From NCBI GenBank assembly GCA_964558305.1, contig CAZLCE010000006.1, positions 3,231 to 67,230 on the forward strand: a stretch of DNA of 64,000 nucleotides, read 5' to 3'. Both the position numbers and the translations under genes were made by a program. Source of the DNA: an uncultured Candidatus Bathyarchaeia archaeon (GTDB lineage Archaea > Thermoproteota > Bathyarchaeia > Bathyarchaeales > Bathycorpusculaceae). Below are positions 1 through 64,000 of this stretch, piece after piece. How positions within the stretch are numbered: the stretch's first letter is position 1; each line of letters begins with the position of its first letter. The notes under the pieces are model-generated. The model was not told the DNA's origin. It did not search any database and worked only from the letters and a program-made list of their open reading frames with translations.

Positions 1-579
1 GTCTTTTAGAAGCTCCTCATCAACTTCCCTTCTCAACCGCCTCTTCTCATAAGTATCAAGCAAGCCAGAAACAACACTGTCCTTAGAAATGAGCCACAAC
101 TTATCAAAACTTGCCAAATACTCATTATACTTTAACTTAAAAATCAAACCTTCCTCAGGCTTTTTAACCCGCGAATAATACAGCCTAATCTCCTCAAAAT
201 TAGTCAAAACAGCCCAATCAGCCCTCGACTGCCACGCATAATCAATAGCCATCTGCGGAAAACTCTTAACCTTTCCACCAACACGCCTAGAACCATCCAA
301 ATCCTCCTCAAACTTCTTCAACTCCAAAAAAATCTTCGCAGTACCACCCACATTAAAAAGCGAATAATCCGCAACCCCAGTTAACGTTCTCCTCTGCTCC
401 TTAACATCCTCAATCTTAGTCACATCCCAACCAAGCGCGCTCAAAAGAGGAAGAATAAACTTAGACCCCACATCAGCCTCACTAAATTCAGCCTTCTTCC
501 CCAATCGTACAACAGCATCAAAACTTTCAGCCAATTGCCGAATTTTTTCTTTAGCCTGATCCTTCTGCATTAACGACAT
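1..579 (-). CDS. PD-(D/E)xK restriction-endonuclease-like N-terminal domain protein (HsdR_N / type IIG R-M-like); first 193 codons only, gene runs off the left edge
   Basis: Not in the ORF track because it is truncated by the window. Reverse-strand ATG at 579-577, open in frame to position 1. My translation: MSLMQKDQAKEKIRQLAESF..SKFILPLLSALGWDV..TGVADYSLF..KIFLELKKF..QMAIDYAW..WAVLTNFEEIRLYY. The D..E-x-K core plus the LGW and TNF-x-x-x-RLY pattern is typical of HsdR_N-type nuclease domains. Confidence 0.55.
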   Translation of the reverse strand, partial: MSLMQKDQAKEKIRQLAESFDAVVRLGKKAEFSEADVGSKFILPLLSALGWDVTKIEDVKEQRRTLTGVADYSLFNVGGTAKIFLELKKFEEDLDGSRRVGGKVKSFPQMAIDYAWQSRADWAVLTNFEEIRLYYSRVKKPEEGLIFKLKYNEYLASFDKLWLISKDSVVSGLLDTYEKRRLRREVDEELLKD

Positions 580-700
580 CAGCCAATAATTTAGTGTCAA
601 CTCAGATTGTAATATGTCTTTGCCTTTCCAACGTTGTATAGAATTTTGACTTATAATATTAAATTCTGCAAATAGAAAAACTGGGCTGCGATTAGTAGAA

Positions 701-1060
701 TTATAGAAGTAGAAGTTCTAGTGGTTTCAACTCTCCTGTTGTTGGGTCTACTTGCAAACCAAGTTCCTCTAAAGTGGTAACACCCAAAACCTCAGCGTTC
801 AAGCCTTCACCAAAAACCACAATCGAATACGTGCTATGCCCCTTAATCTCCACCTCAATCGCACCATCATCACGCTCAATAACTCGCCCATCAGCAGTCT
901 TAAACCGCCTCTTATCCCTAGGCTCAACACCAAGTTTTTCCAGACTTTCACGCCACAAAATAGTATAAATAGCACCAGTATCCACCAACAAATCTGCCTC
1001 CACTTCAAGCTCAGGCTTATGAATATTACGAACCTTAACCTTCACCTTAAACCTACTCAA
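701..1060 (-). CDS. Retropepsin-like (clan AA) aspartic protease, single domain
   Basis: 119 aa. Catalytic LLVDTGA motif, followed by a C-terminal LGVTTLEELGLQVDPTTGEL segment typical of retropepsin-like/gag-aspartyl-protease families. Its 5' end overlaps the upstream NFACT gene by 8 nt. Confidence 0.8.
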   Translation of the reverse strand: MSRFKVKVKVRNIHKPELEVEADLLVDTGAIYTILWRESLEKLGVEPRDKRRFKTADGRVIERDDGAIEVEIKGHSTYSIVVFGEGLNAEVLGVTTLEELGLQVDPTTGELKPLELLLL

Positions 1061-3107
1061 CTATAACCCTACCCTTACCATAAGGAATAAAATCTCTTAC
1101 TGCTTCAACAGAAGCCTCCACAACCACCTCTCGCAGATCCTTCGGCAATTTCACAGCCAACCCTCTCAAAATACGTCTAAACAACTCTTTACCACTAAGG
1201 TCTCCGGGCACAACAATAACGTAAGCATTAGCCTTCGCCTTGACAGCGTCCACCGGACCACCGCCAATACGAATCAAGCCTTCCTCCTCGTTCACAGCAA
1301 CGCCAATGGCTATTCTGAGGGGAACGTTGCGCATCAAATTTCTTTCACCACGAATAACAAAACCGCCACGAGGCACAAACTCTCCGGAAGGCCCACCCTT
1401 ACTCAACTGTTCTGGCTTAACCCAATAAACATCAACACTTCCGAAGCCTTCGCGCCACCCACGCGAAAAGGCGGCTGCAAATTCTCCAGCTTCACGCAGG
1501 CATTGCTCGCTAGGCTCTTTTCCTTCAGTTTTGACAACAACAAAAGGTGCACCAGCAATATCCGCATGAAAAACAATGTCATGTGACTCTGTGTGCTTCT
1601 TAATCAAAACTTCATTGCTAACTGCGTCCTTGCCAGCAACAACCAAAAATCCATCAGAAGAAACAAACCACCTAAACTTCTCAAACCATTCCTTATGCTT
1701 AAACTTACGCTTAGCAACTTCCTCCATGGCTTCAGTCGGCTTGGCACTCTCTAAAGCTTCAGCCTCTCTAATCTTTTTTTCAATTTCCACCAACTTCTTG
1801 CGGGTTTCTTCCAAAGCATTTTTTGCACCTTCCATCTTCTGCCTAGCCCGCTTACCTCGCTCATAAAACCGTCCAGCATCCTCAAACAATTTTCCACGCA
1901 AATCCAAACCAAACCTTAACCCATCAACACAAACATTAATCACCAAACTCTTGGAGTCGAGAGATTCAAAAAACACCCATGGCTTGACGCCAGCTTTCTT
2001 TTCAGCCAAAACTTCAGAAACAATTTCACTCCATTCTTTTCCGTCTTTTTTGCCAACCAAAAATCTATCCAACAGAACTTGCAATTCGCCAACATTCGCA
2101 TAAATAGTGTCTCCAATACGCTTATCGTATTCGGATTTAGCCTCAGCCTCGACCAAAGCTTTCTCCTGTCTTTCAATGATTCGCTTAAGTCTTTCCGCTT
2201 CACGTTTTAAGACGTCAACTTCTACGCCAGCCTTAGCTTTCTCAATCGCTTTAACCCTAACATAGAACTCATCCAAAGCCTCATTAAAACTGCCGTAAGA
2301 CTGATGCTTGAAGCCTTCATAGCGCTTAAGCCTAAAAGGCACAACATCAACAAACCTGCCAGCCTCATCCAAAACAATACAAGGCTCTAATTTGTCTTTC
2401 GCAACAAGCGAAAGGAGAAACTGTAAACCATCAAAAACTGCATTGAAGTCTTTCTCGCCTAACTCACTACAAGGCATAGCTTTATCAATTCCAGCCCTTA
2501 ACAAAACTTCTTCAGCATAAACGCCGCCAATTCCCAGAAAATGTACAAGAGCCCGAACAACCTCAACATCACCAAAACCCTTCAACCCCTCAGCAAATTC
2601 TTCTCGATTAACCTTGAACGGATTCCGTCCACTAGACGGCGGAAAAGCAAAAATTTCACCGCGCAGAATATTTCGGTCTCGCATGCGTTTGTACGCCAAA
2701 GCCTGCAAAATTCTTCCATCGTCATTTACCAAAATAACGTTGCCGTCACCAAAAAGCTCCAAAACAAGCCGCAACTCGCCCATTTTAGTCTTGAAAATGA
2801 AAACAACAATCCTTTCAAACTCATATTGCCCAATATCAGCTAAAAACACGTTCCGCAGATGCTTCCTCAAAGCCATGCAAAAAGCAGGCGGTATCAAAGG
2901 CTTCTCCAAGGCATAAGCCGTTAAATGCAGCCGTTTACCAGACTCCAAAACTAGCCTAAAAGCAGGCTTGTCAGGCTTATGCAACTTGAAAAGCAAAGTC
3001 TTGCTGTCCAACTGGTAAACATTGCTAACACGAGCATCCACAATAGTTTCTTTCAACTCTCGAACAACAGCAGCGACATCAAAGCTCGTGAACTCCTTCT
3101 TATTCAA
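1053..3107 (-). CDS. NFACT-family protein (archaeal Rqc2/NEMF/RqcH homolog; FbpA-like N-terminus)
   Basis: 684 aa with a TTG start. The N-terminal FTSFDVAAVVRELKE..VSNVYQ..LLFKLHK pattern matches NFACT-N. It also has a central coiled-coil region and a C-terminal NFACT-R-like region (WFEKFRWFVSSDGFLVVAGKDAVSNEVLIKKH). Confidence 0.85.
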   Translation of the reverse strand: MNKKEFTSFDVAAVVRELKETIVDARVSNVYQLDSKTLLFKLHKPDKPAFRLVLESGKRLHLTAYALEKPLIPPAFCMALRKHLRNVFLADIGQYEFERIVVFIFKTKMGELRLVLELFGDGNVILVNDDGRILQALAYKRMRDRNILRGEIFAFPPSSGRNPFKVNREEFAEGLKGFGDVEVVRALVHFLGIGGVYAEEVLLRAGIDKAMPCSELGEKDFNAVFDGLQFLLSLVAKDKLEPCIVLDEAGRFVDVVPFRLKRYEGFKHQSYGSFNEALDEFYVRVKAIEKAKAGVEVDVLKREAERLKRIIERQEKALVEAEAKSEYDKRIGDTIYANVGELQVLLDRFLVGKKDGKEWSEIVSEVLAEKKAGVKPWVFFESLDSKSLVINVCVDGLRFGLDLRGKLFEDAGRFYERGKRARQKMEGAKNALEETRKKLVEIEKKIREAEALESAKPTEAMEEVAKRKFKHKEWFEKFRWFVSSDGFLVVAGKDAVSNEVLIKKHTESHDIVFHADIAGAPFVVVKTEGKEPSEQCLREAGEFAAAFSRGWREGFGSVDVYWVKPEQLSKGGPSGEFVPRGGFVIRGERNLMRNVPLRIAIGVAVNEEEGLIRIGGGPVDAVKAKANAYVIVVPGDLSGKELFRRILRGLAVKLPKDLREVVVEASVEAVRDFIPYGKGRVIVE

Positions 3108-3204
3108 CCCAAACCACTTTCTAAAACTGTATAACCACCAAACTATAAATAGACATTACATTCCTAATGAAAGCATCTACTGCAATAGTTAGGATGAAAA
3201 GCGC

Positions 3205-4059
3205 ATGAAAATCCTCGGTTTAGTCGCCAGTTACCGAAAGTTAGGAAACACTGAAGTTTTGGTTAAGGAAGCCTTAATAGAAGCCCAACACCTAGGAGCC
3301 GAAATAGACGTGTTGCGACTCACAGACCTTAAAATCGAACCCTGCAAGGGATGCATGGCTTGCGTTTTCAAACAAGAAGAATGTCGTATCCAAGATGACT
3401 GGAACACCTTCCGAAACAAACTAGCGGAAAGTGATGCAGTCATAATAGGAGTCCCCACATACTTCCTAGGACCAGCTGGAATCATAAAATTGATCACTGA
3501 CCGCAACATTGCCATTCACTATGGGACAACCCAGAAAACAGGGAAACCAGGAGCCATAATAAGCGTTTCTGGCGTGAGAGGATGGGAACCTTTTGCTTTG
3601 CCAATGCTAAACGTTTTCATGTTCACTTGCGGCTTAAGAGTTGTTGACCAGGCAATGTTTTATGCTCAAGGTCCAGGGGAAATTTTGTTGGATGGTTCAG
3701 CCGTGGATAGGGCAAGGAAAATTGGCTCCAACGTTTTCGAAGCTGCTAGCAAATCGATTAAAGAAAGAATATACGTTGGAGATCAAGGCGTTTGTCCCGC
3801 TTGTCATCAAAACCTGTTTTCAGTAAAAGATGGATTATTGGAATGCGCATTATGCCAAGCTAAAGCTGAGCTTAAAACGGTGAATGGTGAGATCAAACTT
3901 GTTTTCATCCCAGAAACCTTGAAAGACCATCGTTGGAGCGAAGAAGCCTTATTCAAGAATTTTTCCTCGGCCATTCTTCCTTCTGGGCCTAGATTTTTGA
4001 AGGAAATGGACGAAATTAAAAAGCGAGCTCGCAAATATGATAGCGTTGGCAAAACTTGA
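3205..4059 (+). CDS. Iron-sulfur flavoprotein / NADPH-dependent FMN reductase family, with a C-terminal Zn-ribbon-like extension
   Basis: MKILGLVASYRKLGNTE flavodoxin-like N-terminus. Compact Cys cluster CKGCMACVFKQEEC as in Isf proteins. Extra CPACHQ..CALCQ motif near the C-terminus. Confidence 0.7.
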   Translation: MKILGLVASYRKLGNTEVLVKEALIEAQHLGAEIDVLRLTDLKIEPCKGCMACVFKQEECRIQDDWNTFRNKLAESDAVIIGVPTYFLGPAGIIKLITDRNIAIHYGTTQKTGKPGAIISVSGVRGWEPFALPMLNVFMFTCGLRVVDQAMFYAQGPGEILLDGSAVDRARKIGSNVFEAASKSIKERIYVGDQGVCPACHQNLFSVKDGLLECALCQAKAELKTVNGEIKLVFIPETLKDHRWSEEALFKNFSSAILPSGPRFLKEMDEIKKRARKYDSVGKT

Positions 4060-4073
4060 AGTTATGCGCCTTT

Positions 4074-4484
4074 CTACTTGTCCTTCAATAGGTAATAGGT
4101 TAAGAGACTCTTGGCGACTAGATCGCCTTCATTGTTTTTGACTTCTACGTCGCTTACGAAGATCCTAGAGCCTTTGTGTATGTTTCGTGCCTCTGCGATG
4201 AGCTTGCCTGATGTGACTGGTTTTAAAAAATTGACTTTCATTTCCACCGTGACTGGAATGCCTTCAAAGTTGCTTGAACCGAAGACAGCCCAGGCTGCTG
4301 CTGAATCAACTAAACTTGCTATGACTCCGCCGTGAACTGTGTTTAGAAGCTGCATATGTTTTTCAGCGATTTCCATCGAAAGGCGCGCATAATCCTCTTG
4401 CACTTCTTCAATTTTCACGCCCAAAAGCTGGTAGAATGGACTTTTTTCGCCACGACTGATGAGCACTTCTCGTGCAGAGTGCAT
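4074..4484 (-). CDS. PaaI-family hotdog-fold thioesterase
   Basis: 136 aa. NTVHGGVIASLVDSAAAWAV motif and a size typical of PaaI/YbgC hotdog thioesterases. Confidence 0.8.
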   Translation of the reverse strand: MHSAREVLISRGEKSPFYQLLGVKIEEVQEDYARLSMEIAEKHMQLLNTVHGGVIASLVDSAAAWAVFGSSNFEGIPVTVEMKVNFLKPVTSGKLIAEARNIHKGSRIFVSDVEVKNNEGDLVAKSLLTYYLLKDK

Positions 4485-4637
4485 GCTTACTCACCATAGG
4501 AATGCAAATATCGTGTAAGTATTTATTTTTACGCTCTCAAACAAGATTTTAACCTTGTCAAAATTATGCGAAGCAATGTTTGAGTAGACAACTTTAAATT
4601 ATATTTCAAAATATAAAATGTAAGGTGTTGAAACATA

Positions 4638-4949
4638 ATGAAACCGCTTCAAGTCGTTTATGTTTTAAGAGTAGTCTTTGGCATAGTAGCAGCTCTCTTG
4701 GCCACTGCCTATGTAATAGGGATAGGAGCCGTCTCTAAAACATGGTCTTCCCCTAACTGGAGCATTTTATTTAACGGTATGAGCCTCGCAATAATACTAT
4801 ATATAGTATCCTTCTACGCCATAAAGCGCTTTTTCGCGCTTAAAGTGGAAAAACCGCAAAAGCTCTTTACAATGGGAATAGGCATTTACTTCCTCACATG
4901 GATAGTTTTCTGGATCCTCATGTACACGATAATAGCTAGCTTAGCTTAA
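4638..4949 (+). CDS. Small integral membrane protein (about 3 TM), function unknown
   Basis: 103 aa with three long hydrophobic segments. AGGTG Shine-Dalgarno-like motif about 10 nt upstream and AT-rich TATA-like sequence further upstream. Confidence 0.5.
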   Translation: MKPLQVVYVLRVVFGIVAALLATAYVIGIGAVSKTWSSPNWSILFNGMSLAIILYIVSFYAIKRFFALKVEKPQKLFTMGIGIYFLTWIVFWILMYTIIASLA

Positions 4950-5401
4950 TCTTCTTCTTTAAGAAAATTCTCCATAGTTTCCTGGCTCTTGTCACTTTTC
5001 AAGGCTTCAAGCTTTTCGTTCTCCGGAATTGCATTGATTGCATTTGGAACACTTGCGATGTCCATTCTGCTGAGCACTCGCATGCAGTCAGTCCAAGCTG
5101 AGAAGAATCCGCGGTCAAAATCTCCATGAAGCCCGTTTCTTGTGTGATTTTGAAATTCTCGTCTGTAGTTATGCAGAGCTGCTTTGTCTTTTAAATCTAA
5201 TTTTGAGAAAAACGCATCCACATCGTTATTGTTGGATCGGCGCGCAAGCAGCATCCCAAACAAAGCTCTGAAGTAACCGCGGTTCCACTCTGTTTTCTGC
5301 ATTTTCTGTTTAAGCCTTTCCAATTCGCGTGCGGCTTCAGTAAACTGTCTATTAACTAAAAGCTGGAAGTAACGTGTAACTAGAGTTTGAGGAATAGGCA
5401 T
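4946..5401 (-). CDS. Hypothetical helical protein with an acidic C-terminal tail, translationally coupled to radA
   Basis: 151 aa. Its ATG lies 2 nt after the radA stop codon. I recognise no family. The C-terminus is ..ETMENFLKEED. Confidence 0.5.
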   Translation of the reverse strand: MPIPQTLVTRYFQLLVNRQFTEAARELERLKQKMQKTEWNRGYFRALFGMLLARRSNNNDVDAFFSKLDLKDKAALHNYRREFQNHTRNGLHGDFDRGFFSAWTDCMRVLSRMDIASVPNAINAIPENEKLEALKSDKSQETMENFLKEED

Positions 5402-5403
5402 TT

Positions 5404-6420
5404 TTAACGCCCGCGGGGCTTGGTTTTCTCTTCTTCAGAAACATCCTCTATGCCGTTCTCAGTTATTTTAAATATTTCTTCCCCTTCGGGCAAATAGGGA
5501 CTAGAAACTAGGCGAGCAATTCGTACTGGACCATGGGCAGCCCTTCGCAGATAAACACGCGTGTGGCTGGTGTGTCCAACAATGTGTCCGCCAATGGGAT
5601 GCACGGCGTCTCCGAAAAACACGTCTGGTTTAGCCATGACTTGATTTGTGACAACAGCTACAGCGTTAAAAGCCCTAGCCAAGCGAATAAGCTTATGCAT
5701 GTGCTTGTTAAGCTTCTGTTGTCTTGAAGCCAACATTTCACGTCCAATGTATTCGCTTCTAAAGTGTGAAGTCAAAGAATCAACAATTATAAGCTTCACG
5801 TTGTTCGCTTTTATTATTTCATCAGCGTTGTCTAATAGGAACATTTGATGGTCTGAGGTGTAGGCTTCAGCGTAAATGATGTTCTTAGCGACCTGTTCAG
5901 GGTCAAGTCCCAGATGTTTAGACATCTGCACGATGCGTTCTGTTCTAAAGGTGTTCTCTGTGTCAACATACAAAGCAGCGCCGTTGAGTCCACCACGTTC
6001 AGGAGACAACTGAACATTTACGCACAATTGGTGACAAAGTTGGCTTTTTCCGCTGCCATATTCGCCGTAAAATTCTGTTATGGTCTGCGTTTCCAGTCCG
6101 CCATCAAGAATCTTGTCCATAGCCTTGCTTCCACTTGTTAAACGTAAAACACTCTGTCGCATTTTGAGAAGTTCATCCGCCTTGACGAAAGAAACGCTGA
6201 TAGAAGAGCGGGCAGCATCAATAACTGCAAAAGCCTTTTTTTCGCTTATGCCTGCGGGCTCCAACTCGCGAGCTGTAGCCATAGCTAAGGATTCAACAGT
6301 GTGAAATCCCATCTCCCGCAGTTTTTGAGCAGTGGCTGGGCCTATTCCTGGGAGGTCTTCTAAAAGCTCGTATTTTCTCTTAAGTGCTACGTCTATCTTC
6401 TCCTCTTCTTCTGTTGCCAT
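5404..6420 (-). CDS. radA: DNA repair and recombination protein RadA
   Basis: 338 aa. N-terminal HhH domain (LEDLPGIGPATAQKL), Walker A GEYGSGKSQ, and a Walker B/strand LIIVDS. Confidence 0.95.
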   Translation of the reverse strand: MATEEEEKIDVALKRKYELLEDLPGIGPATAQKLREMGFHTVESLAMATARELEPAGISEKKAFAVIDAARSSISVSFVKADELLKMRQSVLRLTSGSKAMDKILDGGLETQTITEFYGEYGSGKSQLCHQLCVNVQLSPERGGLNGAALYVDTENTFRTERIVQMSKHLGLDPEQVAKNIIYAEAYTSDHQMFLLDNADEIIKANNVKLIIVDSLTSHFRSEYIGREMLASRQQKLNKHMHKLIRLARAFNAVAVVTNQVMAKPDVFFGDAVHPIGGHIVGHTSHTRVYLRRAAHGPVRIARLVSSPYLPEGEEIFKITENGIEDVSEEEKTKPRGR

Positions 6421-6644
6421 AACGCGTTTACTCTCCTTTTTTCGCGTTCACTGAAACAGTTGAGGCAAGCGGTATTTAAAACAAGCGAAGCATAATAGCG
6501 TCTGTTCCGTAGAGAGATGAGTTAAAGTGAAAATTAGGAAGTTGGCTGTTCTAGAAAGTTTCCTTAAGCCTTGCTGTTATTGCGTGATAAGGTATAAGTA
6601 CATGGTTTTTTCATAAAACTGGTCTAACAAGAGGGAGATAATCA

Positions 6645-7529
6645 TTGGAAAAAGCAAAAATCGTAGAAAACGTTGCTTTCAACATCTTAAAACAAGCTGT
6701 CATTTACCTACCTGAAGACGTGAAAGAAGCGCTCAAAAAATCGTATGCAGAAGAAACAAGCGAAACTGGCAAGACTCAGCTGAAGGCGATTTTGGATAAC
6801 ATTGAATTAGCTGAAAAGTATGAGGCTCCAGTATGCCAGGACACGGGCACAATAATTTTCTACATTAAAGCCGGAGTCAAGGCAAAGAATCTGGACAAAG
6901 TTGAAGAGGCGCTGATAAATGCGACGCGGAGAGCCACAAAAGATGTTCCCCTTAGACCGAATGCGGTTGACCCGTTCACGCAGAAGAACAGCGGAGACAA
7001 CACTGGAAGATTCATACCATACGTAAACTGGGAAATCGTGCCAGGCGACAGTCTAGAATTGACGGTTATGACTAAGGGCGGAGGTTCTGAGAACGTCTGT
7101 GTGACGGGTATGCTCGTGCCAGGTGAAGGAATTAAAGGTTTGAAAAAGTTTGTTGTTGACGCCGTAATAAAGGCTGGTGCTCAACCTTGTCCGCCGAACA
7201 TTTTAGGCGTCGCTGTCGGAGGTGGAGCCGACATATCTATGAAACTAGCCAAAAAATCCCTGCTAAAATCCTTAAACGAGCCTAATCCAAACCCTGAACT
7301 TGCCAAGCTTGAAAAGGAAATTTTTGAGGCTGTAAACATGACTGGAATTGGCCCAATGGGTTTGGGTGGAAAGACAACTGTTTTAGGCGTGCATGTGGAC
7401 TATGCTTTTAGACATCCAGCGTCTTTTCCTGCTGCTGTTGCCTTCAATTGCTGGGCTGCCAGAAGAGCTTCGGCACGAATTAACGCGGATGGAACAGTTG
7501 AATATTTAACGCATAGACTAAAATGGTGA
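6645..7529 (+). CDS. Class I fumarate hydratase (or tartrate dehydratase family), alpha subunit
   Basis: 294 aa with a TTG start. PVCQDTGT motif characteristic of the Fe-S type hydrolyase alpha subunit. Followed 12 nt later by the beta subunit. Confidence 0.9.
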   Translation: MEKAKIVENVAFNILKQAVIYLPEDVKEALKKSYAEETSETGKTQLKAILDNIELAEKYEAPVCQDTGTIIFYIKAGVKAKNLDKVEEALINATRRATKDVPLRPNAVDPFTQKNSGDNTGRFIPYVNWEIVPGDSLELTVMTKGGGSENVCVTGMLVPGEGIKGLKKFVVDAVIKAGAQPCPPNILGVAVGGGADISMKLAKKSLLKSLNEPNPNPELAKLEKEIFEAVNMTGIGPMGLGGKTTVLGVHVDYAFRHPASFPAAVAFNCWAARRASARINADGTVEYLTHRLKW

Positions 7530-7541
7530 GGTGAAAGAAAG

Positions 7542-8147
7542 ATGGCAGTTTTTAAACTTAAGACACCCATTTCTGAGGAGGAAATCCGCAAACTCAAAGT
7601 GAACGATGTATTATATGTGACTGGAACAATCGTAACTGCAAGGGACCAAGCCCACAGAAGAGCCCTAGAATATTTTAAGCAGGGAAAGCCCTTGCCCATA
7701 AACCTTGAAGGCCTAGCAGTTTTTCACTGTGGTCCAGTGATGAGCAAACAAGGTGACAAGTGGATTGCGGTGGCGGCTGGTCCGACAACGAGCACGAGGA
7801 TGGACATTTTTGAAGACGAGTTCATAAAGAACTTCAAAGTGCGCGTTGTCATCGGCAAGGGTGGAATGGGCAAGAAGACAACTGATGCCATGGCAAAGTA
7901 CGGCGCTGTCTATGGCGCTTTCACTGGTGGAGCCGCAATACTGGCTGCGAAAGCCATTAAAAATGTTAGAAGTGTCGAGTGGTTTGATCTAGGCATACCT
8001 GAAGCAATGTGGATTTTTGAGGCTGAGGAGTTTGGTCCTTTGGCTGTGGCTATTGATTCATATGGAAACAATCTTTTCATGAACGTTGCAAAGGGCGTTG
8101 AAGAGAATAAACAGAGGATTTATCAGAAACTTGGTTTGTCGCCATAA
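7542..8147 (+). CDS. Class I fumarate hydratase, beta subunit
   Basis: 201 aa. GTIVTARDQAHRR and GKGGMG motifs typical of the Fe-S hydrolyase beta subunit. Confidence 0.9.
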   Translation: MAVFKLKTPISEEEIRKLKVNDVLYVTGTIVTARDQAHRRALEYFKQGKPLPINLEGLAVFHCGPVMSKQGDKWIAVAAGPTTSTRMDIFEDEFIKNFKVRVVIGKGGMGKKTTDAMAKYGAVYGAFTGGAAILAAKAIKNVRSVEWFDLGIPEAMWIFEAEEFGPLAVAIDSYGNNLFMNVAKGVEENKQRIYQKLGLSP

Positions 8148-8258
8148 TCTCATTTACACCTTTTTCTTCTTTATTGTTGTGTCTGATTTTTGATAGTTAG
8201 TTTGGATTGTGTTTAGTGTATCAGAAGATTTAATATTAGATTTTTACATTCCATTAGA

Positions 8259-8798
8259 ATGGTGACAGAAGGTATGCTCAAAAACTTCAGGGACAAGATA
8301 GCCCTTTCCGGGGTCACAGTGCTGATGATAGGCGTAATTCTGCTGGTATTCACTTTTATAAGTGCTTACGGATTTCTAACTCAAAGCCTTTCAATAATTG
8401 CTTCTGAAGATTTGGTGCAAACGTTTGGTGAAGCGCTGGCTCCTTTGATTGCGACGTGCATACGTATAATGTATCTTGGAGTGATGGGTTGGGTTGGCTC
8501 GCTTTTAACAATAAGAGGCGTCACGATAATAGCGCATGCACCACAACCAGCCGTCGCTGTTCCACCACAACAGCCTAGGGCAGAACCGAAACCGCAGCTC
8601 CAACCGCAGCTGCAGAAGCCAAAAGTTGAAAAACTGAAAGAAGAGAAGCCTATAGAAGAGAAGCCAAAGGAAGAAGTGAAACAGCCAGAACCAGAGTTTG
8701 TGGTTATTCCTCCAGAAGAAGTTTCGCAACCACAACCGCAACCGCAGCAAAAAGAACCTGAAAAAACTAATTCTTCAACGCCACCATCCAATCAATAA
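8259..8798 (+). CDS. Membrane protein with a Pro/Gln/Glu/Lys-rich low-complexity C-terminal tail
   Basis: 179 aa. Has 2-3 N-terminal TM segments, then PQPAVAVPPQQPRAEPKPQLQPQLQKPKVEKLKEEKPIEEKPKEE..PQPQPQQKEPEK. Confidence 0.6.
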   Translation: MVTEGMLKNFRDKIALSGVTVLMIGVILLVFTFISAYGFLTQSLSIIASEDLVQTFGEALAPLIATCIRIMYLGVMGWVGSLLTIRGVTIIAHAPQPAVAVPPQQPRAEPKPQLQPQLQKPKVEKLKEEKPIEEKPKEEVKQPEPEFVVIPPEEVSQPQPQPQQKEPEKTNSSTPPSNQ

Positions 8799-8832
8799 AT
8801 CTTGTATTAAACACCGGAAAAGGAGCCATCCC

Positions 8833-9612
8833 ATGCGAGTATCAATTCGAATGATTGGCATAGCTACAACGTTTTTTTGGATATTCCTAATCATTTTTTC
8901 CGTTTCTGCATTTTATTCTGTTAAGGATTTGCAGTTTGCTTTTGGAGAGCCGCAGATGAGTTTAACATCTGATAATGAACTGCTTTTTTCTTTGCCAATA
9001 ACCATTGCTAACCATGGATATTATGACGTTGGCTTCTTCAAAGTAATGACGGAAATATCAGATGACGAGGGTTTCATAATTATGCAAGGATCTACGCTTG
9101 TGCCTGTCATAGTGAAGGGTGAAAAAGTAGTTATTACGCATAATATGACGATAGATGTTGATGACATGTTACAGAGTAATCAAAGTTATTTGTTCAATGA
9201 TGCTGATTTAAAAATTTACGCGATGGTAGGCATGAGACTTGCTGAACTGATTCCGGTTCAAGCTTCCACAAACCTTTCTATGCCTTGGGGTGCACCCCTA
9301 TACAATTTCACGTTGGGAGAAGTCCAATACGCATCCTATAATCTGACCCACTTTAGAGTCACTGTTCCGATAAGCCTCGAAAACCACGCGTTCTTTGATT
9401 TAACTGGAACAATCCAGATACGCATGTATAACAGTACTGATTCTCTCTTTGGTGAAGGCCAAACCGACATTGCGGCTGGGCAACACTCTCCTTATAGCGG
9501 GTTTGTAGAGCTTTATGTTTCGACAGTGGCAATTAGTGAAAGCGGACATTTTGAAGTTTATTTTCAAACGCCACTTCTCAATTACGGACCCTTGGTGATT
9601 CCTTATGGCTAA
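8833..9612 (+). CDS. N-terminally anchored extracytoplasmic protein with two similar beta-rich halves (possibly LEA_2/NDR1-like)
   Basis: The ORF-track ORF starts at 8698. The ATG at 8833 (MRVSIRMIGIATTFFWIFLIIF, preceded by AAAAGGAG) avoids overlapping the previous gene and begins with the TM anchor. The LEA_2 resemblance is weak. Confidence 0.55.
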   Translation: MRVSIRMIGIATTFFWIFLIIFSVSAFYSVKDLQFAFGEPQMSLTSDNELLFSLPITIANHGYYDVGFFKVMTEISDDEGFIIMQGSTLVPVIVKGEKVVITHNMTIDVDDMLQSNQSYLFNDADLKIYAMVGMRLAELIPVQASTNLSMPWGAPLYNFTLGEVQYASYNLTHFRVTVPISLENHAFFDLTGTIQIRMYNSTDSLFGEGQTDIAAGQHSPYSGFVELYVSTVAISESGHFEVYFQTPLLNYGPLVIPYG

Positions 9613-10054
9613 TAACAGCAGCAATTCTAAGGGAACTCTTCAAAAACTCACGTTCAAAATCTTAAAAGCAACCATAAAAGGGGTTCTTTTCTACGCGGTC
9701 TACTTTGTTTTATGGATGTTCATTTCTCCAGTTTCAGAGTTGATTCCGGGTTTTCAGCAGATGGTTGAAGTCTTTGTCATCATATATGTCTTTTTAATCA
9801 TCGTTGGAGAGTTAACTTCTGGCACGATCTTTCAGCACTTTTTTAATGCAGCCAAATCATTGTTTACGATTTGCTATCTGATTCTCTCGTTGAACGGCGG
9901 AATGTTTGGCATAACCTTTCAGAATGTAAACTTGATGGTTGATCTTCGCTTGTTTTTGATAATTGCCATTTCTCTCGGTTTGTTAGGATTTGCAAAATCC
10001 GTGCTTCAGGGCATAAATTACATGAGCGAAAAGGCAGAAATCGCACGCATTTAG
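9605..10054 (+). CDS. Integral membrane protein (about 4 TM), function unknown
   Basis: 149 aa and hydrophobic. Overlaps the previous gene by 8 nt, so 8259-10054 probably forms one operon. Confidence 0.6.
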   Translation: MANNSSNSKGTLQKLTFKILKATIKGVLFYAVYFVLWMFISPVSELIPGFQQMVEVFVIIYVFLIIVGELTSGTIFQHFFNAAKSLFTICYLILSLNGGMFGITFQNVNLMVDLRLFLIIAISLGLLGFAKSVLQGINYMSEKAEIARI

Positions 10055-10060
10055 TTTTCT

Positions 10061-10567
10061 TCATTTATGTTTTGATGTAAATTCGCGGCTCATTAGGTGT
10101 GCGTCTTCTCCGTCTGCGTAATATCCATGAATTGTGCGAGTAATCTCAAATCCCAACTTCTTATAAAGGTTAACCGCAGGCTCATTAGTCATTCTAACCT
10201 CCAAAAAACACTGTTTCGCATTATACAATTGCATACCTTCCATAGCCTTAACAATTAACGCTTCTCCTATACCTTTACGTCTGTACGGAGGCAAAACAGC
10301 CACCGAAACAATGTGTCCCTTCTTAATCAAGCCCTTAAAACCAAAAGTTGACAAGCCAACTTCAATGCGGCACATTATGTAACCAACAACCTTTCCATTT
10401 TCCTCGGCAACAATGAAAGTTTCAGGAAATCTTTGGTACAAGTCGATGAAAAAGTAATCCGTGTAATTTTCTGGTAGACAAAGACGATTAATGTGCATAA
10501 CACTTTGCAAGTCGTTCATGTTGAATTTCCGCAGTTCAAATGTCTCCTGCAAACTTCGGTTCTCCAT
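10061..10567 (-). CDS. rimI: GNAT N-acetyltransferase, RimI / archaeal N-terminal acetyltransferase (Ard1-like)
   Basis: 168 aa. Acetyl-CoA binding motif VAVLPPYRRKGIGEAL (Q/RxxGxG/A). Confidence 0.8.
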   Translation of the reverse strand: MENRSLQETFELRKFNMNDLQSVMHINRLCLPENYTDYFFIDLYQRFPETFIVAEENGKVVGYIMCRIEVGLSTFGFKGLIKKGHIVSVAVLPPYRRKGIGEALIVKAMEGMQLYNAKQCFLEVRMTNEPAVNLYKKLGFEITRTIHGYYADGEDAHLMSREFTSKHK

Positions 10568-10624
10568 CCTGCTTTGATGCGTGAATTTTAAGAGAGGTTA
10601 ATCATCTTTCCTATTTAACTACTT

Positions 10625-11908
10625 TTAGGTGCTTAGCTCCTCGCTTGCTTTAACCTCTGGCAATGTAAAGTTTCCATAAGGCATTGTCCAAACCTTGGCG
10701 TTTTTCTCAACAATATTAAAAGCTTCGTTCAAGGCGTCATTTACTGCTCTCGCCGTTTTTAACTTGAAAATGCTCGTGGCATAATAATCAGGCATAGAAG
10801 AAACCAAAATTATCTGAACCTTCTGCAAAGCCCTCATCAAATAATAAGCCTTATGCCCACCCAAAACAAAATTGCGTTTAATTTCCTTCTCAACAACCTT
10901 CAAATCCTTAAACTTAACCATCCAATCATAAAACACCTGATTCCCATGTCCCTCTGGACACTCGGCAACTAAAATTATCACACCACCACGCTTAACAACC
11001 TCAAGCGCACTGTCAACACCCTTGTACGCTTGAAAAAGATTTACATCCGCTGGATATCCACCTGGACTAACAACAACAATGTCTGCCTTGCGGTCTACTG
11101 GTATGCGGTACATTTCATCAACAACTTTTACGCCTTCGAAAAAGACTTGCTCCAAATCTCCCGCAAAAGCCTTGACAACTTCACCTTTACTGTTAGTCAC
11201 AACATTCAAAACGAAGTCCACCTTAGCCAACCTTGCAGCTTCAACCATGTCCTCATGAACTGGGTTACCATCCAAAACTCCAGTTTTCGCGTCTGGATGC
11301 AAAATCATGGCATGATTATGCTTTATCGTTTCCTCGCCTGAAACTGCAGGCAAAACACTTTTCCTTCCGCCGCCATAACCTGCATAATAGTGAAATCCCA
11401 CGTCTCCAGTCAAAATTTTCACATCTGCCTCAGCGAAAACACGGTTCAAATAAACCTTCGTCCCATACTTCTGAGTTGTACCAACATAAACCAAATCTTG
11501 AGCCTTACAATCATGACTTACTGTTTTCACGCGTTTAAGGACTTCTTCGCCCAACAACCTAACTGCTTCTTCATGCGTAACAGCCCTATGCGTTCCACAA
11601 CCAAAAACAACCGTTACATTCTCATCCTTAACTCCAGCCATGTTTAACTCATCAAGTAATGGCGGAACCATGAGATGGCTTGGCGTGGGTCTAGTCGCGT
11701 CATCAACAACTATTGCCACTTTATTTTCAGTTTTCACGGTTTCGCTTAGCCTTTTAGAGCCAATAGGCTCCTTTATGGCTCTTTCAACTTCAGCCCGAGC
11801 GTCTGCTGTACTTGGTTTCTCTCTTGGCTCTATCAACCCCAAAAAATTTCGTGTGGGAATTCTCACGCAAGTCTCTGTTTTTCCATATGGAAGCCAAACG
11901 TCAACCAT
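10625..11908 (-). CDS. larA: LarA-family nickel-pincer-dependent racemase/epimerase (DUF2088)
   Basis: 427 aa. MVDVWLPYGKTE..IVVDDATRPTP..FGCGTHR..HYYAGYGGGRKSVLPAV motifs match lactate-racemase-like proteins. Confidence 0.85.
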   Translation of the reverse strand: MVDVWLPYGKTETCVRIPTRNFLGLIEPREKPSTADARAEVERAIKEPIGSKRLSETVKTENKVAIVVDDATRPTPSHLMVPPLLDELNMAGVKDENVTVVFGCGTHRAVTHEEAVRLLGEEVLKRVKTVSHDCKAQDLVYVGTTQKYGTKVYLNRVFAEADVKILTGDVGFHYYAGYGGGRKSVLPAVSGEETIKHNHAMILHPDAKTGVLDGNPVHEDMVEAARLAKVDFVLNVVTNSKGEVVKAFAGDLEQVFFEGVKVVDEMYRIPVDRKADIVVVSPGGYPADVNLFQAYKGVDSALEVVKRGGVIILVAECPEGHGNQVFYDWMVKFKDLKVVEKEIKRNFVLGGHKAYYLMRALQKVQIILVSSMPDYYATSIFKLKTARAVNDALNEAFNIVEKNAKVWTMPYGNFTLPEVKASEELST

Positions 11909-12025
11909 GAAGCATCACTATGGATATGAAAAAACGTAAACAGCAACTATTAAGCCTTTATCAAGAATAAAAGGAATCAAAAATTCTTTAAAATCCAACA
12001 GACATAATTATTAGGTTGTGAGGAA

Positions 12026-12724
12026 TTGAATATGTCAATCGAAAAAACACCTGCAAAAAACGAAATCTTATTCGTATGGTTTAACAACTATGCAGGAACA
12101 GCCATAAAAACTCCCTCAAAAACACTAATTGTAGACCCAGTAGACATTAAACCCCGAGACTTCAAAAATGTTGACGCAATTCTAATTACACACGAACATT
12201 ACGACCATTTCGACCAATCACTTGTTTCAGAAATCCACAAACTAACACAATGCACGATTATAGCTGACCAAACCTCAGCGAGAAGATTGAGAAACGTGAT
12301 TTCTTCAGAAAAATTAAGTGAAGTTCAACCCGGCTCAGAAGTGAAACTTGATAAAGTTTCTGTAAAAGCTGAAAAATGTAATCATCCTGCAGCCACACCA
12401 GTTTCCTTCATAATAACAAGCGAAGACGGCGTCAAAATCTTCCACTCAGCAGACAGTTTACCCTTCCCAGAAATGGCAACCATTGGCGAAAGAGAGAAAC
12501 TTGATGTTGTCTTCTGCACTGTGGGGGCGATTGCGCCTGGCGCATCACCGGAAACTGGCGTTGAAATTGCAAGATTAACAAAACCTAAAGTGGCAGTTCC
12601 CTATCATACAGGCTCGACAGCAGACTTGAAGAAATTCGCTGAAATTCTAAAGAAGGAAATGCCAAAAACTACATGCCTGATAGCTGAAATTGGCAAAATC
12701 TATCAGGTTTCCAAGAGGGCGTGA
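12026..12724 (+). CDS. MBL-fold metallo-hydrolase
   Basis: 232 aa with an ILITHEHYDHFD (HxHxDH) motif. Confidence 0.8.
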   Translation: MNMSIEKTPAKNEILFVWFNNYAGTAIKTPSKTLIVDPVDIKPRDFKNVDAILITHEHYDHFDQSLVSEIHKLTQCTIIADQTSARRLRNVISSEKLSEVQPGSEVKLDKVSVKAEKCNHPAATPVSFIITSEDGVKIFHSADSLPFPEMATIGEREKLDVVFCTVGAIAPGASPETGVEIARLTKPKVAVPYHTGSTADLKKFAEILKKEMPKTTCLIAEIGKIYQVSKRA

Positions 12725-13358
12725 AACATTGCCCAAAGAAAAAGGCAGCGAAGCCATTAAAGTTGAAATTTGCAGAATTCTGAACAAGATAGGTGCATTG
12801 CAATTCGGAGCCTTCAAACTGTCAAGCGGAAAAATAAGCCCCTATTATATAGATCTGAGGATAGTTCCAAGCTTTCCCGATGCTTTTCACAAAGTCTGCG
12901 ATTTCTACGTAAACTTCATAAAAAATGAGATAGGCGTAAAGAATTTTGAGAGAATAGCCGGAATTCCAGTTGCTGGCATACCATTTGCATCCCTAATCGC
13001 TTACAATCTAAGGAAGCCGTTTCTGTACATACGTAAAGGTGTACGTCTTCATGGAAGACAAAAAAGAATAGAAGGAATCCTCGCCCCCGGAGACCGCATC
13101 TTGATAATTGACGACCTAATCACGACAGGACTATCATTAAGAAAGGCAGCAAAAGTCTTAACTGCAGAGGGTGGAGTGGTGACTGACGCGCTTGTGCTTT
13201 TAGACAGGGAAGAAGGTGGAAGAGAAAAACTTGAAAAAAGCGGAATAGAACTTCATGCGCTGCTTAACATTAGCGAAATAGTCAACAAGCTGTACGAGAT
13301 AGGAGCGATAGAGGAAGAACAGCTGAAAACAATTTTGAAGCAAATTAAAAAGAGATAA
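12690..13358 (+). CDS. pyrE: Orotate phosphoribosyltransferase
   Basis: GALQFGAFKLSSGKISPYYIDLR and the PRPP loop ILIIDDLITTG. The true start may be the TTG at 12729, just after the upstream stop at 12724, rather than 12690. Confidence 0.9.
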   Translation: MAKSIRFPRGRETLPKEKGSEAIKVEICRILNKIGALQFGAFKLSSGKISPYYIDLRIVPSFPDAFHKVCDFYVNFIKNEIGVKNFERIAGIPVAGIPFASLIAYNLRKPFLYIRKGVRLHGRQKRIEGILAPGDRILIIDDLITTGLSLRKAAKVLTAEGGVVTDALVLLDREEGGREKLEKSGIELHALLNISEIVNKLYEIGAIEEEQLKTILKQIKKR

Positions 13359-13375
13359 AGAAGTGGAAAAGGTTT

Positions 13376-13936
13376 TCATTCGTAGAATATGAGTTCTTGT
13401 TCCTCGAGTATTTTGTGAAGCTTGTGCACAGCATCATAAACGTCTTGTTCTTTCTTTGCTCCAGTGCAAACCAATTTCCCGCTTGCAAACAACAGTATCA
13501 CAACCTTAGGCTCATCCATCCTGTAGATTAGTCCCGGAAACTGTTCGGGTTCATACATCGTTTTTCCAAGGGTATAAGCCGACTTTTCCAAATCTATCAT
13601 TCCACCTAAGCTGGCAGAGGCAACAATATTTTGAATTTTTAGCTCTGGTTTGCTGATGATTATTATCCCGCCTTTTTTCAATTCTTTAATAACCTTCATA
13701 ACAGCTCTACGTGCTTCTTTTTCCGATTTTGCGCCTGTGCAAACCATTTTTCCAGAGTTAAAAATCAACGTAGCTGTCTTCGGTCTCTTAAGCCTAAACA
13801 CCAATCCAGGAAACTGTTCTGGACGGTATTCTACGCCTGGATAACCTTTAACGACAGCGTTTAAGTCAACTTTCTGGTTCAGGGTTGCAGAAGCAACAAC
13901 ATTTTCAATGTTTATTACAGCTTTAATTTTCGGCAT
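13376..13936 (-). CDS. tbp: TATA-box binding protein
   Basis: 186 aa with two direct repeats (IENVVASATL..FPGLVFRL / IQNIVASASL..FPGLIYRM). Confidence 0.95.
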   Translation of the reverse strand: MPKIKAVINIENVVASATLNQKVDLNAVVKGYPGVEYRPEQFPGLVFRLKRPKTATLIFNSGKMVCTGAKSEKEARRAVMKVIKELKKGGIIIISKPELKIQNIVASASLGGMIDLEKSAYTLGKTMYEPEQFPGLIYRMDEPKVVILLFASGKLVCTGAKKEQDVYDAVHKLHKILEEQELIFYE

Positions 13937-13974
13937 TAAACATCACTTCTTATTACTGAATGTTTATATACCCT

Positions 13975-14676
13975 TTATAAAGCCTTGTCTTCAAAAGCTT
14001 TCTCCACACCTTCTTTCTCTTCTATTTTTGCTTCTTTCCGTGTGAATGCTGGGATTACGAATTCTGTGACTACAAGGATAATTAATAGAACGATTATTAT
14101 GAGCATTCCTGAACTATTATGCATAAAAAGCGCAACATGTCCAATCCAAGGAACACGCAGAACAACTTTACCGACCAAAAGCTTTTCGGAAACCATGCCG
14201 CTCCAAGAATAGTTTTCCCCTCTGTAATCCCATGACCATTGGTCTCCTGAGGGACTTGGACTGCCATCGCCTCTCGTCCTAAAATAAATTAATCCATTGT
14301 CCTCTCTGGTAACGTTGGCTATTGCTCTGTGAACTATCAATTCGTCAGCATCTGCGGCATTAGACCTCGGTTTGTGAAATACTATTATGTCTCCTTCGGG
14401 ATATGCGGCGGCTTTAATGTCTTTTGGATCTACTCCTTGAACAATGATTAAATCTCCAATGTGAAGCGTATGTTCGAATGGATGTGTCCATCCATCGCAC
14501 CGCATGTATTCCACTTGGCACATGCTGCCAGAGGCTACGGCTAATGCTGGATGTTCTGTATTTAATGCTAATTGCGTGCCATACCAGAATCCAAAAACAA
14601 CTACTACAATGAGAATAACCATCACTGCAGTTTTAAAGTACTCGTTTTTCCAGAGTTTTTTAATTGTCGCCGTCAA
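13975..14676 (-). CDS. Signal peptidase I, archaeal/ER type (S26B)
   Basis: 233 aa. N-terminal TM segment, a catalytic Ser motif VASGSM, a conserved GDLIIV box and a C-terminal TM segment. Confidence 0.8.
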   Translation of the reverse strand: MTATIKKLWKNEYFKTAVMVILIVVVVFGFWYGTQLALNTEHPALAVASGSMCQVEYMRCDGWTHPFEHTLHIGDLIIVQGVDPKDIKAAAYPEGDIIVFHKPRSNAADADELIVHRAIANVTREDNGLIYFRTRGDGSPSPSGDQWSWDYRGENYSWSGMVSEKLLVGKVVLRVPWIGHVALFMHNSSGMLIIIVLLIILVVTEFVIPAFTRKEAKIEEKEGVEKAFEDKAL

Positions 14677-14778
14677 TGCTGTTCCTTCTGTTCGATGAAG
14701 TGTTCTTGATGATTTAGGCTTAGATGTTTTAAAACTTAACGCTTTGAAAAATGAAAAATAGGGGGAAGGAATGCAAGC

Positions 14779-14988
14779 TTAAAGTTCTACGCCTTCAGCG
14801 CCTAGTTTGGCTTTACTTACGATTCCCTTGAATTTCTTGCCACATTTGGGGCATTCGTACATGCCGAATATTGTTACTGTGATTCTCATTTTTTTGTCTG
14901 GAAATGGGGCGATTAGCTCCCACGTTTTATATGGGTCTTTTGGTGGTGTTCCACATTCTGGGCAGAGGTTTTCTCTTGCTTTCGGCAT
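14779..14988 (-). CDS. Small zinc-ribbon protein (2 x CPxC)
   Basis: 69 aa: CPECG..W..M..G.YECPKCGKKF. It is a paralog of the adjacent 56-aa ORF. Confidence 0.6.
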   Translation of the reverse strand: MPKARENLCPECGTPPKDPYKTWELIAPFPDKKMRITVTIFGMYECPKCGKKFKGIVSKAKLGAEGVEL

Positions 14989-15013
14989 GTTAAGTTGCCA
15001 GCGTTCTGTGCGT

Positions 15014-15184
15014 TTAAATTTTCTTCTTGCTTAGTACTTCTCGGAATGGTTTCTTACACTTTGGACAGTCGAACAGTCCGATTTCCAACTGCATTCTTTT
15101 TCCTGATTTGTCTGGGCGTCCAGCCATTGTCCACTTCTTCTTTGGTGACGAGACAACGGTTCCGCATTTTGGACATTTAGCCAT
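15014..15184 (-). CDS. Small zinc-ribbon protein (2 x CPxC), paralog of 14779-14988
   Basis: Not in the ORF track (56 aa, and the shortest ORF listed there is 60 aa). My translation: MAKCPKCGTVVSSPKKKWTMAGRPDKSGKRMQLEIGLFDCPKCKKPFREVLSKKKI. It has the same CPxCG..KxW..M..G.F/Y.CPKC.K.F layout as its neighbour. The track ORF 15031-15216 is a different frame of the same DNA. Confidence 0.55.
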   Translation of the reverse strand: MAKCPKCGTVVSSPKKKWTMAGRPDKSGKRMQLEIGLFDCPKCKKPFREVLSKKKI

Positions 15185-15368
15185 TTAATTTCCTCCAATA
15201 TGTTCTCGATAACCATGGTTTCTTATGATGATACATAAAAAACTTTCCATTGTTTTCGAATAGAAAACCTAAACTTGAACATTATAGTTAAACATTTTTG
15301 TCGCAAAAAACCATGAAGGCATTGCAAAGGCTTTTAAGTTAAAGCCTAAAAAATGCGTATGTAACTGG

Positions 15369-16799
15369 ATGGAATTGCCCATGGAGGAAGATTTGGCTCT
15401 ATTTGCTGTTGAATATGCTTCTAAAATTGGTGCAGACTATGTTGATGCAAGGCTTGAAGATCATTATAATGAGCTTATAACTGTTGCTGACGGCAAAGTT
15501 CAGCGGGGAATCATCAATCGCAAACGCGGAATAGGTATCAGAACATTAGTTAATGGTGCATGGGGTTTTCAGTCGACAACAGATTTAAGCAAAAAAGGCG
15601 TAAAGCAAGCGGCTCAAATTGCATTAAAAATAGCAAAAGCGTCAAGCAAACACGTCCCATCACCGGTAAACCTTGCGCCCACAAAAGCCTACAAAGCCTC
15701 CTACAAGGCTAAAGTGAAAGTTGACCTTGAGAATGTAGCCTTTGAAGACAAGTTGAAGCAAATAATCGTTTGGGAGAAAAAACTTCACACATCCAAGAAA
15801 ATAGTTCGAGGACTTGCAGAATACACTGGAATAAAAATCAATAAAACCTTTGTGAATAGCGAGGGCGCAAATATTCGTTTTGCCAACTCGGTAACGTGGA
15901 TTTCATTAAAAGCAGATTCCAAGAAGGGTGCTATGACGCAGTTTTACGAGAAAACAGTTGGTCATTCGGGAGGATACGAGTTATTCCAAAAGAACGACAT
16001 GGAGAAAATAAGCTCAGAAATAGGACGTAAAGCAGAAAGCCTCCTAAACGCCAAAGCTGCCAAAACCGAAAAAAACGCTACAGTGATCCTTGACAGTGAA
16101 TATGTCGCATTGCTTGTCCACGAAATTGTTGGACATCCAAGTGAAGCTGACAGGGTTCTTGGACGTGAGGCAGCTTGGGCTGGAACAACGTGGTGGGCTG
16201 GAAAAATCGGCGAGAAAATAGGTTCAGACTACTTCACAGCTTATGATGATCCAACAATTCCAAGTACTTTGGGCTATTACCTATATGATGATGAGGGCGT
16301 GAAAGCCGAGCGAAAAGTGCTTGTTGATAAAGGTGTTTTGAAAGGGCACATGCAGAGTCGTGAAACTGCTGCCATTTTCGGCGTTGAACCGAACGCTGGA
16401 ATGCGGGCAATAACGTTTGAATATATCCCATTAATACGCATGTCAAACACTTTCTTTGGCGAAGGCGACTGGAAAAAAGAAGAATTGATTGAGGAGACTA
16501 AACATGGATACTTAATCTCATGTATGCGCCATCCATCAATAGATGATAAACGTTACAACTGGACGATCAGTGGTCAAGAAGCATACGAAATAAAAAACGG
16601 CGAACTAACCACACATTTAAGAGACGTGGCACTGACATCCATAGCACCTAAATTCTTCAAAAGCATAAACGCAACCACAAAAAAAGTTGAAATTTCACCT
16701 TTACCAGGATGCGGAAAAGGCGATCCAATGCAAGCATTATACGTTGGAAACGGCGGTCCATACCTTCGTGGAATAGCCACACTTTTGGGGGTGCAATAA
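15369..16799 (+). CDS. tldD: TldD-family metalloprotease
   Basis: 476 aa with an HEIVGHPSE (HExxxH) motif. Followed 3 nt later by its PmbA/TldE partner. Confidence 0.9.
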   Translation: MELPMEEDLALFAVEYASKIGADYVDARLEDHYNELITVADGKVQRGIINRKRGIGIRTLVNGAWGFQSTTDLSKKGVKQAAQIALKIAKASSKHVPSPVNLAPTKAYKASYKAKVKVDLENVAFEDKLKQIIVWEKKLHTSKKIVRGLAEYTGIKINKTFVNSEGANIRFANSVTWISLKADSKKGAMTQFYEKTVGHSGGYELFQKNDMEKISSEIGRKAESLLNAKAAKTEKNATVILDSEYVALLVHEIVGHPSEADRVLGREAAWAGTTWWAGKIGEKIGSDYFTAYDDPTIPSTLGYYLYDDEGVKAERKVLVDKGVLKGHMQSRETAAIFGVEPNAGMRAITFEYIPLIRMSNTFFGEGDWKKEELIEETKHGYLISCMRHPSIDDKRYNWTISGQEAYEIKNGELTTHLRDVALTSIAPKFFKSINATTKKVEISPLPGCGKGDPMQALYVGNGGPYLRGIATLLGVQ

Positions 16800-16802
16800 A
16801 CA

Positions 16803-18206
16803 ATGGCGTCAATTTTGCCCATTCTCAAAGAAGCTGGGGAAAGAATTTTGAAAATTGCTGAGAAACAAGGCTTGGATGAAGCTGAGGCTTATCTCGTTTC
16901 AAACAAATTGTTAACCATACGGCTAGCGAACAACGCTGTTTTTGAATCTAAGGGCGTGTATGATATAGGCGTTGGAGTTAGAGTGATTAAAGGCAACATG
17001 TTAGGCTTCAGCTCAACAGCAAACCTCACCAAAAATTCTCTGGAAAAACTCGTGGACACTGCTGCTTCCACGGCAAAAGCCAGAAAACTGCCCTTCAAAT
17101 ATTCTCTTCCAAAGCCCGGAAAAATATCGAAGGTTTCGGGAATATATGATAAGAAGTTGGCTACGCTTCCCTCAGAAAAAGCTGTGGAACTTGCCTATGA
17201 CATGGTAGACTCATCATTAGCGCAAAACAAGAAAATTAAGGATAATGCTGGCGTGTTGAACATCGTGAACTTTGAAAACTTGGTTTTGAATACCAATGGA
17301 GTTTCAGCTAAAAACATGGGAACGTTCTTCGAAGCAAGTTTAAGTGCAACAGCCAAGAGTGGTGGAAACGTCTCCGAGGGTTCTGATGCGACTGCGGGCA
17401 GAAGCTTGAAAGAGTTGAAGCCTAAGGATGTTGGGGAAAAAGCGGCGGAAATGGCTGTTTCTGGTTTGAAATGTCAAAAGTTAAAGGAAGACACGTACAC
17501 GATAATACTGGATTATGAACCGACACAAGAAATTCTTGGATACATAACAATGCTCGTAAGCCCAATGTTTGCAAGGCTTTACTTCCCATTATTCCTAGAT
17601 AAGCCCGGCAAAAGAGTAGCTAGTCCACAGATAACTCTATTTGACGATCCACTCATGCCCAAAGGCATGGGTTCAGAGTCAGCTGATGAGGAAGGAACTC
17701 CATCCAAAAAGCAAGTGATAATTGACAAAGGCATCTTGAAGAGCTTTGTTTATGACAGTTTTTACGCGGCTATTGAAAAGAAGAAAACAACCGGAAACGC
17801 TGTGAGGGCGTCATTTGCGGTAGGCGTAAGCTCTTTTCCAGGCAAAAACTATAATGCTGAACCAATTCCACTGCTTAGAAATCCACACTTTAAGCCTGGA
17901 AAATGGAAGAGAGAAGAAATCCTAGAAGAAACGAAGCAGGGCTTGCTTGTCCGTCGTTTCCATTACACTCGATTGACAAATCCAACACGCGGAGACTTTA
18001 CAAGTGTTTTGCGGATGGGACTATACAAAGTTAAAAATGGCGAAATAGTCAGCGCAATAGCTAAATCTAGGCTCTTGGATAACTTGCTGAATATCTTGCA
18101 GAATGTAGATGCTGTTTCTGACAAGTTTGTTGTGGCTGGAAACTGGGGAAACTACTGCCACGCTTCAGTGATAAGGACAAAGGCGCATGTAGCTCCAATA
18201 GACTAA
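16803..18206 (+). CDS. pmbA: PmbA/TldE-family protein (TldD partner)
   Basis: 467 aa. Similar in length and layout to TldD but lacks the HExxxH motif. Tightly coupled to tldD. Confidence 0.85.
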   Translation: MASILPILKEAGERILKIAEKQGLDEAEAYLVSNKLLTIRLANNAVFESKGVYDIGVGVRVIKGNMLGFSSTANLTKNSLEKLVDTAASTAKARKLPFKYSLPKPGKISKVSGIYDKKLATLPSEKAVELAYDMVDSSLAQNKKIKDNAGVLNIVNFENLVLNTNGVSAKNMGTFFEASLSATAKSGGNVSEGSDATAGRSLKELKPKDVGEKAAEMAVSGLKCQKLKEDTYTIILDYEPTQEILGYITMLVSPMFARLYFPLFLDKPGKRVASPQITLFDDPLMPKGMGSESADEEGTPSKKQVIIDKGILKSFVYDSFYAAIEKKKTTGNAVRASFAVGVSSFPGKNYNAEPIPLLRNPHFKPGKWKREEILEETKQGLLVRRFHYTRLTNPTRGDFTSVLRMGLYKVKNGEIVSAIAKSRLLDNLLNILQNVDAVSDKFVVAGNWGNYCHASVIRTKAHVAPID

Positions 18207-18220
18207 TTTTCCATTTTTCT

Positions 18221-18736
18221 TTATTGCTCCAAATTTTTGGAAAACCAAATGTAGGTCTGGGCTTCTTTAAATCTTAATTTTTTGATGAAGCGTATTCCTG
18301 CTGGATTGTTGCTTTCCACATCCACTATAACGATGCGCACTCCTTTCTCCTTAAACCGCTTCTCCAACTCCCTATACAATCTTCTTCCAACGCCACTTCG
18401 TTGCCTAAGCTTTTTAACGCCTGCCCACAGAAAATAGCCGTATGTCCATGGACTGAAGGGACGTCTCAGAATAGTTCCAATGGCGAATCCGACTATTTTC
18501 TTTGAATTTATGTCATCGGCTACTAGACATAGTTCTGGGTCACTGTTGAAGAGTGATAGCAATTCGTCAACATTCCATGTTCTGTATGTGAATTGCAAAC
18601 TTGACGGAGTGAAAATTTTTTCGCCTAAATGCCAAACTTCTGAGAGGTCTTCTAGAACCATCTGTCTAATTTCAATCTGCAATTTCCTTCTCTTGACACG
18701 TTTACGGCGTATTTTTGCCCTTTTAGGCGATGGCAT
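18221..18736 (-). CDS. GNAT-family N-acetyltransferase
   Basis: 171 aa with an acetyl-CoA motif LRQRSGVGRRLYRELE (RxxGxG) and a basic N-terminal tail. Confidence 0.8.
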   Translation of the reverse strand: MPSPKRAKIRRKRVKRRKLQIEIRQMVLEDLSEVWHLGEKIFTPSSLQFTYRTWNVDELLSLFNSDPELCLVADDINSKKIVGFAIGTILRRPFSPWTYGYFLWAGVKKLRQRSGVGRRLYRELEKRFKEKGVRIVIVDVESNNPAGIRFIKKLRFKEAQTYIWFSKNLEQ

Positions 18737-18821
18737 TATCTTTCTTGTTTTACTTTGGAAAGAGCAAATATAAACTTTTGAAGCCTTTTGCAGTCTTAAT
18801 TATGCTTTTTGTATCGCAAGA

Positions 18822-19844
18822 TTATTTGAAGATTTGGGCGAGAGAAAACAAAACTGCTGTTTCTTCTTTGGCGACTTCTAACAGAATTTTCTTCGCTTCA
18901 TGCACGTTCGCTACGTTTTTGGGCGTCTCCCTCAAAAGTTTGGCGATTGCCGTCCATTTCTGTCCTATTTGATGATAACGTTGTCCCAGTTCAGCGAGTT
19001 TTTCGTTGTTCAATATTTCGCTTGCTTCCTTCAGAAATCTTGAGTAGATGTATCGGAAGAGTCCGCCGCCCGTGCCGTCTTCCTCCATCATTACATAGTT
19101 GACTTCGTAAAGTTGTTTAAACATGGCTTTTTCTGGTGGAAACAGTTTAGGCCATTTGACTATTTCGTCTGCGAAATGGTTTATACCTTTAACGCCGAGG
19201 TTTTTTATAGGAGGGTAAAGCATTGACTTTGCAGTTTTGGCTATTGCGTTTTTTATTGCTGCTTCGATGGGCGTTAGTTTGTCTGGAAACTCGAACGTGA
19301 ACCACTTGTTTTCTGGAGGAAAGGGTTTGAAAGTTGATGAGCGTGCCTCTTCCAATTCCTTTAAAGTCGTTTTTTGTAAATCCTTGAACCCCATGTCTGC
19401 GATATAGGCTATGCAATTATCTTCGTCTATGCCAGCAACCACAACTGCATGAGAGCCAAAATGCGCTTGCTCAGGTAATCCAAGATACTTTAGATATGGC
19501 ATGTCAACAAAAATCATGACTGGAACATTATTGTTTATCAGATCTTTCAAGGTCTCGAAGGCTTTTGTTTTACTTGAGGTTTTGTTGAGTTTTACCTTGA
19601 CTCCCAGATTAAGGCAAAGGTTCTTGTAAAGGTCGCGGGATCGTCCGCCCACAAAAGGATAGGCAGGCAATAGAACCTTGTCACCGTGTTTGCTATGCCA
19701 GTAGATGAAGCCCAAGCCGCTGCCTAAACCAAATATCATTGGCTCAGAAAACTTGAAAACATAAAATTCAAAGATGTCACGCAATGCCGAAGATTCGCAG
19801 TGCACGCCAGGTCTATGAACAAAATTATCAACGAGCTTCAGCAT
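18822..19844 (-). CDS. BtrH_N-like (peptidase-C39-like fold) + DUF4872-type protein
   Basis: 340 aa. The N-terminus HRPGVHCESSALRDIFEFY..GLGSGLGFIYW matches the BtrH N-terminal domain pattern as I recall it. Function unknown. Confidence 0.55.
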   Translation of the reverse strand: MLKLVDNFVHRPGVHCESSALRDIFEFYVFKFSEPMIFGLGSGLGFIYWHSKHGDKVLLPAYPFVGGRSRDLYKNLCLNLGVKVKLNKTSSKTKAFETLKDLINNNVPVMIFVDMPYLKYLGLPEQAHFGSHAVVVAGIDEDNCIAYIADMGFKDLQKTTLKELEEARSSTFKPFPPENKWFTFEFPDKLTPIEAAIKNAIAKTAKSMLYPPIKNLGVKGINHFADEIVKWPKLFPPEKAMFKQLYEVNYVMMEEDGTGGGLFRYIYSRFLKEASEILNNEKLAELGQRYHQIGQKWTAIAKLLRETPKNVANVHEAKKILLEVAKEETAVLFSLAQIFK

Positions 19845-20116
19845 AAAGTTTCACCTCATGGTACTGAATCTTTATGAAGTCCGTATAATTTTTGTTTACC
19901 GAGAGGTTCATTTGATGAAATTATTTGCAGAGTCTTAGCATCCATACGCTTCTTTCAGTAACCAAGTGTATCAAAGGTTCAATCTATTTATAAGGGGGCT
20001 AGACTCTTCAGAGACTATAACAGTTCTGAACAATGCTAAGTCATCCTTTCAAAATGCAAAATGCTTTTACCTATGCTTTCATGCTTATTCTCCTAGCATT
20101 TGGGGTTTAACCGAAC

Positions 20117-22996
20117 TTGAAAGAATCTCCTAAAAACGCCTTTGATTTGCTTGTTAAGCCTGTTCGAAGGCTTGTTGAGCAGAGGGGATTCTCTAAACCT
20201 ACAGAACCGCAAGAGAAAACTATTTCCAAAATTCTTGAGGGAAAAAATGTTCTTCTCATTTCGCCCACTGCTACGGGTAAGACTGAGGCTGCTTTTCTCC
20301 CAGTTTTAAGCATGCTTCTTCAGGGACAGCAAGGAACCCCAGGCATCAAGGTTTTGTATATCACTCCTTTGCGAGCCCTAAACAGGGACATGCTTGAAAG
20401 GCTTGAATGGTGGTGCAACACTCTAGACGTAAAATTGGCTGTTAGACACGGTGACACTGAAACAAAGGAAAGAACGAGACAAGCGAGAAGCCCACCAGAC
20501 ATTTTAATCACGACTCCCGAGACTTTGCAAGCAATTCTTTCCGGCTGGATCATGCGGCAACATCTGCAGCAAGTGCGTTGGGTAATAATAGACGAAGTGC
20601 ATGAAATGGCTGACAGCAAACGTGGAAGCCAGCTGTCCTTGGCTTTGGAAAGGCTTAGGTCAATGATTGATAGAGACTTCCAAATGATAGGGTTGTCTGC
20701 CACCATTGGCAGTCCAGAAAAAGTTGCCCAGTTCCTCGTTGGAAAAGGGCGAAGCGTTGAAATTGTCCGCGTTCCAGTTGCAAGAATGATGCGACTAAAA
20801 ATAGTTTTTCCAAAACCCGAAGCTGAAGATTTCAAGCTTTCTTCAAGGCTTTATACACATCCAGAAGTTGCGGCTAGACTGCGGATAATCCGCGATTACA
20901 TAAGCAAGCACAAATCAGTGCTATTGTTCACGAATACTAGGGCAATATCAGAGGTCTTGGCAAGCAGATTCAAAGTTTGGGACATAGACTTTCCAGTTTC
21001 CATACATCACGGGTCTCTCGCAAAGCCTTCTCGCATAGCTGCTGAAAGAGGATTAAAAAATGGCGAGTTGAAAGGACTTGTTTGCACAAGCAGCCTCGAG
21101 TTAGGCATAGACGTTGGCAGAATAGACTTGGTCATACAGTACATGAGCCCAAGACAAGTTACGAGGCTTATACAGCGTGTGGGCAGAAGCGGTCACAGAA
21201 TCGGACGCATAGCCGAAGGAATAGTCGTTGCAATGGATTCTGATGACACACTTGAAGCCTTAGCCATAGCTGGAAAAGCTCTAAAAGAAGATTTGGAACC
21301 CGTTGAGATTCCGCCGAAGCCTTACGATGCCCTATCACATCAAATAGCGGGATTATTGCTTAAGAATAGAAGACTTGAATTTGACGAAATCTTGGCAATG
21401 TTCAGAAACGCTTACCCATACACGGAGTTAACATTGGAAGATGTTGAAAAAATCCTCAGCTACATGCACCAACGTTTTCCACGCTTAGCATGGGTTTCCT
21501 TCGAAGACAAAGTAGTTTTAAGGCCGCGAAGAACAAAAGCCCTCTTCGAATACTATTTCGACAACCTATCCATGATACCAGAAGAAAAACAATTCTTTGT
21601 AGTTGACGAGTCAAGCGACTCAGCGATAGGAGTTTTAGATGAGGCATTCATGGCTGAATATGGCAAGCCTGGAACAAAATTCATCATCAGAGGAAGCCCA
21701 TGGCAAATTTTACACGTTTCCGAGGAAAAGGTTCATGTGAAACCAGTCGACGACCCCACAGGGGCTATACCAAGCTGGATAGGCGAGGAAATTCCAGTGC
21801 CATTTGAAGTTGCGCAGGAAGTCGGCGCAATTAGGGGTTTTGTTGAAAAACAAATGAAAAATGGGCTTTCGCCAGAAGAAGCAGCCGCTAAATTAAGCGA
21901 ACACTACCCGTCTGACGAAGACACTATTTTGCGTGCGTTAGCCGAAACAATAGAACACGCCAAATCTGGGCTTCCTGTTCCTACGGAAAAACGAATAATA
22001 ATCGAAGACTGGGAAGAATTCGTCATAATTCACGCCAACTTCGGTTCCCTTACGAACAGAGCTCTAGCCCAACTAATAGGTCAAGTATTATCCGAAAAAA
22101 TCGGATACACCATCGTGGTTCAACACGACCCATACCGCATATTCGTACAAACAATGGGAGCCGCAAACGCAGAACAACTAGTCACGTTGTTTGATGAAAT
22201 GCGAGCCATGCCCGACCAAGCAATTAGAGACACGCTAACGAGGGCAACTGTGAAGACTGGACTTTTCAAGAGAAGAATGATTCATGTGGCGCGGCGTTTC
22301 GGAGCCTTAAAGAAGTGGGCAGATTTCAGCAATGTAAGCCTTCAAAGGCTGATTAAAAGTTTTGAGGACACACCCATCTACGATGAAGCTCTAAAGGAAG
22401 TGTTCACGAAGGACTTGGACTTGGAAAAACTTGTTTACATTCTCAGAAAAATTCGTGACGATGAAATTCAAGTTTTGAAAATTGAAACTGGCGGGAATGC
22501 AACGCCTGTTGCTCGTGTGGGTATTGAACGTGTAAGCATGAAAACTGATTTGATTCCTCCTGAAAGGATGCGAGCCGTGCTCATAGAATCTGCAAAAGCA
22601 AGGTTGCTAAACGAAACGTGCAATTTCATCTGCACAAACTGCTGGAATTACATGGAACTAATATGCGCCAAAGATTTGCCAGAAAAGCCAAAGTGTCCAA
22701 GATGCGGTTCCCCAGCCATTGGGCTTCTTAAAGTAGAGGAAGAAAAGGCGCTTCCACTAATTGAAAAGAAAGGCGAAAAACTGGCTAAAGGCGAGGAAAA
22801 ATTGCATAAACAAGCACTCCAAACAGCACAATTGATAGCAAAGTATGGAAAAGTGGCAGCAGTTGCCTTATGTGCCAGAAGGGTTCAGCCATCAGAAGTT
22901 AGTAATGTTCTTGAAGAAGAACCTAAACTCACTGATAGATTCTATGAACTCATCTTAGATGCTGAACGCCAAGCCATGAGCAAAAGATTCTGGTAA
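20117..22996 (+). CDS. lhr: Lhr-like DEAD/DEAH-box (superfamily 2) helicase with a C-terminal Zn-ribbon
   Basis: 959 aa with a TTG start. Motif I SPTATGKT, motif II IIDEVH, motif III SAT, motif VI QRVGRSGHR, and a C-terminal CTNC..CPRCG. Confidence 0.9.
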   Translation: MKESPKNAFDLLVKPVRRLVEQRGFSKPTEPQEKTISKILEGKNVLLISPTATGKTEAAFLPVLSMLLQGQQGTPGIKVLYITPLRALNRDMLERLEWWCNTLDVKLAVRHGDTETKERTRQARSPPDILITTPETLQAILSGWIMRQHLQQVRWVIIDEVHEMADSKRGSQLSLALERLRSMIDRDFQMIGLSATIGSPEKVAQFLVGKGRSVEIVRVPVARMMRLKIVFPKPEAEDFKLSSRLYTHPEVAARLRIIRDYISKHKSVLLFTNTRAISEVLASRFKVWDIDFPVSIHHGSLAKPSRIAAERGLKNGELKGLVCTSSLELGIDVGRIDLVIQYMSPRQVTRLIQRVGRSGHRIGRIAEGIVVAMDSDDTLEALAIAGKALKEDLEPVEIPPKPYDALSHQIAGLLLKNRRLEFDEILAMFRNAYPYTELTLEDVEKILSYMHQRFPRLAWVSFEDKVVLRPRRTKALFEYYFDNLSMIPEEKQFFVVDESSDSAIGVLDEAFMAEYGKPGTKFIIRGSPWQILHVSEEKVHVKPVDDPTGAIPSWIGEEIPVPFEVAQEVGAIRGFVEKQMKNGLSPEEAAAKLSEHYPSDEDTILRALAETIEHAKSGLPVPTEKRIIIEDWEEFVIIHANFGSLTNRALAQLIGQVLSEKIGYTIVVQHDPYRIFVQTMGAANAEQLVTLFDEMRAMPDQAIRDTLTRATVKTGLFKRRMIHVARRFGALKKWADFSNVSLQRLIKSFEDTPIYDEALKEVFTKDLDLEKLVYILRKIRDDEIQVLKIETGGNATPVARVGIERVSMKTDLIPPERMRAVLIESAKARLLNETCNFICTNCWNYMELICAKDLPEKPKCPRCGSPAIGLLKVEEEKALPLIEKKGEKLAKGEEKLHKQALQTAQLIAKYGKVAAVALCARRVQPSEVSNVLEEEPKLTDRFYELILDAERQAMSKRFW

Positions 22997-23755
22997 CATT
23001 TGCGTCTTAACATCTTTTATACTATTTTCTCTTAAGGAAGCGTTTCTTTTGTTCTAATGCTTTTCGCGAAGACTTTAGCCCCTCTATAAATAGGATTGAT
23101 CTTCGAGTTAACAGTATTTGCCTTAATAAGAACTTTGTAACGCTAAAAAAAGGAAACTCCTAGGCAACAGTCCATCGTAATGTGATAAATTTAGCGGGAT
23201 AAATCAAGCGTCCCGGGTTGTCAACAGATGTTAATATGTAGACGATTGAGTCTTGAAACTTATGTGCAAAGAAGTATTGAAGGATAGCAGATACTCGAAG
23301 CTTATTAATGCTAAGCGATTATTTTGCCACTTTGTGACGAAGCAAAAGAGTTTCCTGTATGGCAGGATTAGCCACAAATACTTCAAATTTTAACTCATCT
23401 ATATCTTTATTTGATTTTTTCTCTTGCCTTCTTCTCATTTTTTATCATCTCAAACATGAAGCGGTCTGCATATGATATCGCAAGTCTTAATAAGTATTCC
23501 CATCCAACCGTTCAACTAAACTACACAAAAGGTTCATACACAATACATGCCCAAAAAGACCCTCTAACAAGTGCACAACAAACTCTCAAAAATTAGAAAG
23601 CGCTTCACACCATACTCTACTACTTCTTAACCCTTTAACTTTCTTTAGCGCGCACCAAGTCTGCTTCGCTTGATATGAGGAGAACAGTTTCACCTTCCTT
23701 AATATATAAGGACGACGAGTTTTGCAGTGCAATAATACACGTGTGAATGGTTTCC

Positions 23756-25066
23756 TTATGTCTCTCTCATGTTCTTGAGAATTTCTCCAACATTTTGAAC
23801 TGTGTATCCTATATCTTCGTTGGTATGAGCCACAGAGAGATGACATCTCTTGTTTGCGTGCGGAAGTATGAATATACCCTTTCTCATCATTTCTCTCTGG
23901 AATTTCTTGAATAGTTCTGTGCTAGAGGTCAACGTGTCTCTATAGTCGCGAATTTTCTTTTCTGTAAAAAGAAGTTGAAATACCGACCCAAAACCAACTG
24001 TTTGAGCTCTAAGCTTGAGTTCAGCGATAATCTCATTAATTTGCTTTCTAAGGTTTTCTCCAAGATTGAAAAGCCGTTGACAAGCACCATCTTTCTCTAA
24101 TTCTCTAATTGTAGCCAGAGTTGCAGCCATGCTGATGGGGTTTCCATTAAAAGTTCCCCCATAATCAACCCTTCCTGTAGGTTTAAACATTTCCATGATA
24201 TCTTTTCTTCCACAAACTGCAGCCACAGGAAAACCATTTGCCATCGCTTTTGCAAATGTAGTCAGGTCTGGTGTTACATTGAATAGCTTTTGAGCCCCAC
24301 CTAAATTGTGGCGAAAACCGCTAACTACCTCATCAAATACCAATATGATCTCATATTTCATAGTTATTTCTCTGAGGAACTTTAAGAACCCTTTTTTAGG
24401 GGGAATGCATGTGGCACTTCCGTGAAGAACTGGTTCAGTTATGAGTGCAGCGATATCGTCTTTTTGTTTTTTTATCGTTTTCTCCAAAACTTCAGAATCA
24501 TTGAAGGGAACAACAATTGTGTTTTTGGCAACCTCCATAGAGAGACCATCAGTGTCGGGAACGGGTATCGGGGATTCTCTTGGACCCGCATTTCTTAAGG
24601 ATGGACCTGAGCTGACAGAAACATAGTCGTGCCAACCATGATATGCGCCTTCAAACTTTACAATTTTCCATCTTTTTGTGTAGGCTCGAGCAACACGAAT
24701 AGCATGATAAGTTGCCTCAGTTCCACTGTTACAAAATCTAACCATCTGCGCAGAGGGAACGTACTTTTTGATCTTTTTGGCAACTTCAACTTCTAACTCG
24801 TTGGAAAAGCCATATATTATCCCCTTGTCCAGCTGATTTTTCACCGCAGCAACTACACTAGGGTGCGCATGCCCAAGAACAACGGGACCAAAAGCTAAGT
24901 GATAATCAATGTATTCGTTGCCATCTACGTCGTATATCTTCGCGCCTTTCGCTTTCGATATAAAAATAGGATACGGATCAGAAAATCGCAGTGCACTGTG
25001 AACACCGCCAGGTGTCAGTTTCTTTGCTTCTTCAAAGAGCTTCTTAGATTTGTTCAGCTTTTTCAT
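23756..25066 (-). CDS. Class III PLP-dependent aminotransferase / glutamate-1-semialdehyde-2,1-aminomutase-like
   Basis: 436 aa. LTPGGVHS..YIDYHLAFGPVVLGHAHP..FDEVVSGFR..TTFAKAMANGFP motifs match the GSA-aminomutase-like subgroup. Substrate unknown. Confidence 0.85.
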   Translation of the reverse strand: MKKLNKSKKLFEEAKKLTPGGVHSALRFSDPYPIFISKAKGAKIYDVDGNEYIDYHLAFGPVVLGHAHPSVVAAVKNQLDKGIIYGFSNELEVEVAKKIKKYVPSAQMVRFCNSGTEATYHAIRVARAYTKRWKIVKFEGAYHGWHDYVSVSSGPSLRNAGPRESPIPVPDTDGLSMEVAKNTIVVPFNDSEVLEKTIKKQKDDIAALITEPVLHGSATCIPPKKGFLKFLREITMKYEIILVFDEVVSGFRHNLGGAQKLFNVTPDLTTFAKAMANGFPVAAVCGRKDIMEMFKPTGRVDYGGTFNGNPISMAATLATIRELEKDGACQRLFNLGENLRKQINEIIAELKLRAQTVGFGSVFQLLFTEKKIRDYRDTLTSSTELFKKFQREMMRKGIFILPHANKRCHLSVAHTNEDIGYTVQNVGEILKNMRET

Positions 25067-25081
25067 ACTATTTTCCCTTGA

Positions 25082-26503
25082 TCATTTTGAGTATTTAGCA
25101 TAAGTGTCAAGTATTATCACGAAAGATTTCTCACAGCCTGCCAAGCCTGCAACTTTATCGTTTCCTTCAATGACCAAGTATTCGTCTGGCGAGTGGGCTC
25201 TTCCACCGTGTCCAAGTCCAGCATCGATAAATGGCAGATATAAAGGTCCACGATTAAACAAGTAGTATGGAACACTTGAAGCGGTAATGGGCCAAATTTC
25301 AGGTTTGTATCCTAACTTTTCGTATGCTTGGATTGCAGCTTGAACAATTGGCTCCTTTACGCTTGTCTTAGCCCACTCATAAGGATCCAAAGACTTGACC
25401 GTTATGTCCGTATATCCATGCTTGTCGAGATGCTTGCGGATCTTTTGAATAACTTCTTCTGATTTTTGATCTGGAACTAGTCTCGCATCCATTTTCACTG
25501 TGACTTTATGAGGAAGTACCGTTTTTGATCCAGGCCCAGTGTATCCTCCCCAGATTCCGTCAATGTTTAACGTTGTGGAATACATATATTGCAGGAGAAG
25601 CTCTCTTCCATGCAAGTCATTTATGAATCGCTCCACTTTTGCTTCATGCTTTATTGCTTCTTCGTCGAATGTTTCCACAAGTTTGTCGACGAGTTCGAGG
25701 TCTTCTTTGCTTGGCGGTTTTACGTTTTCGTACCAATCTTCGATGAGAGTTTTGTTTCCGTCTTTTGAGGTCATTGTGGCTAAGGCGTGAATCATTCGCC
25801 ATGCTGGGCTGTCAATCCAAGATTTGTCGCTGCTGTGGATGTCAAATTCCATGGGTCCTCTTCCCCAAGATTTACCGCTGCACTCAAGTTCTACGTATTC
25901 GATTCCTTTCCACCCAAGTCCCATGATCGCTTTTCCTTTCTCGTCTTGGCAAGCGTCAGGTCCAAAGAGAGCATCAGCTTTTAGCATGTCCTTGTGTTCT
26001 TTTACGAACTCTGCGAAATGGGTACTTTCCAATTCTTCGTCTCCTTGCGCCACAAACTTGAGATTCACTGGAATCTCCTCTCCCACGGCTAAAATGGATT
26101 CAAGGGCATTAAGAAAGGCTATTAAGGGTCCTTTAGTATTTATGGCTCCTCTAGCGATGACGCATTTTCCAAATGGTTCAATGTCGACTAGTCTAGCTTC
26201 CAAAGGCGGGCTGGTCCATTTCTCGCCGGTAAATGGCTGGGTATCATACATCATATAAACGAGCAAAGTTTTCTGTGCATGGGCATCATACTCGCCGTAA
26301 ACCACTGGAAAACTCTGGGTTTCTATGAGTCTTGCATTCTTGCATCCGAGTTTCACAAAATAGCTTTTTAAAAGTTCAGCGCACTCTCTGACCCCGTAGT
26401 TTTCTGCTGAAACACTTGGCTGACGCAAAAAATCTTGCAATTTCTTAATGTGTTCATTTAAATGAGCGTCGATATATTTGCTAATTTTTTCAAAATTGAC
26501 CAT
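25082..26503 (-). CDS. M20-family metallopeptidase / amidohydrolase (ArgE/DapE/ACY1/CPG2-like)
   Basis: 473 aa. LRQPSVSAE..PVVYGEY..LLVYMMYDTQP..ARGAINTKGP..GDEE motifs. It is a paralog of 56261-57616. Confidence 0.85.
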   Translation of the reverse strand: MVNFEKISKYIDAHLNEHIKKLQDFLRQPSVSAENYGVRECAELLKSYFVKLGCKNARLIETQSFPVVYGEYDAHAQKTLLVYMMYDTQPFTGEKWTSPPLEARLVDIEPFGKCVIARGAINTKGPLIAFLNALESILAVGEEIPVNLKFVAQGDEELESTHFAEFVKEHKDMLKADALFGPDACQDEKGKAIMGLGWKGIEYVELECSGKSWGRGPMEFDIHSSDKSWIDSPAWRMIHALATMTSKDGNKTLIEDWYENVKPPSKEDLELVDKLVETFDEEAIKHEAKVERFINDLHGRELLLQYMYSTTLNIDGIWGGYTGPGSKTVLPHKVTVKMDARLVPDQKSEEVIQKIRKHLDKHGYTDITVKSLDPYEWAKTSVKEPIVQAAIQAYEKLGYKPEIWPITASSVPYYLFNRGPLYLPFIDAGLGHGGRAHSPDEYLVIEGNDKVAGLAGCEKSFVIILDTYAKYSK

Positions 26504-26566
26504 TTTTCATCTTTTTAAGGTTGTTTCAACTTCCTTTAAAATCTTTCCAGACCTCGGCTTCGTTAG

Positions 26567-26579
26567 GAAAATATTTAAA
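26567..26579 (+). promoter_or_regulatory. Putative BRE/TATA element GAAAATATTTAAA upstream of the D-aminoacylase-MttB1-RACo operon
   Basis: An A-rich BRE-like stretch plus TATTTAAA, ending 20 nt before ATG 26599, which would give a leaderless or near-leaderless transcript. The same 13-mer recurs at 33108-33120. Confidence 0.4.
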
Positions 26580-26598
26580 GTGTGCGAATTAATAGCAG

Positions 26599-28275
26599 AT
26601 GATGGCTCCTATGGCATTTGATATTCTTATCAAAAATGGATTTATCATCGATGGCGCGGGGAATCCTTGGTTCAAAGCAGATGTTGGCGTTTCAAATGGA
26701 AAAATCGCAGAAATTCATGGACTGATTGATGTTAAGGCAGAAAGAGTTTTAGACGTTAATGGGTTAGTGGTTTCCCCAGGTTTTATAGACATTCACACGC
26801 ACTCAGACCTTACACTTTTGATAAATCCCTATGCTGACAGCAAAATTAGGCAAGGTGTTACTACTGAAGTCGTTGGCAACTGTGGTGTGAGTGCAGCACC
26901 GACACGAAAGAGGACTTTAAATTTGCTTAAAGATGAATGGGGTTCTCAGGCTGAGGAAGTTAAATGGAATTGGACCACATTTGACGAATACCTAAGTCGA
27001 TTGGAGCATGGAATATCGGTTAATGTTGCTTCTTTTGTGGGTCACGGCACAGTCAGAACCGCAATCATGGGAGTTAACGATAGACGGCCCACCAGAAAAG
27101 AAATGGAAAAAATGAAGACCTTAGTTGCAGAATCAATGGAAGCTGGAGCCTTTGGCTTATCAAGCGGACTAGTGTATCTACCTGGCTGCTTCGCTGAGAC
27201 TTCAGAATTAATTGAACTTTGCAAAGTAGTAGCCAATTATGGTGGCTTATACACATCTCACATACGAGGTGAAAGAGAGACAATAGTGGATGCGCTGAAA
27301 GAGGCAATAGAAATAGGCGAACGAGCAGGTGTACCAGTGCAAGTATCCCATAACTGCCCAAAATATGGAGGTCATGGAAAGCTCAAAGAAATGTTTGAAA
27401 TTTATGAGAAAGCTAGAGCACGGGGAGTTGAAGTTACTTTAGACAATGATGCACACACAGACCTCAATCCTAGCTTAAGTCAAGTGCTTCCACAATGGGC
27501 ACAAGCAGGTGGAAACAAAAAAATAGTTGAGAGATTAAGGGATCCCAAAACCCGTAAGAAGATCAAAAAAGAGATCATTGAAGATAAGCATCCTGGACCT
27601 GGCTATGTTGGACTCGTAAAACACGGTCGTTGGGATAGAATTTTCTTGTTTCGTTGTAGGAAAAATAAGAATTTGATAGGAAAAAGCTTCAAGGAGATTG
27701 CAAAGATAAGGAGTGCGGATCCATTTGACGCCTTTTTTGACCTGATAATCGAGGAAAAAGGTGACGTGAGTGCTCTTTTTGATTACATTGAAGAGGAAGA
27801 CATCCGCACTCTGCTGAAGCATCCTTTAATGATGGTTTGCAGCGATGGCTTTGCCTCATCTCAACGTGGCGTCTTAAGAAAAATTGAGGGCTATTCACCG
27901 TGCAGCTATGGCGAGTACCCCTACATTCTAGAGAGATACGTTAGAGAAGAGAAAGTTCTATCGCTTCATGAAGCAATCAGAAAAATGACGTCGTTTCCCG
28001 CTCAAAAATTAGGCTTAAAAGATCGCGGTTTGCTCAGAGAGGGCATGTGGGCTGACATGGTCATTTTTAACGCTGGCACCATTAAAGATAAAGCAACAAG
28101 CCGATTCCCGTACAGCTTTCCTTTAGAAAATTATCCACACAAATATCCAGAAGGCATAGAATATGTAATAGTGAACGGAGAAATAGTAGTTGAGAAGGGA
28201 AGACACAGGGGTGTTCTCCCGGGAAAAGTTCTCCGTCACCGAGCGAAGAAAATTTACTTGCGCAAAAAGAGGTGA
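26599..28275 (+). CDS. N-acyl-D-amino-acid deacylase (D-aminoacylase) family amidohydrolase
   Basis: 558 aa. FDILIKNGFIIDGAG..GFIDIHTHSD..VSHNCPK..MVCSDG are typical D-aminoacylase signatures. Confidence 0.85.
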   Translation: MMAPMAFDILIKNGFIIDGAGNPWFKADVGVSNGKIAEIHGLIDVKAERVLDVNGLVVSPGFIDIHTHSDLTLLINPYADSKIRQGVTTEVVGNCGVSAAPTRKRTLNLLKDEWGSQAEEVKWNWTTFDEYLSRLEHGISVNVASFVGHGTVRTAIMGVNDRRPTRKEMEKMKTLVAESMEAGAFGLSSGLVYLPGCFAETSELIELCKVVANYGGLYTSHIRGERETIVDALKEAIEIGERAGVPVQVSHNCPKYGGHGKLKEMFEIYEKARARGVEVTLDNDAHTDLNPSLSQVLPQWAQAGGNKKIVERLRDPKTRKKIKKEIIEDKHPGPGYVGLVKHGRWDRIFLFRCRKNKNLIGKSFKEIAKIRSADPFDAFFDLIIEEKGDVSALFDYIEEEDIRTLLKHPLMMVCSDGFASSQRGVLRKIEGYSPCSYGEYPYILERYVREEKVLSLHEAIRKMTSFPAQKLGLKDRGLLREGMWADMVIFNAGTIKDKATSRFPYSFPLENYPHKYPEGIEYVIVNGEIVVEKGRHRGVLPGKVLRHRAKKIYLRKKR

Positions 28276-28284
28276 AAACCTCAC

Positions 28285-29730
28285 TTGGTCAGGAAAACTC
28301 TCCAGCTATTGTCTAAAGACGAAGTTCAAACAATCCATGCAAGTTCTCTTAAGGTGCTGGAAGAGGTCGGCGTTCAAATAGACAATGAAAACGCGTTAAA
28401 GTTATTGGCTGATGCAGGGGCAAACGTGGATTACAAAGAGAAACTGGTTTATATTCCCGAGTCGCTGGTTCAGGAAGCTTTGGAAAAGGTTCCATCAGAG
28501 TTTAGGCTTTATGATTTTGAACATAAACAGGAACTTTTGTTCGCTGGCGATAATGTTTACTTTAATCCTGGCTCAACAGCCCTCTACATATTAGATGGGC
28601 AGAGCATGGAGATGAGACGTCCAACCTCAAAAGACTTGACTGATTTTGTTAGGTTAACAGACGCTCTTCAGCACGTTCATGCTCAGAGCACTGCCATGGT
28701 TATCAGCGACGTACCCGACTCCGTGGTAGATCGGTTCCGCTTCTATCTAATACTCAAGAATTCAGCGAAACCAATCATTGCTGGCGCCTTTACAATAGAA
28801 GGTCTTTATGACATGAAACGCATGCTTGAAATAGTTGTCGGCGGAGAGGAGGCTTTAAGGAAAAAACCGTGTTTATTAATGGATGTGTGTCCATCACCGC
28901 CGTTGAAATGGAGTAAAATAACCTCTCAAAACTTGATAGATTCGGCTAAATTTAGCATACCTACCGAAATAATACCTGCGCCGCAATTAGGGTCAACGGC
29001 GCCTGCAACACTTGCTGGGCTGCTTGTGCAGCACAACGCTGAATTTCTATCGGGTCTTGTTATGTCTCAACTCGTGAATGCTGGGTTGCCAATTGTTTAC
29101 AGTGGTTCACCCTCTTTGATGGACATGAGATATGGGACCGGATGCGTCGGCAACATAGAGGTTGCCATGCTCTCGGCAGCGTACTCTCAAATAGCAAAAT
29201 TCTATGGTATCCCCTCAGGCGCATATTTGGGCATAAGCGAAACAAAGCTAGTCGACGCACAAACTGGGCTTGAATCCGCCATCGGATTAGTCATCGGGAC
29301 GCTGGCGGGCATCAACTGCATCACAGGTCCTGGAATGTTGGGTTTTGAAAACTGCCAGAGCTTTGAAAAATTGGTCATCGACAACGAAATCTGCGGAATG
29401 GCATTACGATTGATAAGAGATATTACGTTTAATGATGAAACTCTTGCATTTGACTTAATCAAGAAAGTGGGTCCAGGCGGACATTTTCTGTCTGAAAAGC
29501 ACACTCTTAAGTGGTTTCAGATTGAGGAGTATTTGCCTTCTTCGGTGATAGATAAGACAAGTAAATCACGTTGGGAATGCAGTGAGGCAAAGGATGCATT
29601 GAGCAGAGCCAAAGCCTCTGCAGATAAAATATTAGAGGAACATCATCCGAAGCCCTTGCCTTCTGATGTCGAGAAAGAACTAGATTCCTTTATATCTGAA
29701 ATCCTTAAACAAGCAGCAAAAACTTTGTGA
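28285..29730 (+). CDS. MttB-superfamily (trimethylamine methyltransferase-like) substrate:corrinoid methyltransferase, non-pyrrolysine type (paralog 1)
   Basis: 481 aa with a TTG start 10 nt after the upstream stop. LSKDEVQTIHASSLKVLEEVGVQI..ALKLLADAGANVD matches the MttB-family N-terminus. The frame is uninterrupted, with no in-frame TAG. Confidence 0.85.
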   Translation: MVRKTLQLLSKDEVQTIHASSLKVLEEVGVQIDNENALKLLADAGANVDYKEKLVYIPESLVQEALEKVPSEFRLYDFEHKQELLFAGDNVYFNPGSTALYILDGQSMEMRRPTSKDLTDFVRLTDALQHVHAQSTAMVISDVPDSVVDRFRFYLILKNSAKPIIAGAFTIEGLYDMKRMLEIVVGGEEALRKKPCLLMDVCPSPPLKWSKITSQNLIDSAKFSIPTEIIPAPQLGSTAPATLAGLLVQHNAEFLSGLVMSQLVNAGLPIVYSGSPSLMDMRYGTGCVGNIEVAMLSAAYSQIAKFYGIPSGAYLGISETKLVDAQTGLESAIGLVIGTLAGINCITGPGMLGFENCQSFEKLVIDNEICGMALRLIRDITFNDETLAFDLIKKVGPGGHFLSEKHTLKWFQIEEYLPSSVIDKTSKSRWECSEAKDALSRAKASADKILEEHHPKPLPSDVEKELDSFISEILKQAAKTL

Positions 29731-29734
29731 GAAA

Positions 29735-31624
29735 GTGCATATGTCCCTCAAAAAATTGATAACTCTCATGTTTGAACCTGACGGAATAAAGTCAAAATTC
29801 AGAAAAGACACCACAATACTCTGCGCTCTGAAGGAAGCGGGCTTGAAAATAAGGTCCGAATGTGGTGGCAGAGGAGTTTGCGGTAAATGCAAGATAATCG
29901 TTCAAAACGCCCTAAGCTTCAGCGCGGTCACCAACGCAGAAAGAGAACGTCTGTCTGCTTCTGAATTAAAGTCTGGGTATAGGCTGGCTTGTGAATGTTC
30001 AGTTTTGAAGGACGCTAAAATCTTCATACCCGAAGAAAGCCGCGCAATAACTAGAAAACTACTCATAGAAGGAACCGAAAGACCTGTCAAAGTAAAACCA
30101 ACAATTCGCAAACTATATGTAAAGATACCGAAACCTTCCTTAAGCGACATTCGCTCAGATGTCCAGCGGCTCCAGGATTCTTTAAAGGACATTTACAAAA
30201 TTGAAATAACTGAAATTGACCATACACTTTTGAAAAAGTTGCCACGAATTCTTCGCAACGCAAACTGGAAAGTCACGGTTACAATTTGGGATGAAAAGGA
30301 AATAATTTCTGTGGAACCTGGCGACACGGTAAAAAAGTCCTATGGAGTAGCCATCGACATTGGAACATCAAAAATAATTTGCTATCTTTCCGATCTGACA
30401 AATGGAGAGCTTATTGGCACAGGATCTGTGGAAAATCCCCAAACGATGTATGGCGAAGACGTAATTTCTAGAATTGCTTATGCTTCACAGTCAGATGATT
30501 CGCTAAAGAAATTGCAAAAACTTGTCATCGACGGTGTGAACGCCACACTCTTGGAAGCTTCTCAAAAATCTAGACTTAGCTTGCAGAACGTTTACGAGAT
30601 AACAGTGGTTGGAAACACGGCAATGCATCACATTTTCCTAGGTATTCAACCTAAGTATCTCGGCTTGGCACCTTACGTTCCAGCCATAAGTGATCCGGTC
30701 ACTGTGAAAGCAAGGGATTTGTCGATTAAGGCGAATCCTTCAGCCAAAGTACACGTGCTTTCTGTTATCGCAGGTTTTGTAGGCGCAGATGCGGTCGCAG
30801 ACATCATTTCAACAGGAATCTATGAATCAGATAAACTTTCAATGATGGTTGACATAGGAACTAACACTGAAGTAGTATTAGGTGATAAGCATGGAATTGT
30901 GGCTTGCTCGTGCGCGTCTGGACCTGCCTTTGAGGGTGCGCACATAAAGTTTGGCATGAAGGCTGTAACTGGCGCTATAGAGAGACTGCAGATAAACCCT
31001 GAAAACTTCGAGGTAAGCTATCAAGCAATTGGAAACGTTAAACCAATGGGCTTGTGTGGTTCAGCGATAATTGACGCTGTTGCCAACCTATTGAAGTGCA
31101 AAGTAATTGATATGGATGGAAGATTTACAGATGCTCAAATCAAGTCTAGACTGAAAACTACGAATGAAACGAAGAGCTTTATCCTCGTTTCAAGGGAAGA
31201 GGGAGCAACACGCGACATCACGATTACACAGAAAGACATCAGGGAAGTTCAGTTGGCTAAGGCTGCCATTTACACAGGATGCTACATTCTCATGAAAAGA
31301 AAGAACATAAAACCCTCCGACATCAAAAAATTCTATGTAGCTGGAGCCTTCGGCAATTACATAAATCTTGAAAATGCAAAACTAATCGGCATGCTGCCGG
31401 ACATCCCCACAAAAATTATAACTTTTGTTGGAAATGCCGCTGGAGCAGGTGCGAGAATGGCTCTGATTTCGAAGGCTCAGCGACAGATAGCAGCTTCTAT
31501 CAGTCGGAAAGTAGATTACGTTGAACTCGCTTTGGATCTTGATTTTCAAAGGGAGTTTGCTTTGGCTACGTGCTTTCCGCACAGAGATTTGGACAGGTTT
31601 CCATGTGTCGAAAACCTCTTCTAA
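29735..31624 (+). CDS. Reductive activator of corrinoid proteins, RACo-type ([2Fe-2S] ferredoxin domain + ASKHA ATPase, DUF4445)
   Basis: 629 aa. N-terminal plant-type ferredoxin motif SECGGRGVCGKCKI..LACE, and ASKHA phosphate motifs GVAIDIGTSK and MVDIGTNTE. The start is GTG 29735 or ATG 29741. Confidence 0.85.
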   Translation: MHMSLKKLITLMFEPDGIKSKFRKDTTILCALKEAGLKIRSECGGRGVCGKCKIIVQNALSFSAVTNAERERLSASELKSGYRLACECSVLKDAKIFIPEESRAITRKLLIEGTERPVKVKPTIRKLYVKIPKPSLSDIRSDVQRLQDSLKDIYKIEITEIDHTLLKKLPRILRNANWKVTVTIWDEKEIISVEPGDTVKKSYGVAIDIGTSKIICYLSDLTNGELIGTGSVENPQTMYGEDVISRIAYASQSDDSLKKLQKLVIDGVNATLLEASQKSRLSLQNVYEITVVGNTAMHHIFLGIQPKYLGLAPYVPAISDPVTVKARDLSIKANPSAKVHVLSVIAGFVGADAVADIISTGIYESDKLSMMVDIGTNTEVVLGDKHGIVACSCASGPAFEGAHIKFGMKAVTGAIERLQINPENFEVSYQAIGNVKPMGLCGSAIIDAVANLLKCKVIDMDGRFTDAQIKSRLKTTNETKSFILVSREEGATRDITITQKDIREVQLAKAAIYTGCYILMKRKNIKPSDIKKFYVAGAFGNYINLENAKLIGMLPDIPTKIITFVGNAAGAGARMALISKAQRQIAASISRKVDYVELALDLDFQREFALATCFPHRDLDRFPCVENLF

Positions 31625-33072
31625 GGCGCCAAGGCTTTGGTTGCTGTTTTTAATATTTCTTCAAGTTGCTTCTTTACATTTTCATCTAAAGATGGAGGTT
31701 CGTGTTCTACTAGGATTTTCTTAACCTTCTCTCGTGCAACTTCCACTATACTTTTACTGCCCATTTTCTCCCATTGGGACCGTGAGGCTCTATTGGCGAG
31801 TTTGGGAAAGAAGTATTCATCGCGAAAGTGCTGAAGGGTATGTTTTTGTTGGAGAAAATTTGTCGACTCTCTAGCAACTTTTATTATGACGTCTACTGCA
31901 AGCGTTTCCTCATCAAAGTCTATGCCCCTGACTGCTCTGAATATCATTCCGAAGATTTCATCATCAATAACCAATTGCTCATAACTTACGGTAATGCCAC
32001 CTTCAATAGATCCAGCGCCCGACAGCGCATTGGCTCCCGAGAGTGCAGGTAAAAGACCGTTTAAGGCTTTTTCAAAAGCAGCCTGTTCGTCTAGCATTTT
32101 AGAATCGGTGTCTAGTCCGTAGACGTCTGAAGGCAAATCGTAGTATTTTGCAAGTTGTACGCATCCCACGGACATTATTGTCGCTTCAATTCCATCGCAA
32201 GCTTGTCCCGTCGACATGTCTAGAGGTATGCATCTTGGGGAGTATTCAACGGGATTGCCAGGGTTTAGAAGCTGTACGATTACTATTCCGGCTAACATTT
32301 CCACGTTTTGCTGAACTAAGGTTCCAGCTAATGTGACTGGGCTGGCTACTCCAGCAAGAGGGCAAGGTAACACAGCAATAGGTAAGTTATGCTTGGCTGC
32401 TCTGGCCATTATTCTTGTAACTTCATTTGAGAATTGTAGTGGGCTCGTTGGTGAAGCGCTGCAAGTTACTATTGGACGTTTTCTCAGCTCTTCCTCTCCA
32501 ACAAGGGTCTCAAGCATTTTAATTATGTATCGGTAACTGTTATCGTCGAACGGGGTTGCATCAAAATTTTTGCCAGTATTCCTAATTATCGCTTCAACAG
32601 CGTAAATATCTCTCAAACGCTCTGGCACATCACTTGGGTAGACAATCATGGTTTGACTGTGAATGTTTGGGAGAAAATCCACGATTTTCGTCAAGTTCTC
32701 AACATCTTTTCTAGTGGAAGGTCGCACTGCCCCTGAATCGATGTCAATCACATTGGCTGCACCGCCCACAGGATGAGTGTAGATTTTTCCGTCTCCAAGT
32801 TCAATGTTATGCTTTGATTCTCTAGCGTACAACGTTACATGTTTGGGTGCCTTTCTGACGCATTCCTCGACCAAACTGGGCGACATTTTAGCCCTTTTAT
32901 TGGTGAAGTCAACGTTCATTCCGTTATCAGCCAAAAACTTTAGAAAATCATTATCATGAATCAAGACGCCGACTTCTTCCAAGATTTTCAGGCTGGAAGC
33001 ATGTATGTTCTCGATTTGATTTCGAGTTAGAAATTCTAGCTTCAATTTTATCACTAACGTCTTTTTCCTCAT
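31621..33072 (-). CDS. MttB-superfamily substrate:corrinoid methyltransferase, non-pyrrolysine type (paralog 2)
   Basis: 483 aa. LTRNQIENIHASSLKILEEVGVLI..FLKFLADNGMNVD. Clearly homologous to paralog 1 but divergent. No in-frame TAG. Confidence 0.85.
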   Translation of the reverse strand: MRKKTLVIKLKLEFLTRNQIENIHASSLKILEEVGVLIHDNDFLKFLADNGMNVDFTNKRAKMSPSLVEECVRKAPKHVTLYARESKHNIELGDGKIYTHPVGGAANVIDIDSGAVRPSTRKDVENLTKIVDFLPNIHSQTMIVYPSDVPERLRDIYAVEAIIRNTGKNFDATPFDDNSYRYIIKMLETLVGEEELRKRPIVTCSASPTSPLQFSNEVTRIMARAAKHNLPIAVLPCPLAGVASPVTLAGTLVQQNVEMLAGIVIVQLLNPGNPVEYSPRCIPLDMSTGQACDGIEATIMSVGCVQLAKYYDLPSDVYGLDTDSKMLDEQAAFEKALNGLLPALSGANALSGAGSIEGGITVSYEQLVIDDEIFGMIFRAVRGIDFDEETLAVDVIIKVARESTNFLQQKHTLQHFRDEYFFPKLANRASRSQWEKMGSKSIVEVAREKVKKILVEHEPPSLDENVKKQLEEILKTATKALAP

Positions 33073-33107
33073 AGCCTAATGAATAGTGTAATCTGTTAGT
33101 TTAAGCT

Positions 33108-33120
33108 GAAAATATTTAAA
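33108..33120 (+). promoter_or_regulatory. Putative BRE/TATA element GAAAATATTTAAA in the MttB2 / corrinoid-protein divergent intergenic region
   Basis: Exact 13-mer match to 26567-26579. It lies between the divergent starts 33072 (-) and 33180 (+). Confidence 0.35.
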
Positions 33121-33143
33121 TTTTTTATGCGATCCCATGGAAT

Positions 33144-33153
33144 AAGTTTAAAT
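33144..33153 (+). promoter_or_regulatory. Putative TATA element AAGTTTAAAT upstream of the corrinoid-protein gene
   Basis: It ends 27 nt before GTG 33180. The same 10-mer occurs at 41734-41743 upstream of the SBP gene. Confidence 0.35.
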
Positions 33154-33179
33154 TTCATAACCAAGTAAGCAGAAGTTCG

Positions 33180-33842
33180 GTGAAGCATCTGATGAGTGCA
33201 TTAACTTCAACCTTAAAAGAGCAACTTCTGACTTTTGACGCGGACAAGTTTGTTGGAACTATAAAAAAACTAATCGACGAAGGCCTCAGTCCAATTGAAG
33301 TAGTTAACGCTTTAACTCAAGTGTTGAAAGAAATAGGGAAAAAATTTGAAAGTGGCGAACTGTTTCTGGTGCATCTTGTTGCGGCTGGTGATTTGGCTAG
33401 AAGAGCCACCACAGAAGTTTTGGAGCCGCTTCTAAAAAAGAGCAGTGGAGAAAGAAAGACGTTGGGGAAAGTTGTAATTGGGACAGTTGCAGGGGACATA
33501 CATGATATTGGCAAGAACATTGTTGCGATGCTGCTCTTCACAGCTGGTTTTGAAGTTTATGATCTGGGAAAAGATGTTTCAACCGAAGAGTTTGTAAAGA
33601 AAACAAAGGAAGTCAACCCTGACCTCGTTGCTATGTCTGCTCTTTTGACCACTACCCTTCCAGCTCAACGAGAAGTAGTCCAAGCCTTGACTAAATCTGG
33701 TCTGCGCGATAAAGTAAAGATTCTCGTTGGAGGAGCCCCAACCACCGGCGATTGGGCTAAAGAGATTGGCGCGGATGGCCACGGTGCAGACGCCATAGAC
33801 GCAGTAAAGGTTGCAAAAAAACTGTTGGGAGTAAGCGATTAA
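33180..33842 (+). CDS. Cobalamin-binding corrinoid protein (MtbC/MttC/MtgC-like)
   Basis: 220 aa. N-terminal helical cap domain, then the B12-binding signatures D-x-H-x-x-G (GDIHDIGKN), S-x-L (MSALLTT) and G-G (LVGGAP). The start may be ATG 33192. Confidence 0.9.
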   Translation: MKHLMSALTSTLKEQLLTFDADKFVGTIKKLIDEGLSPIEVVNALTQVLKEIGKKFESGELFLVHLVAAGDLARRATTEVLEPLLKKSSGERKTLGKVVIGTVAGDIHDIGKNIVAMLLFTAGFEVYDLGKDVSTEEFVKKTKEVNPDLVAMSALLTTTLPAQREVVQALTKSGLRDKVKILVGGAPTTGDWAKEIGADGHGADAIDAVKVAKKLLGVSD

Positions 33843-34756
33843 GCTATTTTAAAAATTGGGTGTGAAGGCGAAGGCATTTTACCTTTTTCTATCAGAAGCT
33901 GAGCAAAAGCTGCATTCACCATTGCGACGGCTGGAAAAACATAAGGTGCCCCCTCTATTGGTCCATAAAGTATGAAATCAGCTCCAGCAGCAAGCGTTAT
34001 GGTGTCGGCTACTGCTGCACATGGTTTTACAGCTTGCAAACCCATTTTGGTCTTTAATCCTCTCCATGTCCCTATAGCGTTGTGAGCGCCGCACCCCGTG
34101 GGGTATCCCAACTCATTTTTGAGGTCTAGAATCGCTTTGAACGCTGAGCCTAACGTTGGCACATCTAATACACACGCGTCTAAGAGTATCTTTTCAACTC
34201 CGCTCTGAGTGGCTAAGGGTAGAAGCTGCTTTATAGCTTCGACTCGACCCGCCGCGGTCATGTTTTTACTGTTATACGCCAATAACACAGCAGCCTTGAA
34301 CTTTGTTTCTTTGATTTTTTCAAATTCTACGGTTTTTGATTCGGGGTTAAGCGAATTGTAGATGCACTTCTCCTGAATTCCTACCTCCCTGGCGTAGTCT
34401 GCTGCAGCGATTCTGATTTCCGCTGAAGGAGCATCCAGAAGTATAGGCGTTTCTGTGACTGAAGTTACGAAATCTATCAATCGGCTTACCCATCTCTTAG
34501 AAGATAAAACAACATCCAACATGCAAGGCAATCCTGTCTTGTCAGAGAATTCCTCCTGAACTTTTATCAGCCTTTCAACTTCATTACGGTTATAATTGCC
34601 TGTTTCTTCGTTGAAATCTAAGTTTCTCTGTCTATAGTAAAAAATCGACCCTATAAGCACAGTGGGGTTGTCGCCACGCATCCCACCGATCGATACTTTT
34701 CCTACCGTGAATTTTTTCTGTTCAGATGAGGTTTGCTCCATCGTGATAAGCCTCAA
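33839..34756 (-). CDS. mtrH: MtrH-family methyltransferase (methyl-corrinoid:tetrahydromethanopterin/pterin methyltransferase)
   Basis: 305 aa. VGKVSIGGMRGDNPTVLIGSIFY and the overall length match Mtr subunit H homologs. No other mtr subunit genes are adjacent. Confidence 0.8.
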   Translation of the reverse strand: MRLITMEQTSSEQKKFTVGKVSIGGMRGDNPTVLIGSIFYYRQRNLDFNEETGNYNRNEVERLIKVQEEFSDKTGLPCMLDVVLSSKRWVSRLIDFVTSVTETPILLDAPSAEIRIAAADYAREVGIQEKCIYNSLNPESKTVEFEKIKETKFKAAVLLAYNSKNMTAAGRVEAIKQLLPLATQSGVEKILLDACVLDVPTLGSAFKAILDLKNELGYPTGCGAHNAIGTWRGLKTKMGLQAVKPCAAVADTITLAAGADFILYGPIEGAPYVFPAVAMVNAAFAQLLIEKGKMPSPSHPIFKIA

Positions 34757-34886
34757 TAGAGATTGGCTGTTTGGAAGTTAAACCTAACTTTTTCTTTTCG
34801 GATTTATTATGCTTTATCTTTTTTGTTTATGCTCTGGATCGATGGATCCGTTATGGAGAGTAAGTTTTAAGTGTAAAATGCCTTAA

Positions 34887-36053
34887 ATGGAGCTCGGGAT
34901 AAATGTGAAGATAATTGTGTTGGGTTGTGGCAACATAGGGTCAGTGGCTGCTAAAGACTTGGCAGAAAACTTGCCATCCGCAGAAATAGTCGTGAGCGAC
35001 GTTAATAAGAGCCGAGCCAAAGAGGTTGCGTCAAAAATTGGTAAAGGCAACGTTTCTTGGATCCAAACAGACGCATCCAATCATCATGAACTTGTAAACA
35101 CCATAAAAAAATTCGACTTAGCCGTGGGAAGCCTGCCCGGAATGATGGGTTATAAAGCGTGTAAAGCCTCTGTCTCGGCAAAGGTGGACATGGTAGACGT
35201 TTCCTACATGCCCGAAGATGTAATGACATTGAACAAAGCCGCTTTAAAGGCTAAAGTATGCATCGTCCCAGACTGCGGAATGAGTCCTGGATTAGGCAGC
35301 ATATTGGCTGGTCATGCAGTTAGTAAACTCGACCAAATTGAGAGTATCCACATGCTAAATGGTGGACTCCCAGAAAAGCCAATTCCACCATTAGGTTACG
35401 TGATAACATGGTCTGTGAAGGATCTCATAGATATGTACTCTAGGAAAGTGAGCATAGTCAAAGGGGGCAAGGTGATTCAAGTGGAAGCTATGAGTGGGCT
35501 TGAAGAAATAGATTTTCCAAGAGTCGGAAAACTGGAGGCTTTTTACACTGATGGACTGAGAACTATGCTTCATACAGTGAAGGGAGTCAAAGACATGTGG
35601 GAAAAATCGCTTAGATACCCAGGGCATGTTGAAAAAATAAAGTTGCTGAAGACGCTTGGATTCTTTGATGAAAGTCTTGTAAAAATTGGAAGCTTGAACG
35701 TTTCTCCACGAGAAGTAACTGCTAAACTGCTCGAAAGTAAGTTGAAACGATCTGATGTCCCCGACATTGTGGCTATGCGTATTGTGGTTAGCGGAACAAA
35801 AAAAGACGAACGGATCACGTATACTTATCATGCAATAGATCGTTACGACAAGAAACACAAAGTCACAGCCATGGCAAGAACCACAGCATATACAACTTCA
35901 ATCGTAGCTCAACTGCTGGCAAAGAAAATCATAAAAGAAAAGGGTGTTTTGCCACCCGAGAAAATTGGAATGAACGAAAAACTCTACAATAAGCTCATGG
36001 GTGAAATGAAAAAACGAAAAATCATAGTTAAAGAGAATAAGAAAATTCACTAA
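34887..36053 (+). CDS. Saccharopine-dehydrogenase-family NAD(P) oxidoreductase (substrate unknown)
   Basis: 388 aa with the Rossmann motif IIVLGCGNIGSVAAKDL. A TATA-like AAGTTTTAAG at 34862-34871 sits only about 20 nt before ATG 34887, so the GTG at 34908 (VKIIVLGCG) may be the real start. Confidence 0.8.
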   Translation: MELGINVKIIVLGCGNIGSVAAKDLAENLPSAEIVVSDVNKSRAKEVASKIGKGNVSWIQTDASNHHELVNTIKKFDLAVGSLPGMMGYKACKASVSAKVDMVDVSYMPEDVMTLNKAALKAKVCIVPDCGMSPGLGSILAGHAVSKLDQIESIHMLNGGLPEKPIPPLGYVITWSVKDLIDMYSRKVSIVKGGKVIQVEAMSGLEEIDFPRVGKLEAFYTDGLRTMLHTVKGVKDMWEKSLRYPGHVEKIKLLKTLGFFDESLVKIGSLNVSPREVTAKLLESKLKRSDVPDIVAMRIVVSGTKKDERITYTYHAIDRYDKKHKVTAMARTTAYTTSIVAQLLAKKIIKEKGVLPPEKIGMNEKLYNKLMGEMKKRKIIVKENKKIH

Positions 36054-36094
36054 AAACTCCAATTTTTCCATGAAGGAACTAATAAGGTGTGGTC

Positions 36095-36928
36095 ATGGAG
36101 AAACTGATCATCACAGTTGCTCCCACTGGTTCTGTTCCTCGTAAAAAAGACACGCCTTACCTGCCAATAAGTCCAGATGAAATTGCTGAAACAGCCTATC
36201 TTTGCGAGCAAGAGGGCGCATCAATTATTCACATTCACTGCCGTGATGCCAATGAGGAACCTACATCAGATTATGCTATTTTCAAGGAAACCGTGGACAA
36301 AGTTCGGAACCGTTCAAAGCTGATAATTATGACATCAACAAGTGGCATGGCAGGTAAAACAGATGAAGAACGAGCTCAGCCACTAAAGACAAAACCAGAG
36401 ATGGCAAGCCTCACGACGGGTTCACTAAACTTTGCTGGGCGCAAACCATCAGTTGTATATGTAAACACTTGGGAGACGATAACATTTCTCGCTAAGAGAA
36501 TGCTTGAGGCGGACATTAAGCCAGAGATTGAAGCCTTCGATGTAGGTTTCATTCAACAAGGCATAAAGCTCATTGAACAAGGGCTAATCAAACCGCCTGC
36601 CCATTTTCAGTTGGTTATGGGTGTTGACGGTGGTATTCCTGCCACTTCAGATAACTTGCTACACATGTGTCGTCAACTTCCGCTCAGCGCTACATTCTGT
36701 GTGGCTGGCATAGGTAGGTGGCAATTGACTATGACTGCATTGGCAATAATTATGGGTGGGCATGTGAGAGTTGGACTTGAAGACAATATTTTCTACGTTA
36801 AGGGTAAATTGGCTCCAAACGAAGAATTTGTGGCTAGAGTACGGCGCATTGCGAAGGAGCTTCAACGCGAAATAGCTACACCCGAAGAGGCGCGGAAGAT
36901 TTTAGGATTGCAAATAAAACCACGCTAA
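36095..36928 (+). CDS. BKACE-family enzyme (3-keto-5-aminohexanoate cleavage enzyme-like, DUF849)
   Basis: MEKLIITVAPTGS..ISPDEIAETAYLCEQEGASIIHIHCRD (Zn ligands H-x-H) is typical of beta-keto acid cleavage enzymes. The ATG at 36095 is preferred over the track's GTG at 36089 because AAGGTG lies 8 nt upstream. Confidence 0.85.
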   Translation: MEKLIITVAPTGSVPRKKDTPYLPISPDEIAETAYLCEQEGASIIHIHCRDANEEPTSDYAIFKETVDKVRNRSKLIIMTSTSGMAGKTDEERAQPLKTKPEMASLTTGSLNFAGRKPSVVYVNTWETITFLAKRMLEADIKPEIEAFDVGFIQQGIKLIEQGLIKPPAHFQLVMGVDGGIPATSDNLLHMCRQLPLSATFCVAGIGRWQLTMTALAIIMGGHVRVGLEDNIFYVKGKLAPNEEFVARVRRIAKELQREIATPEEARKILGLQIKPR

Positions 36929-36950
36929 CTTTGTCAAGCGGATGCAAGTA

Positions 36951-37949
36951 CTACTTTATTCTGTGGCATGCCACGTAATGTTCTTCTCCCACTTCGATAA
37001 GTTCTGGCTCTTCCTTTCTGCAAACTTCCTCGGCATTTGGGCATCTAGTGTGAAATCTACAGCCAGGAGGCGGATTTACAGGGCTTGGAATTTCTCCTTT
37101 AATTGTTAGTTTTATGCGTCGTGATTTTGGATCAGGTACAGGCACAGCAGATATGAGCGCTTTAGTGTAAGAGTGCAAGGGTTCATAAACAATATCCTCA
37201 GATGTTCCCATTTCCATTATTTTACCGAGGTACATTATGGCTATTCTATGGCACATGTGACGAGCCGTGGCTAGGTCATGAGTTATGTATAAAATCGAAA
37301 CGTTGAATTTCTCCACTAACTCTAAAAAGAGATTCAGTATTTCCGCTCTTATTGACACATCGAGCATTGATATTGGCTCGTCTGCAACTACGAATTCGGG
37401 ATTAAGTATGAAGGTTCTTGCTACGACAACTCTCTGTCTTTGTCCTCCGCTCAGCTCGTGGGGGTATCTGAGTAAAAATTCGTTTGGAGGAACTACCTTC
37501 ACGTCTTCAAGAGTTTTTATCACTCTTTCTTCTACTTCCTTCTCGCTGCTCAAAACCTTTTGAATGCGTAAGCCTTCTGCAATGATGTCCATGACGGTCT
37601 TTCTTGGGTTTAGGGATTCGTAAGGGTCTTGGAAAACTGTCTGCATTTTGCGCCGCAGTTGTTTCTGTTTCATTTGCTTTCTAGTGAGTTTAGTGATATC
37701 TTCGCCCTTGAAAAAAACTTTCCCACTTGTTGGGTCAATTATTTTAAGGACCAATCTTCCAGTGGTTGTCTTTCCGCTGCCACTTTCTCCAGCTAAACCA
37801 AAAATTTCTCTTGTTTTTATATCAAAGCTTACATCATCTACGGCTCGAACGAACGATTCTTTCTTTGAAAGTAAAGCTTGGAAAAAGCCTCTTCTAACGG
37901 GAAACCACTTTTTTAAGTTTAACACTTCTACTACTTTATTTTCAGACAT
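36951..37949 (-). CDS. oppF: Peptide/nickel (Opp/Dpp-type) ABC transporter ATP-binding protein
   Basis: 332 aa. Walker A GESGSGKTT, signature LSGGQRQR, Walker B VVADEP, and a C-terminal oligopeptide-transporter domain with PPPGCRFHTRCP. Confidence 0.9.
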   Translation of the reverse strand: MSENKVVEVLNLKKWFPVRRGFFQALLSKKESFVRAVDDVSFDIKTREIFGLAGESGSGKTTTGRLVLKIIDPTSGKVFFKGEDITKLTRKQMKQKQLRRKMQTVFQDPYESLNPRKTVMDIIAEGLRIQKVLSSEKEVEERVIKTLEDVKVVPPNEFLLRYPHELSGGQRQRVVVARTFILNPEFVVADEPISMLDVSIRAEILNLFLELVEKFNVSILYITHDLATARHMCHRIAIMYLGKIMEMGTSEDIVYEPLHSYTKALISAVPVPDPKSRRIKLTIKGEIPSPVNPPPGCRFHTRCPNAEEVCRKEEPELIEVGEEHYVACHRIK

Positions 37950-37969
37950 TTCGATTCTTCCATCTCAAA

Positions 37970-38971
37970 TCAACTATTCCCATACAAGTGGCATGCGACA
38001 AGATGCTCTTTTTCCTTCATCTTCGTTACAGCTGGCTCCTGTTCCTTGCAGATGGTTTTTGCGTAGGTGCATCTGGGATGGAATCTGCAACCTTTAGGCG
38101 GATCTAAGAGGTCTGGTGGAGACCCGGGGATCGAGTTCATTCGTGTTCTGGTTGATTTTATGTTTGGAAAAGCTTGAATTAACCCTTGCGTATAGGGATG
38201 CAGCGGTTCTTCAAATAAGTCTGAAACATCTGCGTATTCAACTATTTTTCCTGCATACATTATAGCAACTTTATCGCAAGTGTCAGCTATAATCGATAGG
38301 TCATGTGTTATCAAGATCACAGCCAAGTTCAGTTTTTTTCTCAAATCTTCCATTATACTTAGTACCTGAGCCTGAACAATAACGTCTAGTGCTGTTCCCG
38401 GTTCATCGGCGATTAAGAGTTCTGGATTACATGCTAAAGCCATTGCTATAAGCCCGCGTTGCCTCATGCCGCCGCTTAGCTCGTGAGGATAACTTTTTAT
38501 CCGTTTTCTTTCCATTCCTACTAATTCCAATAGTTCTTCGGCTCTGCTCGCGGCTTCTCTTCTGTTAAGTTTTGATTCATGAGCCAAAATAGCTTCTACG
38601 ATCTGATCTCCAAGGCTGTAAAGCGGGTCAAGCGCATTCATAGCGCCTTGAAACACTAAAGATATTTTCTTCCACCGAATTTTCCTCATCTCTTTTTCGG
38701 AAATTCTTGCAATGTCAAGGTCTTTTAAGAGGATCTTGCCGTCGGTTATTTTGCCTCGAGATGGAAGAATTTTCATGATAGATAACGCTACAGTAGTTTT
38801 GCCGCAGCCAGATTCACCTGCCAAACCCATGGCTTGTCCTTCTTTAACCTGAAAGTCGACGCCATCCACTGCTTTGACGGGGCCTCTTTTCGTGAAATAG
38901 TATGTTCTTAGGTTTTCGACGTTTAGAAGAGACATGTTCAAAAGTTGCCTTCTTGTAATGTATGTAAACAC
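37970..38971 (-). CDS. oppD: Peptide/nickel (Opp/Dpp-type) ABC transporter ATP-binding protein
   Basis: 333 aa. GESGCGKTT, LSGGMRQR, LIADEP, PKGCRFHPRC. The start may be the internal M (MSLLNVENL) at 38935. Confidence 0.9.
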   Translation of the reverse strand: MFTYITRRQLLNMSLLNVENLRTYYFTKRGPVKAVDGVDFQVKEGQAMGLAGESGCGKTTVALSIMKILPSRGKITDGKILLKDLDIARISEKEMRKIRWKKISLVFQGAMNALDPLYSLGDQIVEAILAHESKLNRREAASRAEELLELVGMERKRIKSYPHELSGGMRQRGLIAMALACNPELLIADEPGTALDVIVQAQVLSIMEDLRKKLNLAVILITHDLSIIADTCDKVAIMYAGKIVEYADVSDLFEEPLHPYTQGLIQAFPNIKSTRTRMNSIPGSPPDLLDPPKGCRFHPRCTYAKTICKEQEPAVTKMKEKEHLVACHLYGNS

Positions 38972-39073
38972 TTAGCTTGGGAGTTCATCCTTGATATAAA
39001 TCTTTTGAAAGACGTGAGGTATATTGTTTTGAAGAACCAATAAGGAATGCGTCAAAAAACGGTTAGATTAAAT

Positions 39074-40645
39074 TTAGATTCTTTCTCGAAGTTTTGGATT
39101 AAATACTTCATCCAAAGCATATCCGATGAAAATAAATGATATAGAAATGGCTGCTATGCATAAACCAGGCGGAAGGACCCACCACCATTTTTGAACGCCT
39201 CCGGGTGATATTAAAGCGTCATGAAGTATTCTTCCCCACGTCATGACTTCAAAGGGATAAAGTCCTAAAAAGCTTAGGTATGCCTCTGAATAAATTGCTG
39301 CGGGTGCTGACATGGCTAATGTAACATATACCAAATTCATAACATTTGGGGTTAGAACACTGAAGATGATGTAAAGCTCGCTTCCTCCAAGAATCCTTGA
39401 CGCATCGACAAAGGGTCTTTCCTTAAGGCTGAGAACCTGAGACCTCACTATTCTGGCGAACCCCATCCACCCGAGGAGAGAAATCATTACAATGATAATC
39501 CATAATGATGGCCCCGTGACTGCTACGAATACTAAGAGCAGGGGAAGCTCTGGTATTACAAGAAAGGTGTCAGTTATCCTCATCATTATTTCATCTATAA
39601 TTCCACCAAAATATCCTGAAACCATTCCGACGAACAAGCCTATAGTCGTGGATAGAAAGGCTCCGAGGAATCCCACAAGGAGGGATATTCTTGTTCCATA
39701 TAATAGCTGAGAAAATATGTCCCGTGCAAATTTGTCGGTTCCAAGTAGACCGAAGGTTTCGCCATAAAGTTTCAAGTCGAGGTCGTCTAAATAAACCGTG
39801 ACGTTCGATACATTTTCGCCAAACAGTGCTTCAACACCGAATGTGTAATTGGTCGGTTTAGAAAATACTTTTCTGTCTATATCCAAGATGTCAGAATCTA
39901 TAAGATTAAGATACCATGGTGGGGGGCCAGTCCTCATCGTTGGTTTGATCCATTTTCCAATGGGGTAGATTCCGCCTGTCGTTTTGAGGCCCTCAGCAGG
40001 GGACCATAGTGTTTTTGGTTCGCCCTCAGCCTGTTTGATGAAAACTGTAATGTTAAGGTCAGCTAGCTTAATAGTAATGTTTTGTGGGGCGTCAACCTTA
40101 ACATATATCTTTCCGACCCACTTGCTAGGCGGATTTGAATAGGGATAGGTGAATTCCTTAGCCAGAACCGCTTCTGCTTTCTCTTTTTGCGCAATTTCAT
40201 CTTGCCTTAAGCATATAGCAATGCAGCCTGGACCACTGCTGGGACTTCCCTCATTAGATAAATACTCTAGCGAAATGTATTGACTTGATGCGTTTGTTGT
40301 GAATCCCCACTGCTCCAACGAAACATTAGTCGAGAAGCTTGGGTCTTGAATAGGATTGACGTTTTCACTTAGATTTCCATAACCAGGCAGGTACCTAATC
40401 CATGAAGGGAGGGCGAGGGGACTAGCTGTTATTTCGGTAGGGATTGCTAAAGGGTCGTATGGCGTCAGCAAAGGCGCGGCAAGAGCTATTACAATGAATG
40501 CAGCAAGAATAGCGATGCCTAGTACTCCTCTTTTGCTTTGCATAATAATTCTTAAAACCTTGAGGAAATCTCTAAAGCGGGGTGCAATTTTTGATTTATA
40601 CGAAGCGGACATGGGTATCTCATCCATATTTAATTCGTGGATCAA
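39074..40645 (-). CDS. oppC: Opp/Dpp-type ABC transporter permease (OppC-like) with a large extracytoplasmic insertion after TM1
   Basis: 523 aa. It has TM1, then about 235 residues before the conserved LLGTDKFARDIFSQLLYGTRISL box, whereas I recall a much shorter segment in typical OppC/DppC. The start may be 40627 or 40612. Confidence 0.85.
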   Translation of the reverse strand: MIHELNMDEIPMSASYKSKIAPRFRDFLKVLRIIMQSKRGVLGIAILAAFIVIALAAPLLTPYDPLAIPTEITASPLALPSWIRYLPGYGNLSENVNPIQDPSFSTNVSLEQWGFTTNASSQYISLEYLSNEGSPSSGPGCIAICLRQDEIAQKEKAEAVLAKEFTYPYSNPPSKWVGKIYVKVDAPQNITIKLADLNITVFIKQAEGEPKTLWSPAEGLKTTGGIYPIGKWIKPTMRTGPPPWYLNLIDSDILDIDRKVFSKPTNYTFGVEALFGENVSNVTVYLDDLDLKLYGETFGLLGTDKFARDIFSQLLYGTRISLLVGFLGAFLSTTIGLFVGMVSGYFGGIIDEIMMRITDTFLVIPELPLLLVFVAVTGPSLWIIIVMISLLGWMGFARIVRSQVLSLKERPFVDASRILGGSELYIIFSVLTPNVMNLVYVTLAMSAPAAIYSEAYLSFLGLYPFEVMTWGRILHDALISPGGVQKWWWVLPPGLCIAAISISFIFIGYALDEVFNPKLRERI

Positions 40646-41624
40646 CAGCTCCGTAAATCATGTCAACTAAGAAATTGGCGGCAATGACGCAAAGACTCAC
40701 AATGTAAAAGATCGCTTGTAAAGCGGGGTAATCCCATTCTTCAATCGATGTCCAAATCCACATTCCTAATCCTGGATATGTGAAAATTGTTTCGGTGACT
40801 AACGCTCCTGAGAGGGTGAAGGCAAAGGCTATGGCTACTTGTGTTATTATTGGTAGCGACGCGTTTTTTAGTGCGTGTTTAAAAAGTATCTTAAAATTAC
40901 TTAGTCCTTTTGCTTTTAGGGTAATTAGATAGTCCTCACTTAAGACCTCCAGCATTGACGCCCTTGTCAAAAGAACATATCCTCCAATAGTGATTATTAC
41001 TAATGTCAAGGCTGGCAAGAAAAGATACTGCAAGCGAATCGCAAATTCTATTAGAAAATTATCGGGTTTGCCATGAATAGCCCACTCCGGGGGATATGAA
41101 TGACCTAATGGAAACCAGCCTAAGTTGTAGGAGAATATTAAGAGCAAAAGCATTCCTATCCAAAAAACCGGCAGTCCCTGCGTCACTACCGAAAACATTG
41201 AAAAAAAGGTGTCTGCAATTTTTCCTCTTTTGTAAGCCGCTACCACTCCAAGAATCAATCCCATTACAACAGCTATAACTTCTGCAGTGATGCACATTGA
41301 AAGGGTATTTGAAAGACGTGAAAACATTTCCTCGGATATAGCTTCTCCTGTGCGATAAGAATAACCAAACTGAAAAGTCAACAAATTCTGGAGATATTTC
41401 AAATATCTTACATATATCGGCTCCAATAGTCCAAAGCGTACTTTGAGTTCCTCAATTTGTCCAGGACGAAGTCTCTTTTCGGATGCTAACATTTCTACTG
41501 GGCTTCTAACCATAAAGATGGCGAAATTAATTGTAATTACAATAAAGACTAGGACGATGGAATAAACAGCTCTCTTAACAACATACCCTCGTAGACCCAT
41601 ACTTGCCCTCTCGCTTTTATTCAC
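40620..41624 (-). CDS. oppB: Opp/Dpp-type ABC transporter permease (OppB-like)
   Basis: 334 aa. YVVKRAVYSIVLVFIVITINF N-terminus, an EAA-like loop (LEVLSEDYLITLKAKGLS), and 6 TM segments. Confidence 0.9.
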   Translation of the reverse strand: MNKSERASMGLRGYVVKRAVYSIVLVFIVITINFAIFMVRSPVEMLASEKRLRPGQIEELKVRFGLLEPIYVRYLKYLQNLLTFQFGYSYRTGEAISEEMFSRLSNTLSMCITAEVIAVVMGLILGVVAAYKRGKIADTFFSMFSVVTQGLPVFWIGMLLLLIFSYNLGWFPLGHSYPPEWAIHGKPDNFLIEFAIRLQYLFLPALTLVIITIGGYVLLTRASMLEVLSEDYLITLKAKGLSNFKILFKHALKNASLPIITQVAIAFAFTLSGALVTETIFTYPGLGMWIWTSIEEWDYPALQAIFYIVSLCVIAANFLVDMIYGAVDPRIKYG

Positions 41625-41733
41625 GAGGCATTTATTTATGTTTTTTGCGTACGACGAAGTTCTCCATATAATTTATGATTCAAGTGCAAACATCAAAATT
41701 CTCTCTCTTAGCAGTGTAGAAGATATTTCCATA

Positions 41734-41743
41734 AAGTTTAAAT
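41734..41743 (+). promoter_or_regulatory. Putative TATA element AAGTTTAAAT upstream of the SBP-dockerin gene
   Basis: It lies about 46 nt before ATG 41789, with GAGAGGAGAG (SD-like) in between. It sits in the divergent oppB/oppA intergenic region. Confidence 0.35.
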
Positions 41744-41788
41744 CAACATTTAAAGCCTAGTGTAATAGCGAGAGGAGAGAGAATTAAA

Positions 41789-44074
41789 ATGGACATAAAT
41801 TCTAAAGGCTTCAAAAAGATGATAATGACCTCAGCATTGCTACTTCTGATGCTAGATTTAACTTTCGTTTCAGGTCAAGCTGGTGGAGGTTCTGGAGGAT
41901 ATGAAAAGTGGGGGCCAAGAACTAATTACTTACAGTGTATAATCTATACGAATTATGAGACTGAGGCTACGGCTTTTCGTAATGGGCTTATTGACATTAT
42001 GGATTGGCCTTTAGACTATGATACATATATGTCTATAAAAGATGATCCTGCCTTCATTAAAGAAACACTTACAATGTATGATTGCTATGACATCGATATA
42101 AACTGTTTAAGATGGCCAACAAGCGATTACCGCTTTAGACAAGCTATCGCTTATTTAATTGACTACTCAACGTTTTATACTAATATTTTGAGGGCTTTCG
42201 CTGGCGAGTTGATGGACAATATTATATGGTCGCAATGGGTCAAGTGGTATAATCCGGGTGCCCCGAAGTATTGGTATGATAATGCTACAGCCTTATCAAT
42301 ACTTGCTGAAGCAGGTTACCAAAATTGGGACGGCGATCCACAACTGGAATGGAAAGCGCCGAATAATACAATTTACCAATTGCCCAACTTGGAATTTTAT
42401 GCAAGAGAGGATGATCCTCTTCGAGCGGCTTTAGGAACGATGTTAAACGCACAGTTAAACGCTATAGGCATTCCCACAACTTTCTCAGTAGCATCACGTA
42501 ACATTTGTTGGAACCACGCATACAAATTTTATACCTATCACTTATATACAGCGGGAATGGGTCCATTCCCAGACCCGCAATTCTTGTATGACTACTATCA
42601 CAGTAAATATGCTACGCCAGACATCGCTTGGTGCATGAACAATGTGTTCTTCATGAACGATACTTACGATTATTGGGTTGAACAACTCAAGTTTGCAGCT
42701 AATGACACTACGGCAGTACAAGCATGCAAAAACGCTCAAGAAATATTTATGGACCAAATACCCCTAATCCCAGTTTACCATTCAGCCGGCAAAAAAGCTT
42801 ACAAAGCTACATATGGGCATCACACTGGTGAGGAGGCATACTGGGATATGCCTTGGAACGGCGTTGTAAACTCGATAATACCAACAGTAGATTCTGGCAT
42901 TAACGATTATTGGACCCTCTTGAATGCGCATCCTGGAAGCGTTCAGAAAGGCGGTGTATTACGATACGGATGGCTATCCGACGCAGATCATGTAAATCCC
43001 GTGACGGTATACTCTATCTGGGACTCTTACCTGCTGGAAGAGCTTTACAGCACAATGATTATGCGCGATCCTTTCACGGGAGCCAGAGTTCCATGGCTTG
43101 CAAAAGATTGGACTGTTGGAACATGGAATTATGGAGGAAAAAATGCAACAAAATTAACGATGCGCCTTCATGAAAACCTCAAATGGTCTGATGGTACACC
43201 ACTCAATTCAACTGACGTAGCATTCACCATGAAATACATGTATGATACTTCTTCACCTTCCTACTACCCCTACATGGAGATGATTGACGGCATAAATACA
43301 ACAACTCCACATATTGAAACGCCAGATGCCACCACAGTTGTCATCTACTATACTGTTGAATCAGTATGGGCTCTCGAATGGGCGGGAGATACACCAATAA
43401 TACCCAAGCATGTATGGGAAACAGTACCACCCAAACAATGCGACCAGAAAGGCGAATTTACAACGACAGGCAACCTAACATGCTCAGGACCATACCTAAT
43501 CGACAGTTACGTGAGAGGCGAATGGTGGCTCCTAAGAGCAAACCCCTACTTCTTTAGATATTCACCCCCACATGATCTATCCCTAACAGACATGGGAAGC
43601 CAAAAAACAATCGTTTGCCAAGGATACGGCTTAAACGTAACCTTGACCTGCGCAAATATCGGATACTTCACAGAATCAGCAACAATAGAAGTCTTTGCAA
43701 ACGGAACCTCTGCCGGCACTATGTCGGGAATAACAGTGACAACTGCAACACCATGTACAATAACGTTCACTTGGGACACTTCTGGCTTTGCTAAGGGCAA
43801 CTACAACATAAGCGCCCTTATTTGGCCTGTTCTAGGCGAAATAGACACTGCCGACAACAATTTCACTGATGTTTGGATTTCTGTCGCTATAGTTGGTGAT
43901 GTTAACGCTGATAAGAAGGTTGATATGGTAGACCTTTGGGAAGTTGCTAGGCATTTTGGCATTGACTATCCGGACCCAAGATACGTGCCCAACTTTGACA
44001 TAGACAACAACGGCAAAACAGACATGATAGACCTCTGGACAACAGCCAAAGAATACGGCAAAATAGACCCATAA
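41789..44074 (+). CDS. oppA: Family-5 (peptide/nickel) ABC substrate-binding protein fused to C-terminal CARDB-like and dockerin-like modules
   Basis: 761 aa. Signal/anchor MIMTSALLLLMLDLTFVSG. SBP_bac_5-like core about 550 aa. CARDB-like segment (NVTLTCANIGYF..FTWDTSGFAKGNYNISA..GEIDTADNNF). Two dockerin-type Ca-binding loops (DVNADKKVDMVD, DIDNNGKTDMID). Confidence 0.85.
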   Translation: MDINSKGFKKMIMTSALLLLMLDLTFVSGQAGGGSGGYEKWGPRTNYLQCIIYTNYETEATAFRNGLIDIMDWPLDYDTYMSIKDDPAFIKETLTMYDCYDIDINCLRWPTSDYRFRQAIAYLIDYSTFYTNILRAFAGELMDNIIWSQWVKWYNPGAPKYWYDNATALSILAEAGYQNWDGDPQLEWKAPNNTIYQLPNLEFYAREDDPLRAALGTMLNAQLNAIGIPTTFSVASRNICWNHAYKFYTYHLYTAGMGPFPDPQFLYDYYHSKYATPDIAWCMNNVFFMNDTYDYWVEQLKFAANDTTAVQACKNAQEIFMDQIPLIPVYHSAGKKAYKATYGHHTGEEAYWDMPWNGVVNSIIPTVDSGINDYWTLLNAHPGSVQKGGVLRYGWLSDADHVNPVTVYSIWDSYLLEELYSTMIMRDPFTGARVPWLAKDWTVGTWNYGGKNATKLTMRLHENLKWSDGTPLNSTDVAFTMKYMYDTSSPSYYPYMEMIDGINTTTPHIETPDATTVVIYYTVESVWALEWAGDTPIIPKHVWETVPPKQCDQKGEFTTTGNLTCSGPYLIDSYVRGEWWLLRANPYFFRYSPPHDLSLTDMGSQKTIVCQGYGLNVTLTCANIGYFTESATIEVFANGTSAGTMSGITVTTATPCTITFTWDTSGFAKGNYNISALIWPVLGEIDTADNNFTDVWISVAIVGDVNADKKVDMVDLWEVARHFGIDYPDPRYVPNFDIDNNGKTDMIDLWTTAKEYGKIDP

Positions 44075-44086
44075 ACCCACCTTTTT
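43873..44086 (+). repeat. 214-bp perfect direct repeat, copy 1 (dockerin coding sequence + stop + oligo-T)
   Basis: By base-by-base comparison it is identical to 61273-61486 (offset exactly 17,400 bp). The 102 bp upstream (43771-43872 vs 61171-61272) show 18 mismatches and no indels. Confidence 0.95.
43895..44071 (+). other. Dockerin-like module (two EF-hand-like 12-residue loops, each followed by a helix)
   Basis: GDVNADKKVDMVDLWEVARHFG..FDIDNNGKTDMIDLWTTAKEYG matches the dockerin type I repeat consensus D-x-N/D-x-D/N-G/K-x-(V/I/T)-D-x-x-D. Confidence 0.75.
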
Positions 44087-44087
44087 T
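44082..44087 (+). terminator. Oligo-T tract (T6) 8 nt after the stop codon; putative archaeal terminator
   Basis: TAAACCCACCTTTTTTC directly after the CDS. Archaeal RNA polymerase terminates at oligo-T runs. Confidence 0.35.
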
Positions 44088-44329
44088 CTGCGTAAGCGGG
44101 AATTATATTTTCGAAGTCACCTTTGTCCAGACTGCTATACCAGAAGGACGAAGAGCTAACTATTAGTAAGGATATTGGGAGATATAGCATTCTATGTAAT
44201 TCTTTTTATATTCTTCTCGGTCTCTAAAGAATCAGTCTGAAATCAATTGTTACTTACAACAACTTTTAAATGAAGGTCTATCTTATTTTGCGTAAGCATC
44301 CGCTTACATGTTGCTAGGAGATTAGAAGC

Positions 44330-44656
44330 TTGGAAATAAGTCGAAAGAAACTGCGAGAAGAGGTTCTTGAAAGAATCAAATACGTCAAAACATGCGTTTT
44401 GGCTAGAGAAATCTGCCTGCTTGTTCGTACGAACAGGGCTGTTCTAGACCCGAAAGATGTGCAGGAAATATGCTTGTCCATATCTAAACTTTGCAAAGAA
44501 GAAGGCTGTCAAGAAGCAAGCGACATATGTCAAAAAGCTACAGAAGCAATAGGCTCTGGAGACGAAGCCAAATACCTTGATTTATGCGCCCAGAGTTGTA
44601 TGAAATGTGGAGAAGCTAGAAGACCAACACCTAAAAAATCCACATATGTAGCCTAA
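44330..44656 (+). CDS. Cysteine-rich helical protein (possibly a DUF326-like four-helix-bundle metal-binding protein)
   Basis: 108 aa with a TTG start. Has 10 Cys in spaced pairs (CQEASDIC, CAQSCMKC). Both the gene call and the function are tentative. Confidence 0.4.
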   Translation: MEISRKKLREEVLERIKYVKTCVLAREICLLVRTNRAVLDPKDVQEICLSISKLCKEEGCQEASDICQKATEAIGSGDEAKYLDLCAQSCMKCGEARRPTPKKSTYVA

Positions 44657-44785
44657 AATGTAGAAAATCTTTAAAAGAACAAGATTATTGGTTAAGTCAA
44701 TTAGGTAATAAGTTTACTTTAAACGGGGGCTCATGAACTGTTCATCGCACCTTACGTTCCAAGTCCACCGCAAGTAATACGTCAA

Positions 44786-45214
44786 ATGCTAATCCTAGCT
44801 GAATTGAAACCAAGAGAAGTTTTCTTTGATCTGGGCGCTGGAGACGGCAGAGCGGTAATGATGGCTGCAAAAGATTTTGGTGCAAGAGCAGTAGGCGTAG
44901 AATTAAGGGAAGACCTTGTAAAAAAGGCGTTAGGCTCCGTCTATGAGCAAGGACTGCAAGACAGAGTAACAATAGTGAACGGCGATATGTTTTCTGTTGA
45001 CTTAAGCTCGGCTGACGTGGTTTTTCTGTACTTGACAACTAGTGCAAACGAAAAGATCAAGCCCAAACTTGAGACTGAACTTAAAAATGGAGTGCGCGTC
45101 GTTTCCCATGATTATGAAATTGTCGGGTGGAAACCTGTTAAGGTTGATAATTTCTGCGAAAACCAGACATTGGGATATCCTTCGCATACGATTTATTTAT
45201 ACAAGAAAGTTTAG
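44786..45214 (+). CDS. Class I SAM-dependent methyltransferase (small, single domain)
   Basis: SAM motif I VFFDLGAGDGR and motif II-like ADVVFLY. The conserved N-terminal PYVPSPPQVIRQ segment lies in frame upstream of the ATG (open from 44723) with no canonical start codon. Confidence 0.75.
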   Translation: MLILAELKPREVFFDLGAGDGRAVMMAAKDFGARAVGVELREDLVKKALGSVYEQGLQDRVTIVNGDMFSVDLSSADVVFLYLTTSANEKIKPKLETELKNGVRVVSHDYEIVGWKPVKVDNFCENQTLGYPSHTIYLYKKV

Positions 45215-45262
45215 CCTTCAACTAGCGAAAGTATTCTGCAAATAGTTTTTATAGGTTAGATA

Positions 45263-45823
45263 TTGTTTTTTGATTTTTTTAGAGTGACGAAAATGCAGTT
45301 TATTCCATGGCGGTACATTGCAGACTGGAAATGCATTGCATGTGGTGCCTGTTGCAGACTTTACAGCGTAGTCTTGAATTTCCCTGAATGGTTTAGAATC
45401 ATCAAAAACTACGGAGTTGAACAAACGGTTTCGGGCTTGGACAAGCTATATATAAAAAGAAACACAGACGGCTCTTGTGCTTTTCTCTGTCAATTTTCAA
45501 ACATGTACCTGTGCGGACTGCAACAAATGAAGCCTAAAGCATGCAAACTTTGGCCCTTCAAAATTATCACTAGACCGGAATTTGGAAACGCAAATCGTGC
45601 AGTGTACAATTACGGCGGAAATACCTTCTTTGTTTATGCAGATTCCATGTGCAGCGGTATTAGGTATGGAAACCCCTCATGGGAATTTACCAATCGCACT
45701 CTTAAAGAGTTCATTGAAATTGCTCTGGGAGCGCGCATCGAACAGTATAAGACCACCGGAGAAATAGCTTTTCCTTCAACATATACTCTGCATAGGCGTT
45801 TTAGCGTGTATCAGAGAGTTTGA
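45263..45823 (+). CDS. YkgJ-family (UPF0153) cysteine-cluster protein
   Basis: 186 aa with the CIACGACC (CxxCGxCC) signature plus downstream Cys residues. The start may be M at 45293. Confidence 0.7.
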   Translation: MFFDFFRVTKMQFIPWRYIADWKCIACGACCRLYSVVLNFPEWFRIIKNYGVEQTVSGLDKLYIKRNTDGSCAFLCQFSNMYLCGLQQMKPKACKLWPFKIITRPEFGNANRAVYNYGGNTFFVYADSMCSGIRYGNPSWEFTNRTLKEFIEIALGARIEQYKTTGEIAFPSTYTLHRRFSVYQRV

Positions 45824-46027
45824 ACGGGGAATCTTCCATACTGCAACTCATGTAACTTAATATTTTGGTATTTGTAAACTTCAGCAATGTCGTTTAAGGA
45901 GGCTTTAATATCGCGTGCTTTGAAAATTTCGTTCCATCTTTTTCTTCAACTATGGTTTTTCCAAGTTCAAACATATAGCTTGACAGACTACAAAATTTTA
46001 CGCTTTAATGTGTTAACAAGAAATTTT

Positions 46028-46501
46028 TTAACGTGGTTTTTTGTGAGTTATAGTTTTTTCTTCTTCTAGCTCTTTGACACGTGTCTCGATGAACTCGGTG
46101 ACTTTCTCTTGGCAGTATTCCCTTTCTTCATTCTGCTTTCTCAGTTGTTCTCTGATTGTTTTTAGGATCATGTCCACGTTAAAGGGCTTCATTATGTAGG
46201 CATCTGCACCCTTATTTAGGGCTTCAATTGCGTTTTGCAATGAAGGATAGCCGGTGACCATTATTTTTCGCATTTTAGGCGTTGTGTCTCTTATTTTTGT
46301 TAGAAGTTTTGTTCCGTCCATGTCTGGAAGCCGAATGTCTATTAATGCTACATTGTATAATCTGATTTTGCTTTTTTCGATTGCTTGTTTTCCATTTTTC
46401 GCAGTGTCAACATCAAATCCTTCTTCTTTCAGTATTGTTGCAAGAACTTTTCTTATGCTTTCGTCGTCGTCGACAACAAGGATTCGGGCACGTTCACCCA
46501 T
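46028..46501 (-). CDS. CheY-like response regulator, receiver domain only
   Basis: 157 aa. ILVVDDDE, phospho-acceptor LIDIRLPDMDG, and VTGY..K motifs. No output domain. Confidence 0.9.
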   Translation of the reverse strand: MGERARILVVDDDESIRKVLATILKEEGFDVDTAKNGKQAIEKSKIRLYNVALIDIRLPDMDGTKLLTKIRDTTPKMRKIMVTGYPSLQNAIEALNKGADAYIMKPFNVDMILKTIREQLRKQNEEREYCQEKVTEFIETRVKELEEEKTITHKKPR

Positions 46502-48531
46502 ACTTTTTCACCTCCTTCTTTTACTTTAGGTCTTATGGGGATGACTAGCGTGAATGTGGTTCCTTTGCCAACGGTGCTTTCAACGGAGATGTTGCCTCCG
46601 TGGGCTTCTATGATGCGTTTGCAGATGGGCAGGCCTAACCCCATTCCCTTTGCTTTGGTTGTGAAAAATGGTGTCCAGATTTTCTCCATAACTTCTTTTG
46701 TCATACCTATTCCTGTATCAGCAAATGTGATTTCTACATTGCCGTCAGATTCTTTGCTCGTAATTGTAAGTTTGCCACCATTGGGCATCGCGTCAACTGC
46801 GTTTTTAATTAAGTTGGCAAATACTCTTTTCATCTTTTCAAAGTCTATCTTTACTTTAGGTTCGTCTTGTGTTGAGTCCAGCACTTGAACATAATCTGGA
46901 ATCTCAACCATGGATAGTGTTTCTTTTACAATTAATTTTGGGGTAGTTTCAGTCAACTCTAGCCGTATTTCTTTCGAGTATTCCATTAGATCCTTTATGA
47001 TTTCGTTTGCGTGTTCAACGTCATTTTCAATAAGCTCAAGCATTTCTTTGGTTTTCTCATCCATTTTTGGGCTCAGTTTCGTTTTTAGGTAATATGTGGC
47101 TCCTGAAATGCCTGTTAATGGGTTTCGCAGGTCATGGCCTACCATTGCTGCAACTTGTCCGATGGCTGCAAGTCTTTCAGATTTGATAAGTTGTTCTTGT
47201 GCTACTCTTAACTGTCTAGTTCTTTTCTCAACCATTTCCTCTAGGTGCTGAGAATACTCCTCCAGTTTCTTCTCCAACTTCTTCCTTTCTGTAACGTCTC
47301 TCGCAACGACTAATATACCAACGAGTTTATCATCTATTTTTATAATTGAGGATGAACATTCTAAATAAATCTCTTGGCCTTTCTTGTTTGTAATGCGTAA
47401 GCTGGTATAGCCTTCTTTGCCGCTAATGATTCTTGCAAAATTACTCAGAAGCTTTGGTATGTCTCTGAGAGAAAATACCCCCGCCTTTATGAAATGCTTT
47501 CCTAATAGTTCTTCTTTTGATCCACCAAACACCTGCACGGCTTTTTCATTAACATCAATGATTCTTCCAGACCTATCCAAATATATTAGGCTGTCATTTG
47601 CACTCTCAAAAATTTTCCTAAATCTCTCCTCGCTCTCTTGAAGCGCTTCTTCCATCCTCTTGCGCTCAGTGACATCCATAACAATGGCTAGAGCGCCAGT
47701 AAATTGCCCGTCTTTATTCCCAAGAGGTGATGCTGACACTTGAACAATGCGAGGCTTGCCATCCTTGCCATACATGACAAGTTCGTATCGGCCTAATTTT
47801 CCTCTTTTTCTGTTCTCTGTCTGCCTTCTGATTTCCTTGAAGTTTTTTTCGTCGACAAGTTTTCGCAAGTTAACGTGTATAAGTTCATTTTCCTTGTAAC
47901 CCAACATGTCAGCAAATGCTTTGTTTACAAAAGTCAGATTATCATTTGAATCCACTATTGTTATTCCTTCCATAGCTGTCTTCAGCAACATCTCAAGTTT
48001 TCTGTTAGTTTCTTCCAATATTTTTTCCATCGACACACGTTCTGTAATGTCGCGTACAATTCCAAGGGTTCCAACAGTTTTTCCATTAATAATTAACGGT
48101 CTAGAAGTTACTTCAGTTAAAACTATTTTGTTGGTAGCTGTTTTTAGCTCCAATTCAAGTCTAATTTCCTTTCCTCTAATCACGTCCAGAAAACCCTTAA
48201 CTGCCTTGGGCAAGCTTTTGAGGGGAATAATTTTTCTGAAAGATTTTCCAATGAAATGTTCGCGTTTAAAACCTGTCAGTTCTTCTGCTTTGCGGTTAAC
48301 AGCCAAAAAGTTTCCATGCATGTCAAGAACGTAAATCGCATCGCTGGCATTTTCAAATAAACATTTGAAAGCGTCAGCAAAAGATCTGTTTAAAGAAAAA
48401 AACTCGACTAACCTTTCATCGGCATTTTCCAAAATTAAGTCAGCTCCCTTCTGTTCTCTAATGTGAGTCCTCTTGAACCATGATTGAGCAATGATGATTC
48501 CTCTAAAGCATATTCCAAGAAACACTTTCAA
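46453..48531 (-). CDS. Multi-PAS sensor histidine kinase
   Basis: 692 aa with about four PAS repeats (each ending ..DITERK/V..). HisKA H-box VGHDLRNPL. HATPase N-box NLIKNAVDA and G-boxes DTGIGM and GMGLGL. No clear TM segments. Its 3' end overlaps the response-regulator start by 49 nt. Confidence 0.9.
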   Translation of the reverse strand: MKVFLGICFRGIIIAQSWFKRTHIREQKGADLILENADERLVEFFSLNRSFADAFKCLFENASDAIYVLDMHGNFLAVNRKAEELTGFKREHFIGKSFRKIIPLKSLPKAVKGFLDVIRGKEIRLELELKTATNKIVLTEVTSRPLIINGKTVGTLGIVRDITERVSMEKILEETNRKLEMLLKTAMEGITIVDSNDNLTFVNKAFADMLGYKENELIHVNLRKLVDEKNFKEIRRQTENRKRGKLGRYELVMYGKDGKPRIVQVSASPLGNKDGQFTGALAIVMDVTERKRMEEALQESEERFRKIFESANDSLIYLDRSGRIIDVNEKAVQVFGGSKEELLGKHFIKAGVFSLRDIPKLLSNFARIISGKEGYTSLRITNKKGQEIYLECSSSIIKIDDKLVGILVVARDVTERKKLEKKLEEYSQHLEEMVEKRTRQLRVAQEQLIKSERLAAIGQVAAMVGHDLRNPLTGISGATYYLKTKLSPKMDEKTKEMLELIENDVEHANEIIKDLMEYSKEIRLELTETTPKLIVKETLSMVEIPDYVQVLDSTQDEPKVKIDFEKMKRVFANLIKNAVDAMPNGGKLTITSKESDGNVEITFADTGIGMTKEVMEKIWTPFFTTKAKGMGLGLPICKRIIEAHGGNISVESTVGKGTTFTLVIPIRPKVKEGGEKVWVNVPESLLSTTTKA

Positions 48532-48727
48532 GAAACGGTTTATAAATCGCTTATGAAATGTAGATGTGAATTTTTATGATTGCTGCCTCCAAACGAAAAT
48601 CCGAGTCAGAATAATCCACCATCAGTTTTGTTTAACAAAGGAAATTTTCATTTGTTCAACAAATCAGGTTATAAGCCAGAATTTAGAAAGGATAAAGTTC
48701 ATGTTCATGCATCGCTGGGATTAGCCT

Positions 48728-49510
48728 ATGGATAAGCCTGAAATCGGTTTGTCTATGCTTTACTGTTTAGGCGAACCTTTCAAGAACATCACCGAGCGCC
48801 TTATCAACGCAGAAACAGCTTACATAGAAATTATTGACGATGGGTTTCACGCATTAAACAAGCAGAGAGTTTCAATTCTGAAAAACATAGGAAGATCATA
48901 TGATTTAAAATACTCTGTGCATGCGCCATTTGCAGACATAAACATTGCTTCACCGTCAAAGCCAATTTTGAAAGCAGTGCTCAAAAGACTTGAAAAATCA
49001 ATCACATACACAAATGATTTAGACGCGTATATGTGGGTTTTTCATCCAGGATTAAAAACTGGCATCAGCATGTTTTACCCAGGCATGGACCTGCTTCAAA
49101 ACCTAAAAACCGCACGCTTACTGTTCAAAATTGCAAATGATCACAGTGTAAAAATAGCCATAGAAAACGTGCCAGAACCATACCCTTTTTTAATGAAAAG
49201 CGTTGAAGATTTTACAAAATTTTATAGTGAATTTAACGAAAACATGAATTTGGTTTTGGACATTGGACATGCAAACATTAACGGACAGACTGAACGTTTT
49301 CTGACCACTTTTGCAGACAAGATCGCGCATATTCATGCACACGACAATGATGGGAAAGATGATCAGCATTTGGGCATAGGCTACGGCACAGTTGACTGGA
49401 AGAACATTGCTAACCTGCTGAAAAAAATATCTTACAACAAAGTAATAGTCATCGAATCTGTTGAGCACATCAAAGAAAGCGTACAGAGGGCAAAACAGTT
49501 ATTCACCTAA
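48728..49510 (+). CDS. Xylose-isomerase-like TIM-barrel protein (sugar phosphate isomerase/epimerase or AP-endonuclease-2 family)
   Basis: 260 aa. YSVHAPF, IAIEN, LDIGHAN, HIHAHDN metal-ligand pattern. Confidence 0.8.
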   Translation: MDKPEIGLSMLYCLGEPFKNITERLINAETAYIEIIDDGFHALNKQRVSILKNIGRSYDLKYSVHAPFADINIASPSKPILKAVLKRLEKSITYTNDLDAYMWVFHPGLKTGISMFYPGMDLLQNLKTARLLFKIANDHSVKIAIENVPEPYPFLMKSVEDFTKFYSEFNENMNLVLDIGHANINGQTERFLTTFADKIAHIHAHDNDGKDDQHLGIGYGTVDWKNIANLLKKISYNKVIVIESVEHIKESVQRAKQLFT

Positions 49511-49518
49511 TATATTTC

Positions 49519-50442
49519 CTATTTACTGCGAAGCGGAATCTCTATTTTCATGAAGTCCTCTGCCACTTGCGTGTTTTTGAAAATTTTTCGTGCCTGCTTC
49601 AAAAGTGTGCTAGTGTCGTCATATCTTGCACTAACATGCGTGAGAATCAGCCTTTTCACTTTCGCCTTCTTGGCGTTTTCAGCCGCTTGTCTTGGAGTCG
49701 AATGCCCGTCCTCTTCTGCTCTTTCACTCAGCTCCTCATCCAAAGTGGCGTCATGAACGAGCAAGTCTGCATCAACCGCAAACTCCACAAAGCCCTTAAA
49801 CGGTCTCGTGTCGCCCGTATAAACAATCTTTCTTCCTGGCCTAGGAGATCCTGTAACATCCTCGGGCTTTACGACGCGACCTTTTGGGAGCTTAATCTTA
49901 TGTCCATGCTGAAGTTTTGACCATAAGGGACCTTCTGGAACACCTAAGGCTTTGGCTTTTTCTGGATAAAACTTTCCTGGACGTGGCTTTTCTACAAATG
50001 CATATGCTAAGCTTGGGATCACATGATTTGCCCAAACTGCTTGAACAATGTACTCTTCTTCTTCGCAGATAACGCCGGCATTTTCAATTTCGTGAATTTC
50101 AACTGGAAAGGTTAAGACAAACTGAACCGTTTCCCTAATACCTTCTATGAAACGATTCATTCCCGGCGGTCCGTAAACCTCAAGCTTCTTTTCCCTGTCC
50201 AGCAGAGCCATGGTTTGCAGTAGCCCTGGCAGGCCTAGAACATGGTCGCCATGCATGTGCGAGATAAAAACTTTCATTTTTCTATGGAAACCAGTTTTAG
50301 CCTTTATCATTTGCCTCTGTACGCCTTCGCCGCAATCGAACATTATTTGCTCGCCTTTGCGATGGATAAGTATGGCTGGCAAGCTTCTTTTTGTCGTTGG
50401 AACACTTCCAGCCGTGCCTAGGAAAGTTACACGAAGGCTCAT
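49519..50442 (-). CDS. rnz: Ribonuclease Z (tRNA 3' endonuclease)
   Basis: 307 aa. LGTAGSVP, FDCGEG, SHMHGDHVLGLPGLL (HxHxDH), C-terminal LTHVSARY. Confidence 0.9.
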   Translation of the reverse strand: MSLRVTFLGTAGSVPTTKRSLPAILIHRKGEQIMFDCGEGVQRQMIKAKTGFHRKMKVFISHMHGDHVLGLPGLLQTMALLDREKKLEVYGPPGMNRFIEGIRETVQFVLTFPVEIHEIENAGVICEEEEYIVQAVWANHVIPSLAYAFVEKPRPGKFYPEKAKALGVPEGPLWSKLQHGHKIKLPKGRVVKPEDVTGSPRPGRKIVYTGDTRPFKGFVEFAVDADLLVHDATLDEELSERAEEDGHSTPRQAAENAKKAKVKRLILTHVSARYDDTSTLLKQARKIFKNTQVAEDFMKIEIPLRSK

Positions 50443-50448
50443 ATGGTT

Positions 50449-51486
50449 CTACACCTTTTCAAACACAGCTATTTCTCTTGTTAGGCTTCGGTGAACATAA
50501 ACAAAATGGGACTCTATATGTTTATAACCTAAAACTGTGCCTATGCGTCCGACGCTTAATGTTTTCGGTGCAGCCATGCAGATTCTCTGTCCTTCACCGA
50601 GCATGTCACGAACAGCCATTAAAACTTCTTCAACTATCTGCTTCGTAGTTCGCTTCAAAGTCGTTGCAGATCTACCATAAGGCGGATCAGCCACGACGCA
50701 ATCAACCCTAGTTATTGGTGGGTTTCGCGCATCCGCAACCACGACCCCTTCAGGCTTAATGTTAAAATAAGTGAAGTTTCTGAGGCTTCCCCTTATCATG
50801 CGCCGCTGAACATCCAAGCCTAAGACACGACAGCCAATAAGCGAAGCCTCGATAAGTATGCTTCCAGTTCCGCAGAAGGGATCAAAAACCAATTCGCCAG
50901 CTTTAGTTTTGGCTAAGTTAACCATGCACCTTGAAAGTTTCGCTGGCATAGCCGACGGATGGAAAAACGGCTTTTTCCTTGGGCGTCTCTCAACAAAAGG
51001 TTTAGGCGGAATCTCTGCAAGCTTTACGCCAAAAATAAGCTTTTCACTTGTTAAGATGCCCATGAAAACTTTATTTGGATTTTTCAAGTTCACCTTTGCC
51101 TTTTTTGTCTCGTTTATTATTAATTCGCCCAATTTTCTCTCCAGAACCATTCCATCGATTTTTGAAGCATAACTCTTTACACGCTTTACGCGAACCGCAA
51201 AGCTCTCACCGTCTTTTAGAAATTCTTTTAGGTTCATAGAGCGCATTTCTCTCACTATCTTGGACGTTTCTGCTTCGCAATTGAACAGTTCTAACCCGCA
51301 AAGTCTTGTGAATGCTGCTCTGCGTTTTATGGCTTCTATGCAGTTTAATTCTGCTTCAAGCCTTAACGCTTGGTCAAGTTTCTCCAACGTTTTAAAGGCG
51401 TAGCCTTCTGCTTCAAGTATAGTCTTCAATTCAGAGACTGGTAAAGTTTCATGTTCACCAGAGAGCAGAAAGAAAATTTTAGCCAC
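50449..51486 (-). CDS. THUMP-domain tRNA (guanine(10)-N2)-methyltransferase (Trm-G10/Trm11-like)
   Basis: 345 aa. N-terminal THUMP-like region, SAM motif I DPFCGTGSILIEA, and catalytic VADPPYG. Confidence 0.8.
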   Translation of the reverse strand: MAKIFFLLSGEHETLPVSELKTILEAEGYAFKTLEKLDQALRLEAELNCIEAIKRRAAFTRLCGLELFNCEAETSKIVREMRSMNLKEFLKDGESFAVRVKRVKSYASKIDGMVLERKLGELIINETKKAKVNLKNPNKVFMGILTSEKLIFGVKLAEIPPKPFVERRPRKKPFFHPSAMPAKLSRCMVNLAKTKAGELVFDPFCGTGSILIEASLIGCRVLGLDVQRRMIRGSLRNFTYFNIKPEGVVVADARNPPITRVDCVVADPPYGRSATTLKRTTKQIVEEVLMAVRDMLGEGQRICMAAPKTLSVGRIGTVLGYKHIESHFVYVHRSLTREIAVFEKV

Positions 51487-52363
51487 TTTTACGCTCCTTT
51501 AATGTCTTACTTATTAATGGTGCGAGGGAAACTTTGCTCACATGACTTTCAACGCTGTCAGTGCCTACAATTTCTTTCACTCCAGCCTCTATTATGCGCT
51601 TTTCTGCGTCTCCGATTAGAAGCGGATGAACGCAAGCAGCATACATCTTTTCAGCTTGAAGTTCCTTCAGAACTTTAGCTGCAGCAACTATTGTGCCACC
51701 AGTGCTAATTATGTCATCAAAAATTATCACAGTTTTTCCCTTTGCATCAAATGTTTTTCTTTCAACGCTCACCTGTCCAGTGTAGCGGTCTCGATGCTTC
51801 TCCAAATAGCCACATTCTCCACCCAAAACTGTCTTCGCTTCTTCAACAATGTGCATCGCGCCTTTGTCTGGCGCAAGCGCAAAAGCCTTCTCAAAACCTT
51901 TCTTTTTAAAATACTCAGCAAGCAACGGAATTGCAGAGACTGTCTTTGCCGGAAATGAAAACTCCATTAACACTTTTTCTTGATGCACATTCACGGTTAT
52001 TAAGTCATTAATCCCAGCAGCCTTCAGCATACGTGCAATTGCTTGAATGCTTATGGCTTCGCCTTGCAGAAAAGCCTTGTCTTGGCGTGCATAAGCCAGA
52101 TAGGGCACGACTGCCGTTACTTTTTTGGCTTTGTTTCTTTTTGCTGCATCTGCAATCAAAGCTAATTGTATAAGCCTAGTGTCCTGCGGCGGGCTTGTGG
52201 TCTGTATAATGACTGCTTCTTCATTTTTCACTTTGCCTTCTAACCGTACGTATGATTCTCCATCTGGAAAATTTTTGAAAGCTACTGGCACTGTTTCCGC
52301 ATTTAGAAGTTCAGCCACTTTTTCGCCTAGCTGTTTAGAGGCTGGTCCAAGAACTATTTTCAT
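51479..52363 (-). CDS. prs: Ribose-phosphate pyrophosphokinase
   Basis: 294 aa. FPDGESYVRL, and the PRPP-binding loop VIIFDDIISTGGT. Confidence 0.9.
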   Translation of the reverse strand: MKIVLGPASKQLGEKVAELLNAETVPVAFKNFPDGESYVRLEGKVKNEEAVIIQTTSPPQDTRLIQLALIADAAKRNKAKKVTAVVPYLAYARQDKAFLQGEAISIQAIARMLKAAGINDLITVNVHQEKVLMEFSFPAKTVSAIPLLAEYFKKKGFEKAFALAPDKGAMHIVEEAKTVLGGECGYLEKHRDRYTGQVSVERKTFDAKGKTVIIFDDIISTGGTIVAAAKVLKELQAEKMYAACVHPLLIGDAEKRIIEAGVKEIVGTDSVESHVSKVSLAPLISKTLKERKSG

Positions 52364-52393
52364 CCTAGTTTTCCCACGTTTAAATTCAACCTA

Positions 52394-53677
52394 TCATCTT
52401 TTAGATTTTTCCAGCGACTTGTACTGTTCTATTAGTTCTTTTGCCCTGTCCATGCGGATTTTGCGTTCTTCAACCATCTTTTCAGCCACCAAATCTATCA
52501 GCTCACCTGTTGCTCCTGCTGCCACAGCAATGTTTCTAGCGTGAAGCGACATATGCCCACGTTGGATGCCCTCATGTGCTAATGCGCGTAAAGCTCCAAG
52601 ATTTTGAGCTAAGCCGACAGCAGCCAGAACCTCTTCAAACTCGTTGGCGGTTTTTACGCCTAGGATTTTTATGCTTATTTTTGCTATTGGATGAGTGCGA
52701 ACGGCTCCGCCGATTAGGCCTACGGCCATTGGCAACTCGATTGAGCCTACGAGGTCTCCGTTTGTGTTTTTCTCCCATGTTGAAAGTGTTGTATATTGCC
52801 CGTTTCTTGCTGCGTAGGCGTGGGCTCCTGCTTCGATTGCGCGGTGGTCGTTGCATGTTGCGATTATGACGGCTATTATGCCGTTTAAAATTCCCTTATT
52901 ATGCGTCGCCGCCCGATATGGATCTGCAGCCGCAAAAGCAGAAGCGTTCACAATGCCGTCTACGACCTCTTCTCCGCCGATCGCCTCTTTAGGCACGATG
53001 CACAATGCTCTTGCCAAGCGTTTCGTAGCCAAATTAGAAATTATCCGCAAGTACACACGTCCGCCTGTTATGCGCTCTATCGTTGGAGCAACAGCTTCAG
53101 CCATAGTGTTAACAGCGTTAGCGCCCATGGCGTCGCGGCAGTCAACATGCAATTCCGTGATTAGCATTGGTCCTTGTGTTGTATGAATTATTTTTGCGTC
53201 TAGGTCTTTTGCTCCGCCACCAGCTGAAATAAGCACTGGATCTTGGTCGTTCGCCTTCTTCAGAATTTCTTCTTTTGCCTGTATAACTCGCATCCTAGCC
53301 GCATACGGATCCTTTATGCCCACTGCTTGTATTTGCCCAATCATTATGGGCAGCGTGCTGCTTGTGTAGAAGCCTCCACCATCACGCACCATCTTCGCTG
53401 CATAGCTGGCAGCGGCAACCACAGAAGGCTCCTCGATAGCCATAGGAATTAAATAGTCACGCTTGTTTATCTGGAAGTTTACAGCGATGCCAAAAGGTAT
53501 TGGAATGGCACCAACAACGTTTTCAATCATACGATCAGCCAAATCCAAAGACAAAGAACCAGAATTCTGAAGCAAATCGCACTCTTCATCTGATAGATTG
53601 GCGAATTTCTTAACAAACTCTAAACGCTTCTTAGGGCTGAGCTTATAGAAACCCGAAACTAGAGATGACTTGTCCAC
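52394..53677 (-). CDS. hmgA: Hydroxymethylglutaryl-CoA reductase, class II type
   Basis: 427 aa. The N-terminus SGFYKLSPKKRLEFV..DRMIENVVGAIPIPFGIAVNFQINKRDYLIPMAIEEPSVVAAASYAAK is collinear with the class II (Pseudomonas mevalonii MvaA-like) pattern rather than the class I archaeal/eukaryotic one. Confidence 0.9.
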   Translation of the reverse strand: MDKSSLVSGFYKLSPKKRLEFVKKFANLSDEECDLLQNSGSLSLDLADRMIENVVGAIPIPFGIAVNFQINKRDYLIPMAIEEPSVVAAASYAAKMVRDGGGFYTSSTLPIMIGQIQAVGIKDPYAARMRVIQAKEEILKKANDQDPVLISAGGGAKDLDAKIIHTTQGPMLITELHVDCRDAMGANAVNTMAEAVAPTIERITGGRVYLRIISNLATKRLARALCIVPKEAIGGEEVVDGIVNASAFAAADPYRAATHNKGILNGIIAVIIATCNDHRAIEAGAHAYAARNGQYTTLSTWEKNTNGDLVGSIELPMAVGLIGGAVRTHPIAKISIKILGVKTANEFEEVLAAVGLAQNLGALRALAHEGIQRGHMSLHARNIAVAAGATGELIDLVAEKMVEERKIRMDRAKELIEQYKSLEKSKR

Positions 53678-53867
53678 TTACTTTTCACCACAAGAGTCTA
53701 ATTATTAAATGGTAAAACATAAAAATGCTTCTAGAATTTGCGATTTTAAACGAGTCCACGTATTACGAATGAAAAAATATTTTTCGTTTCACACATAAAG
53801 ATAATTGATACATTTCAATACTTGCATCTAGAAAATCGAAAATAGAATAAAAAAGGGAAAAGGAAGA

Positions 53868-54392
53868 TTATGGCCAGTATTCTAGTTGAACTTTGAAGTT
53901 GTCTAAGATCGAATCTACGATAGCCTTCACTTCAATTGTTAATCGTGTGCAATTGCTCGGAGCCAGAGAGCCATAATAGTAACTGTTGGCATTTTTCAGA
54001 TCCACTGTGTTAAGGTATGTCCAAGTTCCTTCGACGGTGTAGTTTTCGTAAATGTGTAGCTTTGCTGTTTCAAAATACGTTACTGTAAGGGGATCTGTCA
54101 CAGTTATGTTATAGTAATATGTACTGGCTGTGTCGTTATTCTTTAGGAACAGAGCTTCTGTAAAATTCACCGCAGTATTGTTTTCCACATTTAAGCTCAC
54201 AGTTGCTGTGCCACCAACTATTGTAGCATCTGGAACGTCTGCACCTTTTACCCACATAAGTTTGATACCGCCAACAGTGATTGTTCCCTCAATGTACATA
54301 TACCTATATACTGTTGCACTCGCTGTTGCTATAAGTAAGGACGTTATCAGCAATGTTATTAGTTTTAGGCTTTTCTTATAATTTATCTTCAT
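53868..54392 (-). CDS. N-terminally anchored/secreted beta-rich protein with six N-x-S/T sequons, function unknown
   Basis: 174 aa. Hydrophobic N-terminus LKLITLLITSLLIATASA. Sequons NNT, NFT, NDT, NIT, NYT, NCT. It starts 1 nt after the upstream membrane-protein gene ends. Confidence 0.55.
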   Translation of the reverse strand: MKINYKKSLKLITLLITSLLIATASATVYRYMYIEGTITVGGIKLMWVKGADVPDATIVGGTATVSLNVENNTAVNFTEALFLKNNDTASTYYYNITVTDPLTVTYFETAKLHIYENYTVEGTWTYLNTVDLKNANSYYYGSLAPSNCTRLTIEVKAIVDSILDNFKVQLEYWP

Positions 54393-54393
54393 C

Positions 54394-55098
54394 TTATTGT
54401 TTCACCTCCTTCTTCCTTCTTTTTCTTTCTTTCAGCGTATCTATCCATATTTTTGCGAGTACGTAGACGCTTACGCCTAAGATTATGACGCAGGCTATTG
54501 CAAGACCTATGGCTGAAACTAAGAAAGTTGCCTCTCCCCACGACGGCTTAAGTAAGGCGTATATGCTTGCGCCTGTTATTGCTGTGCCTGCGCCGAGGGC
54601 TATGTACCACCATTTTGGCTTGAAGAACACGTAAGTGCCAAACCCCACCACTATAGTGTCGAAGGTTACTATGCCAATGAAGGTGGCTTCCCAAGACATC
54701 TGCGGTGTCATCACAAGCGGATGGACAGCAACCTCTGCATAGTTGGATAGGAAAAATACAGCCAAAGTTAGGGCTGGAAAAGTCACGGTGAACATGAAAA
54801 CCTTTGCGTAATTGAGCAGCTTCTTCATTATGCCAAGATACATGTTGACTGCAATTATGTTTGCCAAGGCTACGACTAGGTATAGGAGGCTGTACCAGAA
54901 GCGCATGTACTCGCCAAAGAATACGATGAACTCTTTGCTTACGAGTAACTGTCCAAAGCCCGCCAAAGCCGCTAATTGGTATATGTATGGTAGTTGCCAT
55001 GGAAAATGCCTATCCAACAAACATGTCAGCAGACTTATAGCTAGGAAAAGGTCTATGCCTAACAGTGCAAAGAACTCTGGTTGTAGTGGGGAAGGCAT
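54394..55098 (-). CDS. Polytopic membrane protein (about 7 TM) with a basic C-terminal tail, function unknown
   Basis: 234 aa, hydrophobic throughout, with C-terminus KERKRRKKEVKQ. Confidence 0.6.
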   Translation of the reverse strand: MPSPLQPEFFALLGIDLFLAISLLTCLLDRHFPWQLPYIYQLAALAGFGQLLVSKEFIVFFGEYMRFWYSLLYLVVALANIIAVNMYLGIMKKLLNYAKVFMFTVTFPALTLAVFFLSNYAEVAVHPLVMTPQMSWEATFIGIVTFDTIVVGFGTYVFFKPKWWYIALGAGTAITGASIYALLKPSWGEATFLVSAIGLAIACVIILGVSVYVLAKIWIDTLKERKRRKKEVKQ

Positions 55099-55246
55099 CT
55101 TCGTATCGCACTCGCAATGTCTGGTTTCTTTTTATTTAAGTCGTATGAATTCGGAATCGTAATCCGAATTCTACATATGTTAAGGAGAGAATTAGAGATA
55201 AATCTTCTGTCGTAATATACGATACACACAATTCTACAAGAATAGA

Positions 55247-56257
55247 CTATCTTTTTGGGAGTGCTGTTGCTGGGATTCCATGGCGTTTATGGATATGTTT
55301 AGCTAGTGTTTCTGCGTAGCCTATGCGGAAGTTGTCTGTGATTACTTGTTTTGGTTTTGAGTGTCTGACGTATTCCATTAGTCCGTTGAAGTCTGAGTGG
55401 TCGCTTAGGGCTATGATGTATTCTTTTTGTGTGATTTCTCGGCAGGGGGAATCGAATTCCCAGCCGCTTACGTAGATGCGAAATAGTCCTTGACCTACCT
55501 TGCTTTTCGAGTTCATGTGGTAGAAGGCTATGCATGGCGAGTTTTTTTCGACGAGTTGTTTTGCTTCTCTTTCTTCGGATAGTAGTATGCGTCCGAGGTG
55601 CATGCCGTGTTGTTGGCAGACTCTGGAAACGTGGAACACTTTTTCAGGTGCGATGAATGGAGCTTTTATGCCTTTTTCGTGGAGGATTTGCATGACTTCT
55701 TGGATTTTGCCGTGATAGCCAAAAATGCATACTGTGCCATGTTTCAGTCCTTTTTCTACTAGAGAAACAAGCAGTTCTTTGACGTCTTTTTCGAAGGTGC
55801 GTTTGCATGTTGGGCTTCCGTAGGTGGCTTCCATGACGAGGATGTCAGCGTCTAAAACTTGGGTTCCGTCCATTCTGAAGTCTCCTGTGTAAACGATTCT
55901 TGTTCCTTCGGCGTCTTCAACGAGTACTTGGGCTGCGCCTAGGATGTGGTCGGTTTTGAAGAATGTTAGTTGTTCTTCTTCGATTTGGAGTGTTTTGCCA
56001 TAATCGAGTGTTTCTACGAAGCCGCCCATTAGGAAGAGTGGGTCTCTCATGACGTCGATTAAGTCTTTTGTGGCTTTGGTTGTTAGGACTTTTTCGCATG
56101 TTCTTAGGCTTTGTTGTAGCCCTATCATGTGGTCAGCGTGTGCATGTGTGACTGTTCTTATTGGTTTGGTTTCGTCGAAGGCGTCGCATGCAATATTTTT
56201 TCCCAGAAGGACAGCGCCTCTGTTGGTTATTGTGGCTTTTGTAGGCAAAAACTGCAC
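55247..56257 (-). CDS. MBL-fold / beta-CASP-like hydrolase (predicted nucleic-acid exonuclease)
   Basis: 336 aa. VTHAHADHMIGL (HxHxDH) and a C-terminal ALSDHSDFNGLMEYV motif, as in beta-CASP / ligase-associated exonuclease-like proteins. Confidence 0.65.
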   Translation of the reverse strand: MQFLPTKATITNRGAVLLGKNIACDAFDETKPIRTVTHAHADHMIGLQQSLRTCEKVLTTKATKDLIDVMRDPLFLMGGFVETLDYGKTLQIEEEQLTFFKTDHILGAAQVLVEDAEGTRIVYTGDFRMDGTQVLDADILVMEATYGSPTCKRTFEKDVKELLVSLVEKGLKHGTVCIFGYHGKIQEVMQILHEKGIKAPFIAPEKVFHVSRVCQQHGMHLGRILLSEEREAKQLVEKNSPCIAFYHMNSKSKVGQGLFRIYVSGWEFDSPCREITQKEYIIALSDHSDFNGLMEYVRHSKPKQVITDNFRIGYAETLAKHIHKRHGIPATALPKR

Positions 56258-56260
56258 CGT

Positions 56261-57616
56261 TTATTTTGAAAAATCCGTGATTAAGGTGGCGATGAATTTT
56301 GTTCCTTTGATGAAGCTTTCAATTTTCAAGTTTTCGTTAGGTGCGTGGGTGTTGGCTTCTGGGTGGCTGCATCCGGCTGAGACAACTGGGTATCCTAAGA
56401 AGTTTCGGAATAAGTGCATGGGTCCTGAACCTGCGCTGAGGGGATAAATTACAGCTTTTTTGTTGTAGACTTTCTTGGCTGTTTTTGCGACTAGTTTTAC
56501 GAAAGGATCGGTTATTGGTGTTCTTGTTGGATCTGTTGACCCATGTTTTATTATTTCTAGGTCTTCAAATCCGTGCTTTTTCAGGTGTTTGACAAGTTTT
56601 CGGAAGATTTCGTCGGAACTTTGGTTTGGAACCAATCGGAAGTCAAGCTTTGCATTGGCTTCGCGGGGCAGGACTGTTTTTGAACCTTTGCCGGTGTATC
56701 CGGATATGAAACCGTTGATGGTGCATGTGGGGTTGTATAGCAGTGCTTTTAGGGCGTCTAATCCAGATCTGTTGTGTAAGAATTTCTTTATGCCTAGTTC
56801 TTTTTTGTTTTCTTCCTCTTCGAGAGGGATATTCTTTAAGAATCTGATTTCTTCAGTGGATGGTTTTAGAACCTTTTCGTAGAAGTCTTCGATTAGAATC
56901 TTTTCTTCTTTGTCTTTTAGGAGGTTTAGTGCCCAGACAATGCGCCAAGCTGGATTTGGGATTATGGGTGCGTTTGCGGAGTGGACGTCTTTGAGAGCAC
57001 CAGTGGCTTTTAGCTCTATGGATAAGATTCCTTTTAATCCTAGGTAAAGAATTGGTCTTCCTCTTCTGTCTGTTCCGCCGAATTCCCAGATTGCTGCGTT
57101 TGCAGATAATAGGTTCTTGTGTTTCTTTATTATTGGCTCAAGATGTGGGCTGCCGATTTCTTCTTCGCCTTCTGCGAAAAATTTTATGTTGATAGGCGTT
57201 TTGCCTGTAATCTCTAGTAGTGTTTGGACAGCTTTTAGTCTTGAAACGAGGTTGCCTTTGTTGTCTGATGCTCCTCTTCCATAGATTTTTCCTTCGACTA
57301 TTTTGCCGCTGAAGGGTTTATGTGTCCATTTTTCGAGGGGTTCTGGTGGTTGCACATCATAGTGGTCGTAGAAGAGGAGAGTTTTTCTTGATTTTTTGGA
57401 TTTGATTTCTCCGTAAACGACTGGGTTTCCTTTTTCTTCGTGGAGAATTTTTGTCGACAATCCTGTTTCTTGCATCATTTTTTCTACGAGTTCTGCACAT
57501 TCTTGCATTCCTTCGCCTTTTGCTGAGACACTAGGTTGTTTGACAAGCTTAGCTAGGTATTTGACAAAGTTGTCGGCGTTTGCATCGATATATTCGTAAA
57601 CTTTTTCTAAACTCAT
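56261..57616 (-). CDS. M20-family metallopeptidase / amidohydrolase (paralog of 25082-26503)
   Basis: 451 aa. VKQPSVSAKGEG..PVVYGEI..LLFYDHYDVQP..GRGASDNKG..EGEEE. Confidence 0.85.
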   Translation of the reverse strand: MSLEKVYEYIDANADNFVKYLAKLVKQPSVSAKGEGMQECAELVEKMMQETGLSTKILHEEKGNPVVYGEIKSKKSRKTLLFYDHYDVQPPEPLEKWTHKPFSGKIVEGKIYGRGASDNKGNLVSRLKAVQTLLEITGKTPINIKFFAEGEEEIGSPHLEPIIKKHKNLLSANAAIWEFGGTDRRGRPILYLGLKGILSIELKATGALKDVHSANAPIIPNPAWRIVWALNLLKDKEEKILIEDFYEKVLKPSTEEIRFLKNIPLEEEENKKELGIKKFLHNRSGLDALKALLYNPTCTINGFISGYTGKGSKTVLPREANAKLDFRLVPNQSSDEIFRKLVKHLKKHGFEDLEIIKHGSTDPTRTPITDPFVKLVAKTAKKVYNKKAVIYPLSAGSGPMHLFRNFLGYPVVSAGCSHPEANTHAPNENLKIESFIKGTKFIATLITDFSK

Positions 57617-58029
57617 TTTGTGTCACCTTTTATTGTTTTTGACACTAGCCAGTCTATGAGTTGTCTTGGGTTTTCGCATTTTATTTTGATTTTTATTGGT
57701 CCTAGGGGTGATTCTGCTGTTTCTTTTGAGAAGGATATGTGTCCTGCATATGCGACTTGCTTGTTTAGGCAGAAGTTTATGGTTTTTCCGTCGAGTTCTT
57801 CGAGTAGGGCTTTTCTTGCTGCGTCGCGGATGCGTTCTCTGCGGAGTAGGTTTTGTAGTTTTGTGAGGGTTTCGATTCCTTTTGCTTGTGCGGTTAGTAT
57901 AGCCCCCTTATATATAGGTTGAATTTTGGGTTGAATGTTGCTGAAGATGTTTTCTACGGCTTGTTTTACTTTACTTTCGGATTCTGTTGGGTTGATTCCT
58001 GCTTCTATGTAAATGTTTACTTCATCCAT
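57613..58029 (-). CDS. UPF0201-family RNA-binding-domain protein (COG1931-like)
   Basis: 138 aa. The size and the VNIYIEAGINPTESESKV N-terminus resemble archaeal UPF0201 proteins. It overlaps both neighbours (13 nt and 4 nt). Confidence 0.6.
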   Translation of the reverse strand: MDEVNIYIEAGINPTESESKVKQAVENIFSNIQPKIQPIYKGAILTAQAKGIETLTKLQNLLRRERIRDAARKALLEELDGKTINFCLNKQVAYAGHISFSKETAESPLGPIKIKIKCENPRQLIDWLVSKTIKGDTK

Positions 58030-58586
58030 TTTTCTTCAACTTTCCTTAAAACTTCCTTAATTTTCTTTTTTACTGCGCTTATTTCTTCTTCATTTATTAT
58101 TGTATGTTCAGCCGCGGCTATGGCTTGCTCTAATCCTACGTTTGATTCTCTTCTGTCTCTTTCTTGAAAGATTTCCCAGCTTGCTGGGTCGTCGCTTCTT
58201 TGACGGCGGTAAAGACGTTTGAACCTTGTTTCTGGAGAGGCTTGGATGGCTATGAGGGTGAATTTTGGGAAATGTTTCTTAAATTCTTCAACTTCGCTTA
58301 GGCTTCTTATGCCGTCCACAATAACCTTTTGTTCTTTTGCTTTCTCTATTTTTGGGATGCAACTTTTGGCTATGACGCTGTTTCCCTCTTTTTGCCTTAA
58401 TTCAAGCATTATTTTTCCAAGGTTTTTTGGGCTCGGCTCAAGATGTCTTTTTTCTGCTTCTTCTCTAACAGCGTCGCCCATTACTATGATGCCGTAGCCG
58501 CTTGCTTTTGCAACATTAACAACTACAGATTTGCCTGCTCCAGGCATACCAGCCAAGCCTATAACGAGCGTATCCTTCATTTGCAA
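58017..58586 (-). CDS. P-loop nucleotide kinase-like protein (UPF0200 / dephospho-CoA-kinase-like)
   Basis: 189 aa with the P-loop GLAGMPGAGKS. It has the classical archaeal pairing with UPF0201. Confidence 0.65.
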   Translation of the reverse strand: MQMKDTLVIGLAGMPGAGKSVVVNVAKASGYGIIVMGDAVREEAEKRHLEPSPKNLGKIMLELRQKEGNSVIAKSCIPKIEKAKEQKVIVDGIRSLSEVEEFKKHFPKFTLIAIQASPETRFKRLYRRQRSDDPASWEIFQERDRRESNVGLEQAIAAAEHTIINEEEISAVKKKIKEVLRKVEEKWMK

Positions 58587-58762
58587 TCGTCCTTTTATGT
58601 TATGTCTAAATGTATTCTTTTGTATTTTGGGTTTTAACGGTTTGCCTTTGAAAAAGGGTTGAATGTTTTGGTGTTGCTATGATTAACTTATATGGTCGTA
58701 TAGAAGATTTATCCGTAAGATTTATGTTTTGATTGAACTATTTTAGATCAGGAGAAAGAAAA

Positions 58763-61474
58763 ATGTTAAAGAGAACTGTTTCTTGGATAATGTTAATACT
58801 GCTGTTAATAGGTGTATCTTATACAGCACTAAATGTAAGACCAGCGACAAGTTGGAGCAATGGTGGTTTCAGTGATGATTCTTCTAACCCGGTTTATGGT
58901 ACACACGATTGGATTGCTCAGCATGCTTTAGACTGGTTGCCAAACGAGGAAAAGGCATACATCGTAAACAACTTAGCTATTTACTTGTACGGAACTGAGT
59001 TGCCTGACAATGGTGGAGCCCCTGATGGGATTGGCGACACAGCCTTGCATCATATTTACTATTGGTCTAATGAAAGCTTGCAAGATGATGCCTCGGCAGT
59101 TCGAGCGCAAACAGAATTCGGCAATGCTCTAAACTACATGAAATCTGGCAACGTTACAATGGCTGTTAAGACGCTTGGAATAATGAGCCACTACATTGTT
59201 GATGTGGGCGTGTTTGGACATGTGATGGGTAGCGGGACGGATTGGGGTGCGGAAGTCCACCACAGTGATTACGAAACCTACGTGAATGAGCGGACTAATA
59301 GTTATGATGATGAATTCAATGTTTATCTTGCTTTTGACGGCAGCCTCGATCTTATCTCTGCTTACGATGCCGCAAGCATGCTTGCTTATGACACAACATT
59401 TGACTTGGACGGAGATTTGACCTGTGTGTGGATGGATCAAAACTACGACTGGAGCAATCAAACTTTCAAAGATCGATGTGGGGAATCACTAAACTTTTCC
59501 GTTAATGTTCTCACAGATGTCTTGCATACTGCGTTCGCGCAAAGCGAAGAGGATGTTGTAGTGGACGGTGGAAGTCTTCTTGGTCATCGTCCTGTATTAT
59601 GGGCGTATGAAACTGCTCAATCATTCAAACCAACTAAACCCATTTTGTCGAAAGTAGCTGTTTTTCTCAGGGCAATGGCACCTAGTTACTCCACTGAGAT
59701 ATCTGTTCACGTAAGGTCTTCCCTAACTGGTCCTGATCTCACGTCGATAAACCGAACACTCACTTCTCCTGAAGAAGCCGTCTCGCGCTGGCGCGAAGAT
59801 AGCTGGGTAGAATTCGACTTCCCCGACGTAGAAGTGATAGCCGGCCAAACTTATTTCATGGTAGTAACGACTCCTGGCGAACATGTTTTCAGTTTACTGG
59901 TATACACGGATTCTTATGGTGACGGGAATTATTTCTGGAGAGATGTGCCCTACGACCCCAATTGGAAATCAGAACCTGGAGAAGAGTTAAGATTTACAAC
60001 ATTTACGAAAATTCAAGACATAGCTGTCACCGATGCTGTGTGCTCCAAAACCGTTGTGGGACAAGGCTACCCTCTACAAATAAACGTAGCCCTAATAAAT
60101 CAAGCCTTTAGTACTCAAACCTTCAACGTCACGGTCTACGCTAATTCAACCAATTGGGTTTGGGCTAGAGATACGGTTACTGGCACTTATGGCGAAGCTG
60201 TAGTTGGCACGGGCACGGACATTTACATCGCAAGAGGAACCAGCTTTTATCGATATCGCCCTTCAGACAACAGCTTTGTAGAGTTGGCAGCACCGCCGCA
60301 GCCCGATGGTGCAGCTTTCAAAACTGGCACAGCCTTGGATTGGTCCCCCGCCATGGACGACTACATTTTTGCTCTATATGGAGCAGCAACAGGAGAGAGT
60401 CGCAGATTCTTTTATCGCTACAGCATTTCGAGCAACTCTTGGGAGCGTTTACCAGATACCCCAGTTGACCAAGGTGAGGGTAACGCAATAAGATGGCACT
60501 CAGCTTTAATACACCTTGGGCTATTTGCCACACTGGGTGGTGAGCAACGCCCCACATATCTTTATCGTTTTGACCAGCACGTGATGCAATGGACGCACAA
60601 AGATGACCTCATGAGAGAGCTTGCTGACCCGCCGGCAGGCATGGGAGACGGTGCCTCACTCGTTGGCACATGGGCCCCCTACTTCTATGCGTTGCGCGGC
60701 GAGTTTTACGAAACCTCACCCATTTACGATTTCTGGCGCTACAGCATTATGGATAATGCATGGACTGTTATGGCAGATATTCCCGCTGAGCCCCACAGCG
60801 GTGGGTCCGGTGGTGTAGGCGATGGAGGCTCGCTTCTGTATATTGCGACGTGGCTTCCAGACCAAGCAGATTATATCTACGCTTTGAGCGGCAACCAAGC
60901 TGAGCCTGATGGCATACCAGACAACCGCACCTACAGATACACCATCTCAACCAACAGCTGGGAACGCTTGACAGACCTACCATTTGGAGTCGGATACTAT
61001 GTAGGCAATCGGTTAGCTTATGCAGATGGACACATTTACGCGTGGCAGGGAGCACCAAGCACATGGACAGGCGGAGGCGACGACCTTGCCAGATACCAGC
61101 AGACACCAATAATAATAGAAACAAAAGAAGTCACTCTCACAAGCGGAAACTCCACGACCCTCACCTTCGCTTGGAACACTTCTGGCTTTGCCAAAGGCAA
61201 CTACACCATAAGCGCCTACGCCTGGCCAGTTCTAGGTGAAATAGACACTGGTGACAACAATTTCATTATTGGTTGGATTTCTGTCGCTATAGTTGGTGAT
61301 GTTAACGCTGATAAGAAGGTTGATATGGTAGACCTTTGGGAAGTTGCTAGGCATTTTGGCATTGACTATCCGGACCCAAGATACGTGCCCAACTTTGACA
61401 TAGACAACAACGGCAAAACAGACATGATAGACCTCTGGACAACAGCCAAAGAATACGGCAAAATAGACCCATAA
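58763..61474 (+). CDS. Secreted multidomain protein: zinc phospholipase C / S1-P1 nuclease-like domain + Kelch-like repeats + CARDB-like + dockerin-like module
   Basis: ATG at 58763 (MLKRTVSWIMLILLLIGV, with a GGAG upstream) is preferred over TTG 58733. WSNGG..GTHDWIAQHAL..DTALHHIYY..LGIMSHYIVDVGVFGHV..EVHHSDYETYV is collinear with the Zn-ligand positions of bacterial zinc PLC. There are at least 5 repeats of the form (F/Y)YRYxxxxNxWxxLxDxP. The C-terminus is identical to that of 41789-44074. Confidence 0.8.
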   Translation: MLKRTVSWIMLILLLIGVSYTALNVRPATSWSNGGFSDDSSNPVYGTHDWIAQHALDWLPNEEKAYIVNNLAIYLYGTELPDNGGAPDGIGDTALHHIYYWSNESLQDDASAVRAQTEFGNALNYMKSGNVTMAVKTLGIMSHYIVDVGVFGHVMGSGTDWGAEVHHSDYETYVNERTNSYDDEFNVYLAFDGSLDLISAYDAASMLAYDTTFDLDGDLTCVWMDQNYDWSNQTFKDRCGESLNFSVNVLTDVLHTAFAQSEEDVVVDGGSLLGHRPVLWAYETAQSFKPTKPILSKVAVFLRAMAPSYSTEISVHVRSSLTGPDLTSINRTLTSPEEAVSRWREDSWVEFDFPDVEVIAGQTYFMVVTTPGEHVFSLLVYTDSYGDGNYFWRDVPYDPNWKSEPGEELRFTTFTKIQDIAVTDAVCSKTVVGQGYPLQINVALINQAFSTQTFNVTVYANSTNWVWARDTVTGTYGEAVVGTGTDIYIARGTSFYRYRPSDNSFVELAAPPQPDGAAFKTGTALDWSPAMDDYIFALYGAATGESRRFFYRYSISSNSWERLPDTPVDQGEGNAIRWHSALIHLGLFATLGGEQRPTYLYRFDQHVMQWTHKDDLMRELADPPAGMGDGASLVGTWAPYFYALRGEFYETSPIYDFWRYSIMDNAWTVMADIPAEPHSGGSGGVGDGGSLLYIATWLPDQADYIYALSGNQAEPDGIPDNRTYRYTISTNSWERLTDLPFGVGYYVGNRLAYADGHIYAWQGAPSTWTGGGDDLARYQQTPIIIETKEVTLTSGNSTTLTFAWNTSGFAKGNYTISAYAWPVLGEIDTGDNNFIIGWISVAIVGDVNADKKVDMVDLWEVARHFGIDYPDPRYVPNFDIDNNGKTDMIDLWTTAKEYGKIDP
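61295..61471 (+). other. Dockerin-like module (identical copy)
   Basis: Same 59 residues as 43895-44071, encoded by identical nucleotides. Confidence 0.75.
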
Positions 61475-61481
61475 ACCCACC

Positions 61482-61486
61482 TTTTT
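61482..61486 (+). terminator. Oligo-T tract (T5) after the stop codon; putative archaeal terminator
   Basis: TAAACCCACCTTTTTC, which is part of the perfect repeat. Confidence 0.3.
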
Positions 61487-61589
61487 CCATCATTATTAAG
61501 CAAATTGTAAATACTCAAAAACGAAATGCCATAAACCGATTAAAAGCATTTATGAGGAAGGTTCACAGAAAATAAACAAAGGAATAACG

Positions 61590-62159
61590 ATGCCAGAAGC
61601 AATAAGAAGTTTCATAGCCTTCGACATGAATAGCGAAACAGTTCTAAAGAAAATCACAGACATGCAAAACCTCTTAGCCAAAACAGGAGCAGACTTAAAA
61701 CTTGTTGAACCCAAAAACATCCACATAACCCTTCGATTTCTGGGAAATATCACACTAAGCACCGTGGAAAAAATCTTCGAAGAAATGAAAAAAATCCAAT
61801 TCACTCCCTTTGACGTCAAGATTAACGGAATTGGCGCCTTTCCAAACGTAAGCTATCCACGAGTGACGTGGGCTGGAATAACCGAAGGCGCCGACCAATT
61901 GCAAAGCATCTTCAACCAGTTGGAGCCTCGATTACACAGTTTAGGCTTTACGCCAGACCCGAAAGGCTTCAGTCCACACTTGACAATTGCGCGCGTAAAA
62001 TCTGGAAGAAACAAAGCTGAACTCGCCAAACTCATCACAGAAAATACAAATTACGAGTTTGGAATCGTTAAAGCTGACTGCTTGAGACTCAAAAGAAGCG
62101 ATTTAACACCGAAAGGACCCATATACTCAACCCTCAAAGAGTTTTGTCCACAAAAATGA
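61590..62159 (+). CDS. thpR: RNA 2',3'-cyclic phosphodiesterase (2H family, LigT/ThpR)
   Basis: 189 aa with two H-x-T/S-x motifs: HITLRFLG and HLTIARV. Confidence 0.85.
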   Translation: MPEAIRSFIAFDMNSETVLKKITDMQNLLAKTGADLKLVEPKNIHITLRFLGNITLSTVEKIFEEMKKIQFTPFDVKINGIGAFPNVSYPRVTWAGITEGADQLQSIFNQLEPRLHSLGFTPDPKGFSPHLTIARVKSGRNKAELAKLITENTNYEFGIVKADCLRLKRSDLTPKGPIYSTLKEFCPQK

Positions 62160-62168
62160 AGAAAGGAC

Positions 62169-63599
62169 ATGCTTATGCACAAGAAAATAGAGAAAGTTTG
62201 CGGAACAATTTTGAAACGCGTCACACCCAAAAAGATTGAAAGAGCCAAAATTGAGGCTTTAGCTAAAAAACTGGAAAAAAAAGTTGTTTCTGCTTCTAAA
62301 ACACTAGGCATCAAAGCCGCTGTGCGTGTCGAAGGTTCAGTTGCGAAAGACACTTGGCTCAGCGAGGAACCAGACATAGACATTTTCATGCGTGTGCCAG
62401 CAACTATACCACGCAAATCCCTCGGAGAAGTATGCCTAAAAACAGCCAGAAAAGCCACGAGAGGCTCAGAGCAGATTGAAAGGTTTGCTGAGCATCCATA
62501 CCTTGAGGCATTTGTTGACAATGTCAGAGTGAATATTGTTCCATGTTATGATGTGAAACGGGGAGAATGGCTAAGCGCCACAGACAGAACACCATTTCAC
62601 ACGGACTACGTGAAAAAACGCTTAAATAGGCAGATGCGGGGTGAAGTGCGCCTCTTAAAGAAATTTATGAAGGGCATAGGTGTTTATGGAGCTGAAATAA
62701 AAATTGGCGGCTTCAGCGGTTACCTCTGCGAACTCCTCATATTGCACTATAAATCCTTCATAAACACGCTCAAATCATTTGCACAAAACAAACAGCGATT
62801 AGTCATAGACATCGAAAATTATTACACAAGAAGAGAGAATGAACTGCAACTTCTATTCAAGGAACCTTTGACAATCGTTGATCCTGTTGACAAAGGAAGA
62901 AACGTGGCCTCAGCAGTACAGCCGCAAAAACTTTACGTTTTCATGGCTGCTGCACGAGCTTTCCTAAAAAATCCAAGCTCAAAATTCTTCTATCCACCAG
63001 AAACGACCGCCATGACCATGAAAAAATTGAAACAAAAATTGGCGAACCGCGGCTCTGCAGTCATCTTCCTAACTTTTGGAAAAGTTGACGCAGTTCCAGA
63101 CGTTTTGTGGGGACAACTTTACAAGTCTCAACGGTCTTTACGCAAGCTTATTCAGCTTAATGATTTTAACGTTTTAAGAAATCTTGCATGGAGCGACGAA
63201 AAAAGCCTCAACATGTTCATCTTTGAGCTTGAACAACGCATTCTTTCGCCTATCAAGAAGCATTTTGGACCGCCTCTTGAAAGGGAACATGAATGTGAAA
63301 AATTTTTGTTAAAGCATCTGAATAATTTGGGCACTGTTTCTGGACCATACATTGAAGATGGAAGATGGGTTGTCGAGCTTCACAGAAGATACACTGATGC
63401 AGTAACGTTGCTTAAGGAAAAGTTGAAGGATGGCGGAAGAAATGCAGGTGTCGCAAAAGAAATTTCGCAGAAGCTTCGTAAAGGTTTTAAAATGTTCGTT
63501 AACGACGAAATAGTTGAAATTTATGAGAGAAATGGCGAGTTTGCAAAGTTTCTAACAGAATTTCTTTCTGGTAAGCCTAAGTGGTTAGAAAACGCCTAA
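62169..63599 (+). CDS. cca: CCA-adding enzyme, archaeal class I nucleotidyltransferase
   Basis: 476 aa. EGSVAKDTWLSEEPDIDIFM (GS..DxD catalytic motif), RTPFHTDYV, GAEIKIGGFSGYLCELL. Confidence 0.9.
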   Translation: MLMHKKIEKVCGTILKRVTPKKIERAKIEALAKKLEKKVVSASKTLGIKAAVRVEGSVAKDTWLSEEPDIDIFMRVPATIPRKSLGEVCLKTARKATRGSEQIERFAEHPYLEAFVDNVRVNIVPCYDVKRGEWLSATDRTPFHTDYVKKRLNRQMRGEVRLLKKFMKGIGVYGAEIKIGGFSGYLCELLILHYKSFINTLKSFAQNKQRLVIDIENYYTRRENELQLLFKEPLTIVDPVDKGRNVASAVQPQKLYVFMAAARAFLKNPSSKFFYPPETTAMTMKKLKQKLANRGSAVIFLTFGKVDAVPDVLWGQLYKSQRSLRKLIQLNDFNVLRNLAWSDEKSLNMFIFELEQRILSPIKKHFGPPLEREHECEKFLLKHLNNLGTVSGPYIEDGRWVVELHRRYTDAVTLLKEKLKDGGRNAGVAKEISQKLRKGFKMFVNDEIVEIYERNGEFAKFLTEFLSGKPKWLENA

Positions 63600-64000
63600 G
63601 CTGAGTATTATTAACGCCGAGCCGAGTAGCCAGCAGTAAAATGCGAAAAGATGAAACTTTTTCGCGGTTAGGATTTTCCAGAGGAGTTTTAAAGCCAAGT
63701 AACCGACAAGCATTGCTGCAATCATTCCGGCAAGAATTTCTATTGAGCCCAAACCTGCTGTTGCCAATTCGGCAGATTGTTTGTAAAGGGTTAAGCCTAA
63801 AGCGCCAAGTATGGCTGGAATAGAAAGCAGAAACGAGAATTTGAAGGCTCTTTTCCGTTTTATTCCAACCAGAAGTGCGATGGCGATGGTTGCTCCGCTT
63901 CTTGAAATGCCTGGGATTATGGCTATGCCCTGTGCTGTGCCGATTATTAGGGCTGTTAAATAGGCTATGTTATCTGTGCTTTCTTTTCCAGCTTTTGACG
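63585..64000 (-). CDS. uppP: Undecaprenyl-diphosphate phosphatase (BacA/UppP), C-terminal part; the 5' end lies beyond the right edge
   Basis: The reverse-strand frame is open to the window edge. My translation includes ..GIAIIPGISRSGATIAIALLVG.. (the PGxSRSGxTI motif), followed by the track ORF 63585-63767. Confidence 0.85.
   Translation of the reverse strand, partial: SKAGKESTDNIAYLTALIIGTAQGIAIIPGISRSGATIAIALLVGIKRKRAFKFSFLLSIPAILGALGLTLYKQSAELATAGLGSIEILAGMIAAMLVGYLALKLLWKILTAKKFHLFAFYCWLLGSALIILSLGVF

Follow-up and report, generated by a model that had tools for sequence, protein, structure and literature searches.

A gene cluster conserved in Bathyarchaeia groups non-pyrrolysine MttB homologues and a corrinoid methyl-transfer module with peptide-uptake and amino-acid catabolic genes

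For Bathyarchaeia, Culexarchaeia and Asgard archaea, papers have already put forward the idea that an isolated MtrH-like protein acts with a corrinoid protein and an MttB-like protein to deliver methyl groups to H4MPT without Mtr (PMC7886697, PMC10321748, PMC9723716, PMC11291895), and the same idea for Brockarchaeia is cited within these papers. H4MPT-linked non-methanogenic methylotrophy in Bathyarchaeia is likewise an earlier proposal in the literature. That is, Mtr-independent methyl feed to H4MPT in Bathyarchaeia is already proposed in print and is not new here. Within the MttB superfamily, MtgB binds glycine betaine through Y97, R312, H348 and F356, and R312, which contacts the acidic group of the substrate, is conserved across all members with known function (PMC13080624). 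Two results reported below go beyond the published proposals: the co-conservation of catabolic genes with an MttB homologue, and the replacement of active-site residues in two such homologues.

The cluster lies in a window of 64 kb (the whole stretch of DNA that was analysed), which comes from a sediment archaeon of the Bathyarchaeia, and covers exactly 23756-44074, its outer limits being the ends of the first and last genes (Table 1). ORF calling and Pfam recovered all 15 genes with the order, contiguity, positions and domains that a preliminary description of this DNA had given; the RACo protein may start at 29741 and the corrinoid protein probably starts at 33192. The genes form eight transcription units of alternating orientation rather than a single operon. 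The same description had called the region an accessory island, a label that finds no compositional or mobility support: the cluster matches its flanks in composition (GC of 0.426 vs. 0.431 for the rest of the window, GC3 of 0.399 vs. 0.412), the sliding GC profile is flat along the window, a search of the 64 kb found no tRNA genes, and no integrase or transposase domain was found by Pfam in 53 window ORFs, which comprise all but a few small ones. Housekeeping genes make up the flanks, with RadA, TBP, fumarase, TldD/PmbA and Lhr helicase on the upstream side and PRPP synthase and HMG-CoA reductase on the downstream side, and three ORFs of the window (4946-5401, 13975-14676 and 53868-54392) gave no Pfam match. 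In the overall explanation that we favor with modest confidence, this grouping is a conserved catabolic cluster of Bathyarchaeia and no mobile island.

Table 1. Features of the cluster, with positions in the window
Feature	Position	Strand	Details
HemL-like class III aminotransferase	23756..25066	-	436 aa; Pfam Aminotran_3
M20 metallopeptidase / carboxypeptidase-like hydrolase	25082..26503	-	473 aa; Pfam Peptidase_M20 + M20_dimer
Candidate divergent promoter region, M20 / amidohydrolase genes	26504..26598		BRE/TATA-like 13-mer GAAAATATTTAAA
D-aminoacylase-like amidohydrolase	26599..28275	+	558 aa; Pfam Amidohydro_3
MttB paralog 1 (MttB1), non-pyrrolysine; proposed substrate:corrinoid methyltransferase	28285..29730	+	481 aa; Pfam MTTB, E 2.6e-95
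RACo-type reductive activase of corrinoid proteins	29735..31624	+	629 aa ORF; Pfam Fer2 + RACo_linker + Raco_middle + RACo_C_ter
MttB paralog 2 (MttB2), non-pyrrolysine, MttB superfamily; anchor for the conserved cluster	31621..33072	-	483 aa; Pfam MTTB, E 1.2e-105
Rfam PYLIS_3 match within MttB2	32013..32114	-	54.7 bits vs. gathering score 38
Candidate divergent promoter region, MttB2 / corrinoid protein genes	33073..33179		13-mer GAAAATATTTAAA + TAGTGTAAT
Cognate corrinoid protein	33180..33842	+	220 aa ORF; Pfam B12-binding_2 + B12-binding
MtrH-like methyl-corrinoid:pterin methyltransferase	33839..34756	-	305 aa ORF; Pfam MtrH, E 2e-77
L-lysine-6-dehydrogenase-like amine dehydrogenase, saccharopine dehydrogenase family	34887..36053	+	388 aa; Pfam Sacchrp_dh_NADP + Sacchrp_dh_C
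Kce-like BKACE (beta-keto acid cleavage enzyme)	36089..36928	+	279 aa ORF; Pfam BKACE, E 8e-98
OppF, OppD (ATPases), OppC, OppB (permeases), Opp/Dpp-type ABC importer	36951..41624	-	Pfam
Opp/Dpp family-5 solute-binding protein, C-terminal dockerin	41789..44074	+	761 aa; Pfam SBP_bac_5 + Dockerin_1

The adjacency of these genes is not due to chance, since the same set recurs around MttB2 orthologues in about 90 independent contigs. Relatives that share 61-95% identity with MttB2 fall into more than 120 protein clusters, and all named ones, like all related loci with a taxonomic name, belong to Bathyarchaeia. Neighbors (genes within 10 kb) were counted in 24 informative, non-redundant loci that extend 6 kb or more to either side of the MttB2 orthologue, MttB2 identity among the fetched loci being 62-95%. 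The amidohydrolase, the M20 hydrolase, the Sacchrp_dh-like gene and at least one Opp gene were each present in 83% of these loci, the HemL-like aminotransferase in 67% and BKACE in 62%, so that the accidental adjacency which the preliminary description had allowed for is not borne out. The corrinoid protein, MtrH and MttB1 followed with 54% each and RACo with 29%; three loci had neither corrinoid protein nor MtrH within 10 kb, and in 23 loci of a wider set of 65 the gene directly upstream of MttB2 was that for the corrinoid protein. Hence, MttB2 is tied more tightly to the hydrolases and the importer than to the methyl-transfer genes, a point against the pathway favored below. This linkage survives rearrangement into several gene orders: seven loci keep the full order of the window, the three loci just mentioned show Opp-MttB2-amidohydrolase-M20, three others AT3-M20-amidohydrolase-BKACE-MttB2 and two BKACE-ACS-AT3-MttB2, while five carry a second MttB with its own second Sacchrp_dh-like neighbor.

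It is conceivable, but in our view unlikely, that the neighborhood is conserved without a shared pathway, i.e., that an importer with peptidases, a beta-keto-acid/lysine-type pair and a methyltransferase system have been kept side by side by vertical inheritance in one lineage. The eight alternating transcription units, the restriction of named loci to Bathyarchaeia and the variable content of modules (RACo, corrinoid protein and MtrH) would all agree with this. However, the adjacency holds at 62-65% MttB2 identity across different gene orders, which suggests repeated retention or re-assembly, and in five loci BKACE, AT3 or the amidohydrolase adjoins MttB2 without the other modules. Further, the two candidate promoter regions have the exact 13-mer GAAAATATTTAAA in common, which occurs in the window at 26567 and 33108 only; allowing at most one mismatch gives three matches, a number that none of 100 shuffles reached. 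The second element, TAGTGTAAT, occurs exactly at 33084 and 41758 only, the latter in the oppB|oppA intergenic region, and shows no enrichment in the window at one mismatch.

All four parts of the corrinoid methyl-transfer module that had been described are present: the pair of MttB homologues, a corrinoid protein whose DxHxxG motif reads GDIHDIG, an MtrH-like protein as pterin methyltransferase, and RACo as ATP-dependent activase, with the 2Fe-2S cysteine motif CGGRGVCGKC. The corrinoid protein scored about 180-196 bits against the MtbC, MtgC and pyl_corrinoid models, below each cut-off, and RACo 495 against the AcsV-like cut-off of 800; the MtrH-like protein passed the MtrH-family subfamily model NF002142 (311 vs. 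287) and stayed below both the mtrH equivalog (215 vs. 271) and MtgA (200 vs. 550). None of mtrA-G was found among the 53 scanned ORFs of the window. The earlier wording of a complete, Mtr-complex-independent route to a methyl-pterin thus holds for the parts and for the lack of mtrA-G among these ORFs, and overstates the route itself, which we infer from them.

The two MttB paralogs are 37% identical to each other and 31-35% identical to MtgB and to pyrrolysine-containing MttB; the closest solved structure to MttB2 is M. barkeri MttB (7xcl, 264 bits), with 231 bits to MtgB. Both reading frames run through without interruption; the pyrrolysine position is occupied by a sense codon in each, and neither has an in-frame UAG. 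In an active-site alignment of 115 sequences, 85 of them from the MttB2 clade, the Pyl334 column holds Asp in MttB2 and Ile in MttB1, the Asp being shared by 77 of the 85 MttB2 orthologues (motif VYGLDT[DS]SK), and the Tyr364 position holds Ser or Thr in the paralogs (Ser in MttB2). The PYLIS_3 match was considered as a working pyrrolysine insertion element and ruled out, the aligned UAG being out of frame (ORF offset 958) in an uninterrupted ORF, and the match reads as coding-sequence homology. In the MttB2 clade, G/D/S/G take the place of the four glycine-betaine-binding residues of MtgB, in the order given above (74-82 of 85 sequences); the MttB1 clade has S/(H or G)/(S or T)/E instead, with S/G/T/E in MttB1 of the window. 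As aligned, both paralogs lack all four residues, R312 included. The Asp or Gly found in place of this Arg speaks for a substrate that differs from that of MtgB and is possibly cationic. In line with the preliminary description, then, neither paralog resembles a group of known specificity.

These replacements, which include the Arg kept in every characterised member, together with the low identity to MtgB and Pyl-MttB and the changes at the Pyl334 and Tyr364 positions, make it improbable that the locus serves ordinary methylotrophy on glycine-betaine-type quaternary amines or TMA, as described for MtgB, MtcB, MtpB, MtyB and MttB, with the peptide and amino-acid genes as unrelated neighbors. 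Such a role would be expected from the MTTB Pfam domain, from the published surveys in which bathyarchaeal mttB is labelled a TMA methyltransferase, and from the small quaternary amines that all characterised non-Pyl members use. The best NCBIfam match of both paralogs is indeed the TMA methyltransferase model TIGR02369, but their scores (441 for MttB1, 489 for MttB2) are both below its cut-off of 525; moreover, the hydrolase and importer genes accompany MttB2 more often than the corrinoid protein does, and the scanned ORFs of the window yielded no betaine transporter of the BCCT or ProU type.

A rough NJ tree, built with two reference sequences and no bootstrap, places the MttB2 clade closer to Pyl-MttB than to MtgB, and the MttB2 clade and Pyl-MttB have Gly in common at the two 'aromatic' MtgB positions. 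Alternatively, MttB2 might demethylate small tertiary or secondary methylamines independently of pyrrolysine, its conserved Asp replacing pyrrolysine in amine binding or protonation. The amidohydrolases, as the most constant neighbors of MttB2, and an ADI/DDAH-family gene located 15 bp downstream of one MttB2 orthologue would fit such a role. We consider it improbable as well, given that the DDAH adjacency occurs in a single lineage (one locus and its duplicate), that the dehydrogenase-BKACE pair is left unexplained, and that we know of no biochemical precedent for carboxylate-assisted methylamine:corrinoid transfer. As to where such amines would come from, N-methyl amides or guanidines could release them through the amidohydrolases or, in some relatives, DDAH-like enzymes.

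The explanation that we favor, with modest confidence, is that the cluster couples uptake and hydrolysis of peptide-like or N-acyl amino-acid compounds to corrinoid-dependent N-demethylation, followed by breakdown of the carbon skeleton. A conjugate would be imported by the Opp/Dpp importer with its dockerin-bearing binding protein, whose translated N-terminus is hydrophobic and signal-like; OppF and OppD each have ABC_tran and oligo_HPY domains, and the permeases OppC_N + BPD_transp_1 and BPD_transp_1_N + BPD_transp_1. The D-aminoacylase-like amidohydrolase (closest solved structures D-aminoacylase 1m7j and N-acyl-D-glutamate deacylase 3gip, E about 1e-69) and the M20 hydrolase (closest to the Sulfolobus carboxypeptidase Sso-CP2, 4mmo, E 2e-59) would then free an N-methylated amino acid, most likely a basic (lysine-/ornithine-type) or beta-amino acid. 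MttB1 and MttB2 would each methylate the corrinoid protein in its Co(I) state, adventitious Co(II) being re-reduced by the RACo-type activase, and the MtrH-like enzyme would transfer the methyl group to a pterin (H4MPT or H4F), presumably H4MPT since published work describes Bathyarchaeia as users of the H4MPT Wood-Ljungdahl pathway. In the order that we infer, the amine dehydrogenase would next deaminate the demethylated amine oxidatively, which yields a carbonyl compound, and BKACE would turn the beta-keto acid so formed and acetyl-CoA into acetoacetate and an (amino)acyl-CoA. The opposite, anabolic direction, in which methyl-H4MPT would serve through MtrH and the corrinoid protein for N-methylation by MttB of an amino-acid-derived acceptor (e.g., in osmolyte or cofactor synthesis), has been explicitly raised as a CoP-MtrH role in a termite-gut Bathy-6 paper, and such half-reactions are in principle reversible, but it is very improbable in view of the catabolic context (importer, hydrolases, amine dehydrogenase, thiolytic-type cleavage enzyme), the demethylating direction of all characterised MttB-superfamily enzymes and a cluster without biosynthetic ligase or synthase genes.

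For the lower part of the proposed pathway, whose enzymes resemble those of lysine fermentation, two family assignments of the preliminary description stand and can be sharpened. The saccharopine-dehydrogenase-like protein is closest to 3abi (PH1688; E 3.5e-70, with the runner-up at 1e-16), an L-lysine 6-dehydrogenase (PMC10413350), and is thus L-lysine-6-dehydrogenase-like. The best NCBIfam family of BKACE is the Kce equivalog (340, below the cut-off of 382), and alignment with the Kce structure 2y7d (E 1e-60) matches its HxH and EDN motifs; on the other hand, the window lacks kamA and kamDE, which supply Kce in organisms that ferment lysine. Enzymes of the saccharopine dehydrogenase family typically convert terminal CH2-N groups to aldehydes, and this makes the dehydrogenase an awkward source of the beta-keto acid for BKACE. 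The class III aminotransferase is HemL-like, its closest solved structures being GSA aminomutases; it passed the PRK00062 subfamily (469 vs. 398) and failed the hemL equivalog TIGR00713 (474 vs. 527). Since the HemL subfamily threshold is passed, it could be an enzyme of tetrapyrrole biosynthesis. Kat, the 3-aminobutyryl-CoA aminotransferase of the step after Kce, was first annotated as HemL-like too (PMC3149608).

We can name no N-methylated compound that would call for every enzyme of the cluster, which counts against the pathway reading. Nonetheless, the context favors an N-methylated basic or beta-amino acid derived from imported peptides or acyl conjugates as the substrate, and the recurrence of the grouping in dozens of relatives speaks for a methylated amino-acid-type substrate that has not been described before for the MttB family. 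In distant loci, an acetoacetyl-/acetyl-CoA-synthetase-like gene accompanies BKACE and AT3, and distant MttB2 orthologues (63-65% identity) adjoin genes of basic amino acids, namely Orn/Arg decarboxylase, arginase-family, ADI/DDAH-family, OTCase and amino-acid permease genes.

The 15 genes listed in the preliminary description were all found, in the order it gave, between positions 23756 and 44074 by ORF listing and Pfam scans (table below), and are arranged in eight transcription units of alternating orientation. They are preceded by archaeal housekeeping genes (NFACT, RadA, fumarase, TBP, TldD/PmbA, and Lhr helicase) and followed by genes for a PAS histidine kinase with a response regulator, a THUMP methyltransferase, PRPP synthase, HMG-CoA reductase, and the CCA-adding enzyme. 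The label "accessory island", under which these genes had been introduced, finds no support because their composition is flat (GC of 0.426 in the cluster vs. 0.431 in the rest of the window, and GC3 of 0.399 vs. 0.412), tRNA genes are absent from the window, and no integrase or transposase domains were detected among the window ORFs scanned. This is a chromosomal catabolic cluster. The region is also rich in peptidase genes, with TldD/PmbA-type metallopeptidase genes at 15369-18206 and a second M20-family peptidase gene (451 aa) at 56261-57616 (-), 12 kb downstream of the cluster. The 760 bp that separate the Lhr helicase gene from the cluster (22997-23755) hold short ORFs only (≤86 aa), with no Rfam match and no tRNA.

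Genes of the corrinoid methyl-transfer and peptide-import cluster, with window positions
Feature	Position	Strand	Basis
Class III aminotransferase	23756-25066	-	ORF + Pfam
M20 peptidase	25082-26503	-	ORF + Pfam
Amidohydro_3	26599-28275	+	ORF + Pfam
MTTB paralog 1 (MttB1)	28285-29730	+	ORF + Pfam
RACo activase, N-terminal 2Fe-2S domain	29735-31624	+	ORF + Pfam
MTTB paralog 2 (MttB2)	31621-33072	-	ORF + Pfam
B12-binding corrinoid protein	33180-33842	+	ORF + Pfam
MtrH	33839-34756	-	ORF + Pfam
Saccharopine-dehydrogenase family	34887-36053	+	ORF + Pfam
BKACE (beta-keto acid cleavage enzyme)	36089-36928	+	ORF + Pfam
OppF, OppD, OppC, OppB	36951-41624	-	ORF + Pfam
Family-5 binding protein, C-terminal dockerin	41789-44074	+	ORF + Pfam

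Both methyltransferase paralogs match the MTTB profile (PF06253 / COG5598), MttB1 over residues 5-471 (E 2.6e-95) and MttB2 over residues 12-476 (E 1.2e-105), with 7xcl, 2qne/9yce, and 4yyc as solved-structure relatives. The corrinoid protein combines a B12-binding_2 cap with a B12-binding Rossmann domain (Pfam), carries the DxHxxG motif as GDIHDIG, and scores below the specific MtbC and MtgC equivalog cut-offs. Likewise, the MtrH-like protein (PF02007, E 2e-77) passes the family-level NCBIfam model NF002142 (311 vs. 287) and stays under the canonical equivalogs (215 vs. 271 for mtrH and 200 vs. 550 for MtgA), while the activase has all RACo domains (N-terminal 2Fe-2S, linker, middle, and ASKHA C-terminal) and the 2Fe-2S Cys motif, its AcsV-like score of 495 lying below 800. 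Hence, based on the MTTB matches, the corrinoid-protein motif, the RACo domains, and the family-level MtrH match, the cluster has the complete four-component set of a corrinoid methyltransferase system. A Pfam scan of 53 window ORFs gave no MtrA-G domain. As a concept, the Mtr-independent methyl route proposed earlier for this DNA has already been published. The relevant reports describe isolated mtrH genes adjoining corrinoid-protein genes in termite-gut Bathy-6 (PMC7886697), mtrH-mttB-corrinoid-activase clusters in Culexarchaeia (PMC9723716), and closely spaced mtrH, MttB-like, and corrinoid-protein genes in Atabeyarchaeia and Freyarchaeia (PMC11291895), and bathyarchaeal mttB has been taken to indicate non-methanogenic methylotrophy that runs through the H4MPT Wood-Ljungdahl pathway (PMC10321748). 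Neither the core module nor the role proposed for it is, therefore, new: like the mtrH-corrinoid protein(-mttB-ramA) clusters of Bathyarchaeia (Bathy-6), Culexarchaeia, Brockarchaeia, Atabeyarchaeia, and Freyarchaeia, the cluster pairs isolated MtrH-like, corrinoid, and MttB-like proteins in the absence of MtrA-G or Mcr, with the same predicted transfer of methyl groups to H4MPT or H4F and on to the Wood-Ljungdahl pathway. The accessible text of these papers takes TMA, a quaternary amine, or an "unknown" compound as the substrate and is silent on any conserved association with Opp, D-aminoacylase-like, M20, LysDH-like, Kce-like, or HemL-like genes.

What is new, in contrast, is the tie of a large bathyarchaeal MttB clade to peptide import, deacylases/peptidases, and a lysine-fermentation-like lower pathway, a tie that our locus comparison demonstrates to be robust to rearrangement. 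Relatives of MttB2 comprise >120 protein clusters sharing 61-95% identity, and every named match is Candidatus Bathyarchaeia or Bathyarchaeota. Related loci were collected around MttB2 orthologues from an identical-protein look-up (L001), homologue look-ups at 63-82% identity (L002-L005 and L014-L016), a GTDB species-genome scan with derived, very specific peptide patterns (L006-L013, eight loci, all from Bathyarchaeia MAGs), and a metagenome scan that is the source of the locus statistics (L017-L096), and all locus ORFs were annotated through phmmer comparison with the 15 window proteins. Neighbors at ≤10 kb were counted in the 24 non-redundant loci that extend 6 kb or more to either side of the MttB2 orthologue. 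Here, the amidohydrolase, the M20 enzyme, the saccharopine-dehydrogenase-like (Sacchrp_dh-like) gene, and any Opp gene each occur near MttB2 in 83% of the loci, the HemL-like aminotransferase in 67%, BKACE in 62%, the corrinoid protein, MtrH, and MttB1 in 54% each, and RACo in 29%. The complete gene order of the window was found again in seven loci (L001, L013, L017, L029, L041, L049, and L090), and other loci show different orders, i.e., Opp-MttB2-amidohydrolase-M20 (L006, L007, and L026), AT3-M20-amidohydrolase-BKACE-MttB2, with AT3 being the class III (HemL-like) aminotransferase (L012, L084, and L086), and BKACE-ACS-AT3-MttB2 (L066 and L071). Five loci (L003, L004, L040, L048, and L051) have a second MttB with its own second Sacchrp_dh-like neighbor. 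Because the links outlast different gene orders and the second MttB brings its own Sacchrp_dh-like gene, the pattern argues for functional coupling over an inherited, frozen block. The preliminary description had also allowed for the adjacency being accidental, with flanking catabolic genes not co-conserved; given the pattern across loci, these genes are co-conserved with MttB2. Window flank proteins gave no matches in any of the loci, whose 10-kb flanks seldom extend past the cluster, so that this comparison has no bearing on insertion sites.

A few of the relatives deviate from this picture. Two radical SAM genes lie between MttB2 and the amidohydrolase in L002 (11767-13928) and L018, where they replace the corrinoid-protein, MtrH, RACo, and MttB1 genes; radical SAM genes were found in only these two relatives and not in the window. 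In L002, BKACE, Sacchrp_dh, OppC, and other genes seem split into fragments, which may be assembly/frameshift errors or decay. Many relatives also have, directly beside the MttB2 orthologue, a 564-596 aa protein that carries an HEEYGH motif and matches DUF885 only weakly (e.g., L004 11621-13315 (-), L015 7352-9142 (-), and about 12 further loci; two compared copies are 45% identical), which is absent from the window. This protein is probably a metallopeptidase and may represent a further peptidase of the same pathway. More distant MttB2 orthologues, sharing 63-65% identity (L014 8302-13001, L015 9359-12729, and L016 11444-12523), have differing sets of basic-amino-acid neighbors: an Orn/Arg decarboxylase with a divergent Sacchrp_dh, which could be a carboxyspermidine dehydrogenase/decarboxylase pair, an arginase-family gene with two PALP enzymes, or an ADI/DDAH-family gene. 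All of these sets suggest a role in the metabolism of arginine, ornithine, or polyamines. OTCase and an amino-acid permease are further neighbors of the distant orthologues. In some loci, an acetyl-/acetoacetyl-CoA-synthetase-like gene links BKACE and AT3, and the recurring theme of the MttB2 neighborhoods is basic amino acids together with beta-keto-acid cleavage.

The second new element concerns the active sites. In MtgB, the glycine betaine methyltransferase of Desulfitobacterium hafniense, binding of glycine betaine by Y97 and F356 (cation-pi) and by R312 and H348 (carboxylate) has been shown experimentally, and the same work states that every member whose function is known retains R312, the substrates of these members being acidic quaternary amines throughout (PMC13080624). 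The pyrrolysine TMA methyltransferase of Methanosarcina barkeri (Pyl-MttB) needs Tyr364, a proton-shuttle residue, for activity (PMC9842639). MttB1 and MttB2 are 37% identical to each other and 31-35% identical to each of these two enzymes, and both score below the 525-bit cut-off of the TMA-methyltransferase equivalog TIGR02369 (441 and 489 bits, respectively). At Y97, F356, R312, and H348, the window proteins have G, G, D, S (MttB2) and S, E, G, T (MttB1); the corresponding columns for their orthologues are tabulated below.

Active-site columns in a MAFFT alignment of 115 sequences, including 85 MttB2 and 26 MttB1 orthologues
Column	MtgB	Pyl-MttB	MttB2 clade	MttB1 clade
MtgB Y97	Y	G	G 82/85	S 26/26
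MtgB R312	R	Y	D 75/85	H or G
MtgB H348 / MttB Tyr364	H	Y	S 80/85	S or T
MtgB F356	F	G	G 74/85	E 26/26
Pyl334	L	Pyl	D 77/85	L, I or M

Neither MttB ORF is interrupted by an in-frame UAG. Asp (MttB2) or Ile (MttB1) occupies the pyrrolysine column, and Ser or Thr, respectively, aligns with Tyr364. Because pyrrolysine, Tyr364, and all four MtgB binding residues are replaced, MttB2 has, as judged from the alignment, the hallmarks of neither TMA-MttB nor MtgB-type enzymes. Further, since acidic residues stand at both positions that hold Pyl and Arg in the known enzymes, the substrate of MttB2 probably differs from the known ones, and a cationic one is plausible. Taken together, the active sites would place both paralogs outside the TMA and acidic-quaternary-amine specificities, and neither paralog appears to belong to a characterized specificity group, with MtgB and Pyl-MttB being compared as sequences and all other groups by the R312 criterion only. 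A rough neighbor-joining tree without bootstrap, in which MtgB and Pyl-MttB from PDB alignments were the only references, placed MttB2 and two further bathyarchaeal paralog clades beside Pyl-MttB, and MttB1 apart.

The closest solved structure to MttB2 is M. barkeri MttB/MttC (PDB 7XCL, 264 bits), with which it has Gly110 of the Gly110-Thr111 pair in common as well as a coding sequence that triggers the Rfam PYLIS_3 model. It differs from the M. barkeri enzyme in having no UAG, and Asp, Ser, and Gly stand where that enzyme has Pyl334, Tyr364, and Thr111, respectively; the downstream acceptor in M. barkeri is the CoM methyltransferase MtbA as opposed to the MtrH-like protein of the cluster. The PYLIS_3 match in MttB2 (32013-32114, -; 54.7 vs. 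a gathering score of 38) would suggest a pyrrolysine gene, a candidate that we rejected since the UAG aligned by the model lies out of frame in an unbroken ORF; TAG is an ordinary stop here, ending 8 of the 46 window genes, including MttB2 itself. The match is best read as coding-sequence similarity only, and such matches, which coding homology alone can trigger, are no evidence of pyrrolysine.

Among characterized systems, the closest in overall design are MtgBCA of D. hafniense and MtcB, MtpB, MtyB, and MthB with RamQ of Eubacterium limosum, which use the same four components (an MttB-family methyltransferase, its cognate corrinoid protein, an MtrH/MtgA-family pterin methyltransferase, and an ATP-dependent activase) and no pyrrolysine. 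However, identity to these systems is 31-34%, all four MtgB binding residues including the conserved Arg are replaced, the host is archaeal with H4MPT as the presumed acceptor, and the surrounding genes encode peptide import, hydrolases, an amine dehydrogenase, and BKACE in place of betaine transporters. The lignin O-demethylase system of Ca. Baizosediminiarchaeum ligniniphilus ("MtgB", Yu et al. 2023) is also a bathyarchaeal corrinoid cluster in which a corrinoid protein and a pterin methyltransferase feed H4MPT, but we rejected an identity with it given that its methyltransferases, which act on methoxylated aromatics, are ~300 aa long, non-MttB, and reported to be without homology to known ones, compared with the ~480-aa, MttB-family proteins of the cluster. 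Our searches of the full-text literature found no description of the gene combination of the cluster; MttB with BKACE returned unrelated bacterial work only, and Bathyarchaeia with 3-keto-5-aminohexanoate returned none.

With respect to the catabolic genes, the importer shows the Opp/Dpp pattern of a family-5 binding protein, two permeases, and two oligo_HPY ATPases (Pfam). The nearest solved relatives of the amidohydrolase are D-aminoacylase and N-acyl-D-glutamate deacylase, and that of the M20 enzyme is the Sulfolobus carboxypeptidase Sso-CP2; a hydantoinase/carbamoylase/beta-alanine route was rejected, as the matches of the amidohydrolase to dihydropyrimidinase and hydantoinase models are confined to its first 60-120 residues. 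The "saccharopine dehydrogenase" is a member of its family (Sacchrp_dh_NADP and Sacchrp_dh_C domains), yet it matches the L-lysine 6-dehydrogenase (LysDH) of P. horikoshii (3ABI) with E 3.5e-70 vs. 1e-16 or weaker for saccharopine/carboxyspermidine dehydrogenases. LysDH is thus its nearest characterized relative by sequence. BKACE (Pfam BKACE, E 8e-98; 2y7d, E 1e-60) has Kce as its best family, scoring 340 vs. the equivalog cut-off of 382, and its HxH and EDN motifs, which we take to be zinc ligands, align with the Kce structure 2y7d; the BKACE literature (NetSyn and ASMC preprints) offered no context or active-site key for this subfamily. The aminotransferase is HemL-like based on NCBIfam and solved-structure relatives.

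In their combination, the amine dehydrogenase, Kce-like enzyme, and HemL-like transaminase appear to parallel the Kdd, Kce, and Kat of the lower (alternative) lysine fermentation of Cloacimonas acidaminovorans and Fusobacterium: an NAD(P)-type amine dehydrogenase adjoins a Kce-like BKACE, an aminotransferase is present, and the logic by which a beta-amino acid is converted to a beta-keto acid, then to acetoacetate and an aminoacyl-CoA, followed by transamination, would be the same. The window has neither kamA nor kamDE, the genes of the lysine 2,3- and 5,6-aminomutases, nor any aminomutase domain, so that a canonical lysine fermentation cluster was rejected; in addition, the dehydrogenase is lysine-6-dehydrogenase-like and at most a putative Kdd homologue, BKACE is below the Kce cut-off, and lysine fermentation involves no corrinoid methyltransferase.

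Building on the observed gene content, family assignments, residue replacements, and co-conservation, we infer a direction of transfer, a pterin, an order of steps, and a type of substrate, and regard the resulting eight-step scheme as a whole as somewhat probable. A peptide-like or N-acyl conjugate would be imported, and the two hydrolases would free an N-methylated basic or beta-amino acid, whose methyl groups MttB1 and MttB2 would move to the Co(I) of the corrinoid protein. The MtrH-like enzyme would then hand the methyl group to H4MPT, with RACo repairing Co(II). The demethylated amine would be oxidatively deaminated by the amine dehydrogenase, BKACE would convert the product with acetyl-CoA to acetoacetate and an acyl-CoA, and the HemL-like enzyme would transaminate the remaining amino group. 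Three points weaken this scheme: MttB2 has the corrinoid protein and MtrH beside it less often than the hydrolases, saccharopine-dehydrogenase-family chemistry typically yields terminal aldehydes, which do not obviously provide a beta-keto acid for BKACE, and the HemL-like enzyme could in truth serve tetrapyrrole biosynthesis. It is also conceivable, albeit rather improbable in our estimate, that the MttB2 clade represents a new functional class of the MttB superfamily, with Asp in place of Pyl and a second Asp in place of the conserved Arg, acting on cationic, non-betaine N-methyl amines, with the methyl groups entering the H4MPT Wood-Ljungdahl pathway and the skeleton a lysine-fermentation-like route. 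The substrates of such a class would be, for instance, N-epsilon-methylated lysine or methylated ornithine, arginine, or beta-lysine from imported detrital peptides. If true, Bathyarchaeia would supply the H4MPT Wood-Ljungdahl pathway with N-methyl groups from proteins and osmolytes while fermenting the skeleton via the amine dehydrogenase, Kce-like BKACE, and Kat-like aminotransferase, which would represent a previously unrecognized anaerobic sink for methylated amino acids in sediments.

It is important to note that the proposed non-methanogenic methylotrophy leans largely on genes annotated as "trimethylamine methyltransferase" (PMC10321748), and that the large clade of such genes described here is unlikely to act on TMA or glycine-betaine-type osmolytes. 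If this is correct, metabolic maps now in use name the wrong substrate, the MttB superfamily accepts more than acidic quaternary amines, and the methyl groups of amino-acid derivatives are a candidate C1 source competing with methylotrophic methanogenesis. The cluster provides a defined 15-gene set for direct biochemistry.

Finally, a few observations relate to the regulation and the surroundings of the cluster. A BRE/TATA-like 13-mer, GAAAATATTTAAA, occurs exactly at 26567-26579 and 33108-33120 (+) and nowhere else in the window; these sites are the divergent promoter regions between the M20 and amidohydrolase genes and between MttB2 and the corrinoid protein. The element TAGTGTAAT is found exactly only in the intergenic regions of MttB2/corrinoid protein and oppB/oppA and, when one mismatch is allowed, shows no enrichment. 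The common 13-mer and TAGTGTAAT lend weak support to co-regulation. A sigma-70 promoter and terminator scan gave no enrichment, the sigma-70 model not being applicable to an archaeon. A one-mismatch copy of GAAAATATTTAAA lies at 44663, upstream of a small methyltransferase gene. A type I dockerin ends two predicted secreted proteins, the Opp binding protein and a 913-aa protein that combines Kelch repeats with a Zn-dependent phospholipase C domain (58733-61474, +), which hints at cohesin-dockerin-type anchoring at the cell surface. The upstream flank also contains a LarA-like gene (lactate racemase family, nickel-pincer cofactor; 10625-11908, -) that bears no relation to the cluster.

Follow-up and report, generated by a model that had tools for sequence, protein, structure and literature searches.

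Within a 64-kb window of DNA (64,000 nucleotides, the whole stretch analyzed here) from an uncultured Bathyarchaeia archaeon of hot-spring origin, the gene for a metallo-amidohydrolase (AMH) immediately precedes the genes for an MttB-family methyltransferase (MttB1) and a reductive activator of corrinoid proteins (RACo). This arrangement raises the question of whether an amide hydrolase and a corrinoid methyltransferase work together, as proposed in an earlier note that named AMH a D-aminoacylase, viewed the three genes as one operon, and envisaged sequential action on a single substrate. The results described below lead us to favor, with moderate confidence, the view that AMH plays an active part in a catabolic island conserved in Bathyarchaeia and is a functional partner of the pyrrolysine-free (non-Pyl) MttB enzymes encoded there. 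The features discussed are collected in Table 1.

Table 1. Genes and signals of the island, numbered from the first nucleotide of the window.
Feature	Position	Strand	Basis or remark
GSAM-like class-III aminotransferase (AT) paralogue	23756..25066	-	Pfam Aminotran_3
M20 metallopeptidase (carboxypeptidase/aminoacylase type)	25082..26503	-	Pfam Peptidase_M20 and M20_dimer; divergent from AMH
BRE/TATA-like promoter motif GAAAATATTTAAA, 13-mer	26567..26579	+	Starts 32 nt upstream of the AMH ATG
AMH, Amidohydro_3 metallo-amidohydrolase of a distinct subfamily related to D-aminoacylases	26599..28275	+	Pfam, NCBIfam and structure matches
SD-like AAGAGGTGA	28267..28275	+	Read from the sequence; overlaps the stop codon of AMH and precedes the TTG of MttB1 by 9 nt
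MttB1, non-Pyl MttB-superfamily methyltransferase	28285..29730	+	PF06253, full length
RACo-type reductive activator of corrinoid proteins	29735..31624	+	2Fe-2S ferredoxin domain and ASKHA ATPase
MttB2, second non-Pyl MttB-superfamily methyltransferase	31621..33072	-	PF06253; convergent with RACo, 4-nt overlap
Cognate corrinoid protein	33180..33842	+	Pfam B12-binding_2 and B12-binding; under the MtbC and MtgC cut-offs
MtrH-family methyl-corrinoid:pterin methyltransferase (MT2)	33839..34756	-	PF02007; NF002142, 311 bits (cut-off 287)
Saccharopine-dehydrogenase-fold amine dehydrogenase (SDH-like)	34887..36053	+	Pfam Sacchrp_dh_NADP and Sacchrp_dh_C
BKACE beta-keto-acid cleavage enzyme	36089..36928	+	PF05853, 328 bits; the genome's only copy
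Opp/Dpp-type ABC importer, two ATPases and two permeases	36951..41624	-	Pfam ABC_tran and oligo_HPY, BPD_transp_1
Family-5 solute-binding protein with dockerin tail	41789..44074	+	Pfam SBP_bac_5 and Dockerin_1

The three ORFs were re-found on the same strand as claimed, encoding proteins of 558 (AMH), 481 (MttB1, TTG start) and 629 amino acids (RACo, GTG start, with an alternative ATG at 29741), and the reported gaps of 9 nt between AMH and MttB1 (28276–28284) and 4 nt between MttB1 and RACo (29731–29734) were also recovered. The sole strong BRE/TATA-like motif, GAAAATATTTAAA, lies upstream of the first gene, in agreement with the earlier note; none was found near the other two starts, where the TTTAAA[AT] heptamer was likewise absent. 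The window contains two copies of GAAAATATTTAAA, the second of which is in the spacer between the MttB2 and corrinoid protein genes. No run of five or more T residues was detected between the three genes, and three such runs are located inside the AMH gene. The SD-like AAGAGGTGA ahead of MttB1 is consistent with a gene located inside an archaeal operon. AMH, MttB1 and RACo are packed closely together on one strand, with a single promoter-like element in front and an SD inside the unit. This spacing and these two signals are compatible with a single operon, in which MttB1 is probably cotranscribed with AMH. The metatranscriptomes of the source study, which are tiny, yielded 0 RNA reads covering this region.

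The three genes are not the whole unit that they had been taken to be, but rather one part of a conserved island of ~20 kb. A three-component methyltransferase system with its activator is complete within 28285–34756, comprising MttB1 and MttB2, the B12-binding protein, the MtrH-family protein and RACo. RACo carries all four of its Pfam domains in order (Fer2, RACo_linker, Raco_middle and RACo_C_ter) and scored 495 bits on the NF040756 AcsV model, below the cut-off of 800. The M20 peptidase, which among solved structures comes closest to the Sso-CP2 carboxypeptidase (4MMO), is the neighbor of an AMH orthologue in 8 of the 11 loci sampled independently, and in most related loci it is itself adjoined by the AT type present here or by a GSAM-like type that is 44–46% identical. 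Identity of the island AT as the housekeeping hemL product was ruled out, since its TIGR00713 score (474 bits) is below the cut-off of 527 and the true hemL was found elsewhere (G000:C20, 621 bits). The closest solved structure to the SDH-like enzyme is 3ABI (PH1688; 240 bits), which we take to be L-lysine 6-dehydrogenase, and that to BKACE is Kce (2Y7D); the BKACE and SDH-like genes are paired in many related loci, and the Opp importer is kept at the island edge in six.

AMH matched Amidohydro_3 (PF07969, 9e-29) and Amidohydro_1 (PF01979, 6e-11), and its closest solved structures are D-aminoacylase 1M7J and the N-acyl-D-Glu deacylase 3GIP (231–237 bits). Orthologues at 68–92% identity are plentiful in Bathyarchaeia, and public sources call them D-aminoacylase. 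These names and structures, the retention of the catalytic metal ligands, and the frequent location of canonical homologues beside Opp-type transporters would fit an ordinary N-acyl-D-amino-acid deacylase or L-Xaa-D-Xaa dipeptidase that scavenges racemized, Opp-imported necromass peptides, the neighboring MttB being incidental. With the DA1-numbered metal/catalytic set (HxH, Cys96, His220, His250, Asp366) as a reference, the aligned AMH ligands H65, H67, C94, H220, H250 and D415 were indeed invariant in 40 orthologues. The alpha-carboxylate site of D-acylases, however, is formed by the Tyr of a PYP/YPY motif and by Arg373 (Kle) or Arg377 (Afa), which are conserved across the characterized enzymes (PMC12149444, section 3.5), and all 40 AMH orthologues examined have D283-A284-H285 where Y-P-Y would stand and C434 at the Arg position. 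Among 103 distant homologues, by contrast, the Arg is kept in 95 and Y-P-Y in 83–95. The AMH pocket also has C252 in place of the D-acylase Lys252, D287, and a gained E438, and the substitutions are invariant across the orthologue clade and rare outside it. Judged by alignment to solved homologues rather than from a structure of AMH itself, AMH appears to fail one defining D-aminoacylase feature, the alpha-carboxylate site; moreover, its scores are far under every curated NCBIfam cut-off, and linkage to MttB is specific to its subfamily. We consider the scavenging role improbable. "D-aminoacylase" is thus a family-level label, with intact metal ligands and a carboxylate-site Tyr/Arg pair replaced by Asp, His and Cys, and the case for a D-configured amino acid substrate, one of the earlier suggestions, is weakened accordingly by this replacement.

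MttB1 and MttB2, the only two MttB genes of the whole genome, are both inside the island and matched PF06253 at 2.6e-95 (profile positions 30–493) and 1.2e-105, respectively. Both ORFs are uninterrupted, contain no in-frame UAG, and score below the 525-bit cut-off of the Pyl MttB model TIGR02369 (441 and 489 bits), which excludes the pyrrolysine trimethylamine methyltransferase as their identity; the residue aligned to Pyl334 of 7XCL is Ile in MttB1 and Asp in MttB2. The closest solved structure to MttB1 is MtgB (9YCE/2QNE) and that to MttB2 is the Pyl-containing TMA methyltransferase (7XCL/7XCM). Neither protein could be assigned as the glycine betaine methyltransferase MtgB, as none of the four binding residues Y97, R312, H348 and F356 is kept (S/G/T/E in MttB1 and G/D/S/G in MttB2); they are likewise replaced in the L116 and L139 orthologues. 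R312 of MtgB binds the acidic group and is conserved in all characterized non-Pyl members (PMC13080624). In our alignments both island MttBs lack this Arg, and Glu or Asp is predicted in the pocket instead. To our knowledge, the characterized non-Pyl enzymes act on acidic quaternary amines only and remove one methyl group, a point that counts against the view favored here. The replaced carboxylate site of AMH, taken together with the missing acid-binding Arg of the MttBs, points to a substrate that would be cationic and not an alpha-carboxylate.

A survey of gene neighborhoods, which the earlier note had suggested, revealed that the amidohydrolase-MttB pairing recurs in ~20 diverged relatives. 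MttB1 falls within a clade of 33 sequences having 100% SH-aLRT support. On JGI metagenome contigs, an AMH orthologue (72–90% identity, same strand, gap of up to ~70 nt) is directly upstream of MttB1 in 20 of the 23 assessable loci of this clade (68–94% identity), and dereplication at 90% identity left 18 clusters with AMH and 2 without (18/20). When 11 AMH orthologues were chosen solely for the length of the surrounding sequence, independently of MttB, an MttB-family gene was found within 2 kb in 7. MttB1 is downstream of AMH in L114 and L201, with a 4-nt overlap in the latter; the MttB type adjoining AMH in L202 and L203 is MttB2, which is convergent on it; other MttB clades are represented beside AMH in L198, L204 and L205; and a further order, AMH(-) M20(+) MttB(+) AT(-), was detected in five loci. 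The linkage survives ~30% protein divergence and several gene orders. At the GTDB loci of canonical homologues (37–53% identity), inspected out to as much as 10 kb, no MttB gene was found (0 of 80), and loci of Bathyarchaeia paralogues had one nearby in 1 of 29; altogether ~108 paralogue or distant-homologue loci have no MttB neighbor, and the sole exception (L083) carries the same pocket signature as AMH.

If the adjacency were functionally meaningless, an accident of chance or of lineage, one might expect the exceptions that occur in both directions, and sampled members of the same GTDB family do lack the gene, so that the island is patchy. The pair is nevertheless kept in ~18 dereplicated lineages, and the 7 of 11 AMH orthologues with MttB nearby compare with ~1% expected by chance from 2–4 MttB genes per 1.5–2.3 Mb genome. 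The conservation data effectively refute an accident, which we regard as highly improbable. By these statistics the AMH-MttB adjacency is far above chance, and it is kept across diverged and rearranged loci; the outcome that the earlier note named as refuting its reading, an adjacency conserved in no related genome, is clearly not what was observed. A functional link is the best reading of the pairing.

The partnership is frequent rather than obligatory (the earlier note had spoken of an obligatory amidohydrolase partner), and exceptions were found from both sides. There is no MttB gene within 10 kb of 4 of the 11 AMH orthologues, namely those of L111 (AMH alone beside an MFS transporter), L115 (Thorarchaeota), L199 and L200; MttB1 is without AMH in 3 of 23 loci (L137, L141 and L134), and L134 is a recent deletion variant that has lost AT-M20-AMH and retained MttB1-RACo. 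A RACo gene follows MttB1 in only ~12 of 29 loci. Such exceptions would be accounted for by two separate pathways residing in one island, with AMH and MttB never sharing a molecule. AMH, M20, the GSAM-like AT, the SDH-like enzyme, BKACE and Opp would then process a peptide-like or beta/omega-amino-acid compound as a module complete in itself, the MttB/corrinoid protein/MtrH/RACo cassette would demethylate an unrelated methylamine, and co-location and partial cotranscription would reflect shared regulation or a metabolic hub, in that Wood-Ljungdahl acetyl-CoA feeds BKACE. In L199 and L200 the AMH stays with intact AT, SDH and BKACE genes and no MttB; the primary affiliation of AMH may therefore be with that module, and its tie to the methyltransferases only secondary. 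Comparison of L200 with the window places the cassette exactly between AMH and SDH/BKACE, and it looks like an add-on inserted there into an older hydrolase/BKACE module, which is also found without it. In addition, a related MttB clade (~59% identity) is often accompanied by only the corrinoid protein, RACo and MtrH genes (six examples). Arguing against separate pathways, at least four gene orders were observed in which MttB genes sit among the hydrolase genes and not merely at the module border, their positions including after AMH, after M20 and convergent on AMH; the MttB1 clade almost always has AMH directly upstream, at spacings from ~70 nt to a 4-nt overlap; and the same unusual loss of carboxylate-binding residues is seen in both enzyme families. 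We regard two unrelated pathways as possible but rather unlikely.

If AMH is instead the functional partner of the MttBs, as we prefer, the Opp-type importer would take up a peptide-like or N-acylated nitrogen compound, the amide bonds of which would be cut by AMH and the divergently transcribed M20 peptidase. To judge by its pocket residues, AMH would release a cationic amine with no carboxylate on the carbon beside the scissile nitrogen; candidate substrates are a lysine-, beta-lysine- or ornithine-type diamino acid acylated on its omega nitrogen, or an acylated methylamine. MttB1 and MttB2 would load N-methyl groups onto the corrinoid protein, with RACo spending ATP to keep that protein reduced, and the MtrH-like enzyme would transfer the methyl group to H4MPT and thence to the Wood-Ljungdahl pathway. 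The genome has an H4MPT-type Wood-Ljungdahl pathway, with CdhC and two Ftr genes present and McrA absent. The GSAM-like aminotransferase and the lysine-6-dehydrogenase-like enzyme would deaminate the carbon skeleton to a beta-keto acid, from which BKACE, using acetyl-CoA, would produce acetoacetate and an acyl-CoA. No lysine 2,3-aminomutase was found in the genome, and the beta-keto-acid precursor is therefore probably imported. We infer that AMH and MttB act in sequence on one substrate, although we know of no natural compound shown to require all of the island's enzymes. The AMH-MttB pairing provides a concrete experimental lead to the substrate of widespread archaeal methyltransferases.

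Known non-Pyl MttB systems include MtgB/MtgC/MtgA of Desulfitobacterium hafniense and the MtpB, MtcB, MtyB and MthB systems of Eubacterium limosum, the latter with RamQ/RACo-type activators. Common to these and the island are a pyrrolysine-free TIM-barrel MttB homologue; a B12-binding protein, a methyl-corrinoid:pterin methyltransferase and an ATP-dependent activator encoded together; and the predicted delivery of methyl groups to the Wood-Ljungdahl pathway. Unlike the reference systems, the island has an MT2 that is MtrH-like and of the H4MPT type, and its MttB1 is preceded by a metallo-amidohydrolase gene amid peptidase, aminotransferase, amine-dehydrogenase and BKACE genes; furthermore, in the position of the Arg shared by all characterized members, MttB1 has Gly and MttB2 has Asp (PMC13080624). 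The pairing of AMH with MttB is apparently undescribed, as the earlier note had supposed: in the literature searched, we found no paper joining an MttB system with an amidohydrolase or aminoacylase. With the D-aminoacylases (Alcaligenes faecalis DA1, 1M7J; Bordetella Bb3285, 3GIP/3GIQ; KleDacyl, 9G5M), AMH shares the Amidohydro_3 fold, the His-x-His, Cys, His, His, Asp set, and a mobile insertion domain of similar length, and it differs from them in the carboxylate site, in Lys252, in the extra Asp and Glu, and in scoring under all NCBIfam cut-offs.

MttB-like genes of the TACK/Asgard lineages Brockarchaeia, Culexarchaeia, Freyarchaeia and Atabeyarchaeia have been proposed to serve non-methanogenic methylotrophy (PMC11291895, PMC8065059), with the substrate given as "quaternary amines or unknown" (PMC11291895). 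Those genes and the island have in common an uncharacterized archaeal non-Pyl MttB near a corrinoid protein and MtrH, in organisms that possess the Wood-Ljungdahl pathway and no Mcr. Within the reach of our search, these reports make no mention of an amidohydrolase, M20 or BKACE neighborhood, nor of the active-site substitutions.

In lysine and beta-lysine fermentation, and in the N6-acetyl-beta-lysine pathway of Pseudomonas B4, an aminotransferase or Kdd is followed by a Kce-type cleavage enzyme and a deacetylase. The island differs from these pathways in the presence of corrinoid methyltransferases and in the missing aminomutase, and no KamDE, Kdd or Kal homologue was found in it. By analogy only, the island may be likened to them, given that it has an amine dehydrogenase or aminotransferase gene beside a Kce-like BKACE gene, together with a deacylase, and that acetoacetate-handling genes, as in those pathways, occur in the related locus L205, where an acetoacetate-type CoA-transferase gene and a thiolase gene follow AMH.

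Reading of the ORFs placed three same-strand genes, separated by spacers of 9 nt and 4 nt, at the coordinates that an earlier note had assigned to them: AMH, encoding an Amidohydro_3 metallo-amidohydrolase, MttB1, encoding the first of two MttB-family methyltransferases, and RACo, encoding a reductive activator of corrinoid proteins. The earlier note had also claimed that a TATA-like element lies only upstream of the first gene, and this was confirmed; the BRE/TATA-like 13-mer GAAAATATTTAAA at 26567-26579 begins 32 nt 5′ of the AMH ATG, and the motif TTTAAA[AT] was absent before MttB1 and RACo. No T-runs of at least 5 nt were found between the three genes, and the SD-like sequence AAGAGGTGA overlaps the AMH stop codon, 9 nt 5′ of the MttB1 start. 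These signals fit a single operon, and AMH and MttB1 are probably co-transcribed; the locus was not covered by the metatranscriptomes of the source study (n=3, tiny). Only two copies of GAAAATATTTAAA are present in the 64 kb, the second at about 33109-33121 in the divergent spacer between MttB2 and the corrinoid protein gene, and the pairing suggests that the copies are co-regulated island promoters.

AMH, MttB1, and RACo belong to a larger island, whose genes are given below. The window belongs to contig C6 of a genome (1.57 Mb, 97% complete) from a hot-spring metagenome; proteins closely related to those of the window carry the label Bathyarchaeia. The only two MttB genes of that genome both lie within the island. 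The genome contains CdhC and two Ftr genes and lacks McrA; methyl groups would therefore feed an H4MPT-type Wood-Ljungdahl pathway and not methanogenesis. Between the helicase and aminotransferase genes, which converge, a stretch of about 760 bp (22997-23755) holds a single ORF of at least 80 aa; it is 86 aa long and overlaps the end of the aminotransferase gene.

Genes of the island in their order
Order	Gene or product	Coordinates	Strand	Remarks
1	GSAM-like aminotransferase	23756-25066	-	
2	M20 peptidase		-	
3	AMH	26599-28275	+	558 aa; Amidohydro_3 metallo-amidohydrolase (Pfam, NCBIfam)
4	MttB1	28285-29730	+	481 aa, TTG start; full-length non-pyrrolysine MttB-family methyltransferase (Pfam, NCBIfam)
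5	RACo	29735-31624	+	629 aa, GTG start, alternative ATG 29741; Fer2, linker, middle and ASKHA domains (Pfam, NCBIfam)
6	MttB2	31621-33072	-	
7	Corrinoid protein		+	
8	MtrH-family methyltransferase		-	
9	Saccharopine-dehydrogenase-fold enzyme (SDH)		+	
10	Beta-keto-acid cleavage enzyme (BKACE)		+	
11	OppFDCB		-	
12	Family-5 binding protein, dockerin-tailed		+	

The conservation of the AMH-MttB adjacency was examined in 80 loci obtained by a scan of JGI metagenome contigs, on which the 15 island proteins of the window were placed by tblastn, and a tree was built from the 140 MttB sequences found. MttB1 belongs to a clade of 33 sequences (100% SH-aLRT, 68-94% identity). An AMH ortholog (72-90% identity) lies directly upstream on the same strand in 20 of the 23 loci of this clade whose upstream sequence extends for 500 bp or more, so that the amidohydrolase, which the earlier note had paired with the methyltransferase, proved to be a recurrent partner. 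After dereplication at 90% identity, 18 clusters had AMH and 2 did not. The HSPs of AMH and MttB1 are spaced by 13-67 nt, and the two gene calls in locus L201 share 4 nt. L134, among the three exceptions, represents a strain variant nearly identical to L201 and a natural AMH-minus version of the locus: comparison of L134:5175-7193 with L201:7222-13233 showed that the 3′ part of the aminotransferase gene, from its middle onward, was deleted together with M20 and AMH, leaving a 147-aa Aminotran_3 stub directly 5′ of MttB1-RACo. RACo itself is located 3′ of MttB1 in only about 12 of 29 loci. The position of RACo in other island versions is filled by a 559-564-aa protein in L113/L114 (16036-17730) and L204 (14773-16452), which matches no Pfam family besides a weak C-terminal match to DUF885. 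The MttB1 orthologs L114:11651-13086 and L182:10001-11439, which occupy non-sister positions in the tree, are each one nucleotide short at the same codon, following ..ILKN[S/W] (window ~28760-28770), and the gene is split into two ORFs; the frameshift could reflect independent pseudogenization at a fragile site or programmed recoding.

A reverse survey was carried out with 11 AMH orthologs (69-82% identity), sampled for long contigs only. An MttB-family gene was found within 2 kb of AMH in seven of them, its clade and orientation varying: MttB1 is 3′ of AMH in L114 and L201, MttB2 is convergent with AMH in L202 and L203, and other MttB clades are represented in L198, L204, and L205. Another arrangement, AMH(-) M20(+) MttB(+) AT(-), where AT is the aminotransferase, was detected in L154, L161, L162, L167, and L173. 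The remaining four of the 11 have no MttB within 10 kb; AMH has an MFS neighbor in L111 and comes from Thorarchaeota in L115, and the gene orders are AT-M20-AMH-BKACE in L199 and AT-AMH-SDH-BKACE in L200. The link is asymmetric: MttB1 is nearly always accompanied by AMH, whereas AMH can occur without MttB.

A GTDB scan with the AMH alignment, which among the matches listed gave homologs at 37-53% identity only, served as a negative control, and none of the 80 GTDB loci listed had an MttB gene within up to 10 kb. In 300 sampled Bathyarchaeia species only AMH paralogs at 53% identity or less were found, and the AMH gene was absent from the sampled members of the same family. Of 29 paralog loci in Bathyarchaeia, only L083 has an MttB nearby, and its paralog carries the pocket signature of the AMH clade described below. 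Chance proximity of AMH and MttB is expected at about 1%, given 2-4 MttB genes per 1.5-2.3-Mb genome. Based on the controls and this expectation, we conclude that the link is real and specific to this AMH subfamily.

The earlier note had called AMH a D-aminoacylase. That assignment stands as far as the nearest solved structures (D-aminoacylases 1M7J, 3GIP, and 9G5M) and the metal and catalytic residues H65, H67, C94, H220, H250, and D415, all invariant, are concerned; the part that fails is a defining feature, the site for the substrate carboxylate. In D-acylases this site consists of the Tyr of the PYP motif and Arg373, equivalent to Arg377 in DA1 (2025 structural review, PMC12149444). In 40 of 40 AMH orthologs Y-P-Y is replaced by D283-A-H285, followed by D287, the carboxylate-site Arg by C434, the pocket Lys252 by C252, and a Thr by E438. 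More distant homologs keep the Arg in 95 of 103 cases and Y-P-Y in 83-95 of 103. Given these replacements, the pocket is poorer by two cationic residues and richer by three acidic ones, and on residue identities the leaving group is more likely to be cationic, with no carboxylate on the carbon beside the scissile nitrogen. The clade-specific invariants C252, D283, H285, D287, C434, and E438 are at positions that line the D-acylase substrate pocket; the new residues (two Cys, His, acidic) could, besides inverting the charge, provide an extra metal site. The signature is also present in an Anaerolineaceae locus (L001) and in a Thermoplasmata locus (L010) with the order OppDF-BKACE-AT-AT-AMH. The public "D-aminoacylase" label on hundreds of Bathyarchaeia proteins probably names the wrong substrate.

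Among the other island enzymes, the SDH-fold enzyme has its nearest solved structure in PH1688 (3ABI; 240 bits), an L-lysine 6-dehydrogenase, and the BKACE, the only one in the genome, has it in Kce, an enzyme of lysine fermentation. The M20 peptidase is similar to carboxypeptidase CP2 of Sulfolobus. The aminotransferase, a GSAM-like paralog, is one of three GSAM-like genes in the genome (G000:C20:7374-8627, G000:C2:116907-118145, and the island gene); we rejected it as the housekeeping HemL, since the true hemL is the copy on contig C20, which alone passes the hemL equivalog cut-off. The C2 copy resembles the 44-46% type of related islands. No lysine 2,3-aminomutase was found in the genome, which makes endogenous lysine fermentation an unlikely source for BKACE and argues that the beta-keto-acid precursor is probably imported. 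A carnitine-type route (dehydrocarnitine to betainyl-CoA) is not favored, as an HADH-type dehydrogenase is lacking and the MttBs have no betaine site. In L205:3185-7594 the genes after the AMH ortholog encode CoA-transferase A/B, thiolase, ACP_syn_III_C, and OB-fold proteins, of which the CoA-transferase and thiolase would fit consumption of the acetoacetate that BKACE releases; a further AMH paralog, of the canonical type, is located 7 kb downstream among Opp genes.

The gene order of L200, set against that of the window, suggests that an older module received the methyltransferase cassette as an insertion between AMH and SDH/BKACE. The main rival reading, less likely though plausible, is that the hydrolase/BKACE module, which some loci have without MttB, and the cassette, whose MttB1 rarely lacks AMH, act on different compounds and are merely co-located in the island. 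In the favored reading, in which they serve one pathway, the Opp system would import the compound, AMH and M20 would cleave the amide, and MttB1/MttB2 would move the N-methyl group to the corrinoid protein, kept reduced by RACo; the MtrH-like enzyme would then pass the methyl group to H4MPT, deamination would yield a beta-keto acid, and BKACE would cleave it with acetyl-CoA. The most coherent substrate class for such a pathway would be diamino acids that are omega-N-acylated and/or N-methylated, or other cationic methylamines.

Bathyarchaeia, Brockarchaeia, Culexarchaeia, and Asgard archaea abound in non-pyrrolysine MttB homologs, which underlie the non-methanogenic methylotrophy proposed for sediments and hot springs; the substrate of the Asgard/TACK MttB-like genes was left open (PMC11291895). 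The literature searched contained no paper joining MttB or its superfamily with an amidohydrolase or aminoacylase, nor one joining Bathyarchaeia with D-aminoacylase. Both MttB ORFs of the island are uninterrupted. MttB1 is closest to MtgB (9YCE/2QNE) and MttB2 to the pyrrolysine TMA methyltransferase 7XCL rather than MtgB, with an Asp aligned with the pyrrolysine position. MtgB binds glycine betaine through Y97, R312, H348, and F356, and R312 is reported to be shared by all characterized non-Pyl members, whose substrates are acidic quaternary amines (PMC13080624). MttB1 has S/G/T/E at these positions and MttB2 has G/D/S/G, and the orthologs agree with them. On these replacements we rejected glycine betaine as the substrate; they indicate that substrate binding is not MtgB-, MtcB-, MtyB-, MtpB-, or MthB-like.

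The loss of the carboxylate site in AMH and of the acid-binding Arg in the MttBs leads away from glycine betaine, carnitine, and the known acidic quaternary amines, and towards amide-masked, cationic methylamines; the active-site features thus point to a putative new substrate class. We propose, as a rather improbable reading, that the charge-inverted AMH subfamily and the Arg-less archaeal MttB clades act together on a substrate class new to corrinoid methyltransferases, namely cationic, non-acidic N-methylated amines freed or exposed by deacylation. The most coherent candidates would then be omega-N-modified diamino acids (N-epsilon-acyl/N-epsilon-methyl lysine, beta-lysine/ornithine derivatives), whose source would be necromass proteins or osmolytes. 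If true, methyl groups of modified lysine would be tied directly to the archaeal Wood-Ljungdahl pathway, and the many MttB-like genes found in Bathyarchaeia, in further TACK lineages, and in Asgard archaea would gain a named substrate. The conserved partner hydrolase narrows the substrate search for archaeal MttBs: what was an annotation problem becomes a few enzyme assays that need two or three recombinant proteins. The island encodes a corrinoid methyltransferase system with a conserved hydrolase partner not described in the literature searched, and it differs from the glycine-betaine systems in that nothing of the Y97/R312/H348/F356 site of their MtgB is retained in MttB1 or MttB2.

Follow-up and report, generated by a model that had tools for sequence, protein, structure and literature searches.

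The locus raises the question of which reactions are carried out by a dehydrogenase (DH) and a beta-keto acid cleaving enzyme (BKACE) that are encoded side by side, next to a corrinoid methyl-transfer system, in an uncultured member of the Bathyarchaeia, and whether these reactions are connected to methyl transfer. The stretch of DNA analysed, here called the window, is 64,000 nucleotides long, and the pair and its surroundings are arranged as follows.

23756-25066, minus strand: HemL-like class-III aminotransferase (hemL model 474 bits, below the cut-off of 527)
25082-26503, minus strand: M20 dipeptidase-like hydrolase
26599..31624, plus strand: operon of a D-aminoacylase-like Amidohydro_3 hydrolase, an MttB-family methyltransferase (MttB1) and a RACo-type corrinoid activase, with gaps of 9 and 4 nt
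31621..33072, minus strand: MttB-family methyltransferase 2 (MttB2; PF06253, 354 bits), uninterrupted and with no pyrrolysine; nearest PDB entry 7XCL (264 bits)
33180..33842, plus strand: corrinoid protein with B12-binding and B12-binding_2 domains
33839..34756, minus strand: MtrH-family methyl-corrinoid:pterin methyltransferase (MT2; PF02007, 260 bits; NCBIfam NF002142, 311 bits, above the cut-off)
34757..34886: divergent mtrH/DH intergenic region, in which a TATA-like AAGTTTTAAG precedes the DH ATG by about 20 nt
34887..36053, plus strand: DH (388 aa, open reading frame)
36095..36928, plus strand: BKACE (277 aa; 279 aa from an alternative GTG start at 36089)
36951..44074: Opp/Dpp-type ABC importer, with minus-strand genes for the OppF and OppD ATPases and the OppC and OppB permeases, and a plus-strand gene for the family-5 binding protein

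The gene pair as such is confirmed. The first-pass annotation had described two same-strand neighbours 35-40 nt apart and directly adjacent to mtrH; the gap is 41 nt, close to the earlier figure, and mtrH is the divergent neighbour across an intergenic stretch of 130 nt. This gap is counted from the ATG at 36095, which was taken as the BKACE start because the aligned orthologues all begin with MEKLIITVAPTG, and a ribosome-binding-like GGTG is located 6 nt upstream of it. DH and BKACE form a conserved pair that is very probably co-transcribed. An element related to the TATA-like AAGTTTTAAG of DH, AAGTTTAAAT, precedes the genes for the corrinoid protein and OppA, and the exact 13-mer and 10-mer that are common to other island promoters are absent upstream of DH. 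A shared regulatory motif at the DH promoter was rejected, the element being of a generic TATA-like kind only. The search for expression evidence led to DNA runs only, and the metatranscriptomes found, three small ones from the source study, contain no sequence words of the gene.

DH matches the Pfam families Sacchrp_dh_NADP (PF03435; 63 bits) and Sacchrp_dh_C (PF16653; 163 bits), and its nearest solved relative is PDB 3ABI (E-value 3.5e-70, 40% identity over 349 residues), the L-lysine 6-dehydrogenase (LysDH) PH1688 of Pyrococcus horikoshii (Yoneda et al. 2010). The alignment covers residues 4-381 and includes both domains, so that the two proteins are homologous over their full length, and they have the same NAD-type Rossmann motif, with GxGxxG at residues 13-18 and Asp38 at the end of beta-2 in DH. 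Carboxyspermidine dehydrogenase and saccharopine reductase were rejected as identities for DH, with E-values of 1e-8 to 1e-16 as compared to 3.5e-70 for LysDH. DH, which is encoded by a single-copy gene, is predicted to be an NAD(P)-dependent amine dehydrogenase of the saccharopine-DH fold and PH1688 type. Enzymes of the LysDH type (EC 1.4.1.18) oxidise the terminal epsilon-amine, which gives an aldehyde, rather than turning a beta-amine into a ketone, and DH may therefore not form a beta-keto group itself. Unlike PH1688, DH is encoded in an operon with BKACE and next to mtrH, and elsewhere inside MttB/MtrH operons; to our knowledge, neither a BKACE nor an MttB/MtrH gene context has been described for LysDH.

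BKACE aligns to all positions (1-274 of 274) of the Pfam profile PF05853 (DUF849) with a score of 327.6 bits against a gathering score of 24.8, and the TVAPTG and HIH Zn-ligand signatures pointed out earlier are present, the latter within IIHIHCRD. His48, His50 and Glu231 align to the Zn ligands His46, His48 and Glu230 of Kce, and Glu148, Arg227, Asp232 and Ser83 to its catalytic residues Glu143, Arg226, Asp231 and Ser82, to which they are identical. None of these residues varies in the window BKACE or in any of the 14 archaeal clade members, and the enzyme, the product of a single-copy gene, is predicted to be catalytically intact. At the level of sequence, the matches of both DH and BKACE to solved structures are unambiguous.

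Kce reportedly belongs to the Kdd/Kce/Kat lower branch of (alternative) lysine fermentation, as described by Kreimeyer in 2007 and Bellinzoni in 2011. The branch has also been described by Perret (2011; PMC3149608), and Kat, the consumer of the Kce product, is a HemL-like transaminase (PMC3149608). That the window BKACE is an ordinary Kce, with a merely coincidental link to methyl transfer, is very improbable and already largely refuted. Kce is both its best PDB match (2Y7D, 1e-60) and its best NCBIfam match, but the score of 340.3 bits falls short of the equivalog cut-off (382 bits), and on the same model 451 bits are reached by a true Kce from Syntrophomonadaceae (L032, with TGAEVTRDD). BKACE falls in a separate clade, and at the Kce positions Glu14, Thr16, Asp116-Asp117 and Phe119, which presumably bind the 5-amino group, it has Val, Arg, Gly-Arg and Tyr. 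In addition, the KamA family (lysine 2,3-aminomutase, TIGR00238) is absent from the 97%-complete genome by a search whose control gave a signal in 9 of 14 genomes. A search for lysine 5,6-aminomutase alpha (PF09043), for which the control was silent, did not detect it there either. A canonical Kce together with a full lysine-fermentation gene set had been named in the first-pass annotation as the finding that would speak against a link to methyl transfer; what we find is a BKACE that is not the canonical Kce, in a genome from which the tested genes are missing.

The archaeal clade, with Val14, Arg16, Lys17, Arg117 and Tyr119, resembles the 3-oxoadipate enzymes at the positions where Kce has Glu14, Thr16, Asp117 and Phe119, and BKACE shares with the 3-oxoadipate:acetyl-CoA acetyltransferase (BKACE G3, Cupriavidus type, a relative of PDB 3NO5) the N-terminal motif TGS[VL]PRK as well as Ser13 and Ser106. 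In the tree, the archaeal clade is monophyletic (support 1.0) and groups with the 3-oxoadipate branch (support 0.887). However, the identity to this type is only 39-45%, the score on its NCBIfam model NF053568 is 240 bits against a cut-off of 350 (497 and 471 for members from Halomonas and Xanthobacteraceae), Met and Ser occupy positions 80 and 84, and the gene context is not one of aromatic degradation. Four of the five group-typical residues (Arg16, Lys17, Arg117, Tyr119 and Lys176) are present in BKACE. Position 176 is Asp in 14 of 14 archaeal sequences, where the 3-oxoadipate type has Lys, an observation that counts against the explanation preferred below. As judged from NCBIfam models and our own alignment, BKACE represents an archaeal subgroup that appears to be neither Kce nor of the 3-oxoadipate type, with what looks like a hybrid active site. 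This clade was nearly missing from the 2014 survey of the BKACE family, which reportedly included three archaeal genomes. The basic set Arg16/Lys17/Arg117/Tyr119, combined with the loss of the acidic Glu14 and Asp117, favours an anionic distal group on the substrate, and the compound predicted from the pocket is a beta-keto acid that bears a carboxylate at its distal end (3-oxoadipate-like, possibly with an amine in addition) and not a cationic one, although the Arg and Lys residues might be in contact with CoA instead of the substrate.

We compared the window to other genomes and contigs with homologs of either gene. DH followed by BKACE was identified in at least nine distinct Bathyarchaeia loci (the window, L001/L002/L111, L003, L110, L112/L115, L116, L121, L163 and L165), with identities to the window proteins of 69-79% for DH (a figure that excludes L163 and L165) and 75-83% for BKACE. 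Since order, strand and a short gap of 35-77 nt are repeated across these loci, the pairing is not due to chance. Broad co-occurrence across the Bathyarchaeia was rejected: among 251 sampled species genomes, BKACE was found in 86 and DH homologs in 133, but the two are adjacent in no genome other than that of the window, and the remaining BKACEs are paralogs with at most 47% identity. The pair is thus confined to one sub-lineage, represented mostly by metagenome contigs.

Each gene is also found in other company. BKACE orthologs in Bathyarchaeia, Thermoplasmata and Thorarchaeota are accompanied by HemL-like or other aminotransferases, D-aminoacylase-like hydrolases and Opp transporters, often with no DH (L164, L009 and L027-L031); HemL-like aminotransferases and Amidohydro_3 adjoin them in L164, L110, L027, L029 and L031. 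Conversely, DH orthologs with 68-90% identity have no BKACE in L120, L122, L004, L113 and L107. A strict pairing, in which the dehydrogenase makes the keto acid for its BKACE, is not supported by these loci. In L119, the BKACE slot between DH and the Opp operon (92-95% identical) is occupied by a thiolase and a two-subunit CoA-transferase, which together are predicted to have the same net chemistry as BKACE.

The most common neighbours of DH are MttB and MtrH, each in 12 of the loci listed (11 distinct), as compared to six for BKACE (5 distinct). Five species genomes, all from one family, contain tight MttB-DH-MtrH operons, and no adjacency of DH and MttB was found outside the Bathyarchaeia among 301 genomes sampled from the phylum. 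The recurrence of DH inside MttB/MtrH operons indicates that some link to methyl transfer is real, as the first-pass annotation had proposed, and DH probably oxidises the amine left after demethylation by MttB, or one closely related to that amine. In the window, MT1 (MttB), the corrinoid protein, MT2 and the activase are encoded together at 26599-34756 in uninterrupted frames with no in-frame UAG, and the genome encodes no second set of this kind; the Amidohydro_3-MttB1-RACo arrangement recurs in L001, L120 and L121. The non-pyrrolysine MttB superfamily is very large, and its known substrates amount to no more than a handful. The window set corresponds to the non-pyrrolysine systems (MtgB/MtpB/MtcB/MtyB) in having MttB, a corrinoid protein, an MtrH-like MT2 and a RACo-type activase, and differs from them in the presence of a saccharopine-DH-fold dehydrogenase and a BKACE; we know of no described system of this kind that includes either. 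A literature search recovered no report of a saccharopine-type dehydrogenase together with MttB, nor of one paired with a BKACE, in agreement with the earlier remark that such a partner is unusual. A role for non-pyrrolysine MttB systems in non-methanogenic archaeal methylotrophy has been proposed (bioRxiv 10.1101/2023.11.21.568159).

Our preferred explanation, to which we assign a probability of about 0.45, is that the pair is one transcription unit in a composite catabolic island, made up of the genes listed above from the HemL-like aminotransferase to the Opp importer, for Kdd/Kce/Kat-like deamination and beta-keto acid cleavage. An amide-linked amino compound, probably bearing a carboxylate, would be imported via Opp and deacylated, its amine functions would be removed by the NAD-dependent DH and/or the HemL-like (Kat-like) transaminase, and the resulting beta-keto acid would react with acetyl-CoA on BKACE to give acetoacetate and a shortened acyl-CoA. 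CoA-transferase and thiolase homologs that are predicted to be able to use acetoacetate are encoded in the genome, as are two further HemL-like paralogs. The route would be a non-orthologous analogue, with no aminomutases, of the lower half of lysine fermentation; we infer its direction, the order of its steps and the substrate class. As in the Kdd/Kce/Kat system, an NAD(P) amine dehydrogenase, a Zn-dependent BKACE predicted to yield acetoacetate and acyl-CoA, and a HemL-like beta-transaminase are encoded in one neighbourhood, but DH is unrelated to Kdd in fold, the host is an archaeon, and the unit is located among Opp, amide hydrolase and corrinoid methyl-transfer genes. DH would be the hinge that joins the peptide-uptake and deamination module to the methyl-transfer module.

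An alternative, less probable explanation is that two modules are merely juxtaposed, with DH belonging to the MttB/corrinoid/MtrH module and oxidatively cleaving the demethylated amine, BKACE belonging to the Opp/hydrolase/HemL-like transaminase module, and the two being transcribed from a common promoter in this lineage without taking part in one pathway. MttB-DH-MtrH operons with no BKACE (L145-L149 and L152), methyl-transfer genes with DH but no BKACE in L120 (90% identity) and L122, and BKACE with AT3, M20 and Amidohydro_3 but no DH or methyl-transfer genes in L164 and Thermoplasmata are all consistent with it. Because each gene occurs on its own, the adjacency could reflect accretion of modules around a resident DH gene, and the flanking genes that L004, L113 and L122 have in common suggest that DH is an old resident beside which other genes were inserted. 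What speaks for a functional unit instead is that the two genes keep their order, strand and short gap wherever they occur together (9 loci), that L110 has Amidohydro_3-DH-BKACE on one strand and no methyl-transfer genes, and that the modules in the window are interleaved at the operon level, the hydrolase with MttB1 and DH with BKACE.

The first-pass annotation had suggested that a cationic, carnitine-like or methyl-lysine-derived compound is oxidised and cleaved by the pair, and that the betaine or methylamine released is then demethylated by MttB. The conserved pair, the intact BKACE that is not the canonical Kce, the unusual partner and some link to methyl transfer remain from that interpretation, but a carnitine-like substrate is disfavoured, and the model as a whole is improbable. 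The position next to the only MttB/corrinoid protein/MtrH set, the similarity of MttB1 to the glycine betaine methyltransferase MtgB, its nearest relative, and a LysDH-like DH, for which N-epsilon-methyl-lysine is a conceivable substrate, are in its favour. We know of no oxidation of beta-hydroxy groups in the DH family, which weighs against it. An established route leads from carnitine via dehydrocarnitine to betainyl-CoA with the help of a BKACE (PMC12482172). It follows the same dehydrogenase-then-BKACE logic and could conceivably be linked to the demethylation of betaine. However, the carnitine dehydrogenase that is the partner of the dehydrocarnitine cleavage enzyme (BKACE G5) is of the 3-hydroxyacyl-CoA-DH type, of which there is no gene in the island, and no candidate for a betainyl-CoA hydrolase was identified. 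The basic BKACE pocket, as judged from the Kce/3-oxoadipate alignment, also argues against a cationic substrate, and no MttB is encoded near the BKACE orthologs of Thermoplasmata, Thorarchaeota and L164.

The preferred explanation of a composite island can be extended, although the extension is itself speculative and unlikely to hold in full. The LysDH-like DH might be a so far unrecognised fourth catalytic component of a class of archaeal MttB systems (MttB-DH-MtrH), in which it would break the C-N bond of the amine oxidatively once MttB has demethylated it. In the window's lineage, such a system would have been fused to a new route, independent of B12 aminomutases, from a lysine-isomer-type or beta-amino compound to a dicarboxylic beta-keto acid and on, through the archaeal BKACE subgroup, to succinyl- or malonyl-CoA-type products and acetoacetate. 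For example, beta-lysine or N-epsilon-acetyl-beta-lysine could be converted via 3-aminoadipate to 3-oxoadipate. If so, the island would encode a pathway by which archaea scavenge methylated and beta-amino solutes, or amines derived from peptides.

These results bear on the question of how MttB is used by uncultured Bathyarchaeia, Asgard and related archaea. A dehydrogenase that is repeatedly wired into MttB/MtrH operons provides an experimental handle, since it should act on the product left after demethylation by MttB, or on a close relative of that product, and screening one soluble NAD-dependent enzyme could thus reveal the substrate of the methyltransferase. If the modules are merely juxtaposed, the locus would be a well-documented case of an operon that grew by accretion next to a resident gene. 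An archaeal BKACE with a putative hybrid site and a fold-unrelated dehydrogenase partner would widen the range of entries of beta-amino and beta-keto acids into central metabolism with neither B12 nor radical-SAM aminomutases.

The window's genome is a Bathyarchaeia MAG of 1.57 Mb (97% complete); the sequencing run that matched the window best was a hot-spring metagenome, and relatives were present in sediment metagenomes. The dehydrogenase (DH) and the enzyme for beta-keto acid cleavage (BKACE), each encoded by a single copy in this genome, are located in the following island of annotated genes:

23756-44074, both strands: the island around the pair
Island start, minus strand: HemL-like class-III aminotransferase and M20 dipeptidase-like hydrolase
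Coupled, gaps of 9 and 4 nt: Amidohydro_3 (D-aminoacylase-like) hydrolase, MttB1, RACo-type activase
Next in the island, followed by DH-BKACE: MttB2 (minus), corrinoid protein, MtrH (minus)
34887-36053, plus strand: DH, 388 aa, two saccharopine-dehydrogenase Pfam domains
36095-36928, 41 nt downstream of DH: BKACE, 277 aa, PF05853 at 327.6 bits
Island end, after DH-BKACE: Opp/Dpp-type ABC importer

The MttB/corrinoid/MtrH set is the only one in the genome. A GGTG element precedes the BKACE gene, and mtrH is the divergent neighbor of DH, 130 nt upstream. The first-pass annotation had placed a two-gene unit beside mtrH, and the Pfam matches, the intergenic gap and the divergent mtrH bear this out in every particular. 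The last gene of the island encodes the binding protein; some 2.4 kb downstream of it, a multi-PAS histidine kinase (window:46453-48531) is a possible sensor of the island. The genes upstream of the island (window:15369-19844), which code for TldD/PmbA-type metallopeptidases, a GNAT acetyltransferase and a BtrH_N/DUF4872 protein, are in keeping with a neighborhood for peptide or acyl-amine processing.

Among solved structures, DH is by far the closest to PH1688 (PDB 3ABI; E-value 3.5e-70, 40% identity over 349 aligned residues), the Pyrococcus horikoshii L-lysine 6-dehydrogenase, which depends on NAD. Much more distant matches (1e-8 to 1e-16) were obtained to saccharopine reductases and to carboxyspermidine dehydrogenase.

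BKACE scored 340 bits against the NCBI equivalog model for Kce, the BKACE of lysine fermentation, which has a cut-off of 382 bits, as compared to 451 bits for a genuine Syntrophomonadaceae Kce (motif TGAEVTRDD). In an alignment of 114 BKACE sequences, the zinc ligands and catalytic residues (H46, H48, S82, E143, R226, E230 and D231 in Kce numbering) are invariant, while the columns that distinguish Kce (E14, T16, D116/D117, F119, P176) are occupied by V14, R16, G116/R117, Y119 and D176 in all 14 archaeal orthologs or almost all of them. At V/L14, R16, R117 and Y119, as well as K17, S13 and S106, these orthologs match the Halomonas/Cupriavidus-type enzymes, named 3-oxoadipate:acetyl-CoA acetyltransferase in NCBIfam. 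Phylogenetic analysis placed the archaeal sequences in a single clade (support 1.0), which joins the 3-oxoadipate branch (0.887) and not Kce. No KamA-family gene was identified in the window's genome by a search whose control was positive in 9 of 14 genomes, and a search for lysine 5,6-aminomutase alpha, the control of which was silent, gave no match. The sub-cut-off score, the differing columns, the separate clade and the KamA result argue strongly against lysine fermentation, and that BKACE is a canonical Kce is very improbable. Considered together with the 5,6-aminomutase search, the genome therefore does not present the combination of a canonical Kce and a lysine-fermentation set, in which case the first-pass annotation had regarded the link to methyl transfer as coincidental. 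Where Kce has acidic residues, BKACE has arginines, a charge reversal that favors a beta-keto acid whose distal group is anionic; alternatively, CoA might in principle be what the arginines contact. The reversal also appears to speak against the cationic, carnitine-like substrate that had been suggested at first, and we consider that model unlikely. In two Syntrophomonadaceae MAGs (L032:562-10142 and L033:1564-11421), Kce (451 bits) is located about 7 kb from an MttB homolog and a corrinoid protein, which brings BKACE and MttB near each other in bacteria too, perhaps by coincidence.

In the window and at the compared loci L001/L002/L111, L003, L110, L112/L115, L116, L121, L163 and L165, the next gene after DH is a same-strand BKACE, 35-77 nt away. 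Among 251 sampled Bathyarchaeia species genomes, this adjacency was found in the window's genome only; 86 of them contain BKACE genes, which are paralogs of at most 47% identity and often tandem pairs, and 133 contain DH homologs of at most 59% identity. The pairing thus exceeds chance, within one sub-lineage. Tandem BKACE paralogs, 35-40% identical to that of the window, occur in unrelated contexts in many Bathyarchaeia (L019:9780-11493, L025:9775-11485, L020:9258-11551). The BKACE open frame of genome G150 (L023:6972-8300) is 442 aa long, as compared to the usual 275-300 aa, and may be fused at its N-terminus or have a wrongly assigned start.

We also compared the neighborhoods of the two genes separately. 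When we clustered every gene lying up to 3.5 kb away from 54 DH homologs, MttB and MtrH were the commonest neighbors, with 12 listed loci each (11 distinct, L001 and L111 being one contig), and BKACE was a neighbor at 6 listed loci (5 distinct). At L120 (DH 90% identical), the arrangement of the window is complete from Amidohydro_3-MttB1-RACo through MttB2, corrinoid protein and MtrH to DH, and lacks BKACE and Opp. At L122 (77%), the order is corrinoid protein, MtrH and DH, without BKACE, and at L004 and L113 (68-69%) DH stands by itself, in surroundings shared with the flanks of L122. In five species genomes of one Bathyarchaeia family (L145, L146, L147, L149, L152), DH overlaps a same-strand MtrH by 20 nt, and where contigs are long enough (L145, L149, L152) MttB lies a few nucleotides upstream of DH in a tight MttB-DH-MtrH operon. 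L145:6097-9568, the only annotated locus of these, places the operon amid housekeeping genes (PCNA, S19e); an HpaI-like aldolase is located just downstream. MttB-DH units were also found in two further genomes and at L003/L165, and on the DH tree the methyl-transfer-linked members are spread over two or more clades. No DH-MttB adjacency outside Bathyarchaeia was seen in a 301-genome phylum sample.

BKACE orthologs without DH (72-83% identity) are found in other company. The Bathyarchaeia contig L164 has only the aminotransferase, M20, Amidohydro_3 and BKACE amid ribosomal-protein genes, and in G067 the ortholog adjoins a GMC oxidoreductase. In Thermoplasmata (L027, L029, L031), BKACE directly follows OppD-OppF, near two HemL-like aminotransferases and Amidohydro_3, and in a Thorarchaeote (L028) it adjoins an aminotransferase of class I/II and a regulator of the TrmB-MEDS type. 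Aminotransferases and the amidohydrolase are thus the steadiest partners of BKACE, which recalls Kat of lysine fermentation, a HemL-like transaminase that acts on the Kce product 3-aminobutyryl-CoA (Perret et al., PMC3149608). The orthologs in other archaeal phyla (72-75% identity; L027, L029, L030 and L031 in Thermoplasmata/'Methanobacteriota', L028 in Thorarchaeota), which in Thermoplasmata are built into Opp operons, imply that this subgroup of BKACE has spread horizontally.

The island could be a pure juxtaposition of two modules, one for methyl transfer that includes DH and one for deamination that includes BKACE; we regard this as possible but doubtful, since the hydrolase and DH each share operons with genes from both. 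The compared loci can be arranged in a series that leads from Amidohydro_3-BKACE (L164) and Amidohydro_3-DH-BKACE on one strand without methyl-transfer genes (L110; gap about 38 nt) to Amidohydro_3-[MttB1-RACo, MttB2, corrinoid protein, MtrH]-DH-BKACE-Opp (window, L001, L121) and to the version of L120 that lacks BKACE and Opp, with Amidohydro_3 and DH as the two hinge genes. Such interleaving at the level of operons is what chiefly argues for cooperation between the modules over mere adjacency. L119:983-3928 gives a further hint: between DH (67% identity) and an Opp operon that shares 92-95% identity with that of the window, the place of BKACE is taken by a minus-strand thiolase of archaeal type and a CoA-transferase of two subunits (B subunit weakly PcaJ/ScoB-like). 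Such a pair brings about the net reaction that BKACE performs on a beta-keto acid, so that a non-orthologous replacement is possible; the two could equally serve acetoacetate assimilation, and homologs of both are present elsewhere in the window's genome. The otherwise syntenic L121 contains an ornithine-cyclodeaminase/mu-crystallin-family gene (archaeal alanine-DH/ketimine-reductase-like) after RACo (L121:3664-4659), a hint that intermediates may be cyclic imines or imino acids. The island variant L163 has two radical-SAM genes of the PTO1314 family between Amidohydro_3 and MttB (L163:3763-5908).

In the most likely mechanism, the Opp system would import an amide-linked amino compound, which the D-aminoacylase-like and M20 hydrolases would deacylate. 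If the substrate is methylated, its methyl groups would pass from MttB via the corrinoid protein and MtrH to the pterin C1 carrier. The LysDH-type dehydrogenase would then take the amine at the terminal C-N bond to an aldehyde or iminium, the HemL-like transaminase would take the beta-amine from the free acid or CoA ester, and BKACE and acetyl-CoA would split a beta-keto acid that bears a carboxylate at its distal end into acetoacetate and an acyl-CoA. The scheme follows the Kdd/Kce/Kat (dehydrogenase, BKACE, transaminase) logic of lysine fermentation, but with a dehydrogenase of unrelated fold and no aminomutases. A candidate route of low probability leads from beta-lysine (or its N-epsilon-acetyl form) via 3-aminoadipate semialdehyde, 3-aminoadipate and 3-oxoadipate to succinyl-CoA and acetoacetate; it is chemically economical and employs all enzyme classes present, and would require an additional, putative aldehyde oxidoreductase.

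The BKACE-plus-dehydrogenase logic and non-Pyl MttB systems are already known. New are the saccharopine-DH/LysDH-fold partner for BKACE, the apparently hybrid active site, as judged from aligned residues, in a cross-phylum archaeal BKACE clade, and a dehydrogenase repeatedly embedded in MttB/MtrH operons; none of the papers found in a literature search treats MttB and saccharopine dehydrogenase together. DH offers a tractable route to the substrates of orphan archaeal MttB enzymes.
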